DNA from: Octopus vulgaris | Taxonomy: Eukaryota | Assembly (NCBI GenBank): GCA_951406725.2 | Contig: OX597815.1 | Coordinates: forward strand, 35,836,001 to 35,900,000 | DNA length: 64,000 bases | Direction: 5' to 3' | Shown here: positions 1 to 64,000 of the stretch, piece after piece | Numbering within the stretch: position 1 is the first letter of the stretch | How the letters are laid out: every line of letters begins with the position of its first letter | Notes under the pieces: model-generated | Database searches by the model: none | What the model was told of the DNA's origin: nothing | What the model saw: the letters and a program-made list of their open reading frames with translations, nothing else | Made by a program: the position numbers and the translations under genes

Positions 1-160
1 CAAACAATTGTATTAGTATGGCGCTCAGGAAATATAAATAAAACAAGTCTTTAACGTTTCGAGCCTACGCTCTTCAACAGAAAGATACACAGAGAAAAAA
101 AACACAGAAAGAAGGAGAGAAAAAAATGCGTGCAGTAACTAACGAATCAACATGGCGATC
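1..160 (-). mobile_element. Penelope-like pseudo-LTR fragment with hammerhead-like core
   Basis: Minus strand TCTTT-CTGTTGA-A-GAGC-gtag-GCTC-GAAAC-GTT-AAAGA at ~48-85; shares gcgctcaggaaa with 7710-7913. Confidence 0.55.
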
Positions 161-1373
161 CATGTATGTATATATGTATGCATATATTGATGTATATATA
201 ATGCGTATATGGTTGTGTGTATGTATATTTTATGGCAGTGAATTGGCTGAATGAACATAATCATCATCATTTAATGTCCATGTTACATGCTGGCAGAGAC
301 TGGATAGTTTGACAGGATCTGATTGGTCCAAGGACTGCTCTGAGCTCTACTGTCTGCTCTGGTGTGGTTTCTATGGCTGGATGCCCTTCTTAATACCAAC
401 CACTTGACAGTTTGTACTGAGATCTTTTCTCACGCCACCAGGACTAGTGAGGTTACCATGTAGCATGCAAAACTATGAACCCCAAATGGTGGGGTTCAAC
501 TTTATGCTAAGGGTTGAAGGGTTAAAGTATGAGAGGAGGTGGTGGTGGACAGAGCAGTTCCTTGTTGTGGAGTAGCTACATGGCTACTCATATTTAGAAG
601 AGAAGGTGAGAATGATCAGTAAGCATTCTGCAAAGAGATAAACATTGGTGATGAGGTATCCATGTAGAACATCACGGTATGAGGTAAGTTAAAGTGAGTG
701 AGGACAGATGAACTAGGAGTGTGAGTGTGAATTTGCCAGAGTGCATGATAGATCAAGGGCTGGAGGAATGAGATAGGAGGGGAGATGGACAACAACTGTA
801 AAGATTGTATATAGTTGAAGGATAGATGTAGGGCACGATAGACAAGTGGTGGTGCATGACAAATGATGTATGAGTTGGGGAAGATAGAGGAATGCAGAAG
901 AGAATGGAGGGTGGGGAAAGAATTGCAGAGCAGTAATGATGATACAGTTGACAGGGAGAGAACAAGGGGCAGGAGTAATGAATGAGGAGAGATAATTGGG
1001 TCCAGTGGCGATGGGAATGAATCAGTGTAATGTGTGAATAGAGAGAATATTAATGGATGAAGAATGGCTAACAGGTGAAATGGTTCGGCTGGCAAACATG
1101 ATTGTTTACAGTATGGAGTTACTGTTCTTTACGTTCTAAATTCAAATGCTACAAGGGTCAGCTTTGCCTTTTGTCCTTCCTGAATAAGTACTAATCAAAT
1201 ATCTGGGTCAGTATCCTTGTTATATCCTGCTCTGTAATTTGAGACCAGAGAAATCATTACCACTATCATCAAGAATAATATAGCTTCTTTTCCATGCAAC
1301 TTTCTTATTAATGTAACCTTATTAAACTAATTCTTTTTTTTTTCAAGACTTACAATATGTTTCTGTTTCACAG

Positions 1374-1510
1374 ATCTGAGTAAATGTGAACAGAGAATCA
1401 CACAAGATTTAATGGCCAGTGCATTATGTAAGTCAGAATCAGAATTAAAGCATCACTGTGAAGAGTGGGATAATTCAATTGTCAAGTTGAACCCTCATAT
1501 GCAAGAAATG
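1374..1510 (+). CDS. BIN3: BIN3 copy A exon 5
   Basis: tttcacag|ATCTGAGT...GAAATG|gtaagt, 137 nt. Confidence 0.9.
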
Positions 1511-4500
1511 GTAAGTAATCTCTTATTATAAAAGGCAGATTTTATCTGCCACCCTTTGTATCTTATAGAAATCTACAATATAGGATTTCTTCAATTACAA
1601 TTTACCTAGCATTTTTAAGAGTAGAATGCATCGGGTCGTGCCAGGTCCAGTTTTTAAAATTTCAACCCCAATTAAGCAAAATTTAGAGAAAACTCACATT
1701 GTGGTGTCTAAATCAAATGCTTCTCTTAGTGTGGCCTACACCACACGCACACGCACGCACACAGTGTGCAACGAATAAAGTGAAAGTAATTCACTTTTTG
1801 TAGTGAGTGACTCTTTCATTCTGCCACTTCCTCTTTACACACATAGACACGCAAATATATAAATAAAATTGTAAGCTAACGTGTGTGTGTGCGTGTGTGT
1901 GTAAGTGTGTGTGTGAGGGTGCGTGTGTGTGTGTGTGTGTGTGTGTGCGTGTGCGTGAGTGTGTGACAGGAAAGTTTTTTAGGACGAATATAAGACCTAT
2001 ATCCAAGTAGCAGAAAGATCGCCCAAAAGTGTATATAGATATTTAAATGTATTTATATATTCATCTATACACAGATGTATGTATAATGTGTGTGTATATA
2101 TTTCCATAGAGGTAACCTTTCACTCCATACAAAGTTTTTTAGGACGAATATAAGATCTAAAGTATATACAAGTAGCAGAAAGATCGCCCAAAAGTGTATA
2201 TAGATATTTAAATGTATTTATATATTCATCTATACACAGATGTATGTATAATGTGTGTGTATATATTTCCATACACGTAACCATTCACTCCGCACAAAGT
2301 TTTTTAGGACGAAAATAAGATCTAAAGTTATCTCTAAGTAGCACAAAGATCGCCCAAAAGTGTATATAGATATATAAATGTATTTATATATTCATCTATG
2401 CACACATGTATGTATAACGTGTGTGTATATATTTCCATAGAGGTAACCATTCACTCCATACAAAGTTTTTTAGGACGAAAATAAGATCTAAAGTTATCTC
2501 TAATAAACAGAAAGATCGCCCAAAAGTGTATATAGATATTTAAATGTATTTATATATTCATCTATACACACATGTATGTATAATGTGCGTGTATATATTT
2601 CCATAGAGGTAACCATTCAATCCATACAAAGTTTTTTAGGACGAAAATATTTATATATAAAAGAAAGGTTGTGTGTCTGTCTACTCCGATTTAGATTCCT
2701 AACTACTCCCACATTTTGCGATGCAGTTTAACCAAAACCGGGTATCTTATAGTCGTGATTCATATCGAGCCCTTCTGGGTATTAGCGCGCGTCTACGATG
2801 AGTCTATGATTTTACAAATAATTTACCATCATTTTTTTCCATTTTAATGCATATTTTTTTAAATAAACGGAAGTAACTCTCAAACTTCACACCAATATGC
2901 ATGCTCATATGCGACGTAATATCACATCAGCAGCATTTCCTCACACCCTCATTGCACTTGGCGAAGGAAAAATACCAGGGGATGAAAATGGTAATATTGC
3001 CATCGATTCCATTTGTACCATTGTTAAGATGCCTTCTGATCTCAGAGATGCAGTGTTCCCAGATCTACAAGCTAATTATCAGAATATAGATTGGATTGGC
3101 AAAAAGGCTATACTGGCCCCGAGGAATAAAACTGTTCACCATATTAATGATGAAATGCTAAAACTCATTCCTGGGGAAGTCTATGTATATCAGTCTATCG
3201 ATACAACTCCTGACCCAGAGGACGTCATCAACTATCCAATAGAGGTACTCAATTCCTTTGAGCACCCCGGACTACCACCACACTTTCTCAAACTTAAAGT
3301 TGGTGCCCCTATAATGCTCATCAGAAATTTGGTTCCCCCAAAACAATGCAATGGCACACGTTTGATCGTTAAGTTCTTATCTCCCACCGTAAACTTATAT
3401 CAATATTTGCCTGAATAATCATCATAATTCAGTGCAATCATTAACAGTACTTTCAAGCAATTCAGCCCCAAGCAACGCTGGGCAATTTTGCTAGTTAATT
3501 AATATTTGAATAATTATGATGAATAAAAATGAAACTTGTTTGAGATTAAAGAACATGAGAAAATGATTTTAACTAGAACAATTAATACAAATTCTGTTGT
3601 GTCTGGGGAAAGTCATTCTCTTTTAGTGCCTTATAATTTAACACACTCACGGGTAAAATTTCCGCTTATGTCTTTTTTATTTTTCTAAAGGATCTTGCAA
3701 ACCAAATCCCAAAACAAAACTAATACAAGCCTTCTCTGTTTGGATATCAGTGAGGATAATTTTTTTTTTAGTATATTAAGGTGCTGAGGATTTTCTCAAA
3801 CAGACTCCTGTATTTAGAGGTACATATTTGATATGTCAAGGAAATGAAGCCATTATGCTGAGTTCTTTATCAATGACCAATTCAAATTATTATTCATCTC
3901 TATAGACAATGCCCCATTCTTCTAAACTACATCCAAGATTAGATTTTTCCTTCAGCATTAAAAATTACTTCAACCTTGAACAACCTTTCAAATCGTAAAT
4001 ATCTTTTACTCTAGATGACATTAAAAAATATCTAAGATTCTTCAGTCACAAAAACTAAAACCATTGTCTTTATTTAGATTTGCTTTAGGGTTGATGAATT
4101 AAGTATCCGTAGAACTCTGGGGTCAAGGTAATCAACTAACCCCTTCCCTAAAAAAAGTTCAGGCCTTGTACTTTTAGTAAAAAAAATTATTTCTACTTTT
4201 ACTAGCAGTCATCTCACTTCCTAAATTTGGGTGTACCAAAGCTGACTATAAGAAATGTCACTCCTGTTTAACTTAAATAATTCCTTGAAGAAAACATAAA
4301 AATAAGTTACGCTTCATGATTGTATGGTTGATATTCAAAGTAGTTATATCCAGATATAAAATGACTAACCTTAGTATTTCATAAAATATCTGTATTTTCA
4401 AAACCTTGTTACTCATACAGCCACAGGAAATGTAATTCAGAACTGTAAAGTCCTACTACAATTGTTTTTATGATCTCTGTAAAGAAATTGTTGGGAATTT

Positions 4501-7500
4501 TTTCTTTTCATTTTTTAATCATAAGTTTGTTGTTACTTAGTACAATTTAAAGTATTGTTAAGAGTTTTACATGGGGATAGGGTTTTTGTCTGTCCCATTT
4601 CTCTGGTTGAATTTTAACAATTAAGTACAGCACAGTTACACAATACTCTCTGTACTCCTGCTACTTACAGTGGTAAACTGTAACTCTGTTGTGACCATAG
4701 ATGAGGAAGTGAACCAGTGGTTAATAGTGCTTATGTCCCCTCTTGTCCTTTCTATTCCACATGTATATGAGAGAGAGACAGAGAGGGGGGGGGGCAAGCT
4801 CCTTTCAGTTTCTGTCTAGTAGATCCATTCACAAAGCTTTGGTGACCCAAGTTTATCGAAGACACTTACTCAAGATGCCCTCTAGTGAGACTGAACTGAA
4901 AACCATGCGATTAGGAAGCAACTAATTTGCTATGCAGTGTAATCGAACTCAGAACCATGTAGTTACAAATTGTTCTTCTTAACCACAAATCCTTGCTTGT
5001 AGTCAGCAGTTAGTTTACTGTCAAGAAGTGAGGTTGGCACTTTGGGACAGAACCTTTTATTAGAGAGTGAAACGTTAGTAGATTATATATGACAGAAAGA
5101 GCAAAAGAGAGAAAGCATTGATTGCTTCTGTTCAGAGAGTGAATTTGTATCTTTATGCAACCACATTTGTTAAATCATGCCATTCAATAAATAATGCATT
5201 TGAAAAAATATGGACTTGAATATTTCAACTTGTATCATTTTTTTTTTCTTTTGTAAAATACTTTCTTTTTTTTTTTACATTCTGATAGAATTCCAACATC
5301 CAAAAGATGCTGGTGGAACCCATTGAAAAGTAAATGCATTTTCTTCAACTTGTCTATTATTGTAAATCTGATGTTCCTGGCATTTGTTAATATTTGTTTC
5401 TGTTGATGTTGTATTTTAATATTGGCACAAGGCTACATACATAAAAGGTGTGTGTGTGTGTATTAATGTGTACTGTGCATTTCAGGTCACAAGGCCAGCT
5501 TTGGTAGATGAGTACAGTTTTTCATGCTGGTGTTTTTTTTAGTCAAAAAATTATACAGTAGCTTCTCTGCAAGTATATACAGACGCTTTCCTTATCACTA
5601 CTTTATTGATATCTTGTAAAGTTGATGTATTTTGGGGATGCTTTTCGTGCTAAGAATATAAACTTCTTTTGCTTAGATAGAGAATTTTGTAGTTGATCGT
5701 ATCAACTATAATAAAATCTTACTGATATTTGTGTTAAGAACTCTGGAGATATCAAACTTAATACATGTTAGTAATGCCAAATTCACCTGATTTTACTGAA
5801 GGTGGTTGAATGAAAACTATTTCCTCTTGTAAGATGCATTGCTGTTTCTTATACAGTAATAAGTCTCAACTTGTGGGTTACAATATAACCCTGAATATGT
5901 TGCAAAGTTTTTTGAAATATTTCATAAATATTTTAAATCATTTGATTTTGCTTTTGAAATATTTTATAAAACATTAAATGTTCGGTAATTTATTATTAAC
6001 AAACCAACACAACATTGACTGCAAATGGAATCAAAAATATTTCCTCAACAAAGATATTAAATAAGTTTATTCAATTTTTGGAAAAATTATATATATATTT
6101 TTTTCATTTAAATATTTTAAAATGATTACAGAATTATTTACTGAAATGAGTCACAATAATGAAAGATTGACAACCCCTGTTTTATACTATGAAGATCACT
6201 ACTTAGAAGTTAAGATTCTGAACAACATAAGTTCAACCACTGAGCTTGTTGTACTTTTCCAACTAACAAAAACAAGTTCCACATGCACTAAATGATTCAG
6301 TGGTTAAATGATAGAAAAATCATCTGTTTTGAAAAGTAATCATTTAAACAGTGTGCTTTATTTTGTTTTTGTTTTTCTTGAACATTTTTCATTTATTTTT
6401 TTCTATAAAATTTCAGAAGTGAGAGGTCAAGTTTTTACTTATATTCAACATTAAAATGAATTCATTTTATTGAAAAATACGTCACATTAAAATTTTGTTG
6501 CTTCCGTAATATTAATAATACTGTTTCTTGTCACTACAGGTTTAGTAATATATTCCCCTGTATTCATGAGACTAAGAAAAAGTGGGAACAATCTTCCGGG
6601 GTTTGTACTGTTATTTACCTATCTTTTTATGCTTTATTCCAGGGGTCAGGGAACTTTTTTAACCAATTACCCCAAAATATATTTACGCCGACATTACCCA
6701 CTTAATTTGGAAGGAAGAAAATCATAGTCTTTGAATTCAAAAGGTTTTTTGAATCTATTTATTTGGAGAATTCAATTATAAATATGAAAAGTATAAAACA
6801 AATGCAATAGAATTAATTAATATCCTCATTGTGAAACAAGGATTTTTCTGGAGACTGTTTCACTTCATGTTTTGGAGAAATGATATTATATTTTTGTTAC
6901 AACTACATCAAAATTGGGTTATTTTGATGCCAGAGTAGTTTGGTTATAGTCTTTGGGGTCCAGTTAATTATTCTGCTTTGTTTTTATGTTCTTTAGAGTG
7001 TAAAATCCTTGTTTGCAACAAGATTGTTGCAAAAGCAGCAACTTTTTGACTGCCTCCTCGTGCCAGGAGAAAAATATCCTTCATAACAAGGCGCATGTTT
7101 TTTCATATCATTTTACTTATGTCTAATGAGTCCTCATTACCACCAAGAATTTCATTTTTACCCCACAGAGTAATTTACCCTGGTTACCGACTCCTGCTTT
7201 ATTCTATTTAGAATCTCCCTGATTCTAAATACTTATCTGGAGAAAAATATATATCATAAAGGAACTTTTTAAAACACAAAAATGTCTCACATTTAGAAGC
7301 CTAAACCCCAATTGGTTACATCACATCAATGTCTTACTGATTAAAACATCAATAGCTTCTGGAATTTGGTTAAATTAGGAAAAAGAGGAATCTGATGTTT
7401 CAACACTGTCTCGTTGTCTGAGAAAGAAAATGAAAAATTTTTTCAAATGACAGTTTCTAGATTTCAGATTCTTCTTCTTCCTTCCTCATAAACTTAGCAA

Positions 7501-7662
7501 AACTCACAAAGTTCACTGTATATTTTTTACCAACTCATAGATGTGGACATGGCAGTGTGATAAAATGTTTGCTTCCCAAACACATGGTTTCAGGCTCAAT
7601 CCCTTTGCATGACACCTTGGGCAAATGTGAATAGATTTGATAGAAAGAAATTGAAAGAAGCC

Positions 7663-7711
<49 letters not shown>

Positions 7712-10700
7712 TTAATCCAAACGGGAAAACAGAAAAAAACAACAACACGTGGAACAATTACAGTATTATTATTATTAGGCGCTCAGGAAAATGGAAGAAG
7801 GAGGGTATGACGTTTCGAGCGGAGCTCTTCGTCGGAAACATAGGAGAAAGAAAGATCCCGAGACGGGAGGACAGAGGAAAAAAAATTGCAGGTAGTCTTC
7901 ACGAGGTCACATGCATATATATATATATATATATGCATGTGTTTATGTTACTGTCTCCTTGCCTTGACTTTGTATGATTATTGGGCTTATTTTAGTTTCC
8001 ATCAACCAAATTCACTCACAAGGCTTTGGTCAGCTCAGTACTATAATAGAAAACACTCACCCATGGTGCCACACAGTTGGACTGAACCCAAAACCATGTG
8101 ATTGGGAAGCAAACTTCTCAACCACAACCATACTTGTGCCTATTCAAGATTAGGATTATATTTTCACTAATTTTGTCCAGAGGGCTGTGGCTACACTAGG
8201 CCATTGGTTGAAGTAATCTCCAATCATCTGTGAACTTTGTTCTTTATATCTAAACCCCATTATCAATGATTTTCACTGATTAATGATTCTGTTTGCTTCA
8301 GGAATTCAAAAGATGTGAAGTTAAGGTCAAAAAGTACCAAGAACGTGAACGTACTGGAAACAATATTGTTAAGCTAAATCAGGTATTGTTCACTTGTTAT
8401 CTTTGCAATGTTTTTATTATAATCTCCACCAAATCTTTACGTAATTGACAAAAATGTTAATCTTGAAGAAAATACTTTGCAGCTTGTTTCAATGCTTTAT
8501 GTTGTGAGTTCATGTCACACCAATGTTCATTTTGCTTTCCATCTTTCCAGAGTTGATAAAATAAAGTTCTTGTCTAGAGTGATAGACTAACTGAATTGTT
8601 AGTGTTGAGCAAAATACCTTGTGGTATTTGTTCTGGACCATCATGTTCCAAGTGCCCAGGCAGGTGTGGTCAACTTCTTTGTAGCTTGTATTTTATAAAA
8701 AATATCTGAAGAAAGGTAACAGCAAACTGTCTTCCTATTCTCTCATGATAATTCCATATGAAACACATAACTTATCAAGGAAAACACCATGTGTCATTCA
8801 TTAACCTGATAGCAGAAGGAAGGATCTAGTCAATATATCTGAAATACAGCAAGTATCTCAACTCAGCAGTGGTTTCAAATATTCTCAGCCCTAACTGCAT
8901 TTTCTCCCATATGTTCAATACTGTTAAAAACATACGAACAAATGGTATAAACTTGTGTTTATCACAGTTTATCCTATATTTGTTCCCTGTATATCATAAG
9001 TAGTAATACTTATTTCTTTACAACCCACAAGGGGCTAAACACAGAAGGGACAAACAAGGACAGACAAATGGATTAAGTCGATTATACCGACCCCAGTGCG
9101 TACCTGGTACTTATTTAATCGACCCCAAAAGGATGAAAGGCAAAGTCAACCTCGGCGGAATTTGAACTCAGAACGTAGCGGCAGACGAAATACCGCTAAG
9201 CATTTCGCCCGGCATGCTAATAATAATACTATTAAATATAGCAATGACTAAAAAACTATACTGGAAGAAGACTGGATGATGATAATCTACGTGGAGCTCT
9301 AAACTCAACAGTAGCAATCATACATCCATTTGCGTGTGCTCACATGCACACACACACACACACACACTGAGCTTCTTTCAGTTTCTGTCAACTAAATTCA
9401 CTCACAAGGTTCTGGTTGGCCTGAGGTTGTAGCAGAAGACTCCTGTACCACACAATGATACTGAACCTGAGACCACACATTTAGGGAACAAGCTTCTTAA
9501 TCACACTGCCATGCCTACAAAAAATAAGACTTTCGGTTGAAGAGCCCATTTGTCATAGAATTAATAAACTGCATATGAATCTAACATAGCTTCCTTCTGT
9601 TTCTCTTACTGTTACCTTTGTTTCCCTGTTGAACTAACAGATTCCACTCTGATCTATGGTTGAAAGGATATCTGTTTACTTTAGTCTCCCTATTGAACTA
9701 ACAGATTCCACTCTGATCTATGGTTGAAAGAATATCTCTTTACTTTAGTCTCCCTATTGAACTAACAGATTCCACTCTACTTCATTGGTGGGTGAATAGC
9801 TGTGAGAATTTATCTATATATGCAATAGTGTACAAAGTCTACACTTTCAAAACTATTATTCTCATGTCAGCATAAGAAAATGGATAAAAGATAGAAGATA
9901 TTGTTTAGAAAGCCATTGGACTCTGAACCTCAGGAGAGGTAAAAGATTTCAAATCTACATTTGGGTTGTTTGTTTAGTCCCTGACAGCTGTGATCAAGCA
10001 AACATATGATTCAAAGGCTTTCTGTCTTATTTTCATGTATGGTTTATCCACCACTACATTATCGAGTATGTCTTTTCTTCTTGCAAGACAGAAGCTGATT
10101 TCAAGGACCTTTTAAGTGCTATATCTAGCCAGATCACCTGGCAACTAGTCTTAAGCTAGTGTTCATCAGTGATGTTAACAAACATCAATTGTACCTTAAT
10201 CAAAGATACTATAATGAAATAGAAGGTTTAGATACCTGTGGAATATCTCATTCTCCCATTATAATTGTTTCGTAGTTCAAGGAGCTGGAATGGGTCGCCG
10301 ATTTGTGACGTCCATATGAAGTGAGGTGATGAGAATGGCTCCTCAGTACATCACACAGTTGGTACAATAAATATAAATAGAACAATGCATATATGTGCCA
10401 GAGGTAAATAAGAGACACAACCGGGTAGTATGTTTAAGGGAAGATTTATTGGTATGTTAACATGTGTAATCATATATGCGTCATATATACAGAATAATAG
10501 ACAGGCCATCATAAGAATAAGATGTATGCGTGTGTATGTAGGCTTAGATGTATGCACGTTAAGAACATACAAGGATGGCAATGAAGAAGAGACAGTGAAA
10601 GAGTCTATAGCCATTGAAGTGAGGACTAAGTTCATAGACACAAGGATGATAAACACCAGTTTGTGTAGTCAATTGTACATGATAGTTGAAATACTGTATC

Positions 10701-13700
10701 AATAAGTTGCGGCAATGATGCAGAGCCGGTTGTGGTACATGTCGTACATGAAGTTGTGGCTGTGGTGCTGCTGCCAAGCTCACTTGGTACAAGAGTTCTC
10801 ACAAGATGTACATTCACTGTTGATCCATGGTGAAGCAGTTCATGAACAGTGCAGTGTTGTAACTTGGGTGTGTACTTAGAGAGATGTTGACGTTAGGACA
10901 AATGGTGGTGATGGGGATGGAGGTCACTGAATGCTGTTGGATGAAGTTGATGAGTCTCCACGTGGCTGCTGTTGTGTTGTCACTGGAACTGGTGGTGTCT
11001 TGTGTGGTCAGTGGCTAAACCTTAAAAGGTCTGGAACCAGATGACATCGAGACAAAAAAAGTGAGGTTTTTTACAAGGAGTTGTAGGCTCAGCTGAGGTA
11101 GAAAACAGGCTGTCACATGTGATCTTATTTGAAGGCTGTGATTGGTTGGTTTGCATATTGACACGTGAAAGAGCAAGAGATGAATTGCACCAATACCAAC
11201 CAATCAGAGTAGTGGACACAACAGGGTCCAAAATGCAGCCAAAGGCTTGCTGTTATCTACTATGTTCGTATGTATGTATATATAATAGAAAGGAGAGGAA
11301 TTTCACTCAAGTGTACGCTACTATACCAATTTCTTTTTTATCTTTATACACTCTGTATATACTGGGTCATCCTGTAAATAATGCGATTTTTATGCTTCTT
11401 TTATTTTTCAAAATTAAGATAAACAAAGTTCTTTTTTAATCTAAAATAAACTCCTTCATTTTCTACAATGCTCTTCCATCTATCTGGTTGACTTGCAAGA
11501 CCCTCTTCCAAAATTTACTTGTCCGTGATGAAAAATACTCTTCCAGTAGACCTCATCTACAGAATTCATATTTTTCCTATCCAAATAATTTTGAAGACTA
11601 CAGAATAAATGATAATCAGACAGGGCAATGTCTGGCAAATATGGTAGGTGAAGCATCATTTCAAACTGCTCCAGCCTTTGAAAAGTCATCCTTCTGTATG
11701 TGGCCAAGCATTATTCTGATGGAAGAACACCTTTTGTCTTGAAACCAAAAATTGTCATTTTTCTTCTAACGCTGACTTAAGCCGCTCAAGCTGCTTATGA
11801 TAGATCTCCTTTGTTATCGTTTGGTTTGGGTTTAAAAGTTCAAAGTGGACTAAACCTTTGTAGGATTGTTATCTATCTATGTGTGATATCTGCACTTGTT
11901 GGGTGCTTCACACATTTCCCTACAATGTTGTAGAAAGGAATGAAATGGCAGGAACATGAATCTCTGAACAAATAACAATGATAGTTTATTTTTTCACCGA
12001 AGGAGATATTTCATCGCTGGACATCGGAAGCGTGAAAACCAGGGATAGGAAACAGCAGAGTTGGATTAAATCTCCATGGTTGAAACAGTCTTCACCACCC
12101 ACCACGTCTGGTTCACCTCCGCTCGGAGCCTTGCCGAGTCATATCTTAATTTGTCGACCGCCAAGAGCCAAGAGATCGAATAGCGAGAAAAGCTAACTGC
12201 TGCTGATTACTGTGCATGCGCATAAGGGGACTTCTGGCAGGCCTACCGGAAGACACCAAACATTGCACATGGCATCTAAAACCTGGCGTCACTACACCTT
12301 TCATATCCCACCAAACAGATAACATTACCTTACATAGGTGAAGGCCTTCTTTAACTTGGGGTGCCGTTGTTTCTCCTTTACCTACCCACTGTCTTTGGTG
12401 CTTGACATTTTTATAGAGAACCTATTTCTCATCAGCAGTTACTATTAGGGTCCAAAAAAGGTACATTCGTGAAAAGAGCACACATTCACTCTTTGTGTGC
12501 AATTAGACTTGGAAAGTTTGTGATGAACCCATTGACCCAATTTTCTGACTTTTCCAATGGCACGCAGGTGTTGATGACCAAATCCAAGCTTCTGCACTAG
12601 TTCTTCAACAGTTATAATGGGATTTTGTTCCACCAGGGTTTACAGGACGCCATTGTCAAGCTCTACAGATCTTCCAGGAGAAGGCTTGTCTTCTAGACTG
12701 TAGTTTCCAGCTGGGAATTTCTGGAACCACCGTTGACACTGGTTTACACTTATTGTCCGATCCCCATATACTGCATTAATATTCCTCACACTTTCCATTG
12801 CATTGTTGCCTTTATTGAACTCATAGAGCAAAACATATCAAATATGCTCCTTTCTCACTTTCATTATAGCTTTGAAAAAAATAACTGTTAAAATTGAACT
12901 GCACTCTTCAAAACCTGCACTAAGAATAAGTACAAAGTAAAATTACTACCTGCTTTTATAGCAAGTCGATGCAGGTAGTTGATCCCATCTACCTCTGACG
13001 ATGCAGGTAGTTGATCCCATCTACCTCTGACTTTTAGTTCATGCAATTGCAAAAAACTGTATTATTTATGCGATGACCCAATACTTTGTCTTTTAAACAA
13101 GTGATTATTCTGGTTTTTTTTTGGTTTTTTTTTTGTTCTTTTTTTTATGTTAAATTCTATCAGCACCAGAAATCCTTGATGCCAGTCAAAGAAGAGTTCA
13201 ATAAACTACACACAGCCTTAAAGGAAGGTATACCTAAACTAAATGATCACCGAATTAGTTACTATCAACCATGTATTGAAGCATTAATCAAATCTCAGGT
13301 TGGTTTCATATTATGAGATTTTAACACACACACACACACACTTGTACCCATGTTTGTGCTTTTCTATACTTGAATGGGTCAGATGAGAGATGTTGAGACT
13401 ATTTTTTAGTGCTGGATGCCCTTCCTCTCAACAACACTCACATGTTTCTGAACAAAGTAATATTTCCCCATGGTCAGACATGTTTTCACAGAAAAGTAAT
13501 TGTATGACAGTGATAATGCTTTACGACTAACAAACATACATACATGCACATGCACGCGTGCACACACACACAAACATACATAATGGGCTTCTTTCAATTT
13601 CCTCCTATTACACCCTCTCACAAAGCTTTAATCATCCAAGGCTATTATATGAATCACTTGCCTAAGGTGCCGAACTATATGATTGGGAAGCAAATGTCTT

Positions 13701-14706
13701 AACCACACAGCCATCATCATCATCATTATTTAACGTCCATTTTCCATGGGTTGGATGGTTTGACTGAAACTGGTAAGCTCTAGGGCTATGCCAGGTTCCA
13801 ATCTGATTTGGCATGGTTTCTATGGCTGGATGTCCTTCTTAACGCCAACCATTCCAACAGTGTAGTGGGTGCTTTTTATATGCCAATGGCATGGGTACCA
13901 GTTAAGCATATATATTATGCATATATTTGTAATTTGTATTTCTTGGAAAATAGGTATGGGTTGGTAACAGAAAGAGTATCTGGCCATAGAAAATCTGTCT
14001 CAGGGAAGTTTCATTTGACCCATGATGCCAACAATTGAAAAATCATCATCATCATTGTTTTAATGTCCACTTTTCCATGCTTGCATGGCTCAGACAGAAT
14101 TCATTGAGGTAGATTCTTTTTACAGCATCATGTCAGTCCTCATCCACCTGACCTCCAATCAAAGAAGCAATCTAACCATGACCATTCCCTTTTTTTAAAT
14201 ATATTAAACACTGTTTCTAGCAAGCTGATTGACTACATAGAGGCCCCCTCATTGGTTTCTGTGTTGATCCTTATGTGTGTAGGAAGGGTCTTAATGTGTG
14301 TATATGCCAGTGTATGTATGTGCATCAATGTAAGTGGTGTGTTCTCATGGAGATTATTGAAACAGAAGACTACAGAGCGATGGTCAAGTGGAGGTTACTC
14401 TGTCATGTTTAGATAGTCTCCTTAGTTGTGATTTGGTTGGAGAAGTGAGTACTGAGGTTAAAGGAGGTTGGGGATATTTAATTAGGATAAATCTGTCATT
14501 GCTTAAAGAAATCAATAAAGAAGGTTTTAATCATTGACTCTTTTTTTTTTCTTTTTTTTCTACAGGCTGCCTACAACTCTGAATGTTACAAAATCTATAG
14601 TGAGTTAGCTGGCCATCTTGCCCCAGAAACATACACTAGTGAAGAATATGGCAACAGAATACAACAGAAACTTTCAGATATAAAGGCATTAGCCATAGTT
14701 GGCTGA
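1374..14706 (+). CDS. BIN3: BIN3-like N-BAR protein, copy A (5'-partial; exons 5-10: 1374-1510, 5289-5329, 6540-6600, 8302-8382, 13164-13298, 14566-14706)
   Basis: Six AG/GT-bounded exons with the same lengths as copy B (137/41/61/81/135/141) splice in frame to xLSKCEQRITQDLMASALCKSESELKHHCEEWDNSIVKLNPHMQEM-NSNIQKMLVEPIEK-FSNIFPCIHETKKKWEQSSG-EFKRCEVKVKKYQERERTGNNIVKLNQ-HQKSLMPVKEEFNKLHTALKEGIPKLNDHRISYYQPCIEALIKSQ-AAYNSECYKIYSELAGHLAPETYTSEEYGNRIQQKLSDIKALAIVG*. No stops or frameshifts. Confidence 0.85.
1971..2648. repeat. ~165-bp tandem repeat, about 4 units, inside the Helitron
   Basis: aaagttttttaggacgaa recurs at 1971, 2131, 2296, 2462, 2628. Confidence 0.92.
2897..3418 (+). pseudogene. 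Helitron RepHel PIF1-like helicase fragment
   Basis: PIF1 family motifs ILAPRN / LKVGAPIMLIRNL / CNGTRL; truncated at both ends. Confidence 0.88.
5289..5329 (+). CDS. BIN3: BIN3 copy A exon 6
   Basis: gatag|AATTCC...GAAAA|gtaaat, 41 nt, NSNIQKMLVEPIEK. Confidence 0.88.
6540..6600 (+). CDS. BIN3: BIN3 copy A exon 7
   Basis: tacag|GTTTAGT...TCCGGG|gtttgt, 61 nt. Confidence 0.88.
6640..7196 (-). mobile_element. Internally deleted hAT element (copy A only)
   Basis: CAGGGGTC...GACTCCTG termini; 8-bp TSD CTTTATTC (6632-6639, 7197-7204); a single ctttattc at the copy B empty site; decayed hAT dimerisation-like sequence (CKQGF..LKNIKTKQ) on minus strand. Confidence 0.85.
7710..7913 (-). mobile_element. 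Penelope-like pseudo-LTR fragment with hammerhead-like core, inserted in a (TA)n tract (copy A only)
   Basis: Minus strand CCGACGA-A-GAGC-tcc-GCTC-GAAAC-GTCA at 7808-7835; (TA)n on both sides; copy B has an uninterrupted (TA)n at ~38181-38238. Confidence 0.65.
8302..8382 (+). CDS. BIN3: BIN3 copy A exon 8
   Basis: ttcag|GAATTC...AATCAG|gtattg, 81 nt. Confidence 0.9.
9010..9223 (-). mobile_element. SINE family B copy (copy A only)
   Basis: Matches the units at 20446-21164; flanked by taatact; absent at ~39445 in copy B. Confidence 0.8.
10210..11322. mobile_element. 1.1-kb insertion, probable degenerate solo LTR (copy A only)
   Basis: Absent in copy B (caaagat|gccaatttc); 4-bp TSD ATAC; termini TATAATG...GCTACT resemble a decayed TGTA..TACA. 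Confidence 0.55.
11362..13081 (-). mobile_element. Mariner transposon, degenerate (copy A only)
   Basis: TIRs (C/T)TGGGTCATC..TAAATAAT; TA TSD; transposase pieces LYEFNKG..CQRWFQKF, GQWVHHKL, WWDMKG, PYLPDIALSDYHLF. Confidence 0.92.
11859..12296. mobile_element. Solo LTR nested in the mariner
   Basis: TGTAG...CTACA with 4-bp TSD CCTT; removing it restores transposase DMKG|LVHFE. Confidence 0.82.
13164..13298 (+). CDS. BIN3: BIN3 copy A exon 9
   Basis: atcag|CACCAG...TCTCAG|gttggt, 135 nt; lies within ORF 13086..13316. Confidence 0.9.
14566..14706 (+). CDS. BIN3: BIN3 copy A exon 10 (stop TGA)
   Basis: tacag|GCTGCC...GTTGGCTGA; candidate AATAAA at 15227-15232. Confidence 0.9.
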   Translation, partial: AAYNSECYKIYSELAGHLAPETYTSEEYGNRIQQKLSDIKALAIVG

Positions 14707-15566
14707 TTAATTACTTAATATTAATTAATATTAAATCAAAAAGAGATTTTATATGAGGGAAAAAAAAATCAAATACCTTTTTATATAATGAATGAAGTTT
14801 ATTCATATGAAATCCACTGAAGAAATCCATTTTAAACATTGGACTACTTTAAATTTGGCAAACTACTAACTATTGGAGTGACTCAATAACAAAGATTGTT
14901 CTACACATTTGTTGTTTCATAAATGTCATCACATTACTTTTATCATGAAATTTTCATCCTGTAAAATATGATACTGTAGAAATGAATGCATCATGTAATC
15001 GACTTAATCCCTTTGTCTGTCCTTGCTTGTCCCCTTGTGGGCAATAAAGAAATAAGAAATAAATGCCTCAGATTGTTTATCACATGTGCCAGATCTTGTA
15101 ACGCATGCCCTAGATTGTGAGATGTATATCTCAGATTGTTGTGCATTTGCTAGATTATGAGATGAATGTCCCAGATTGCGAAATGCAGGTTCCAAGATTG
15201 TAAAATATGTATTCATTGATGAGAAAAATAAAATGCTGACATGATCTGAAGACCATCATTATATCAGCGATGGATTTATCTTGTAGTAATTGCAACACAT
15301 GTTGCAGGTCTTACTTTTTTAAGGATTCAGAACTAAATCTTTTATTACTATAGTACTATACTGCCTTCAGCCTTTTTGAACCACTGGGTGTTTTAGGTTG
15401 ATCCAATACTCATACTCCTAAGATCCCAAACAATTTTAAATTAAACAAATTACAGAAGTCAAATTAAAAGGCAATTGTAAATGGACAGATTTGAGTTATT
15501 TTTTGTTTTATTTTTCTTCTTTGATACATTAAACTCATCATACAATAATTGAGCTTAATTGTTATT

Positions 15567-16110
15567 GATGTTGTCTCCCCACCCATAGGTGATTGTTTCC
15601 ATCAGTATAACCAAAGTAGAATCTCTGCTGGTGAACTCATGCAATTGGTAATGTTTGTTGATGGAAAAATTGACAAGGTCAAATTCAGATTGGTGGGTTT
15701 CTCCCATAGTCAATTCGATCCCATCCACTCTCAATGTTTTCATTGTCTTCACAGATTGAGAGGTGAAAGAGAGTGTCAGTCAATGTCATGGCATGCCCTG
15801 GGCGGTATTTGATTTTGGAATCATATCCCTGAATTTTCTGGAGCATCCTTTGTAGTTGGGGTAGTACTTGAAGACGGGGTTTTTTTTTGCAATCACTTCC
15901 AGGGATAGTGGCCTGTGATGATTTCAAATGGATGTCTGTAAAGGTATGTGTGGAAACGGGTGATTCCAAATACCACAGCTAGCATTTCATGATCGATATT
16001 TGGGTAGTTTGACTGAGTTTTGTCAAGGGCTTTCGATGCAAGGTTTGCCATCTTGTATGATAGTTGCTCCAAGTCCTTTCAAAGAGCTGTCTACCTCAAT
16101 TTGGAGTTAG
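15567..16110 (-). mobile_element. Gypsy/Ty3 pol fragment (RNase H region)
   Basis: EVDSSLKGLGATIIQDGKP, IDHEMLAVVFG, LQRMLQKIQGYDSKIKYRPG..MTLTDTL; frameshifted. Confidence 0.8.
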
Positions 16111-18469
16111 CTAGGATTTTCAAGTAAAAAAAGAAAATGACTAGCATGAACTTTGTAAATACTATCTGTACATGGAATAGTAAAAATATACGAGACTTTC
16201 TTAAATATAGAGATGTAACAGTTATAGCTATTAATATCCAAACTGCAGTAATGAAGCTTTTGTTATTGTATTCAAAACTGATTCTCTTATTCGAGAGAGA
16301 ATGCTAATAAGCAAAAAGAAGGAAAAGACATACACACATACATATGTGTGCGTCTAATGTGATACTTAGGCAGAACCTTGTGTGACAAAGTTGCAAGTAA
16401 ACAATACCACTCGCCCAAAACCCCATGCAATTGTATGGAGACCTCATTGCTTTGAAACTAACTCCTTAAACATTCAGCCATACTGCACCTACCTACCTAC
16501 ATGAAGGCTGCAAACTTGTGTTTGAGTATTGCCAACACCTGATCGAAAGTCCCACATTGGCGAAAGCTACGACTAGCCATTTTTATGATAGGTCTTACGT
16601 TTTTTTCAAGCAATGCCTGTGCATGATGATATTTTTTTTTTTTTTTATAGTGGAGAAGGGATTTGCACAAATCCAGTCATACTCTCTGAACATGGACAAC
16701 ATAAACTCGAAAAGAAGAACTTGCCAACATCATTGAATATTGTCCATGTTACAGGTTTTCTCTTGGAGAGTCCCTCTCCTAGAGGCATGTGACAACAAGA
16801 GAGGAGCCTTCTGCTCCCAGTGGCCCAACCACATTCCTGGACACCAACCCAGCTATTCCCATGTCCCCACGCATACATACACATGTATACATATTGTCAG
16901 ATGGCCTTTGACTGCTCATGAGCTCTTCCCCATTTGACAGGTCTTATTTTTCGTCCTGGAGGGTGTCCAACAATCACCCTCCTCACCAAGCAAGCTTGAT
17001 GGGGTCGCCAGTTTAGTCGCCGACCATGCATGCATACATACATACATACATATCATTTATACAATATAAATTTAGTTTCATAACAGCTGTAGTGGATGGT
17101 ATAGCAAAAGCTGTCGAGGCAGCAGATGAAATAGGCATGTGGATGACATCAAAGTAAAACAATGGGAAAGCATCGGATTATGGTTTAAATAATTTATTTA
17201 ATCAACACTTGCATTTACATGTTGTATACACCAGAAAATTCACTACATGACATTACCAAATTGCTTCGAGTTGGCGAAGTAGAAAATAAACAGGGGAAAT
17301 ACTGTGTTGATGTGATGAGGTAGAACCAGTATGTTTTGTGTCTGTGTATGCGTTGGTCATTCAGTCGTGTCTGTTTACGTTCCGCGACTGCTAAAGTGTT
17401 GGGTCGTTCATGCTGAATATGTAGTTCTATGTTGGCTGCTTGACTGGCGCAAGTTAACTGTTGGCTGTCTGCTTGTCTCTTGACAGATATCCTGGTGACG
17501 TCTATCGTACACATACACACACACACACTCGCTAACATGTCAAAAAGTATACTGAGCAGAGTATACCAAAGTCTAAGCAAATGCAACTTGTTTATTATAA
17601 TAACTGGGCAAAAGGACAGAAAGGAAGGCAGGAAGAAAGAACGAAAGAAAGAATGAATGAAAGAAAAAATGAAAGAGAGAAAGAACCTTCAGACAAGTTA
17701 GAGAGGACTCTACAAATATTTTCTTTAGCGCTGGTGATATCATAAAATGAACCCAGCCACTCTGTGAAGTAATTAGTCATAGGAAGGCCATACAACCACC
17801 AAAAAAGAAACATGCCCAAAACACTAACTTGATCGAGTTTCTTTACTGATATATGAACCAGGTGACGAACAGAGTAACAAGACCTTGTAGGTTCCGTTCG
17901 AACCCTTTGCCTTTCATCCTTTCGGGGTCGATAAATTAAGTACCAGTTACGTGCTGGGGTCGATGTAATCAACTTAATACCTATGTCTGTCCTTGTTTGT
18001 CCCCTCTGTGTTTAGCCCCTAGTGGGTAATAAAGAAATAGGTATACATACGTATTTACACACACACACACACAACCGTGTGTATGTGAAAATCGTATTGT
18101 TGATTTAACCAGATAGGTTTGAATCAAGAAATATAATCAACTAAATCGATTCCAGTATCTAGCAGATACCCTACATTTAACGACTGGAAATATGAATGAC
18201 AAAGTTCGCTGATGAGATCATAATAATACTGAAACATAATTGCCTCGGGTATTTCCAAAATTCCCCCCACCCCTTTTCCTGCATAAATATTTCAAGTTAG
18301 CTTTTTAATGCTTCACTTTGTTATAAACTTAATATAATAAACTTAACATAATAAACTTAACCGAAATAGGTTGCTACCAGCTCCATCCTATCCAGAATGT
18401 ATAGTTGTTTTTGTTTTTTGTTTTGTTTTCTTTTTCGTTAACTCCAATAGTATAAATACAAAGTAAACT

Positions 18470-18751
18470 ATTTGGTGCGGCTGGGTGTGTTATATTTCGT
18501 TCGTAACGGTGAATTGTTTCTTTGTTTCTTCAGGCATTTGATTGGTTCTGACAAAGACAAAATAGAAAGAAGAAAAGAAAAAGAAAAGCGGAGAATTTTG
18601 TGACGTTTAGGGTTTCGCCAGATGTTTGAAACAGTAACACGGAATATCAATTAAAGATGATAAGTACACGTACCTCGCAGAACCATTGACAGCAGAGTTA
18701 TCTATCCATTAACATCGTCAACTGATGTGGTTGGAATTGTAATACCAGAAA
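18470..18751 (+). promoter_or_regulatory. Putative BIN3 copy B promoter/5'UTR
   Basis: Locally CpG-richer; inverted CCAAT box (GATTGG, 18540-18545) and CRE/ATF-like TGACGT (18601-18606) 150-210 bp upstream of the ATG. Confidence 0.4.
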
Positions 18752-18759
18752 ATGAGCAA
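18752..18759 (+). CDS. BIN3: BIN3 copy B exon 1 coding part (ATGAGCAA)
   Basis: ATG AGC AA|gtaaat; the phase-2 end fits the 49-nt exon 2; promoter-like motifs lie just upstream. Short, so less certain. Confidence 0.65.
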
Positions 18760-21700
18760 GTAAATATTTTATTTATTCTGTACTAATTATGTTATAGCAA
18801 TATATGTTTTATAAATATTCATTTCACATTAAACCCCGATCTGCTTTAAGTATGAACATTAAGTAAGAAAAGAAAAGAAAACAAAGCAAAATACTCGTAA
18901 TACTGTAACGCCTACCTAAATACTAGAACCTAAATTGGTTTGTCTTGCGGAAGGGAAAAAGGTATTTCGAAATTTCCTCTTCCTTGCTCGTTTCCTGTAG
19001 GAGATGCACTGGCTTTCGTTCATTAAGATTACATCGATTTTGTATATTGGGCATTTAGAAAAAAAAAAAGAAAAAAAGTAAAGATTAGCTTCATTGACAA
19101 AATAAAAACTTATAAAAATAGGTTTTCACGTATATTTTATTTGTATATGATGTATACAAAGATTTATAATTATGTGTATAGATAATTTCACACGTTTATA
19201 TACATCTTGACTTATTTTAACCCTAACCCAAACGAAACGTTACTGTGTGTGTCAGAAATATTCTAGCACTTGTCAAAAGTGATGAGAGCACTTAAGCTCT
19301 TTTGTTTTCATTCCAGCTGAGATGCATTTATGTTAGTTATTTATTTTACTAGTGGGTACCAGTTGTGAATACACATAGTTAATGATATACCGTAAACTAT
19401 ATCGACAGAGATAAACGGATTTAAACATCGACTGTTTTTTATCATTTCATAATACGCACACACATGTGCAGCTAAAGTTATGCGAATTTCTCTTTAGTAA
19501 AGAATATGTTAGCGTCGCCACGAAATTCAGATGTAAGTGAAAGTACTATTATTGTACTGTTGTGTTTGTCAGGACGACGGACAGAAATGCAGACACTATG
19601 AATTAGTAAATTTTACATATCTTCATACATATGCCAGTTATATAGACAAATATAATATAATATATATATATATATTGAATTATTAAAATATGGCCTACAT
19701 TTTTTATATAATGTATATAATTGATTTCCTCTTTTTAATTGTTTTTTTAAGTAAGCTAAGATTTGTTGTTTCGCTTGGTACCAACCAATAAGGTAATGTA
19801 CACGTAAGGGAAATAATGTCGTTTGTAGAATTTACATGCTTTGATGTGGTCGTCTGACCTGCTAGAAATGTCAGCATGACTTCCTTTTAATTACTTATAC
19901 CCTTACGACTACACGCGCATCACCGTACCTGAAAGTTTGTTGAGAAGGAACAAAGTGAAAAATAGTTCCTAACTACAGATTTTGTTACATATATAACATG
20001 TATGTACACGATATATATATATAAAAGAAAGAAAAAGAAAACAAAAAAAGCATCAGTGCAACCAAGCGCTTCAGTTGGTCTCACGGTTTATAAACATTCA
20101 TTTAATCCATTCGGCAGTTTCGGAGATAAAATTTCAAAGGGAAAATTAAATTAGATTAAATGTATTTCGGGATTACTAGGTCGTGTAATAAGCATATTCA
20201 CAAACCAAAGAGTGAGCCTCTATGTGGTGTCTCCACTTGCGAGAAATGGTAGCCAAATTTCCATCAAATTATACCTTACCGTCTTAGAAGAGATGGAATA
20301 CTTACAGCTGGAATGCTTTACATCATATGGTCAGTTATGGTTGACGGGACGACTACGACAGAGACAGTGTGGGTGTGACTGTTGTCGTTGCCAGTGAGGA
20401 GGATCCAAAGCATGGTTATTTGCTAGTTCGTGTAATAAGCGTATTCTTTTCTACTCTAGGCACAAGGCCCGAAATTTTGAGGGAGGGAACCAGTCGATTA
20501 GATCGATCCAAGTACGCTACTAGTACGTAATTTATCGATCTCGAAAGGATGAAAGGAAAGGCGGAATTTGGACTCAGAACATAAAGATAGACGAAATACC
20601 TATTTCTTTATTACCCACAAGTGGCTAAACATAGAGGGGACAAACATGGACAGACATAGGTATTAAGTCGATTATATCGACCCCAGTGCTTAACTGGTAC
20701 TTAATTTATCGACCCCGAAATACCGCTTAGCATTTCGCCCGGCGTGCTAAAGTTTCTTATTTCTTTATTGCTAAATATAGAGGGGACAAACAACGACAGA
20801 CAAAGGGATTAAGTCGATTACATCGACCCCAGTGCGTAACTGGTACTTAGTTTATCGACCCCGAAAGGCTGAAAGGCAAAGTCGACCTCGGCGGAATTTG
20901 AACTCAGAACGTAACGGCAGACGAAATGCCTATTTCTTTACTACCCACAAGGGGCTAAACACAGAGGGGACAAACACGGACAGACAAACGGATTAAGTCG
21001 ATTATATCGACTCCAGTGCGTAACTGGTACTTATTTGATCGACCCCGAAAGGATGAACGGCAAAGTTGACCTCGGCGGAATTTAAACTCAGAACGTAACG
21101 GCATACGAAATACTGCTAAGCATTTTGCCCGGCGTGCTTACGTTTCTGCCGCCAGCTCGCCGCCTTCGTGTAATAAGCATATTGACAAACCAAAGAGGGA
21201 GCCTCTACGTAGTGTCTTCACTTGCGATAAATAGTAGCCAAATCTCCATCAAATTATACCTTACTGTATTAGAATTTCTTCTCAGTTATGGTTGACGGGG
21301 GATAACAACGACAGAGGCAGTGTGAGAGTGACTGTCGTCGTTGCCAAAGCCAGTGATAACTAGCAAATAACCAAAGCATGGTTATTTATTCTATGAATCA
21401 TATATAAGTAATTATTCAATTTGGTTAGATTAAAAAAGCAAATAAAATTAAGGGGGAAATGAGTCAACTTTTTACACAACATAAACACTGGTGAAATATG
21501 ACTTCCCTCAAAAAATGAAGTGTAACGAACAGATTTGCTTCTTTTACTACGCTTGCAGTGCCATAATCCATCAGTAACGTCACCTCATGTAGTAAGGCCA
21601 CATGGTAAATTACAATTTTCACAGGTGTACAAATTCATAATTAGTCGACGCCGTGCCAACCACTGAAGAATGTTGTCGCCTGCTTTTCCTAATTGAATGA

Positions 21701-24700
21701 TTAGTCCACGATTCCTCTCTCTTAGATTGATTCGGGAAATTCCTCCCCCCCCCCATTTTCTCTCAAATTTGTTTACCTTTTTAATTATTTTTGCCCCAAA
21801 ACCCCCGTTTTTGAAAATTGCCAGAAAATTGCCAAAAATGGCATTGTTAAATTCCCCCCTTCCCCATCAAATTTTTCAATTTTGACTTTTTCCTCCAACA
21901 CTAACCCTAAAACCCTGACCTTAAAACCCTAACCGTAACTACAGAAATGTTTTGCAATTTTTGTGCAAATCATAATGTCTGTATTTTCCCGCATATTTTG
22001 AAAAAAAAAAATGTTTCTGAAAAGAATTAAAAATGAAGGAAATGGGGTAGGGTGAGGTAATTTAAAAATGCCGATTTTTGCTAATTGTTTTTTTTTTGCA
22101 GATTCGTCTTCCCCATAGCTGTGTCGAAAAAAAAAAGAGAAATTTTTTAAAAAGAGTGGTTTGGGTGGCGAATGGGTGGAAGTCTCTTAATTTTTATTTA
22201 CTTTTTTAATCTAACCAAACTGAACATTTACCATGATGATTATATATGATTCATAGAATTGCATGGGATTCCCCAAATCAGATATAAGTATGCTATGTTT
22301 TTAATGTTTAGAAGCTAGTATTTGATTGAGGTTATGGTGCTTGGATTTTTCAAATTATTTGAAGCCAGCTGTTGCAATGTGGTGGACTGATCTTATTGAA
22401 TACAGGATCTATCATATCATTGTACTCAATTCCCACCTTCACCGAACTAGCTGAAAAAAAAATTGGGTTGCAAACCCAGCTTTAATAGTTGCAATTATCA
22501 TGCTTCAGCTGTGTCGTTTATTTTTAGAAATAAACAAATAAAATAAAATGTAATTCATGATAGAAAATTTTTCTTTGACTGCTTAATAAATTTGACAGTT
22601 TCTGTTGTCAGTTGTGATTGAGCAGGCCTGTGATTAGCCATGTCCATCCTAGGTAATAGATAAGTGGTTGGTGAGAGCTGTACAAGCCATGTACAGGGAT
22701 GCTACCAGTAAGGTGAGGGTTGGCCATGAGTACAGCAAAGGATTTAGGGTACAAGTAGCTGTTCACCAAGGATCAGTCCTCATCCCCCTCATGTTCATCA
22801 TAGTCGTCTAGACAATAGCAGGAGTTTAAGACAGGTTGCCCCTGGGAGCTCCTCTACACTGATAACCGTGTTCTTTTAGCTGAGTCACTACCAGAACTAT
22901 AGAAGTTTCAAGTATGGAGGCAAGGTCTAGAATCGAAGGGCCTTAGAGTTAACCTTGCAAAAACCAAAGTCCTAGTAAGTAGGAGAGCAGACAACTCACA
23001 AATCCTTTCAGATAGATAGCTCTGCTTGATCTGTAGAAAAAGCATAGGTAGAAACTCCATAAGATGTACCCAGCATAAGATGTACTAGAGGTGCAGCAAT
23101 ATCTGAGGAAGGTTAACAGGGAAAATCAGCTTTTGTGTGTGGAAGATGCACAGGTACAATAAACACCAAAAATGTACAGAAAATAGACTCCATCAACTGC
23201 CAGTGGGGTGTGCTAGAGATAGTAGATAGCTTCCATTATCTGGGAGACCAAGTTAGTTGTGGAGGTGGATGCTCTGAGAGTGTAGCTCTAAGAATAAGTC
23301 TAGGCTGGGCAAAGTTCAAGGAGCTCCTACCTCTGCTGGCAACAAAGGGTCTCTCCCTCAGAGTGGAAGGCAGATTGTATGATGCCTGTGTGCAAACTAA
23401 GCTACACAGCAGTGAAACATGGGCTGTGACAGCTGAGGACATGCATAGGCCTGAAAGAAATGAAGTCAGTATGCTTTGCTGGATGTGCAATGTCAGTGTG
23501 CATGTTTGACAGAGTGTAAGCATCTTGAGAGAAAAGTTGGGCATAAGTGACATCAGATGTGTTGTACAAGATAGACAACAGCATTGTGTAAAAAAGTGCT
23601 GATCTGTAACTGTCATTGGATCTTGTGATTGCGGTAAACCCAGGAAGACATGGGACAAGGTGGTGAAGCATGATCTTCAAACTTTGGCCCTCGCAGAGGC
23701 AATGACTAGTGACCAAGACCTTTGACAATATGCTGTCCTTGGGAAGACCCATCTCGCCAAGTGAACTAGTTGTGGCTTATGCTGGTGTCATGTAACCGGC
23801 ACTCATACTGGTGCCATGTAAGAAGCACCTTTCAAGCATTGGGCCTCACTGAGGCAACGTGGCTGATGCCAGTGGCACATGAAAAGCTCCTTTCGAGTCT
23901 TGGGCTTCATGGTGGTAATGACCCTGACCTTTGGCGTTGTCAGGCCTGAGACAAAGACCCATCAAACTAAGTAAAACCACAGTCATGGCAGATACTGGTG
24001 TCACACAAATGGCACCCATGCCAGTAGCATATAAAAGCACACATTACACTCAGTTGTTGGCTTTAGGGAGGGGATCCATTGGTAGAAACCATGCCAAATC
24101 AGACTGGAGTCTGGTGCAGCCTTCCAGCTTTCCAGCCTTGGTCAAACCATTCAACACATGCCAACATGGACAATGGATGCTAAAAGTTTACTTGATGTAT
24201 CCTTTATCTTATTTAAGACAATGTGTTATACAAGAGAAACTTAACTGTTATTTCCACTCAGCAACATTTTTCGAGAAGTGAGCTGCATGAGACATGGTTC
24301 ATTACTAGGCAGGCCACACTACTAAAAAAAATTCAAGGTAATTTTTCATCAGGCATACCATTCAGAGCACCTAGCAAGTCACAATTTGCCCATAACAGTC
24401 ATAGAGGCTCATTGGCTCTGTAAACCCAAGGTCTTGTGACTGTTTAAGAAAATAATACTTTGTAAATACAAAAAAAAAAAAGTGAAAAGGCAAAAAAAAC
24501 TGGTAAGGAAAGGTAAAACTAGAATTCCAAAATTTTGTTTACCATTGACATTCTGAACAATGGTATTACTTGAGCATAAAAAGTTAGCATGCAAACACAT
24601 ACACACACATTTTTGGTGCAGAATGACTGAATGGTTAAGACATCTGCTTCACAACCAAGAGGGCCCAGATTCAATCCCATTACATGGCAAATTGGACAAA

Positions 24701-27700
24701 GTCACTTTCTATAACTTCAAGCTGCTCTATACCATGTAAGTGGAATTGGGTAGACAAAAACTGCATAGAGCCCTGTCAAGTAGACTGTACCTTTAATTCA
24801 AAAGGTACAGCCTTATCGCAAACAATCTCATGCTGGTTCTACTTATGTATTACATTATTGCAACTGTGTAATACTGATTCTACCCATGTATTACATTAAG
24901 GGTAAACGTGTGTGTGTGTGCGCGCGCAGAATGTTCTGTCACTTACAAGTTAATAATTAGGAGCAGGTAATTCTAATGATTAAACTACTGAATCTTCATT
25001 GTCAACCAACAGAGATCCACCACCATATATTGTCATTCAGTGCCCACTTTTTCATGCATGTGTGGGTCAAACAGAATTTGCTCAGGCAAATTCTCTATAG
25101 CAGCTAGCCTTCCTGCCACCAGGCCTCACCTCTTTCCAATATTTTCTCTTAGCCAGACATGTTTTAAATGGAAGACTAGCTACAAACAACACTGCTTGTA
25201 TGATGATGATGCTCATTTACAAGGCAATGATACACACATACACACGTGTGTGTATGTGTGTATGCAACAGGCTTCTTTGCTTTCATCTACAAAATCCACC
25301 CAGAAGGCTTTGGTAAGCCTGGGGCTCCTATAGAAGACATTTGCCCAAGGTGCTGCTCTGTGGGACTAAACTTGAGACCACATAGTTTGGAGCCTATCTT
25401 TGTAATGTGTTTGTGTGTGTGTGTTTTAGGACACTGTAAGATTCTTATCATTTCTGATCTTAGTAACATTGTAAGTTATTCTGTTCTCTACTCTTTGGAA
25501 TTAAGCTAATTTCTTCTGAATTTTTGTATTTACAGAATATTCAAGCAACTTTCTACACCAAAAAGAAATGTTACTTTGTGGAATGTAAGTCGCCTTGATA
25601 ATCTTGATTATGTTACCAAATACCCCTACTCTGTGCAGCAGTTGAGCCATTTTTACTCACACTACATGTTGAAACTGGTTTTAGCCACACAAACAGAGTT
25701 GTTTTAACAAAGCAATGAAACTGATTAAACTGATGATTTATGACTAAAATTCATTAATTTCCAACCAAATACAAGTGGCCTTGCTTATACACATCAAGCA
25801 AATCTATTCCATTAATTATGCCAGCTAATTAATTTAAAAAACTGTTTATTTATTTGAATGTGTCTAATGTTACCCTTTATAGTTATAAAGTTGTTTTTTC
25901 TCTCGGTATTACTGTTTTTATAATTATGAATATTTTTTTTGTGCATGTCTGGGGTTAATGAAAGATCAAGAATTCCATGAAGGTCAAAATGTCTGGGAAA
26001 CCTTGACTTAGAGGGTCAGTTTTATCAAGTTAATTAAACAAACAAGATATTATAGCCAAAGTTACAATATATGTAAGGTTACGTTATAAAGCTCAGACTG
26101 CAATGTTAAAACTTCAAGCATTGTGCCAGATATTTGTAGTCTTCCTTGGTAAGCTACATTACTTTGTCTGCCTCAAAATCATAAATGGCTGATTAATAAT
26201 TGGAAATTTGTCCTCCTTCAATAATTCATGAGTATCTGTAAAAAATTAAGTATTTGATAAAGTCAAATGTGCTATCCTTTAAGGGTTTATGGGCAAACTG
26301 CAGCCATAAGGCATGCTTAACAAAAAATTACCTTGAATATTTTTTACTTGTGCAGTCTGCTTCATGATAAGCCATGTCTTGAAGAAGGTCGCTATACCCA
26401 AGACATGCCCAGGAGAGGTGGGGTCTAAGGGGTACATGCACCCCCGCTCCTCAAGAAAAGAAATGAGTCCTAAATGGTATTATTGTGACCTTTTCTTTTG
26501 GAATTGTATTCCTTTCTGACCTTGTACCCTCCCTTAGGACCATGCCTGCATACCTGCTTTAAAGCATGAGGTTACTGTAAAGGCAGGGTTAATCTGTTGC
26601 CCAGTTTAGCACCATTGTCTATCCCACGTGAGCCAATTAAGTCAATTTTCTCCTTCTCATAAATTTCTGGCCCTCTGCTAATATGTGAGAAATCATTATC
26701 TAATGAAGCTGGATATTGTTTCAAGATAGTGAGTGTGCATGCAGCATTTTCTTTTTTGTTCAGATTTCTGATTATCTCACAGTTACAAATAAGTCAAATA
26801 TTTTACCTTTTTTTTTTTTTCAGGAAGAAAAAGAATTTGAAAAGGAAGGCAAGAAGCTTGAAGAGTGAGTTAATTGTTATTGGTGTTGTTGTTTAGGATT
26901 GGCCTTTGTCTTATTTTCAAGTCTATAGTGAAAATCTCTGCTGTGTCAATGAAAGGCTGAGCTTCCCAACTTGCATTTTCTGTGTTATACTGTCTTGTTA
27001 GAAATGATCGAAGCCATTCACCTAAATTTTTTGTTTCAGGTACAGTGAATCTAGGGCTGCATAATCTTAAAGGAAAGCATATATTGCAATTCAAAAGAAG
27101 TTTGGCTATTATTTCTAGCTGGTCAAATGACCATGTAGAAGCTTTCTCATAGGTTCAAGAGTGAGTTGAATGTATGTTTGCCAATGATTTAAAAAAAAAG
27201 AAATGAAAGTTTTAAATGAAACTTAAATTAGTAGCAGCATAGTTTGTTTAAAATATTGGTCAGTCACAGTCAGCTGTGTAAATTGTATGACATCAACAGG
27301 TATTTGATATAATAAATTGTTGAACTTTTAGATAACCTTCATCAGATGTGATTGGTTGACCCATTCGATGCTTGCCTATTATAATTCATCTCACAGAATT
27401 GTTTCTCAAACGACATGAGAAAAAGTTTGCTATACAGCAATTCTATTTAGAGAAAGTGTGATCCACATACATTTATAGTAACCACTACCACCACCAGTTT
27501 CTTTTAATTACCATATTTCCCAGTTTCTAAGAAGCTACAATTGATAAGACACACTTTATAGTTAGGACATTTATGATAATTTATAAAAATATCAGAGCTC
27601 TTTTGAAAAATTATCTAATTCAGAACAAAGCAGTTGTGCATTTACTAAATCCAGTTCAGCATAACCGGACATACTTGCTATCCATAGGATTTGTTTACAT

Positions 27701-30700
27701 TCCATTTAACACCCCCACCCACTTCCCAACAGGCTTTTCAAAGTTGTTACCAAGTGCTGACTGTGAAAGTACATGGCTGAATGGTTAGAGTGTCAGGCTT
27801 ACAATCATGAGGTAGTGCGTTTGATTCCTGGACCGGGCTGTCTGCCCTGTTCTTGAGCAAGACACTTTATTTCACATTGCTCCAGTTCACTCAGCTATAG
27901 AATTGAGCTGTAATGTCACTGGGGCCAAGCTCAATTGGACTTTGCCTTTCCCTTGGATAACATTGGTGGTATAGAGAGGGGCAGCTGGTATTCATGGGCA
28001 ACTGCTGGTCTTCCATAAAACAACCTTGCTCTGATTTGTTCTTCGGAGGGGAACTTTCTTGATGCAATCTCATGGTCATTAATGACCAAAGGGAATCTTT
28101 ACGCTCTACCTTTTACTAAGTGCTGACTACCTGTGCATTCCTTATTTCTTCTTGTCCTTCATGGAATTTATGGTCATCCTTGTGTCGAGCTACAGCAATT
28201 TCATTGAATTTATGATCCTCATATTCACCTTCATGTCCATCCACTCCAGCTTTGTGCTTGTCTTCACTCCAGCTACACTAGCTTTGCATTCATCTTCATG
28301 TCCAACTTTGATACAAGAAGATAATGCTGCCTGATTGACTCTCAGCACTACTGAAAAAACTGCATTTCAACACTGGTAACATCAAGGACAGGCTTCAAAA
28401 AATTTGTTCTACCTCTGACAAAACTGCAGAAAATTTCATCACTGTTTATATACCCATGCAGGACATTTCCACTGATGAAAGTCTGTGGAAATTCAAGTGG
28501 CGGCTGAAATTCAAGCAGTACAATCCTATCAAGTGTGCCTGTTTCAGGATAAAATTTCATAAAGTGTGTCAGTCACCTGATGCAGCCTGTGGCTATACTT
28601 TGATCCATAAAATATACACTGGAGAAGATAAATTGGACAGTCCAGTATCCACAAATGTTGTCTTGTTGCTGAATAACAAGTTGTTAGATAAAGGATTCAA
28701 CATTCATATGGACAACTAGTTTTCCAGTCCTGACTTCTTTCTTCGGCTGCAGGCAAGGAAAACAAATGCCTGTGGGACTGTGTGCACCTTCAGGTAAAAC
28801 ATGCCACCTGAACTTCACAATGTGAAACTTTGCAAAGACAAAACTGTGTGCCACTTCACTGATAATAGCATTGTTGCATTGGTGTTGAGAGACAATTAAA
28901 ATATTTGTTTGCTGTCCATGACACATTCTACTGGCATGTCCAACACTGGCAAACGAGACAGGGTTGGAAATCCAGTAACGAAACCAACTGTTGTGTTGCT
29001 ATACAATCACACAATGGGTGGTGTCGAACATTCTGATCAACTGGCATCAACACGGAAGTCAGTATCCAAATTTCTGAAATAGTATATGTGGTGGATATAT
29101 AAATTCGTTTTTGATACAGCAAATGCTTACAGTATGGAAGATGGACTAAAATTCTGTAAGTTGCTTGTGAAACGAATAATAGAAGTTTCAGATATTCCAC
29201 CATATTGATCACAGGGGCATCCACAGTCTGGCTCCTCCCCTTTGTTGGATCATCAAGAGACGTGGACATTTCCCCACTTCATTTCTGCCAATAAAAAAAA
29301 AAGAAGTATGTGCCAAAGTGATGTGCTGTGTGTGTAGCGCACAGTAATTACAAGACAAGATATATATGCATAGACTGACTTCTTTTATGTATTACACCCT
29401 GTTTTCAAATTTACCATACCAAAGTTAGCTTTTGATGCTTTCTTAAGCCAATATACCGTAATTGTTTGACTTACACTTTTGGGTGATCTTATTCCTGTAG
29501 TAATACTGTAGCAGCGTTCAGCACAGTAATAATAATTTACATACATAAACAGTACTTACTTTAAAGTGGTTGACATAAATATATGCCAAACCGCTGTCAC
29601 ACACTGAGAGCTGATCTCAGCCAAAATGATTACCACTAGTGCTGACTAAAGTCCTAATAAACAACCTTTGCCATGGGGTTCAACTAGCAGGCCAGTAGCA
29701 TACTTAACCAATTGCTAAGCTGTAATCTTTACATAAGTGAGATTTGTAACGGCTAAAATTTATTAGTAAACATTATGATTTGTCTGAGTCAGCTGGTGTA
29801 ACGATAAAGTTTTGTTGTTATTACGGCAAATTGTAAGATGTGAAAGATGAACAATGCATGAAGTTTTAAGAAAGTATTTATTTACTGTTACATTGAAAAA
29901 CACCATACTTCGACAGGCAGGTTGTGATAAATCCAAAAGCATGCAAAGTAAAGTGTGTTTGTGTTTGTGTCCTCTTCATTGTTTAGTAGTAGTAGTAGTA
30001 ATTACAGAGAGAGATAGAATGATGTTGTAAGAGAACAGAATTAGAGCTAGAGAGAATTGTTGGGTGTTGTCTGACAACAAACTTCATTTCTCCCTTTGAC
30101 CAAAGTTCTAGCTGGTCTGCCAGACTTTGTCGTCACCGAATTGACTGAACTTGTTGAGTCGTCACCGACTGTGACCAACTTGGTTGAGTCATCACCAACT
30201 GGTGATTAACTGATTTTTGTTTGGGGTATTCTTGCTTTTATAACAATCCAGAATGATAGACATACCATTGAAAACAATAGATTTAGTTGGTGGTCTTGTT
30301 ATCTCTATTCTAGCTTTTGGTGAAATAGAAGAGGTTAGAAAGGGTCAAGTGGTGAAGACATTATTTCGGCCTAGCTAAAGGCATCTGGAAGATGTAAAAC
30401 TGCTGTCAGAAAAACCATTGTTCCATCATGGGAAAAGTTCTGTTGCAGTGTTAATTTAAATTTGGGTATGGTGATGCAAGATTCACTACAGATTCTTAAG
30501 ATCTCTCGTGAAAATTTTCATCCTATAACTTGTCCATGACGTAAGATTAAAAGAAAAATTCATGTCATTGTTAACATTTTTACATTTTGTTCAGTTTTTT
30601 TAATCACTCTCCTTAAACATAAAATATCTCCTGTTTCTTTTATATTTCAGACTTGAGGAGACATGTAGGAAACTTTACAAGGATTCTAAAAAGTGCTCAG

Positions 30701-33700
30701 AGACAGCTTCAAGTGAGTATTTATAATATTTTACATTTATGCCTTGCATCCAATATTAGGAATAGTTAAATTGATGAATTTTTCTATTACTCATGCTAGC
30801 ATGGAAAACGGATGTTAAACGATGATGATGATGTGTTTATAGTTTGTTAGGCAGGTAGGGGAACAATGTCTATTATCATCAGCATTATGGCAGTGAATTG
30901 GCTGAATGAACATAATCATCATCATTTAATGTCCATGTTACATGCTGGCATAGGCTGGACAGTTTGACAGGATCTGATTGTTCCAAGGACTGCTCTGAGC
31001 TCTACTGTCTGATCTGGTGTGGTTTCTATGGCTGGATGCCCTTCTTAATACCAACCACTTGACAGTTTGTATTGAGATCTTTTCTCATGCTACCAGCACT
31101 AGTGAGGTCACCATGTAGCATGCAAGACTATGAACCCCAAATGGTAGGGTTCAACTTTATGCTAAGGGTTGAAGGATGAAAGTATGAAAGTATGAGAGGA
31201 GGAGGTGGTGAACAGAGCAGTTCCTTGTTGTGGAGTAGCTACATGGCTACTCATATTTAGAAGAGAGGGTGAGAATGATCAGTAAGCATTCTGAAAAGAG
31301 ATAAATAGTGGTGATGAGGTATCCATGAAGAACATGAGGGTATGAAATAAGTTAAAGTGAGTGAGGGCAGATGAACTAGGAGTGTGAGTGTGAATTTGCC
31401 AGAGTGCATGACAGATCAAGGGCTGGAGGAATGGGAGAGGAGGGGAGATGGACAACAACTGTAAAGATTGTATATAGTTGAAGGATAGATGTAGGGCATT
31501 ATAGACAAGTGGTGGTGCATGACAAATGATGCATGAGTTGGGGAAGATAGAGGAATGCAGAAGAGACTGGAGGGTGGGGAAAGAATTGCCAAGCAGTAAT
31601 GATGATACAGTTGACAGGGAGAGAAGAAGAGGCAGGAATAGTGAATGAGGAGAGATAATTGGGTCCAGTGGCGATGGGGATGAATCAGTGTAATGTGTGA
31701 ATAGAGAGAATATTAATGGATGAAGAATGGCTAACAGGTGAAATGGTTCGGCTGGCAAACACGATTGTTTACAGTATGGAGTTACTGTTCTTTACGTTCT
31801 AAATTCAAATGCTACAAGGGTCAACTTTGCGTTTTCTCCTTCCTGAATAAGTACTAATCAAATATCTGGGTCAGTATCCTTGTTATATATCCTGCTCTGT
31901 AATTTGAGACCAGAGAAATCATTATCACTATTATCAAGAATAATGTAGCTTCTTTTCCATGCAACTTTCTTATTAAACTAGTTTTTTTTTAGTTTTTTTA
32001 AGCCTTACAATATGTTTCTGTTTCACAGGTCTGAGTAAATGTGAACGGAGAATCACACAAGATTTAATGGCCAGTACATTATGTAAATCAGAATCAAAAT
32101 TAATGCATCACTGTGAAGAGTGGGATAATTCAATTGTTAAGTTGAACCTTCATATGCAAGAAATGGTAAGTAATTAATTAACATTTGAATTATTATGATC
32201 TAAAGAACATGAGATTAAAGAACATGACAAAACGATTTTAACTAGAACAATTAACGCAAACCTTCCCTGTTTGGGTATCAGTGAGGATGATACTTTTTTT
32301 AGCATATTACGGTTGTTGAGAATTTACTCAAACAGACTCCTGTATTTAGATGTACGTATTTGATATGTCAAGGAAATGAAGCCATTAAGCGGAGTCCCTC
32401 ATCAATGACCAATTCAAATTATTATTCATCTCTATAGACAATGCCCCATTCTTCTAAACTACATCCAAGATTAGATTTTTCCTTCAGCATTAAAAATTAC
32501 TTCAACCTTGAACAACTTTTCAAATCGTAAATATCTTTTACTCTAGATGACATTAAAAAATATCTAAGATTCTTCAGTCACAAAAACTAAAACCATTGTC
32601 TTTATTTACATTTGCTTTAGGGTTGATGAAATAAGTATCCGTAGAACACTGGGGTCAAGGTAATCAACAAACCCCTTCCCTAAAAAAAGTTCAGGCCTTG
32701 TACTTTTAGTAAAAAAAATTATTTCTACTTTTACTGGCAGTCATCTCACTTCCTAAATTTGGGTGTACCAAAGCTGACTATAAGAAATGTCACTCCTGTT
32801 TAACTTAACAAATAACTCCTTGAAGAAAACATAAAAATAAGTCACGCTTCATGATTGTATGGTTGACATTCAAAATAGATATATCCAGATATAAAATGAT
32901 TAACCTTAGTATTTCATAAAATATGTGTATTTTCAAAACCTTGTTACTCATACAGCCACAGGAAATGTAATTCAGAACTGTAAAGTCCTAAAAACAATTG
33001 TTTTTATGATCTCTGTAAAGAAATTGTTGGGATTTTTTACGTTTCTTTTCTAATCATAAGTTTAGTATTACTTAGTACAATTTAAAGTGTTGTTAAGAGT
33101 TTTACATGGGAATAGTTTGTCTGACTTATTTCTATGGTTGACAGCTATGCACAGCACAGTTACACAATACTCTCTGTACTCCTGTTACTTATAGTGGTAA
33201 ACTGTAACTCTATTGTGACCTTAGATGAGGATGTGAATCAGTTGTTAATAGTGCTTTGTTTAGTGATACAGCACAGTATCTGTAATATGAGAAATTGTTG
33301 CCTAACACATGCCAGTATGGAAAACAGATGTTAAATGATGATGATGCCAGCCTTTCAGATAGTAAAACAGTAGAATTTAAGCAAGCCTATGAATATGTAT
33401 CGGTAAATAGTAGATATCAGTATTCCATAAAGTGAAACTAGTTGAAAGCCAGAAAAGGGTGTTGTGATGAGAGTTACAATGCCCACCTTGAGCATAATCC
33501 TATGAACCCCGAAAAAATTAAAACAGAGGGTTACCTACTTGCAAACAAATGTGGTAACATGTAACATTATTGACTGAGGTTACCGTGGTCTTTTCCGTAG
33601 GCTTTTCTTCCCACGGATAAACCTTATCTGCTTCCCCCTTTACACTTTACATCATTACACTGTGATACACGATCCCTATTGATCGTTTTTTTTTCTTTTC

Positions 33701-36700
33701 CCTTTTACGATCCCTTTTGGTCGAAAACCTATCCCACCTTTTTTTTTTCTCTCCCCAAAAAAAGAAAAGCTCTACTTTGTAATCTGTCTCATCTGTGTGC
33801 AGCCCTGTGTGGCTAATAAAGAAACACATTTGTCTATGTATCTATCTATCTGTCTATGTATGTATCTATCTATCTATCTACCTATCTATCTACTTCTTTT
33901 AGTCATTGAACTGCAGACCTGCTGGGTCATGTTGAACTCCTTGAAGGATTTAGTTGAACAAATTGACCCCAGTACTTATTTTTAAGCCTGGTACTTATTC
34001 TAGAAGTCTCTTTGGCTGGATCACTAAACAACAGGGGATGTAAACAAACCAACACTGGGCGTCAAGCAGTGATAAGGGACAAACACATAGATATGCATAC
34101 ATATATGTATGTGTGTATGTATATATTCTTATATCTGGGGATGGTCATCATTTGCCAGTTAAACACACACACTTTTTATTTGATCTTCACTTTAGCCTTA
34201 TTATTATTAGTAGTAGTTTATTTGTTGGAGTTCTTTCATCGTGCATTCTGTGACCACTTCAGTGACTTTCTTTTCCTCATGTCATCTCTTGTCCTGTCTA
34301 TTCCACGTGTGCGCGTGTGTGTGTGTGTGTGTGGCAAGCTCCTTTCAGTTCCTGTCTAATAGATCCACTCACAAATCTTTGGTGACCCATGGCTGTTGAA
34401 GACACTTACCTAATTAGGAAGCAACTTCTTACCACACAGCCATGCTGCAATAGGCTCTGCACAATTTCAGTGAAGAAATTCCACTCACAAATTATTGGTT
34501 AACCTAAGACTATGGATTAATCCATAACCTTAGGTTGACCAGTAATTTGCTATACAACATGATCAAACTCAGAACCATGTAGTTGCAAATTGTTCTTAAC
34601 CACATATGCTTGCTTGTGGTCAGTAGTTAGTTTACTGTCAAGAAGAAGTGAAGTTGGCACTTTGGGACAGAACCCTTCATTAGAGAGTGAAACATTATTA
34701 GTAAATTACATATATGACAGAAAGAGCAAAAGAGAAAAAGCATTGATTGCTTCTGTTCAGAGAGTGAATTTATATCTCTATGCAACCACATTTGTTAAAT
34801 CATGCCATTCAATAAATAAATGATGCATTTGAAAAAATATGGACTTCAATATTTCAAAATTTTTTCTTTTGTAAAATTCTTTAATTTCTTTTTTTTTACA
34901 TTGATAGAATTCCAACATCCAAAAGACACTGGTGGAACCCGTCAAAAAGTAAATATATTTTCTTCAACTTGTCTATTATTGTAAATCTGATGTTTCTGGT
35001 ATTTGTTAATGTTGAATTTTAATATTGGCACAAGGCCACATACAAAAACAGGTGTGTGTGTGTGTGTGTGTGTGTTAATGTGTACTGTGCATTTCAGTCT
35101 CAAGGCTAGCTTTGCTATTTGAGTACAGTCTTTGATGCTGGTTTTTTTAGTGGAAAAAAAAAAGTGGCTTCTCTGCAAGTATATACAGTAGTTTTGTCTA
35201 TCACTAGCTTATTAATATCTTGTTAAGTTGATGTATTTTGGGGATACTTTTCGTGCTATCTTTTGCCTAGATAGAGCATTTTGTAGTTGAGAGTATCAAC
35301 TATAATATTGGGTTGTCCAGAAAGTTCATGTCGATTTTTAAAGGAAAGAAAAAGGTCAATAATAACTTGCCATTACATTTTTTAATCAACCAAATATGAA
35401 CCGTTTTGTTGCACAATGCATCTCCATCTTTCCTTTAACTTCAAAATACCCTCTTCCCAGAATTGAGGTGGTTTCATGACAAAGAATTCATCAAGGTATC
35501 TTTTTACATCATCCAAGGAATTGAAATTTTTACCATTAAGACTATTCTGCAGAGACCTGAATAAGTGGAAATCCGAAGGAGCAATATCTGGTGAATATGG
35601 ATGGTGGGGTAGCACATCCCAGCCGAGCTGCAGCAATTTTTGTCTGGTTCCCGAAGCATCAAGTGCCAAAAATGAACTTTCTTATCTTCCATTTTAAAGG
35701 ATTTCAGAACTAACACAGGTTATAGGAACATAAACCTTTTTCCACGAAAAGATAGCTTAAACTGTGCTCTAAATGGTGTAGTCAAATCCTATTTTATGGA
35801 CTCAACCATGTTATAAAATAAGTCAAAAGGTAAGCTAATATAAATCAGCACGAACTTTCCGGACAACTCAATAAAATCTTAGTGGTATTTGTGTTAACTC
35901 TGGAGATATCAAACTTAATACATGTTAGTAATGCCAAATTCACCTGATTTTACTGAAGGTGGTTGAATGAAAACTATTTCCTCTTGTAAGATGCATTGCT
36001 GTTTCTTATACAGTAATAAGTCTCAACTTGTGGGTTACAATATAACCCGGAATATGTTGCAAAGTTTTTTTGAAATATTTTATAAAACATTAAATGTTTA
36101 GGAGTGGCTGTGTGGTAAGTAGCTTGCTAACCAACCACATGGTTCCGGATTCAGTCCCACTGCGTGGCATCTTGGGCAAGTGTCTTCTGCTATAGTCCCA
36201 GGCCGACCAATGCCTTGTGAGTGGATTTGGTAGACGGAAACTGAAAGAAGCCTGTCGTATATATGTATATATATATGTATGTGTTTGTGTGTCTGTGTTT
36301 GTCCCCTTAGCATTGCTTGACAACCGATGCTGGTGTGTTTACATCCCCGTCACTTAGCGGTTCGGCAAAAGAGACCAATAAAATAAGTACTGGGCTTACA
36401 AAGAATAAGTCCCGGGGTCGATTTGCTCAACTAAAGGCGGTGCTCCAGCATGGCCACAGTCAAATGACTGAAACAAGTAAAAGAGTAATACTATTGATAA
36501 ATGATAGGCATAAGAGCTACAGTACAACATTCACTGCAAATGAAAACAAGAATATTTCCTCTGCAAAAATATTAAATGTTAATTTTATTTGATTCTTGGA
36601 AAATTATATTTTTTTTATTTGAATATTTAAAAACAACCATACAGAATTGGGTCACGATGATGAAAGATTGACAACACCTGTTGTATACTACATAGATCAC

Positions 36701-38176
36701 TACTTAAAAGTTAAGATTCTGGACGACATAAGTTCAACCACTGAGCTTGTTGCACTTTTCCAACTAAGCAAAAACAAATTCCACATGGACTAAATGCACA
36801 GTGGTTAAATGATAGAAAATCATCTGATTTGTGGATTTGGTAGACGGAAACTGAAAGAAGCCCGTCGTGTATATATATATATATATATATATATATGCGT
36901 GTGTGTGTTTGTGTGTCTGTGTTTATCTCCTAGCATTGCTTGACAACCGATGCTGGTGTGTTTATGTCCCCGTTACTTAGCGGTTCGGCAAAATAGACCG
37001 ATAGAATAAGTACTGGACTTACAAAAGAATAAGTCCCGGGGTCGAGTTGCTCGATTAAAGGCGGTGCTCCAGCATGGCCGCAGTCAAATGACTAAAACAA
37101 GTAAAAGAGATTTAAACAGTGTGCTTTATTTTGTTTTTGTTTTTCTTGAACATTTTTTACATATATTTTCTCAATAAAATTTCAGAAGCGAGACGTCGGG
37201 TTTTTAGTTATATTCAACATTAAAATCAGGCATGTGCCATCAGTAATTACTCGAGTATGCAGTTGGTGACCTTTATGTAGCTAAACGCACAAAGAATAAG
37301 CAAAACACATATGCACACCTGAGTTGAAGGCAGATTTACTTTTACTTTTGTAGCATATAAAGAAAACAGTGTTGTAGGAGTGTACGCAGCATGTATACTA
37401 CAGCAGTACTATGTGTAGCTTAAATACTGAGATTGAAAAGCAGGGGCAAATTATCTACAAGAAAATAAAATATTTTGCATTTTATGTATAGTGATGTATA
37501 GTAATTTTCATAATTGCCTACCTAGGTAGCTCATCCCTGGTTAAAATGAATTTATTTTATTGAAAAATATTACATTAAAATTTTGTTGCATCAGTAATAT
37601 CAATACAACTGCTTGTTGTCATTACAGGTTTAGTAGTATATTCCCCAGTCTTCATGCAGCTGAAAAAAAGCGGGAACAAGCTTTGGAGGTTTGTACTGTA
37701 CTGTTATTTATTTTTATATGCTTTATTCTGTTTAGAATCTCTTTGAATCTAAATACTTACCTGGAGAAGGAGATGTATCATAAAGTAACTGATAGCATAT
37801 TTTTGAAACACTAAAATTTCTTACATTCAGAAGCCTAAAACTCAGTTGGTTATGTCGTATCAATGTCTTACTGATTAAAACATCAATAGCTTCTGGAATT
37901 TGGTTAAATTAGGAAGAAGAGGAATCTGATGTTTCAACACTATCTCATTGTCTGCGAAAGAAAATGATAGTTTCTAGACTTCAAATTCTTCTTTACCCCA
38001 CCCTTCCTTATAAACTTAGCAAAACTTATAAATTTCACTGTATATTTTTTACCAACTTATAGATGTGGATGTGGGAAAATTTTTGCTTCCCAACCACATG
38101 GGTTCAGGTTCAATCCCTTTGCATGACACCTTGGGCAAATGTGAATAGATTTGGTAGAAAGAAACTGAAAGAAGTT

Positions 38177-38241
<65 letters not shown>

Positions 38242-40993
38242 TGTGTATGTGTTACTGTCTCCTTGCTTTGACTTCATATGATTGTTAGGATTCTTTCAGA
38301 TTCCATCAACCAAATTCACTTGCAAGACTTTGGTCAGCCCAGCTGACCAATGGTGTCACACAGTTGGACTGAACCCAAAACCATGTGATTGGGAAGCAAA
38401 CTTCTCAACCACAACCATACTTGTGCCTATTCAAGATTAGAATTATATTTTCACTAATTTTGTCCAGAGGGCTGTGGCTACACTAGGCCATTGGTTGAAG
38501 TAATCTCTTATCATCTGTGAACTTTGTTCTTTATATCTAAATCCCATTATCAATGATTTCACTGATTAATGATTCTGTTTGCTTCAGGAATACAAAAGGT
38601 GTGAAGCTAAGGTCAAAAAGTACCAAGAACGTGAACGTACTGGAAACAATATTGTTAAGCTAAATCAGGTATTGTTCACTTGTTATCTTTGCAATGTTTT
38701 TATTATAATTACCACCATATCTTTACGTAATTGACAAAAATGACAAAATTGTTAATCTTGAAGAAAATACTTTGCAGCTTGTTTCAATGCTTTATGTTGT
38801 GAGTTCATGTCACACCAATGTTAATTTTGCTTTCCATCTTTCCAGAGTTGATAAAATAAAGTACTTGTCTTGAGTGGTAGGTTAACTGAATTGTTAGTGT
38901 TGAGCAAAATACCTTGTGGTATTTGTTCTGGATCATTATGTTCCAAGTGCTCAGGCAGGTGTGATCAACTTGTTTGTAGCTTGCATTTTATAAAAAAATA
39001 TCTGAAGAAAGGTAACAGCAAACAGTCTTCCTATTCTCTCATGATAATTCCATGAATGATACATGGTGTTTTATCAAGGAAAACACCATGTGTCATTCTG
39101 CTAAAGGCACCTACCTCTAACCCAGGGACTGAGGGTAAGACCATCTGGTTTCTTTCGATCACTTCTGGGTAATCCCGCTGGCTCCAGAACTGAGGGAATA
39201 TTAATCCAAGCCAAGGCCCGCTTAACGATTAGGCTTAGCTTGGTGTGACCTTCTAGTAGAAGGAAGGATCTAGTTAATATATCTGAAATACAGCAAGTAT
39301 CTCGACTCAGCAGTGGTTTCAAATATTCACAGCCCTAACCTCATTTTCTCCTATATGTTCAATACTGTTAAAAACATACGAACAAATGGTATAAACTTGT
39401 GTTTATCACAGTTTATCCTACATATACTCCCTGTATATCATAAGTAGTAATACTATTAAATATAGTAGCAACTAAACCACTATACTGGAAGAAGACTGGA
39501 TGATGATAATCTACATGGAGCTCTAAACTCAACAGTAGGAATTATACATCCATTTGCACACACACTGGGCATCTTTCAGTTTCTGTCAACTAAATTCACT
39601 CACAAGGTTCTGGTTGGCCTGAGGGTATAGCAGAAGACTCTTGTTCCACACAATGGTACTGAATCAGGGACCACACATTTAAGGAGCAAGCTTCTTAATC
39701 ACACTGTCATACCTGCAAAAAATAACACTTTCGGTTGAAGAGTCCATTTGTCATAGAGTTAATAAACTGCATATGAATCTTACATAGCTTCCTTCTGTTT
39801 CTGTTAAATATTTCTCTCTCACTGTTACCTTTGTTTCTCTGTTGAACTAACAGATTCCACTCTGATCTATGGTTGAAAGAATATCTGTTTACTTTAGTCT
39901 CCCTATTGAACTAACAGATTCCATTCTACTTCATTGGTGGGAGAATAGCTGTAAGAATTTATCTATATAAACAATAGTGTACAAAGTCTACACTTTCAAA
40001 ACTATTCCTTTTATGTCAGCATAAGAAAATGGATAAAAGATAGAAAAAAAATATTGTTTAGAAAGCTATTGGACTCTGAACCTCAGGAGAGGTAAAAGAT
40101 TTCAAATCTACATTTGGGTTGTTTGTTTAGTCCCTGACAGCTGTGATCAAGCAAACATATGATTCAAAGGCTTTCTGTCTTATTTTCATGTATGGTTTAT
40201 CCACCACTACATTATCCAGCGTGTCTTTTCTTCTTGCAAGACAGAAGCTGATTTCAAGGACCTTTTAAGTGCTATATCTAGCCAGATTACCTAGCAACTA
40301 GTCTTAAGCTAGTGTTCATCAATTATGTTAACAAACATCAATTGTACCTTAATCAAAGATGCCAATTTCTTTTTATCTTTATACACTCTGTATGTACTTT
40401 GTCTTTTAAATGAGTGATTATTTTGTGTTCTTTTGTTTGTTTGTTTTTTTGTAAAATTCTATCAGAGCCAGAAATCCTTGACGCCAGCCAAAGAAGAGTT
40501 CTATGAACTACACACAATCTTAATGGAAGATATGCCTAAACTATATGATCTCCGAATTAGTTACTATCAACCATGTATTGAAGCATTAATCAAATCTCAG
40601 GTTGGTTTCATACTTTATAAGATTTTACACACATGCATACGCACGCACGCGCGTACACACACACACACACTATTGTATCCTAGCAACCAAGATTTTTTTC
40701 TTATTTGGTGAGGCTGGAGTCAAGTAATGCAATTCGAAGTCAAGTTATTTGTACCTCATTGTTGTCATTATAACATTGAATTTTCTGTACTTGCATCAGT
40801 CAGATGAGAGATTTTGGGGCAGTTTTTTAGAGCTACATGACCTTCCTCTCAACAATCCCCACATGTTTCCAAGCAAGGTAATATTTCTCCATGTTCAGAC
40901 ATGTTTTCACGGTAAAGTAATTGAATAGCATTGCTTGTGTGACAGTGATAATTCTTTACAGCTATCATCTAATCCCAAGACTAGGAGAAGCAA

Positions 40994-41037
<44 letters not shown>

Positions 41038-41665
41038 GTGTATATACACAATGGTCTTCTTTCAGCTCCCTCATATTACAACCTCTCACAAAACTTTAAT
41101 CATCCAAGGTTATTGCATGAATCACTTGCCTGTAGTGCCATGCAGTGGGACTGAACCCAGAACCATATGATTGGAAAGCAAACGTTTTAACCACACTGCC
41201 ATCATCATCATTTAATGTCCATTTTCTATGCTGGCATGGGTTGAATGGTTTGACTGAAATTGGTAAGCTCTAGGGCTATACCAGGTTCCAGTCTGATCTA
41301 CAGCTGGATGTCCTTCCTAATGCCAACCATTCCAACAGTGTAGTGGGTGCTTTTTATGTGCCAATGGCTTGGGTACTAGTCTCCTTAGTCGTGATTGGGT
41401 AAAGAAGTGAGTACTGATGTTATAAGAAGTGGAGGATATTTAATTAGGATAAATCTGTCATTGCTTAAAGAAATCAATAATGAAGGTTTTAATCATTGAC
41501 TTTTTTTTTCTTTTTTCTTTACAGGTTGCCTACAACTCTGAATGTTACAAAATCTATAGTGAGTTAGCTGGTCATCTTGCTCCAGAGACATACACTAGTG
41601 AAGAATATGGCAACAGAATACAACAGAAACTTTCAGATATAAAGACATTGTCCATAGTTGACTGA
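18752..41665 (+). CDS. BIN3: BIN3 (bridging integrator 3, N-BAR domain), copy B, complete, 10 coding exons, 251 aa
   Basis: Exons 18752-18759, 25536-25584, 26824-26864, 30651-30712, 32029-32165, 34908-34948, 37628-37688, 38588-38668, 40466-40600, 41525-41665 total 756 nt and read MSKIFKQLSTPKRNVTLWNEEKEFEKEGKKLEELEETCRKLYKDSKKCSETASSLSKCERRITQDLMASTLCKSESKLMHHCEEWDNSIVKLNLHMQEMNSNIQKTLVEPVKKFSSIFPSLHAAEKKREQALEEYKRCEAKVKKYQERERTGNNIVKLNQSQKSLTPAKEEFYELHTILMEDMPKLYDLRISYYQPCIEALIKSQVAYNSECYKIYSELAGHLAPETYTSEEYGNRIQQKLSDIKTLSIVD*. Colinear with vertebrate BIN3 as I recall it (IQKTVIEPLKKFGSVFPSL..KRREQALQDY; MPRFY..R.DYFQP; LSIV). Confidence 0.92.
20446..21164 (-). mobile_element. Multimeric SINE family B (one head plus about 4 tandem body units)
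   Basis: Head GGCGGCGAGCTGG..; repeated GCCTTTCATCCTTTCGGGGTCGATAAA..GTACCAG core; ~19-bp TSD ttcgtgtaataagc(g/a)tatt at 20427-20445 and 21165-21183. Confidence 0.82.
21388..22259. mobile_element. Foldback/MITE-like element with ~65-bp terminal inverted repeats
   Basis: attctatgaatcatatataa..tttggttagattaaaaaag.aaataaaa at the left end and its reverse complement at the right end; internal AACCCT-like repeats at 21901-21940. Confidence 0.7.
22645..24185 (+). mobile_element. RTE-clade LINE, 5'-truncated, degenerate
   Basis: RT motifs (VAVHQGSVLIPLMFI, ELLYTD, GLRVNLAKTKV, VDSFHYLGD, GWAKFKELLPLL, SETWA); Cys-rich insert; 3'UTR shared with many short copies. Confidence 0.88.
25536..25584 (+). 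CDS. BIN3: BIN3 copy B exon 2
   Basis: tacag|AATATT...TGGAAT|gtaagt, 49 nt. Confidence 0.8.
26824..26864 (+). CDS. BIN3: BIN3 copy B exon 3
   Basis: polyT-cag|GAAGAA...GAAGA|gtgagt, EEKEFEKEGKKLEE. Confidence 0.88.
27770..28110 (+). mobile_element. Old tRNA-derived SINE
   Basis: A-box/B-box-like head (TGGCTGAATGG ... GTTTGATTCC) followed by TCTTGAGCAAGACACTT core. Confidence 0.6.
28330..29420 (+). mobile_element. piggyBac transposase pseudogene (PGBD4-like)
   Basis: DISTDESLWKFKWRLKFKQYNPIK, KIYTG, IHMDN.FSSP, NACGTV, YNHTMGGV, C-terminal Cys/His remnant; stops and frameshifts. Confidence 0.88.
29745..30490. mobile_element. Solo LTR
   Basis: TGTAAC...ACTACA with 4-bp TSD GATT (29741-29744, 30491-30494). 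Confidence 0.75.
30651..30712 (+). CDS. BIN3: BIN3 copy B exon 4
   Basis: ttcag|ACTTGAG...TTCAA|gtgagt, LEETCRKLYKDSKKCSETAS. Confidence 0.9.
32029..32165 (+). CDS. BIN3: BIN3 copy B exon 5
   Basis: cacag|GTCTG...GAAATG|gtaagt, 137 nt. Confidence 0.92.
33832..33892. repeat. (TATC/TATG)n microsatellite
   Basis: Direct reading; many other (TA)n, (CA)n and (CT)n tracts, e.g. 1880-1965, 7668-7709, 38181-38238, 40999-41036, 48318-48365. Confidence 0.9.
34908..34948 (+). CDS. BIN3: BIN3 copy B exon 6
   Basis: gatag|AATTCC...AAAAA|gtaaat, NSNIQKTLVEPVKK. Confidence 0.9.
35308..35871 (-). mobile_element. Internally deleted mariner (copy B only)
   Basis: TIRs TTG(G/A)GTTGTCC(A/G)GAAAGTTC; TA TSD; HPYSPDIAPSDFHLFRSLQN; empty site ctataataaaatc at ~5706. 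Confidence 0.93.
36100..36488 (+). mobile_element. tRNA-derived SINE family A, full length (copy B only)
   Basis: GGAGTGGCTGTGTGGTAAG..TTCAGTCCC..CTTGGGCAAGTGTC, internal (TA)/(TG) tract, 3' GAAACAAGTAAAAGAG. Confidence 0.85.
36828..37110 (+). mobile_element. SINE family A, 5'-truncated (copy B only)
   Basis: Matches the 3' two thirds of 36100-36488. Confidence 0.82.
37227..37539. mobile_element. hAT-type MITE (copy B only)
   Basis: CAGGCATGTGC...GCTCATCCCTG; 8-bp TSD attaaaat/gttaaaat; single attaaaat in copy A. Confidence 0.75.
37628..37688 (+). CDS. BIN3: BIN3 copy B exon 7
   Basis: tacag|GTTTAG...TTGGAG|gtttgt, FSSIFPSLHAAEKKREQALE. Confidence 0.92.
38588..38668 (+). CDS. BIN3: BIN3 copy B exon 8
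   Basis: ttcag|GAATAC...AATCAG|gtattg. Confidence 0.92.
39099..39350 (-). mobile_element. CRE/NeSL-type non-LTR retrotransposon restriction-like endonuclease fragment
   Basis: IVKRALAWINIPSVLEPAGLPRSDRKKPDGLTLSPWVRGRCL ((R/K)PD motif); mostly deleted in copy A near 8800. Confidence 0.75.
40466..40600 (+). CDS. BIN3: BIN3 copy B exon 9
   Basis: atcag|AGCCAG...TCTCAG|gttggt; within ORF 40433..40711. Confidence 0.92.
41525..41665 (+). CDS. BIN3: BIN3 copy B exon 10 (stop TGA)
   Basis: tacag|GTTGCC...GTTGACTGA; within ORF 41480..41665; candidate AATAAA 42327-42332. Confidence 0.92.
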   Translation, partial: VAYNSECYKIYSELAGHLAPETYTSEEYGNRIQQKLSDIKTLSIVD

Positions 41666-41984
41666 TTAATTACTTCATATTAATTAATATTAAATCAAAA
41701 AGAGATTTTATATGAGGGAAAAAAATCAAATACCTTTTTATATAATGAATGAAGTTTATTCATATGAAATCCACTGAAGAAATCCATTTTAAACATTGGA
41801 CTACTTTAAATTTGGCAAACTACTAACTATTGGAGTGACTCTATAACAAAGATTGTTGTACACAGTCATTGGAATATTTTGTTGTTTCATAAATGTCATC
41901 ACATTACTTTTATCATGAAATTTCATCCTGTGAAATATGATACTGTATTGTAGCGTATGACTAATTTATGTGAAATATATACCT

Positions 41985-42310
41985 CCGATTGTGCCCCACA
42001 TGTGCCAGATTGTGTAATGCATGCCCTAGATTGTGAGATGCATGTCTCAGATTGTTACTCATGTGCTAAATTGTGTAATGCATGTCCCAGATTGTTACAT
42101 ATATGCCAGATTGCAATTCATGCTCCTTATTGTGTGATGCATGCCCTTGATTGTAAGATGCATATCCTAGGTTGTAAATGAATGCCCTAGAGTGTGTGAT
42201 GAGAGTCCCAGATTGTGGAGCACATACCCCAGATGCTGAAATATGTATCCCAGATTATGAGATGCATGTCCCAGATTGCGAAATGCAGGTTCCAAGATTG
42301 TAAAATATGT
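41985..42310 (+). repeat. ~21-bp minisatellite, about 15 units, in the putative BIN3-B 3'UTR
   Basis: Consensus GATTGTGAGATGCATGTCCCA; about 7 units remain in copy A at ~15070-15212. Confidence 0.85.
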
Positions 42311-42998
42311 ATTCATTGATGAGAAAAATAAAATACTGACATGTTATCAGTGATGGATTTATCTTGTAGTAATTGCAGCACATGTTGCAGGTCCTACTTT
42401 TTTAAGGATTCAGAACTAAATCTTTTATTACTATAGTACTATACTGCCTTCAGCCTTTATTAACCACTGGGTGTTTTAGGTTGATCCAATACTCACAATA
42501 CTTCCAAGATCCCAAACAACTTTAAATTAAACACATTACAGAAGTCAAATTAAAAGGCAATTGTAAATGTACAGATTTGAGTTATTTTTTATTCTTATAT
42601 TGTGATACAATAATTGAGCTTAATTGTTATTTTCCTCATAAAATCAGTTGAATGAATCAGATTATTATGATGTCTATATTCACCATCATGCTAACCATCC
42701 CCATTAATCAAATCTGTATTTTTAAACAGGTAAGAAACATTTCATTGTGTACAGATTTGACTTTAATTTTATGCCATTCAACAAAATTGTAACACAAATA
42801 ATAAGTTTAATAGTCACATTTTAAACATTAGACTATAAAACGCATTTATATTAGAGTTGTGCATCTTAGTTGCATAAGTAACAATGCTGTATATGTGTAC
42901 TTAAGGTAATGTTGTAGCAGTTAAGGTTTGATCAAAAACAAAATCAAAATTTACAGAATAAGTATTCATCTTTATATAGATATATATATATATATATA

Positions 42999-44794
42999 CA
43001 GATGAATATGGTACTTGAGTTGAGGCACCAGAATTTAGTAAGGTGTTATCTATACAAGTTCAAAGTAAGGTGATTAAAATCAAAATAAGCAACAAGGATA
43101 TCCAGAGGTAATGCGGAACAATCGTTTCATGCAACTCCATTTAATTGAACAATGCAATCATTATATCAATTTAAAATGCAGAGCAATCTTCAGCTGCACA
43201 AAAACATAGAATTTAATTAAATTAGAACAGATGGACACATTAGTATAATTATGCCTAAAATCTCCAAGTAGTTAAGGAGACAGACGAAGAACATGCTGTC
43301 TCACTCCAGCATAGAAGTTACTAAGTTTTCAAGAAGATATACATTGTTGCAGACTCTGCCTGTCACTGATTTTTTTTGTTTTTATGGCATCAGTTTTAAT
43401 TTATAGACTAGTTTATCAAATCCCTTGTTTATCTAAGGCTGAGAGAACAGAGGGCAGTATCTGTTAGGGGTGGGGCTGAGGGAGCAGACAGACATCATAG
43501 TTGATATAGTCATAAAAATCAAGATTTATTAGAAGCAATATCATGAGGTTTGGTAAAGGAAAACTTAAAACAAGATGTTAGCTGACAATTAAGGGGGTCA
43601 CCTACAAGCAGACCATTGACAATGAAACAAGGGAAGTTTTATCATGTAGTTAAATGTTTTAAAGAATGTTGCTATATTGTATACAGTTAGAGTTAAGGGT
43701 TATTCAAAGGATTATTAAGATTATAACAAAAGGATAGAAATTTATGAATACTTTGGGGGTATATACCAAACTTTTACCACAATAGGAGAAAAAGAAATTA
43801 TCCAGAAATAGTTAGTATTTAAGTGTACAATATGTATAAATATATAACTCATCAGATGGTATCTGTGAATATTGATTACTTACCATCATGATACTAAAAA
43901 GAAAAATGGAACTCTAGAAACACATGGGAAGAATTATTATAAGACATTCAAAAGCAGAAAAAATCCTCCACTGGAAAATTTTGAAAAAGACTTGTTTGAT
44001 CTAGTAGCTAATGTAAAATTCAAGGAACACCCACTTAGAAAAAACTTACATCTGAGGAAACTAAAGGAATTTATAAAGGCATTGCATAACAAACCAGGCA
44101 TTCTGGTCCCAGCAGATAAAACTGGAAACTTATATAGGCTTGACTATACCACCTATAGGAAACTTGTAATGAAGGAACTCAATGCTAAATATGAAATAAC
44201 ATGAAAAAAAGAATCTATTAGATATCAATTTGAAAATCAAGGAAGTTATGATGGAATACAACTTGGCAGACTGAACAGAACCACTAACACCAAGTGAACA
44301 TAGGATTAATCTGAAGGACCATAAGAACTTCCAGGATAACACTACTGTAAGACTAATTTTCCCGAATGAGTCTGACATTGGTCAGCTTAGCAAGTCTATT
44401 CTTGACAATATTCTACCCCTTATAATTCCCAATCTAACTCTAAAATTATGGATTGATAAAGATGAGGTAATTCATTGGTTTAAATCCATTGATAAGATTA
44501 TTCTTTTATCCAATTTGACATTAATAGTAATTATTCAAGTATATCCCCCATTCTTCTCAATAAGTCTTTTATTTTTGCTAAAAACCTCTCTTATAACTAG
44601 GGATAAAATTGATATTATTCTGTTAGCTAGAACTATCATAGAATTTGAGGGCAAACTTTGGACAAGAGCTGATAACCCAGAAAACTTTGATACAGCTATG
44701 GGCTCAAGTGACTCGGCTGAAATCACAAATCTAGTGGGTGCATACCTTTTAAGGTACTGCATTACCTCTGGATATTTTTGTTGCTTATTTTGAG
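42999..44794 (+). mobile_element. Penelope-like element remnant (RT fragment, inverted pseudo-LTR), between (TA)n tracts
   Basis: LENFEKDLFDLV, LVPADKTGNLY, LKDHKNF..VRLIFP..SDIGQLSKSILD, FIQFDI, FDTAMGSSDSAEITNLVGAYLL (43872-44752); 43078-43114 is the inverted copy of 44758-44792. Confidence 0.78.
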
Positions 44795-46059
44795 ATATAT
44801 ATATATATATATTCCAATAAAATTGCTAGGTTTTAAACTTAGGTCCTCATTATAACATATGGTACTGGTCATACATTAGCTTGATCCAGCTCTGCATGTT
44901 ATAGAATGGTTTGTCTCAAAATACAATGTATTGTACACTGTTTGAGTCATGGAATGTAAAGTCTTTTATTTTTTTTATAATTTGTTTGTATCAAAAATTT
45001 AAACCTGTTAACTGCGATGTTTCTCATTGATCAAACATCTGTTGAAAGAGGCAAGGAATGACTGCAGAATTATATTGAATTCTGTTTTTGTCAAATATTA
45101 CCTGCAATATGAAGATTTGTTATAAAAGTTGTTTTTTTTCCTTACATAAAGCTGAACTGAGATTTTCTTACATCCATAAAGCATCTGCTAAGACATATAC
45201 CTCCCACCTATCTGTTTTTCTCTCCTCCCTTCTACAGACTCTCTTTTTCTTTCATGTGCGAATTTCTTTTCCACACATTGTTTTTTTCATCTTTTCTGTG
45301 TTTTTATTTAGTTTCTTGTGAACAATTCTCAACTTTTTACTTCCCTCCTCCAAAATAAACCAGTTTTATTTAATACTGCCTAGCCTTGTAGCTATCTCTT
45401 TCCAAGCAAATTTATAAGCTGAGCACTGTTTTCAAAAATGAAATCATATAGAAGGCATAGTGCCCCTTGCCTTTCAAAGTTCTTCCATGCTAGTGGATAA
45501 GTATAGCTGAATGAAAGCAGTGCAGTTAAGGTTCAATTTGAATTCTTGCATTAATAATTTCATTGGTCAGGAACAGAGAGCGAGATAGATAAAGTTTTAA
45601 TGAAAATAGGTTTAGGAAAAAAGTTTTTTTTAATGGATTTTAGGAGACGAGTGTTAAATTGGTATAAGTAGAGAGCAGAGAACTTTTTAGTGATGATAGA
45701 ATATATAGATTCATGAAGTATTTATCTTTTCTTTGAACGATTCTGTTTCAACTGGTGTTCAACATCCAGAGACCTGAGACCCCCTCTATTCTCATTTAGT
45801 GAATACTACAGAAACTGGTTTTAAATATCAGATTAAAAAAACATCAATTCATTAGAATATGAATGCATATAAACTCATACCTTAAGCATAAACGATAGTA
45901 AGCAAATGAAGTAAATTGGTAATTGGAAGGGATAACTGACTGCTGTCAGTTTTACATTGAAGCTGCTTACAAGTGTTTTGCTAGCTTGTAAGACCTCAAG
46001 TTAACTTGTGCATAGAACTTTGAGAAGGATAAATACCATCAAACTGACTCACTCTAGAA

Positions 46060-46260
46060 CAGTGCTTTTCAAACTTTTTGCTGGAGCGGAACCCCAAGGA
46101 AACATTCCACTGGCTCGGGGAACCCCTGTGCAATAATTTAATAGTCTTATGCACACATATCTGCACAGGAGAATTAAAAATTACTGCCGATTTTAGCAGT
46201 TTTGTAACTTCTTGTGGAACCCCTGGACTGTACTGGCGGAACCCTGGTCGAAAACCATTG
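46060..46260. mobile_element. hAT (Charlie-like) MITE
   Basis: CAGTGCTTTTCAA...CGAAAACCATTG with perfect 8-bp TSD CTCTAGAA. Confidence 0.88.
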
Positions 46261-46636
46261 CTCTAGAAACATTACATGAAAGAGAATTTTTGGTGCTTAC
46301 TGGACTCTCCATCCAGGATTAATCTTCTTTAGCTAACAGAGACACAGCACAGTTCTAGTGATAGAATACAAATTGTCAACTCTTTAAATGATTATCCATC
46401 ATCATCATTCTCATTTTAATGATCGGTTTTCTGTACTGGCATGGTTTGAACAGATCTGCAGGAGGATATATTGGTACTGGTTCTTGTTCTTAGATCTCAT
46501 CTCACCACTTTTTCGTAAGTTTTTCATAGTGTTTTTCTGACTCCAGTATCATTCATTGTGAGTATACGGTAGTTTTGTCCTCTAATACTCATCAGCTGAT
46601 AATATTAATATTCAGATGTATGCACATGCAAATATA

Positions 46637-47526
46637 CGAGATGGTATCAAAAAGTTCCGGGACTAGTTCTGTAGCATGCCAACAGATAATAGCACACAGT
46701 TGGATATACAGTGTGAGTTGACAGTAACCCTCATGAGGCAGTGTGCCAAGTGACATCAATGTGTTTACTTTGCGAATTATGAAATTTGTGTTTTTGTGAT
46801 CACATGTATGCTGTAGTCAGCGATTTTGTCATGGTCAGGAAGTTGGAACAAAGAACCAACATGAAATTTTGTGTTAGACTTGGGAAGTCTGCTACAGAGA
46901 CATTGAGCATGCTTTGGTAAGCTTACAGCAATGAGGCAATGTTTTGAGTGACATAGGTGCTTCAAAAGCAGAAGACCATCCCTGGAAGACCTACCATGAA
47001 CATCAACTCTGGAAATGTGAGGAAAATTCATCAGCTTGTGCATGAGGCTCATTGAAGAGCAATCAATGACATTGCTGATGTGAGAGGAAAGACATTCATC
47101 GAAAGTGGATCATGAAGAATTGGATCTGTGGACCATGAAGAATTGGATGATTCATGACACCCTGTCATCAAGCTCTCCTCAATCGTGAGTTTCTCACCAA
47201 AAACAACATGGTATCGCTTCCACACCCACCCTATTCACCAGATTTAGCACCTGTGGACTTCCATCGCTTCCCCAATATGAAAATGCAGCTCAAAGGTTGC
47301 CATTTTAATACTATTGCCAAGATCCAGAGTGAATTGCTGAAGGTCTTCAATTTGCTTGTGTAAAACGACTTCCAGGTCAGATTCCAAAAGTGGCAGGAAC
47401 GTAGGGACCAGTGTATTGCTGTGCTAGGTGAATATTTCAAAAGAGATGATGTTAAAACTTTGGTAAATAAGCTATTTTTTTTTTTATCAAACATAACTAA
47501 TCTGAATACTCATTGATACCACCTTG
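46637..47526 (+). mobile_element. Mariner transposon, degenerate
   Basis: TIRs C(G/A)AG(A/G)TGGTATCAA; TA flanks; EQRTNMKFCVRLGKSATET and HPPYSPDLAPVDF. Confidence 0.9.
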
Positions 47527-48309
47527 TAAGTATGGTCAATCTACCATACAAATTTTAGAGTCTGAATAGTGATACCACTGTAAAAAAAATAAATAAATAA
47601 ATAAATAAAGCAAAGAGATTTTAGACTTTTGTATGAAATGCTCAATTTATCGAAAATAATACAATTAGGGTGAACAATATTTTCATTTTGAGAAATATGT
47701 CTTTTGAGTAATCACCGTTTTACTCAAGGAACAATGTCTAAAATGAAATAACAAAAATTGAAAAAAAAAAACATACAAATATTAATTAATTAATAATAAT
47801 GATTTTCTTTTTTTTTTTTTTTGACTAGGTACAAGGCCAATTTTTAAAAAGGGTTGGGTAAAGTCAGTTGAATTGATATAGCATATTACTGGTACTTATT
47901 TTATCAATCCTGTGAGAATAAAAGGCCAAGTCAGCCTCAGAACTGAGAGAAATGAAACTAAATGCAGTAAAACATGAAATCTGGTTCTACTTCCTCAGTC
48001 TTCGCCATTGCTCTAATATTATTAATGATAATGACAACAAAAATAGTGATATATTTGGCGAGGGAATATACAAGGCTTGGTTGTCACCGGATAAAAAAAC
48101 CACATACTAAAATACTAAAATAGCCTGCCTACTATGTCACCACAGCTTTGTCACAATATATTAAACAATTGTCCAACAGCCTAGATATGGTATGCTAACA
48201 TATCCATCACCACACATTCAAAGATGTCCCACCTGTACACAGAGCACTGTCCACTCCACACTACCAGTCACTCTACATGCTACTAGCCCTTGCACTACAC
48301 ACCAACACA

Positions 48310-48352
<43 letters not shown>

Positions 48353-51019
48353 CCCCTCTCTCTCTGCTACATACAAATGTATACTTTATATTTACAGTAG
48401 AATGTCTTTCAACTGTTAATCACTGCAACTGTGGAGTTGATGTGATTAGATTGTGTCTGTCAGCAGACTGAAACCAGCAGTTAGGTGACCTTCTCAGGGT
48501 CACATGTTGGCTATCATGTGGTTTGAACTTGGGATCATGTAGTCAGTTGTCCAGTACTCACAACCTTAGAGTTTCTTGTATATATGCAAGATAATTTCAA
48601 TTCCGGAAGAAAATATATGAAAACTATATTTCCACTTCTATAAAAGATGATTTTCATTAACATTCAATGGATATGTAATGATGGTACATAGAGGATATGA
48701 TGAGCTGAAGTATGGAAAAATATGAATATTACAATTGCAGATCATAATCTAGCTAGCATAATACTGTTATCAGAAATATTGATATCATCTGCAATCAAAT
48801 ATTACATGGTTTTCAAATACACCAACATGCACACACACACACACACATTTGAATACAGAAGTAATATCTGTTCTTATTTGCCTTTGAGATATATATATAT
48901 ATATATATAGATGACTGCATAAATAGCTCTTCTCATTTCTTTCCTTCTCATGATTTCAATCACATAAAATATTTATTAGTGGTTATTTCTGATTATGAAA
49001 ATTAAGCAATTGACTTGATTTACCATACTATTTTGAGATGTAAATAAATATATATCTTCTTAAATGCAAATGTTTAAATAAGAGATGTAGCAGCATGAAT
49101 TGCTAAGACTTCAGGCTGCCAATTGAATTGTTGATGATTCGTGTAGTATCACAAATGGCCCAGTCCTAGCAGTAAATAAGCAATAGAGAGAAGGTAAGGT
49201 TAGCTGTATAAATAAAGGGGACATAACTGACATGTAGTTTATTGACTTGCAGTAACATCTTACTATTAGCATTGAAGACTGGGCATTTGGAATTATTTGT
49301 CCAGCATTTCTGGAAATAATGTCTATCAGTTTCCCGTGAGCTTTCCTTTAACTGTATCTGGGCTTCAAAAGGTAAGTATGAATTACTTATTTGTTTGTTT
49401 AATGACAGAATATGAAGAAGGCAAGTGTGAGAAATCAACAATCTCAACTATTGATTAAAAGTATTTTGTTCAAATCCTGCTATGGATATAGCTTGGAGAA
49501 TGATTGGCTTTACCAAACCTGTTGAATTAGAAGCCTCCTAATATTATGTTGATGCATGTGTGTGTGTTACCTGAGTATGAGATTATGCCGTTGCCATTTC
49601 TAAGGTGTGAGGTATGATAAAATGATCTGGATTAGAGATGGTTTGAAGTGTGTTGAGATTCTTGAGTGATATGTTCTTGAGATTCTTTAAATAAATATAA
49701 ACATATGTAAACACACACGCAGCATCTTACAATGGTTGTGTAACTTTACATATGTCTCTATTATTAAATTATGTCAAACGTAGAATTAACCTTCATATTC
49801 ACCTATAAACATCCATACATGGTTTTATATACATAATGTATACACACACAACATAAATACAGTGTATTTTTGTTTGTTGTATAGAATATACATACGTTTT
49901 GTAATAATGTATTGCCATTGTCTATCAAAGCAGCAGCAAACTTTAATCAGAAGACCTAAAGCCTGCCTGCATCACCGATCCAATATAGGTAACTGATGGT
50001 ATTTCAATGGCACCAACTGTATTAACAATAAACATATTAAGCAGAATTAACCTTCAACAACTTAAAATCAGATGTAGTCCTTTCTGCATTGATTTTGTTT
50101 TCTTTTTTGATGCTAGGCTAAATAGTACATGAGCACAAACAACAGAATTGGTTTAAATGTGGCTGCCTATCACCAAATAGAAGCTTTTGAAGATGCTTTC
50201 AGTTCATCATTTTGATTTGCATATTTCAGAAGGTAATAGTTTTTGTCTGGAAATTTATAACAAAAGACATTTCCAAGCCATCTGTTACAATTTACAAAGT
50301 TTCCTTGTCTCTTTTGGAGTAAATTGGAAATCTAAAATCAGCTGGGCAATTCCATTTCCTGATGTCATTTCAAAGATCTGGAAGAAAGCAGAGAAAATCT
50401 ACAGTTATTTTGCACTTTGTAGGTTACAAAAGAAAATAAAGTGTTATTACTGATTAGGCTTGTAGTGTGTCAGAAAAACTATTCATGTTGTTGGGATTAT
50501 AACATATATATATAAGGATCATATTAATTATAATAGTCTTTCTATTTATAAAACTCTGCTAATAAGATTACATATTGCAATAATGACAAGGATTGATTTT
50601 TAAATATCTGAAATTATAGAGAGAAAGTAATAGTTGGGTTATGGCTATAAAAAATTCTATATTTTGTTGTTAATTTACTATACAAATTTGGGACAATATT
50701 TTTTTTAGTAATTCTATTATGTTTATTTGTATTAATATTATTCTAGGGGTGATTTAACTCTTCCAAGCACATGTAGGATAGTACTGGCCTATATGCACTA
50801 TTGTATGTAAGTGAGACAGCTACTACAAAGAAAGAGCAGTGACTAGCAACAACAATGAGGGTCATGGAACAAGCAATCAAACGAGACAGTAAAAATGTGG
50901 AGAAGTGGAGAAAAGAGCAAGAGAGAAAGAAATAATATGAGTAAAAGAGGAGAGTGTAATGAATAAAGACAGCTTTATGACAGAGAGGAGGAATAAGAGA
51001 TAATGTGATAAGTTAGGAG

Positions 51020-51412
51020 GTATAAAATTATTAACCATATTACTAACAATAACTCTGAGCACCTTTTCAAACTCCATCTGTCTAACACCCGTGGACATAT
51101 TTACAAAGTCAGAAAACAGCACAGCTCCCATGACTTTCAGAAACATTTTCTCACGCTAAGAGTTGCTGAAGCATGGAACAAACTGCTGGCATCAGTTGTT
51201 AGTTGTCGGAGCACTGCATCCTTCAAAACTTCCATGCTTCCTAAGATTCGCCAACACTACACCTGATTTTCTCCCCTCCATACACACGCAAGCATGTATC
51301 TGACTCAAACACTGTTCACATCCCAGACATTTGTACATTTCTGCATATGCTTTATATGCACTTTTGACAAGTTGTGGTGCACCTGAGCACTGTATACAAT
51401 AATTTCATTATA
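51020..51412 (+). mobile_element. CR1-clade LINE 3' end
   Basis: TRGHIYKVRKQHSSHDFQKHFLTLRVAEAWNKL..SVV....ASFK plus 3'UTR; second copy at 61801. Confidence 0.8.
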
Positions 51413-51702
51413 TTTTTTTTATCATAGAGAGTGAGCATATGATAGAGAAAGAGAAAAATATTTATGGATGATATCAGTGAGTATGGAGTAGACATTGGGA
51501 AATAATGTGGAGGTAGATTTTGCAATGATGAAGGAAATACATAAAGAGGAGGAAAGAAAGAAATAATTGAGTCAGTTTAATGCAGAAAAGTGAGTAGAGA
51601 AAAGAAAATGGAGCAAAGTTTGAAGTGGAAACATAAAAAATTACAGATAGATTGACATAAATCCCTGTAAGTTTTTATGGTTACAATGCTACTAATATGT
51701 AT

Positions 51703-52488
51703 GACATTATTTACATTCGACGGATATTTGTCCTCATCTTATTTGTTGTTAACATGACGTTTCCAGATATACCCTCCAGCCTCCTTCAGGTATCTTGGGG
51801 AAATCTTGAACCAGGGTTTCATTCCTAAGGTATTTTTCAATGTTATTATTATTGGAATCGAACTCGGAATCTTGGGGTTAGTAGCCCGCGCTCTTAACCA
51901 CTACACCATGTGCCTGTGGGCAATTATAGAGTGAATTTTAGGACTTATAAATCTAATATTTTTCTATCCTTCCTTAATACCATTTCCCATATGCTGCTCA
52001 TATCTGCACTCGGTCTGCTTAGGGGTTGGTTGTGTCCTAGCATATGAGCTGCTTCTTTTAGTTTTCGTATTTTCCAGTGGTGTTCTCTGTCTATTATTTT
52101 AACTTCATTCCACAGGGGTAGGTGGTCTCCATTTTTCCATACATGATCAGCTATACTCGATTTATCAATATCTCCTTGTGTCACAGCTTTGCAATGTTCT
52201 TCTACCCTTATTTTGAGGGGGCAGCATGTTTCACCTTTGTATAACCTACCACAGCTGCATGGGATGGAGTACACGCAGTCTTTGGTCATATTCTCTTCTG
52301 TTGGTAGTTTTACTCAAAGGAGATATTTGCGAAGTGTTGTATTACTCTTGAATACTGTCCTGATGTCATATGGGCCATATATCTTTTGTATCTTTTTGGA
52401 GAGGCCTTTCACATAGGGTAGACAGACTGTGGATAGTTTATTGTTCTCATCTTCTTTCTTCTTCATAATTGGAGTGGATAGTATGTCA
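51703..52488 (-). mobile_element. Penelope-like element 3' part: GIY-YIG endonuclease remnant, tRNA-like segment and hammerhead-like core
   Basis: CLPYVKGLSKKIQK; CVYSIPCSCGRLYKGET..LKIRVEEH..SSIADH..RKLKEAAH; tRNA-like 51854-51914; CTGAAGGA..GAAACGTC at 51755-51790. Confidence 0.85.
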
Positions 52489-53672
52489 CCTGATGTACCC
52501 AGTGTAAGCAATGGACGCATAAGAGGTGCAGCAACATCAAAGGAAGATTAACCAGGAAGATAGCTTTTGTGTGCAGCAGATGCACAGGGGCAATAAACTC
52601 CACAGATGCTCAGAAAACAGATTCCATCACACTCCAGGGGCAGAAACTAGAAGTAGTTGATAGCTTCCGTTAACTAGGTGACCAAGTTAGTAGTGGTGTT
52701 GGATGCTCAGAGAGTGTTACAACTAGAATAAGAATAGCTTGGGCAAAGTTTAGAAAGCTTCTACCCCCTACTGGTGACAAAGGGCCTCTCGCTCAGAGTG
52801 AAAGGTAGATTGTACGATGCATGTGTGCGAACTGCCATGCTTCACAGTAGTGAAACATGAGCCATAACTGCAGAGGACATGCGTAGGCTCGAAAGAAATG
52901 AAGCTAGCATGATCCGCTAGATGTGTAATGTCAGTGTGCACACACAAAAGAGTGTAAGCACCCTGAGACAAATGTTGGACATAAGAAGCATAGGGTGTGT
53001 CGTGCAAGAGAGGCGTTTGCACTGGTATGGTCATGTACTACGGATAGATGAGGAGAGATGCATGAAAAAGTGCCACTCCCAAACAGTTGAAGGAATCTGG
53101 GGTAGAGATAGACCCAGGTAGACATGGGATGAGGTGGTCAAGCATGACCTTTGAACATTGGGCCTCACAGTGGCAAAGACGAAAGACCGAGATCTCTGGA
53201 GATATGCTGTGACTGCGAAGACTCGACAAATAAAATGAGTTCACGGCTGTATCCTACATCAGTTTTGCATAACCAGCCCCAGCCCATTCAAAAGTACCTT
53301 GGATCGTAGGGCGACCTGCTGTGCTTCAGACCTATTGAGTCAAGTACATCAACATCAAAATGAAAATCAAATGGAAATTGTAGTTGTGGTACCCATGCCA
53401 GTTTGACGTAAAAAGCACCATCTGAACGTGGCTGATGCCAGCGCCGCCTTGACTGGCTTCTGTGCCAGTCGCACGTAAAAAGCACCAACTGACTGTGGCC
53501 GTTGCCAGCCTCCTATGTAAAAGCACCCAGTACACTCTCTAAAGTGGTTGCGTTTAGAAGGGCATCCAGCTATAGAAACCATGCCAAATCAGACAGGAGC
53601 CTGGTGCAACTCTCCTGCTTGTCAGCTCTAGTCAAACCGTCCAACTCATGGACAATGGCTGTTGATGATGAT
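52489..53672 (+). mobile_element. RTE-clade LINE, 5'-truncated, same family as 22645
   Basis: CTQCKQWTHKRCS..FVCSRC, WAKFRKLL, RRLHWYGHVLR, 3'UTR ending in gatgatgat. Confidence 0.88.
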
Positions 53673-54655
53673 ATTTATATTCTTGTATCAGACAATCAAA
53701 GCCAAGAGGTGAGTGTTTTGTATATTGTCATCAGTATTGCATTATGTCAAAAGCCAAAGTACTTCACTCACAACCTCTTTTCCTGTAACCATTAGTAGGA
53801 AGTATAGTTGATATGGTTCATCACTGTTAGCAGATGCAGCAAACTACTTGAAAATAGGGCTGTGGTTCAATTCTACCTGCAGAAAAAGACAAACCAACAA
53901 GTGAAACTATATGATCATTTGACTTGCTAAAAATATTAGTCAAATCTTCCTCAAATCACACCTTTTGAAAAAGTTAGGACACATTGGATATTGTATTCCT
54001 TGATATATGAGAAAAGATATTGATCATAGGTCTACTTGCTCACAGCTGGCCTGGGCTAAACAATTATTTTTCATAGGTCAGTTTTGTATCTGGGGTTAAA
54101 CTTTTCTAGATGTCTAAAATCCTCAGAGCCGGCATTCAATTCTGGCATCTATAGTAAGAAAGACATTAGAGAGAATTTCTACCTGTATACGAAGGTAAAG
54201 TATCATGAGTAAGTTTTCATGCCTGTGGAACTGAAGATCAGTATTACAAGCTGATGAAATAAATTCCTATCATTGCTAACTGTGGACCTATTAAGGATTA
54301 GATGAACTGAACTGATCTGTTAAACAGTTAAATATCTGGGCCATTTCATAATGCAACCATGTGGAATAAGTGAAATGGTTGAGCAGTGATCAAAATATAT
54401 TACTGGATCACCAGTAATTTACCATTAATCTTAGAATTTTTCACCATGAGTTTTCAGTTGTTCAGTCAACCTAACTATAGACACAGGCATGATTGTGTGG
54501 TAAAGAGCTTGCTTCCCAACCACATGGTTCCTGGTTCAGTCCCAATGCATGGTTTCTTGGTTAAGTGTCTTCTACTATAACCTCGGGTCAACCAAAATCT
54601 TGTGAGAGGATTTGGTTGATGGAAACTGTTAGAAAGTTATTAACATATTATTAAC

Positions 54656-54693
<38 letters not shown>

Positions 54694-56519
54694 CCCTGTG
54701 TCTGTGTTTGTCCCCAACTACCACCTAACATCTGGTGTTGGTGTTAGCAGTTTGACTAAAGAGACCTATAAAGTAAATACCAGGCTTAAAAAAAAAACAC
54801 AAAATATGTACTTGGATCGATTTGTTGAACTAAAATTAGGGCAGTACTCCAGCATGTCTACAATCTAATTACTGAAACAATCAAAAGATAAAAGATATAC
54901 TCAAGTGATTCAGTTATGCCACAGTGGTGAAACTACTGTGTTTAGTGTTCTACTTTCAACAAAGCCTTAAGTAGACAGTGTGAAATTGTGTGTGACAAAT
55001 ATGTATTTTTTTTAATTAATAACACAAACCATCCAACTGGCTTCCACACTGTTTCTGCCTACACAATTTCATTTAGAAAGTTCTGGTTGAACTAAGGCTA
55101 CATGGCTCGATATGCCATGTAGTGAAATCAAACCTGAGATGTAAGGCAAACTTAACCATTCATCCATGGAGCATTTACATACAGCACTTAGATTAACTAT
55201 GCATGCATGTGCATGCACACATACACGTTTAAAACATCTGATCGTTTAATCTATTTATAAAAACATTGTCGCTACATCAAACAACATGATACTACATATA
55301 CTATGTACTGGCTAAACTCTATATTTTGTACTTGATATACTGTGTGTGTGTTTGTGTGTGTGTAGATGACAATGACGATGATGGTAGTCTCTCATTGTCT
55401 GACAAATACAGTTCTGAAATTTCTTGCTGAACAACCTGCACAATTGATTTGTTTAAAGTGATCAAATGTATGTGCTGTATGTTAGCTCACACCTTCCATC
55501 AAATTGATGTTGACTAAACAGGTGCTCAGTACACCATATATCAGATGTCAAAGTGATAAGAGAGCAACATGAGATGAAGTGTTTTGCTCAAGAACATAAC
55601 ACACCACCAGGTCCAGGAATTGAATCCATGACCCCATGACCGTGAGTGCAACACCCTAACTACTAGGTAATGTGCCCTCTGCATGCATACATACATACAT
55701 ATATATGTACAGGTGTGGTTGTGAGGTTAAGAAATTTGCTTCCCAATTACATGAATTCAAGTTCAATCCCACTGCATGGCACTTAGAGCAAATGTCTTCT
55801 ACTATAGTTCCAGGTTGACCAAAGCCATATGTGTGGATTTGGTAGATAGAAACTGAAGGAAGCTTGTATATAAATGTGTGTGATTGTCTCTCCTTGTCTT
55901 GACATTGTATAATAATGGTGAATGTCACTGTCATACAAGCAGTGTAATTCATTTCCAGTCTTCCATGAAAATGTGTCTAACAAAGGAGAAATATTACCTT
56001 ACTTGAAAACTGGTGAGGATTGGTGACAGGAAGGGCATCCAGCTGTAGAAATCTCTGCTTCAACAAATTCCATCAAACCCAAGCATGGAAAAGTAGTTAT
56101 CATCATCAACAAGAACTGAGCTAGTGTAGTGATTGGGGAGAGACAAATTCACATTACTCAGAACATACAGTTGTTCAACTGAACCATCACTTTGACCAAC
56201 TTAGTTTTTCATCTCCATCCAACTAATAAACACTAGTTATAGTTTGACGGTTATAGAGTTGAATGATTGGTACGTGTTTCTCAATTGTTTCTTATGGAAA
56301 CTGCTGGATTTCTTGTGAAAACTCATTTCTACATACCAACTAGGTCAGACAGTGTTTAGGTGTTAGTCTAAGTTAATCCAGTATCAAACAAACAGGTAAC
56401 TAACCTTCACTGCACTGATTAAATTTTTGTCCCACAAGCTGGTGATGTAATATGCTAATCATATGCAAATCGGTTCTTGCAACTCTTTCTAATGGTCAGT
56501 AAAAATAATGTGTATACTA

Positions 56520-56868
56520 TGTCATTGCCAGAGCGGCTATCTGGCCTCCGTGCTGGTGGCACGTAAAAGACACCATTCAAGCATGATCGTTACCAGCATC
56601 GCCTTACTGGCACCTGTGCCGGTAGCATATGTAAAAGATTCGAGCGAGGTTGTTGCCAGTACCGCCTGACTGGCCCTGTGCCGGTGGCACGTAAAAGCAC
56701 CCACTACACTCTCTCAGTGGTTGGTGTTAGGTAGGGCATCCAGCTGTAGAAACTCTGCCATATCAAGATTGCAGCCTGGTGCAGCCATCTGGTTCGCCAG
56801 CCCTCAATCAAAATCGTCCAACCCATGCTAGCATGGAAAGCGGACGTTAAACAATGATGATGATGATA
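56520..56868 (+). mobile_element. RTE 3'UTR-derived element with internal subrepeats and (GAT)n tail
   Basis: GTGGCACGTAAAAGCACC repeats; CATGCTAGCATGGAAAGCGGACGTTAAA-(GAT)n. Confidence 0.75.
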
Positions 56869-57657
56869 ATATGTCGAAAGAAATGTGGAAAATTCCAGAA
56901 AGTACCCCACTATCAAAAAAAGGGTTAACTTGGTTCCTGTGCACAAGGGTTCAAAGTCATACATGGCTGTGTCAATCAGGCATTAGGCAACTAACTGAAG
57001 GATGTGGTGTGTTTTTCTACCTTTTAGTTATAGGAGACATATCATCTGATGCCAGGTGGTCAACAAATTTCACTCTCAAATGACTCAGTATAACTTATTG
57101 AAAATAGGTTCTACAAGGTAAGAACAGTTCAATATTTGTAAGTAGCAGTAGCACTGTTAAATTGCTGAATGTTTCATAGGTTTCCAGAATGTAATTTAAA
57201 TTATCCTGTGAGTGTAGCATAGAGAGTGATAATCTTCATCAAACTAACTGACTGGCTCAAAATAATCTCTATCATGGGAAAGACTCCAGTTTTACTCCTA
57301 GGAGGTATGGATCATACTCTCTGGTAATTGATATTTAATGATATCCTGCTGAAATGAACTTTGCCTTCAAGAGACAATAAAGTGGCAATCAAGCACTGGA
57401 GTTAGTTTAATCAACGACACCTTCTGCAAAATTTATGGCCTCGTACCAATGTTAAAAGTTAATAAATTTAATGATAATCACCAAAATTGAAAGAGATTAG
57501 TGATGGTTTACAGGGACATGGATCAAGTTAGTAAATGTATATAACATGATGGTAATGAATCTAAGATTATGAGGCAACTAATACAATATTATAAAGGTAT
57601 CTAAACTGATTGCCCAAACTTTGAAATTAAAATTCCTACCTAGATGAATAATATTTT

Positions 57658-57888
57658 AGCGAGGTCGTTGCCAGTACCACCTGACTGGCCCCCGTGCCAG
57701 TGGCACGTAAAAGCACCCACTACACTCTCGGAGTGGTTGGCGTTAGGAAGGGCATCCAGCCGTAGAAACTCTGCCAGATCAAGATTGAAACCTGGTGCAG
57801 CCATCTGGTTCGCCAGCCCTCAGTCAAATCGTCCAACTCATGCTAGCATGGAAAGCGGACGTTAAACAATGATGATGATGATGATGAT
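57658..57888 (+). mobile_element. RTE 3'UTR-derived element
   Basis: Near-identical to 56643-56868. Confidence 0.78.
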
Positions 57889-58220
57889 CTTTAAGAAGGA
57901 TACAGAAAACTAGCCTGAATTATTCATGCTTCTTTTTATTGCAATATACTACAAAGGTAAAAATAGCATTTGAGTCACTAAAGATATCACAAGAAACAGC
58001 ACAGGCTTACATATGACTTGCTGGAGTAAAATAATTGCTATGCTTCGTTTCTAGAGAATTAAATAGGATACAAATATTATTGAAGTCAAATACATGTCCA
58101 GATATTATGTGTAGGATTTACTTGTAGAGGGTTTAGATAAGAGCTAGATATGGTCGTTATAAATAAAATATTGTCTGTGGATCTGATATCACATGAAAGG
58201 ATCTGAACAATTTGCTAATA

Positions 58221-58640
58221 GGTGCTGGAGTGGCTGTGTGGTAAGTAGCTTGCTTACCAACCACATGGTTCTGGGTTCAGTCCCACTGTGTGGCACCTTG
58301 GGCAAATGTCTTCTACTATAGCCTCGGGCTGACCAAAGCCTTATGAGTGGATTTGGTAGACGGAAACTGAAAGAAGCCCGTCGTATATATGTATATATAT
58401 ATATGTGTGTGTGTATATATGTTTGTGTGTCTGTGTTTGTTCCCCCAACATCACTCGACAACTGATGCTGGTGTGTTTACATCCCCGTAACTTAGCGGTT
58501 CGGCAAAGGAGACCGATAGAATAAGTACTAGGCTTACAAAGAATAAGTCCTGGGGTCGATTTGCTCGACTAAAGGCGGTGCTCCAGTATGGCCACAGTCA
58601 AATGAATGAAACAAGTAAAAGAGAGTAAAAGAGAAAGAGA
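58221..58640 (+). mobile_element. SINE family A, full length
   Basis: Near-identical to 36100-36488. Confidence 0.85.
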
Positions 58641-59322
58641 GGTTAATACAAATTAAACATTGCTTGTAAATGCCAGCTATATACAGGTGGTACACCTAGG
58701 GATCAAATAAGTAGTTTTATTAATAGTTGAATGTTTTCTTAGATTTTTCACAACCACAGGCTAGTGTACATGCAATGAAACACTCCTATGTACACAAACC
58801 TTTGAAGCAGTTGACAATGTTGTTATGCTGGTCCTCAGATAACACCTGCAAATTAACTAATTAGGATAACAACTCATGTATTCCACTAAGTATTACTTAA
58901 TTACCTCATGGTTTTATTAAGCCCATTAATACTTTCTGTACTAACTTTTGTTTAGTCTTTAATAGTCATTCTATTGATTACACAAAAGATATATGGCAGG
59001 AGTGGAGAGGCTGAACAGAAGTGGAAGGGCAGCATCCATACCTATCGACAGGCCTTGAGACTGATGATAAAATAGAAAGAACCATGTTGCTGCAGTAGGA
59101 AGCAACATATAAAGGTATTTAGTTATCCTCAGACCAAACACTGAAAGGTCTGAATGTTTGCTAAAACTACTCAATGGGTGTTAAACTGGGTGATAAACTA
59201 AGTCAATCATTCTATCTCATTCATACTCTTTGTTTCTATCCCAGATCCCTTTTATAAGACATTATGAGTAAATGTGACCAAACCATTGTCCTTTCATCTT
59301 AATGACATTTAGTTGGTACCTT

Positions 59323-59785
59323 ATCATCATCATCATCGTTTAATGTCTGCTTTCCATGCTAGCATGGATTGGACGATTTGACTGAGGACTGGTGAACCAG
59401 ATGGTTGCAACAGGCTCCAATCTGATCTGGCAAAGTTTCTACAGCTGGATGCCCTTCCTAATGCCAACCACTCCGAGAGTGTAGTGGGTGCTTTTACGTA
59501 CCACCAGCATGGGAGCCAGTCAGGCGGTACTGACAATGACCTCACTCGAATGTTTTTACACGTGCCACCGGCACAGGGGCCAGTAAGGCGATGCTGGTAA
59601 CGATCACGCTTGAATGGTGCCTTTTACATGCCACCGGCATGGAAGCCAGTTAGCCGCTCTGGCAACGATCACACTCGGATGGTGCTCTTAACACCCTACT
59701 AGCACAGGGCACAAGTGCCAGTAAGGCGATGCTGGTAATGATCACACTCGAATGGTGCCTTTTATGTGCCACTGACACAGAACGG
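59323..59785 (-). mobile_element. RTE 3'UTR-derived element, inverted
   Basis: (ATC)n-GTTTAATGTCTGCTTTCCATGCTAGCATGG... with subrepeats. Confidence 0.78.
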
Positions 59786-61800
59786 AACAGAACTTATGTT
59801 TTTTAAAAAATTTTTGTCTAAAATATTACCAGGATTCCAACACACTCCTTTCCTAGCTGCCTACACATGACATAAGCCAATGAGTGAACCCCTATGAGAA
59901 AGCTTGACCTGCTAGAAATAGCAACTAGCTTAAATTCAACTCTATAGTCTTAAAAAACAAAACAATAAAGCATTAAATAATATAATACTAGGGATACCCT
60001 GTTTGAAAATAAGTTGGAATGGTCCAACTAGAATGCTTTTGATCATTGCCTTTTCAGGGCTTATCTGGAACTAAAGAACAGCCCATACTTCATATTGCAA
60101 GTTGTCATTTTTCATATCTTTTGGGCTTATCATTTATCTTCCCTGCAGTCTCAGTGGACCTGCTGTCCAACAAGAAAACTGGTCAATAACTTGCTGAAGG
60201 CTACCCCTTAAAAACTGACTACTCTCTATCCAAAAATGTTTTTCTATCTATTTATTAAACTTTTTACCAGTGCTATGTGGAAAGTGATACTAGCAAAAGC
60301 ATCTTTCACTTCGCACACCCTTTATTTTCTAAGTTCCTCTCTCTGCCTTTGCTGTCATTTGTAACTAATTTACATTGAAGGTGGACAGTTCCCACCCAGG
60401 ATAGATTTTGTTCATGATAGTATATCTTCCTTGGTAGAACAATTTCATTCTAACCTAAGTACCACTTGAAAAGTAAATGACACTGAGTTGTATTTGACTT
60501 GTGAGTTGTATATGGTTTTCTAAAAGTTAGTGAGATTGACAGTTAAGAATTCACATCATAGAACTCCAAGAATCTCTTCTCTCTCTTCATTTCTTTTGTC
60601 ATGATAACAACCTTTATGTAGAACGATGTACACATAGTATCTTTCACTGGTGATACCATCATATCATATCCTTTTACACTCAAAACATGCATGTGGTTAC
60701 ACATACTCTATATCCATATAAAGACAAAATCCAAGTCTTTATATGGATATTGCAGAATAACTATTGCAAACACATTTTCCAATGTATTATTCATAATCAC
60801 ACATGACATTTAAGTATTTGAGTGCACACACAAAATATAAATGTTCAATGCATGACTCCTTGTTTTGCAAAGTCACTTGGTGACCCCACCAGTGCAGGTG
60901 CCACTTAAAAAGCTCCCAGTCCACACTATAAAGTGGTTGGCATTTGGAAGGGTATCCAGCTGTTGAAACCACACTAAACTGACTTTGCCTGAGGAAGTGC
61001 CATGTAAAAAGCACTCAGCACACCCTACAGAGTGGTTGGTGTTAGGAAGGGCATCCAGCTGTTAAAAACAAGACACAGATGCATGGCACAGGCTCCTACC
61101 TGGCCAGCTCCTGTCAAACCATCAACACATGCCAGCATGGTAGGAGAACATTAAATGATGATGATGATGATGACTGTCATATACAAAACAAATGAAACTG
61201 AAATAACTAAATCATACACATAAACACCTTCTTATACAAAATACCAAAACCTAGTAAAATTCCAAACTAGTTTACAAACACTAAACTATGTGCATCATGG
61301 ATTATGGCTTGCAATCTTTCTGCTATAAACTTAATTTTAAATTATTCAAAACTCTGCTCATCTTACACACACCACACTACAACCTACACCTATAACCACT
61401 CTACAAAATCAAAATACTGACATTCACAGAGCACAAATAGTCATACTTCCTGTCTAAAACGTTTTGTAGCAAACACCTCTTCTTAGGTAACCAAGGTCAA
61501 CATATCCAATGAGACAACAAACTAAGACTACTACACCCATAATCCACTAGAGTGTTCAGTATGGTCTTGTATCCCATTGAACAACTCTTAATTATTTGAC
61601 TAATTCATACCAAAGCAAAGGACAAATCAGTCTGTTAGTCAGCTGGACAAAAATGAGTGCGCTTTCAAATGCTAACCTATCAACTTTGAGAGGAAATAGT
61701 CTATTTTGTGAAAATTTCCATTATTGTTATGTACTAAAACCTGAACAACAGACAAGTATTTGAATTGAACATCTTCAATTCAGATTTTCTGTGCTTTAAG

Positions 61801-62170
61801 CAATAACTCTGAGCACCTTTTCAAACTTCACCCATCTAACATCCGTGGACATATTTACAAAGTCAGAAAACAGCAGAGCCCCCATGACTTTAGGAAACAT
61901 TTTTTCACGCTGAGAGTTGCTGAAGCATTGAACAAACTGCCGGCATCAGTTGTTAGTTGTCGGAGCACTGCATCCTTCAAAACTTCCATGCTTTCTGAGA
62001 TTCGCCAACACTACACCTGATTTTCTCCCCTCCATACACACACAAGCATGTATCTGACTCATGCATTGTTCGCTTTCCAGACATTTGCACATTACTGCAT
62101 GTGCTTTATATGCACTGTCTGACAAGTTGTGGTGCACCTGAGCACTGTATACAATAATTTCATTATTATC
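61801..62170 (+). mobile_element. CR1-clade LINE 3' end
   Basis: Matches 51047-51412. Confidence 0.8.
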
Positions 62171-62256
62171 ATTTTAATGAATTACGTATGATTGAATACC
62201 ACTGCTCTCATCTTGCTCGGCTATATGGATTCTAGTTTACAGATAAGTTCCATTAA

Positions 62257-62445
62257 CCCTATAGCATTCGGATTACCCTTTTGAATTAATTGTGCGTTAT
62301 CTCATAGCTTTGAGATTTTGATGATGTGAATGTTTATTTTTAGAATTACATTGCAGCATAAGTGAGAGAGGCTGGGTCTGGCCAGTTTGAACATAAGACA
62401 GGGAGAATACTTGGGCTGGATCTGGCTTGTTTCAATGCTAAAGGG
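62257..62445. mobile_element. piggyBac-type MITE
   Basis: TTAA|CCCTATAGCATT...AATGCTAAAGGG|TTAT. Confidence 0.7.
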
Positions 62446-64000
62446 TTATACTTCATGACTTATAATTTAGTTGGACAATAGATGGTGGTGATGACGATAA
62501 TGCAGTAGTAGTGGTTTTGACGACATCGGGAGCAATGGTGATAACACTTTACAGGTAATGTCATATGTCAAAAAGATAGTCTACACTAGAGATATCGAAT
62601 GGATTCGGTTATGTTCAATACAAAGATAAAATACATCATAAATATTATCACTGCCACTATTATCATCATCAGCATCATGGTAGTGGTACCATATCCTTCC
62701 TAAATTATATACTTCCTGCATGTTTCTTTTTTTAAATTTTTTTCCATGTATTATCATCATCATTGGTTTAATGTACACTTCTTCATGCTTGTATGGGTCA
62801 GATGGAATTCACTGAGGCAAATTTTCTATGGCTGCATGACCGTCCTGTCACCAATCCTCAATTGTTTCCAAGCAAAGTAAGGCATATTTTCACAGAAGAC
62901 TGGAAACTAGGGACACTGCTTGTCTGACAGTGTCATTCATTCATAACTATTAGGTGATGTCAACACAAGGAGACACAAACAAACATATACACGCACACAC
63001 AAATATGTACAACATGCTTCTTTCTGTTTCCTACTACCAAATCCACTCTCAGGGCTAAGGTAAAAAACATTTGCCCAAGATGCCATACAGTAGGATTGGA
63101 CTATAGACATAATTTTTTTTAAATGCTAAAAATTGAAAATTAATAAGTCAGTGAAATAACATAGATATTTTCACTACATTTTTCACTATAAAACACACAA
63201 CTACATGTAACATCAAGCAAGCAAACAAGCTAGCATTAGCAGCATCTGAAGCAAAAAGGATTGTCACATTGACATAGACTAAGGAGTTAAAACATGATCT
63301 CTGGCCTGGAAAAGGAGACCATTTTGGCAAACATATCTGTTAATGACAACATACTATAGCAGCATTCAGTTTGCTTACTTTTGTTTATTATTCTATTAAA
63401 CAATAGCCACAATAAGCAAACTGAATAATAAATTCATATCAATTTGTTTTAACATTTTTTCCCTCAGCAAAATAAAATAAAATTAATTTTGGAATTATTA
63501 TTAATATTTTATTAAAGTCCTTATCTGACTTTTGAAAATTAATTAATTTGCCTATTTAACAGAGTTCTTTTAATAAATATATTATTTAATTTGAGGGAAG
63601 TGTTTTTCTTAAGAAAAAAAATCAGTCGTTAAAAAAAGGTTTAGATAAACAAAGGAAGATTGAGTTTTAATTTTTAATTTTATTCATTGAACTTTTATGG
63701 TAACAGTATTATTTCATTGAATGAAGGACAGGGGTTATTAAAAAAAAAACTACAAGTCTCAATTTCAATATTAAGCAAACAAAAAATAAAATTTGTTGGG
63801 ATTAAAAATAAAATATAATTTCTGGATCCAAGATTTTAAAATATAACTATTCATTTCTAGATTTCTTTATTATTTGTTTAAATCCATCTCGCATGATCAA
63901 ATGGGAGATGTTCCCTACAAAATTTTGGTACATATTGTTCAGACAAGACATAGGAATGGTACCTGTTTTCAGCTCAGCTGACAGAGATATGAGTTTAATG

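Follow-up and report, generated by a model that had tools for sequence, protein, structure and literature searches.

An intact, spliced tandem duplicate of BIN3 with rapid protein divergence in Octopus vulgaris

Two tandem BIN3 genes and their transcripts

We analysed a 64,000-nt stretch of Octopus vulgaris DNA (contig OX597815.1, positions 35,836,001 to 35,900,000, hereafter the window), which holds two BIN3 genes in tandem on the same strand, designated copy A and copy B. Self-BLAST revealed a colinear direct duplication (window 230-15566 versus 30885-42631), and the duplicated block starts some 8.4 kb ahead of the window, giving a unit of about 24 kb. A genome scan in which 36/36 candidates were scored returned these two BIN3 copies only, with no third copy or retrocopy there or in the 244 kb around the locus, which contain no N gaps. 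Large gene-conversion tracts were sought and rejected, the longest identical A/B runs being about 150 nt. The features are listed below, in window coordinates unless contig positions are given.

1..15566, + strand: part of the copy A duplicated unit inside the window; its start lies about 8.4 kb further upstream
contig 35828676-83, + strand: copy A exon 1 (coding part), upstream of the window
contig 35829371-419, + strand: copy A exon 2, upstream of the window
contig 35833023-63, + strand: copy A exon 3, upstream of the window
contig 35835108-169, + strand: copy A exon 4, upstream of the window
1374..1510, + strand: copy A exon 5, 137 nt; 8 differences from B; joint to exon 6 present in spliced contigs
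5289..5329, + strand: copy A exon 6, 41 nt; 5 differences from B; T106M, V111I, K112E
6540..6600, + strand: copy A exon 7, 61 nt; 13 differences from B; A123E, R128W, L132S, E133G
8302..8382, + strand: copy A exon 8, 81 nt; 3 differences from B; tip loop 141-160 unchanged
13164..13298, + strand: copy A exon 9, 135 nt; 13 differences from B, all replacements
14566..14706, + strand: copy A exon 10 up to and including the stop, 141 nt; 8 differences from B, 4 silent
18058..42631, + strand: copy B duplicated unit (conserved BIN3), from self-BLAST and upstream extension
18752..18759, + strand: copy B exon 1, coding portion holding the start codon; N-terminus matches O. sinensis B (P0005)
22257..22283, + strand: optional 27-nt exon of copy B, used in isoform X1 (P0001/P0003)
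25536..25584, + strand: copy B exon 2
26824..26864, + strand: copy B exon 3
30651..30712, + strand: copy B exon 4
32029..32165, + strand: copy B exon 5
34908..34948, + strand: copy B exon 6
37628..37688, + strand: copy B exon 7
38588..38668, + strand: copy B exon 8
40466..40600, + strand: copy B exon 9
41525..41665, + strand: copy B exon 10 up to and including the stop

Copy A has the same ten-exon structure as copy B with identical exon lengths, and its reading frame of 251 aa runs without a stop or frameshift. All 9/9 introns are GT-AG, with all 18 splice sites intact. The initial annotation, made from exons 5-10, had described copy A as free of stops, frameshifts and broken splice sites, and this description holds over the complete CDS. 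Exons 1-4, whose recovery it had proposed, were found upstream of the window, which rules out a pseudogene lacking them. The optional 27-nt exon of copy B, whose donor here is AT rather than GT, has no counterpart in copy A.

Transcripts were assessed in sequencing runs whose RNA nature was guessed. GT-AG joints exactly at copy A introns 5, 6 and 7 were detected in 3/3 RNA-like runs (X1, X3 and X9, from three studies) and in 0/1 presumed DNA runs (X20). Spliced transcripts, proposed earlier as a check on copy A, are thus documented for exons 5-8, the part that this evidence covers; contig depths cannot rank A against B. Over exon 7 a copy B transcript is only 79% identical to A, and in exon 6 the identity is 88%, both values lying under the 90% recruitment threshold. 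Run X9 contained A-type joints together with a B-type exon 9 piece bearing 13 other letters. In runs X11-X17, the share was 0.11-0.18, near the 0.11-0.12 expected from B alone, and is no guide to the tissue range of A.

Divergence of copy A and its rate

Over exons 5-10 (596 nt), the copies differ at 50 nt, with 36 replacement and 7 silent-only codons, exactly as first counted. Across the whole CDS, 72/756 nt differ (52 replacement codons, 9 silent-only, 11 multi-hit), and the proteins are 79% identical. Pairwise dN/dS (NG86) ranged from 0.97 (kappa 1) to 1.39 (kappa 3.5), with 95% intervals spanning 1, in agreement with the earlier estimate of about 1 and not proven above it. This pairwise value understates the signal, because nearly all replacements fall on the copy A branch, to which 49/52 amino-acid differences were assigned.

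Introns of the two copies diverge by 6.8% (561/8249 columns). Polarisation by other repeat copies, which assigned 91 differences with 20 more ambiguous, placed 41 intron changes on A and 50 on B, a symmetric split (p = 0.40), and the intron clock predicted 14 silent exon changes, with 15 seen. The copy A branch dN/dS was 3.2 (95% 2.1-4.6) by the intron clock, 2.3 (1.5-3.5) when restricted to single-hit codons and 2.9 (1.6-5.5) by a clock from the silent sites of the exons, compared with about 0.2 for the copy B branch; the clock behind these values comes from introns or silent sites and not from outgroup codons, with silent changes unpolarised, and the worst case for copy A is 1.3, if all 15 silent changes sat on A. 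Exon-anchored intron flanks gave 7.1% divergence after 6/18 flanks above 25% were dropped and 16.8% with them kept; with all 18 kept, the replacement excess of copy A would vanish. The 6 dropped flanks coincide with insertion breakpoints. The initial annotation had named a branch dN/dS of about 1 with uniform spread as the outcome that would count against its reading, and the data lean away from that outcome, with values of about 2-3 and clustered changes, yet with a worst case of 1.3.

Two other sources of the differences were considered and rejected. CpG hypermutation as a driver was set aside, only 5/72 exon differences being of CpG type. Hard-wiring by copy A of the A-to-I recoded states of B was likewise not supported (A>G 10 versus T>C 2 among single-hit replacements, p = 0.36 versus opportunity).

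Copy A could also be a relaxed yet functional duplicate, retained to maintain dosage or to serve structurally as a dimer partner, with near-neutral arms and an excess produced by local mutation rate or by an intron clock shortened through conversion. Such a duplicate would fit the pairwise values and the worst-case branch estimate, and the conserved sites of copy A are neither enriched nor depleted for changes, conservation at the changed sites being not significantly lower than at the others (Mann-Whitney p = 0.26). Patchy conversion is hinted at by two identical runs of about 150 nt, which exceed the expected length (P = 0.0025), and by D149, common to both O. bimaculoides copies; intron CpG decay leans to A (19:10). 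However, the agreement of 15 silent exon changes with the 14 predicted argues that the introns were not selectively homogenised, the polarised intron changes are symmetric, CpG-type differences are scarce in the exons, and a dN/dS above 1 is not attainable by relaxation alone. We regard a relaxed duplicate as unlikely, though it keeps appreciable weight.

Fold, retained constraint and other octopuses

The copy A protein is BAR only, ending at a stop in exon 10; Pfam shows no other domain and no SH3. Its best match in the atlas was the BIN3 family (0.95), and identity to chicken BIN3 was 30%, compared with 35% for B. At the differing sites in exons 5-10, the chicken BIN3 model (P0063) agreed with B over A by 14:3, close to the 15:2 that the initial annotation had given for human BIN3. 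Copy A had no match to Pfam BAR (PF03114) at E up to 0.01, compared with 65.4 bits for B (gathering cut-off 28.5), and yielded only a weak Arfaptin match (24 bits); O. bimaculoides A likewise falls under Pfam BAR detection. The AF2 model of copy A (pLDDT 86) contained the same helices as B, three long kinked BAR helices, and superposed on amphiphysin with Z 16.8 and an rmsd of 2.8 over 209 residues; being built from a homolog alignment, its fold is partly inherited from homologs. The prediction for copy A is that the BAR fold is retained.

Three near-invariant basic residues are lost in copy A (K43 to E, K112 to E and R128 to W), all of them basic in B and in most other homologs (K43 62/64, K112 64/66, R128 61/66). 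All three sites are changed in both A lineages (O. vulgaris and O. bimaculoides), K112 to E or Q. K43 and A123 were placed on the surface by alignment to Drosophila amphiphysin K58 and K133, which are taken to face the membrane; the literature search turned up no paper that lists the concave-face residues of this amphiphysin. Residues 141-160 of the tip loop are the same in A and B, with K141, K144, R148 and R150 kept. Copy A gains a proline in helix 2 (L94P). In the H0 region, residues 1-16 had pLDDT <50 and the hydrophobic moment of residues 1-11 was 1.59 in A versus 1.70 in B; residues 1-14 carry five changes in A, with net charge falling from +4 to +2. Overall net charge is the same in A and B (+2), and loss of basic residues is not enriched. 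Targeted loss of core, hydrophobic or conserved-basic residues was examined against neutral mutants and rejected, each class lying at the neutral expectation.

Several results bear on whether copy A could be a slowly decaying pseudogene that is still transcribed and has by chance avoided disabling mutations. The losses of Pfam BAR recognition and near-invariant residues, together with the new helix 2 proline, are what decay might produce. In O. bimaculoides, 6 aa are deleted in frame from helix 2 of the A model, whose profile score lies within the neutral range, and this looks more like decay; one model of that copy is 5'-truncated (P0006). Against this, neutral survival of the copy A frame and splice sites by chance had P = 0.001-0.03 on the intron clock, and P <= 0.0003 if every CDS change were neutral. 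On a non-cephalopod BIN3 profile, copy A scored 281 bits versus 244+-12 for random 49-change mutants of B, beating 300/300, and the outcome was unchanged with the first 16 rows (mostly molluscs) taken out. Residues 207-247 carry 0 replacements on copy A yet 4 silent differences, and an unchanged run of 41 residues has P = 0.003. The O. sinensis A-type frame (P0014) is also open. A decaying pseudogene is very improbable.

Replacements are clustered in the arms, with 21 in the 75 residues P110-P184 versus 7 in 73 central helix residues (p = 0.006), a split picked after the data were seen. Parallel hits at the same sites in the O. vulgaris and O. bimaculoides A lineages numbered 8 and were not significant (p = 0.09).

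O. sinensis and O. bimaculoides each have an A-type and a B-type protein in their annotations, and NCBI already names both gene models 'bridging integrator 3' or '-like'. O. vulgaris B is identical to O. sinensis B (P0005) and differs from O. bimaculoides B at 3/248 aa, versus 63/242 aa between the A copies of O. vulgaris and O. bimaculoides, a roughly 20-fold higher rate of change for copy A than for B over one and the same species comparison. O. vulgaris A and O. sinensis A differ at just 3/248 aa, and on these sequences the fast phase of copy A evolution may be over by now. In the tree, copy A and octopus B were nested inside cephalopod BIN3 (support 100/98), and the A clade of O. vulgaris and O. 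bimaculoides had support 91/92. A clade of A and B within the O. vulgaris lineage was compatible with the data (AU p = 0.125), and the corresponding O. bimaculoides clade was rejected (p = 0.042). Database searches of limited sensitivity found one cluster and no second BIN3 copy in decapodiforms.

Copy A is neither an allele nor young, because both copies are annotated in O. sinensis and O. bimaculoides. The "young, relaxed duplicate" offered at first is thus not supported for this lineage, which shares an A-like copy with O. bimaculoides; PMC10700109 places the O. bimaculoides split at 34 My, and the duplication is dated only relative to that split. The same paper gives a heterozygosity of 1.22%, compared with the 6.8% intron divergence here, and the allele question raised at the outset was settled in the negative. 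An assembly artefact that set two haplotypes of one gene in tandem, an error that does look like a same-strand tandem, can be dismissed as extremely improbable given the divergent introns with many copy-specific insertions, the gap-free 244 kb, the two types in two other species and the joint presence of A-type joints and the B-type exon 9 piece in run X9.

A remodelled BAR paralog and its known relatives

Copy A is probably a functional paralog under positive selection. With moderate confidence, we favour the fuller account of an intact, spliced tandem duplicate that was positively selected, with the BAR fold and dimer core kept and the arms remodelled. From the sequence data we infer a new function for copy A. 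Of the two options in the initial annotation, the neofunctionalising one is favoured, and its suggestion of altered curvature or heterodimeric modulation of copy B is retained as a conditional proposal.

After duplication, B would have kept the ancestral job, and A carries 49/52 replacements, probably fixed by positive selection. Early in A, basic residues would have been lost through K43E, K112E/Q and R128W and an acid gained through A123E, on or beside the membrane-facing surface, while the tip basics (K141, K144, R148, R150), K127 and the central helices would have been kept. With the arm charges altered and the tip and central helices retained, A would dimerise with one changed arm, pairing with B, itself or amphiphysin, and this arm could have lower acidic-lipid affinity or a new partner specificity. 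The specific mechanism of a kept dimer core and an altered arm is put forward tentatively. More speculative, and rather improbable, is the proposal that A is an Octopus-specific BAR subunit in an evolutionary conflict over gamete or cell fusion or with a parasite hitting membrane traffic. With the dimer interface kept and one arm charge-reversed, it would then pair with B in an asymmetric scaffold whose curvature or Rho-GTPase partner specificity is new.

These results matter since the twin of a housekeeping membrane-shaping protein has acquired about 50 replacements, some of them at positions conserved in animals and other eukaryotes. Equal in length and exon structure and 79% identical, A and B form a clean matched pair for studying BAR lipid affinity, curvature and partner choice, and the pair lets one ask what selects on BAR surfaces in octopus. 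Our literature search found no paper joining BIN3 and octopus, or 'bridging integrator 3' and cephalopod; supplements of genome papers may list the pair.

Asymmetric divergence after duplication is as such already textbook, and under the Ohno model it can lead to neofunctionalisation. The octopus pair resembles this model in that B is under purifying selection (about 0.2) while A accelerates. It differs in that a whole-gene branch dN/dS of about 2-3 is unusual for an intracellular membrane-shaping protein such as A; values of 2-3 are characteristic of proteins of immunity, venom and fertilisation.

Amphiphysin and BIN1 N-BAR domains (1uru, 2fic, 4atm) were the nearest solved structures (profile E 1.8e-19, fold Z 15-17). 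Structure searches found no solved BIN3, and surface assignments are therefore by homology. Unlike amphiphysin and BIN1, copies A and B have no SH3 or linker. According to PMC3995651 and PMC5039012, arm and tip charge changes impair tubulation by BIN1.

Both copies resemble BIN3 itself (the Rvs161p ortholog, BAR-only) in lying in the cephalopod BIN3 clade as 251-aa BAR-only proteins with a predicted BAR fold. Copy A differs in losing K43, K112 and R128, basic in >90% of homologs, and in losing Pfam BAR detection.

Yeast Rvs161p, a BIN3-family protein that switches job by dimer partner (Rvs161p-Rvs167p in endocytosis, Rvs161p-Fus2p in cell fusion), is a model for copy A. Lysine-to-glutamate changes on its concave face or tip loop impair function with dimerisation kept, according to PMC4751553. 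The partners of Rvs161p are ancient, unrelated-looking BAR proteins, whereas the candidate partner of copy A is a recent paralog, 79% identical. If the conflict reading were true, the pair would be a recently evolved equivalent, in animals, of the Rvs161p-Fus2p heterodimer, and would offer a natural experiment on the BAR surfaces that set lipid and partner choice.

Gene structure and transcripts of the two BIN3 copies

Self-comparison of the window (G000:C2:35836001-35900000, G000:C2 being contig OX597815.1) revealed a colinear direct repeat, 230-15566 versus 30885-42631, interrupted by copy-specific insertions. After extension of the sequence by 120 kb on the upstream side and 60 kb on the downstream side, the repeat was found to start ~8.4 kb upstream of the window, and the 244 kb around the locus contained no N gaps. 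The locus comprises the following features (window coordinates unless stated):

1374-14706, + strand: exons 5-10 of copy A, the diverged BIN3 duplicate
18752-41665, + strand: exons 1-10 of copy B, the conserved BIN3
22257-22283, + strand: optional 27-nt exon of copy B, present in isoform X1 of O. sinensis and O. bimaculoides
1520-3490, + strand: insertion confined to copy A (intron 5), carrying a 165-bp tandem repeat (1971-2649) together with a fragment of Pif1 helicase 2B (E 6e-15); probably a Helitron remnant
L019:8663-9082 (L019, a sequence including the region ~29 kb downstream of the window), - strand: CRAL/TRIO (SEC14-like) exon of a neighbouring gene (E 5e-26), usable as a synteny anchor in other species

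Exons 1-4 of copy A, whose recovery the initial annotation had proposed as a check, were present upstream of the window, completing a ten-exon gene. Both copies have exons of 8, 49, 41, 62, 137, 41, 61, 81, 135 and 141 nt, GT-AG ends at 9/9 introns and a 251-aa frame, bearing out the earlier reading that copy A carries no stop, frameshift or splice damage. The earlier counts for exons 5-10 (50 nt, 36 replacement codons, 7 silent-only codons) were exact; over the whole CDS, 72/756 nt differed, with 52 amino-acid differences. Genome searches with exon 9 and the whole B protein found no further BIN3 copies.

Transcripts were sought among sequencing runs, of which 17 of the 20 matching the locus were taken to be RNA by guess, none being on record as RNA. 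Contigs of four runs (X1, X3, X9 and X20) were placed on window 1000-13400 at 90% likeness. In X1, X3 and X9, which come from three studies, contigs were joined exactly at copy A introns 5, 6 and 7, each of these with GT-AG ends; X20 gave no joints at copy A introns in this range at this likeness. B transcripts share 88% identity with copy A in exon 6 and 79% in exon 7, and therefore cannot explain the joints flanking exon 7. Run X9 also contained a stretch of exon 9 differing at 13 positions, precisely as A and B do, so that transcripts of the two copies occur in one run. Copy A is a real, intact and spliced gene, with joints seen across exons 5-8.

The 5' regions differ. Intron 1 spans 6.8 kb in copy B versus 0.7 kb in copy A, which has lost ~6 kb including the optional exon (G000:C2 ~35828000-35829000, just before the window). 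A ~370 bp repeat is inserted in copy A directly 5' of exon 1, and promoter-side identity is ~80% counting gaps. The altered 5' sequence would be consistent with a changed expression pattern of copy A. The 3' flank (14707-15566 versus 41666-42631) diverged by 2.8% over 573 columns, compared with 6.8% in introns (561/8249 aligned columns), which suggests 3' UTR constraint or conversion.

The donor of the optional exon in copy B reads AT in this genome; apart from that, the surrounding sequence fits a donor perfectly. The inverted repeat 21388-21452 / 22186-22259 is predicted to form a long duplex (fold z -8.5), at the end of which the acceptor of this exon is located. The donor is paired when the two repeat arms are folded alone and unpaired in the full-region fold. 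This donor is either lost in this genome or created by A-to-I editing.

Rate of evolution and constraint on copy A

Pairwise dN/dS averages across two branches. Pairwise NG86 values were 0.97-1.39, varying with kappa, with intervals including 1, in agreement with the initial estimate of about 1 and not demonstrably above it. Polarisation with O. bimaculoides and three decapodiform proteins assigned 49 amino-acid differences to copy A (38 outright, 11 with B's state in both B proteins) and 3 to copy B. Faster mutation of A was tested using other genomic copies of repeats in both genes' introns as outgroups; of 111 intron differences with enough votes, 41 fell on A, 50 on B and 20 were unclear (p = 0.40). 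The intron clock (K80 0.072) predicted 14 silent exon changes versus 15 seen, and ~19 replacements on copy A under neutrality versus ~53 steps seen. The dN/dS of the copy A branch was estimated at 3.2 (95% 2.1-4.6) from the intron clock, 2.3 (1.5-3.5) with the 39 single-hit codons only and 2.9 (1.6-5.5) when silent exon changes served as the clock; that of the copy B branch was ~0.2. Positive selection on copy A is likely.

Relaxed drift, the main rival, is less likely. Several bounds weigh against the high branch value. Placing every silent change on A lowered the branch dN/dS to 1.3, and the excess of replacements in single-hit codons was not significant when the rate of the fastest intron was applied (p = 0.25). 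Exon-anchored intron flanks diverged by 7.1% in the 12/18 kept and 16.8% across all 18, the six dropped flanks each exceeding 25% and coinciding with insertion breakpoints. Simulated point mutations gave stops in 182/4000, and the probability of a neutral copy A staying intact (stops, frameshifts and splice sites) was 0.001-0.03. On a profile of 63 non-cephalopod homologs, from a 71-row alignment that includes 56 of the 150 matches listed, copy A scored 281 bits, which 0/300 random 49-change mutants reached (mean 244); 55 rows gave the same outcome. The longest stretch free of replacements on A, residues 207-247 (P = 0.003), nevertheless contained 4 silent differences. Site by site, copy A showed no shortage of changes at positions that are conserved, conserved-basic or in the hydrophobic core.

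Orthologs and age of the duplication

Identical database entries exist for both proteins: P0005 (named O. sinensis BIN3 isoform X2) for copy B and P0008 (named O. vulgaris BIN3-like) for copy A. An A-type O. sinensis protein (P0014) differed from copy A at 3/248 aa, with a different predicted N-terminus, and the O. bimaculoides B protein differed from copy B at 3/248 aa. O. bimaculoides also has a diverged second copy (P0002/P0006/P0007), which shares K6R, K43E, T106M, V111I, A123E, R128W and ancestral S131 with copy A. In a 13-protein tree, the three A proteins clustered at support 91/92 (not starred); an O. bimaculoides A+B clade was rejected (AU p = 0.042), and an O. vulgaris A+B clade was not (p = 0.125). 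Given these common A-type copies and tree results, the duplication probably predates the O. bimaculoides split, for which PMC10700109 gives 34 My (O. sinensis, 2.5 My). Of the initial alternatives of a neofunctionalising or a young, relaxed copy, the first is favoured and the second lacks support in this lineage. Independent duplications are a less probable alternative. The presence of both types in other species and the 6.8% intron divergence, versus a heterozygosity of 1.22% (same source), rule out a haplotype artefact.

In P0007 / P0006, exon 6 lacks its first six residues, as from a downstream in-frame acceptor, and the C-terminus is extended by four residues. The O. bimaculoides A protein, which has a 6-aa deletion in helix 2, scored inside the random range of the profile; this copy may be decaying or mis-modelled.

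Predicted structure and family standing

AF2 predicted the same helices in A and B (pLDDT 86 and 89), and the copy A model matched BAR domains. Pfam BAR scored copy B at 65 bits and left copy A unrecognised. As described in PMC3995651, BAR dimers are built from a core of six helices with two arms, and their concave face is positively charged. Taking the arm as the stretch between kink prolines P110 and P184, a split chosen after the data were seen, copy A changes affected 21/75 arm residues versus 7/73 in the central segments of these two helices, 2 and 3 (p = 0.006, post hoc); tip 141-160 was identical. K43, K112 and R128, basic in 62/64, 64/66 and 61/66 other homologs, are lost in both A lineages. 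K43 aligned with K58 of Drosophila amphiphysin and A123(E) with K133, residues that presumably face the membrane; a literature search found no print source for this orientation. Overall net charge is equal in A and B, so the arm change is a redistribution of charge, not a neutralisation.

In the yeast BIN3 ortholog Rvs161p, according to PMC4751553, a swap of dimer partner changes function, and Lys-to-Glu changes on the concave face or tip impair function with dimers intact. By this analogy and the predicted model, copy A would still dimerise via its conserved core and would present an arm that binds lipids or partners differently; we infer a new function. A literature search, with supplements outside its scope, found nothing for BIN3 and octopus, nor for 'bridging integrator 3' and cephalopod. 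By descent and predicted fold copy A belongs to the BIN3 family, but it lacks two of the family's sequence marks (basic residues at 43, 112 and 128, and the Pfam score); 'divergent BIN3 paralog' describes it best.
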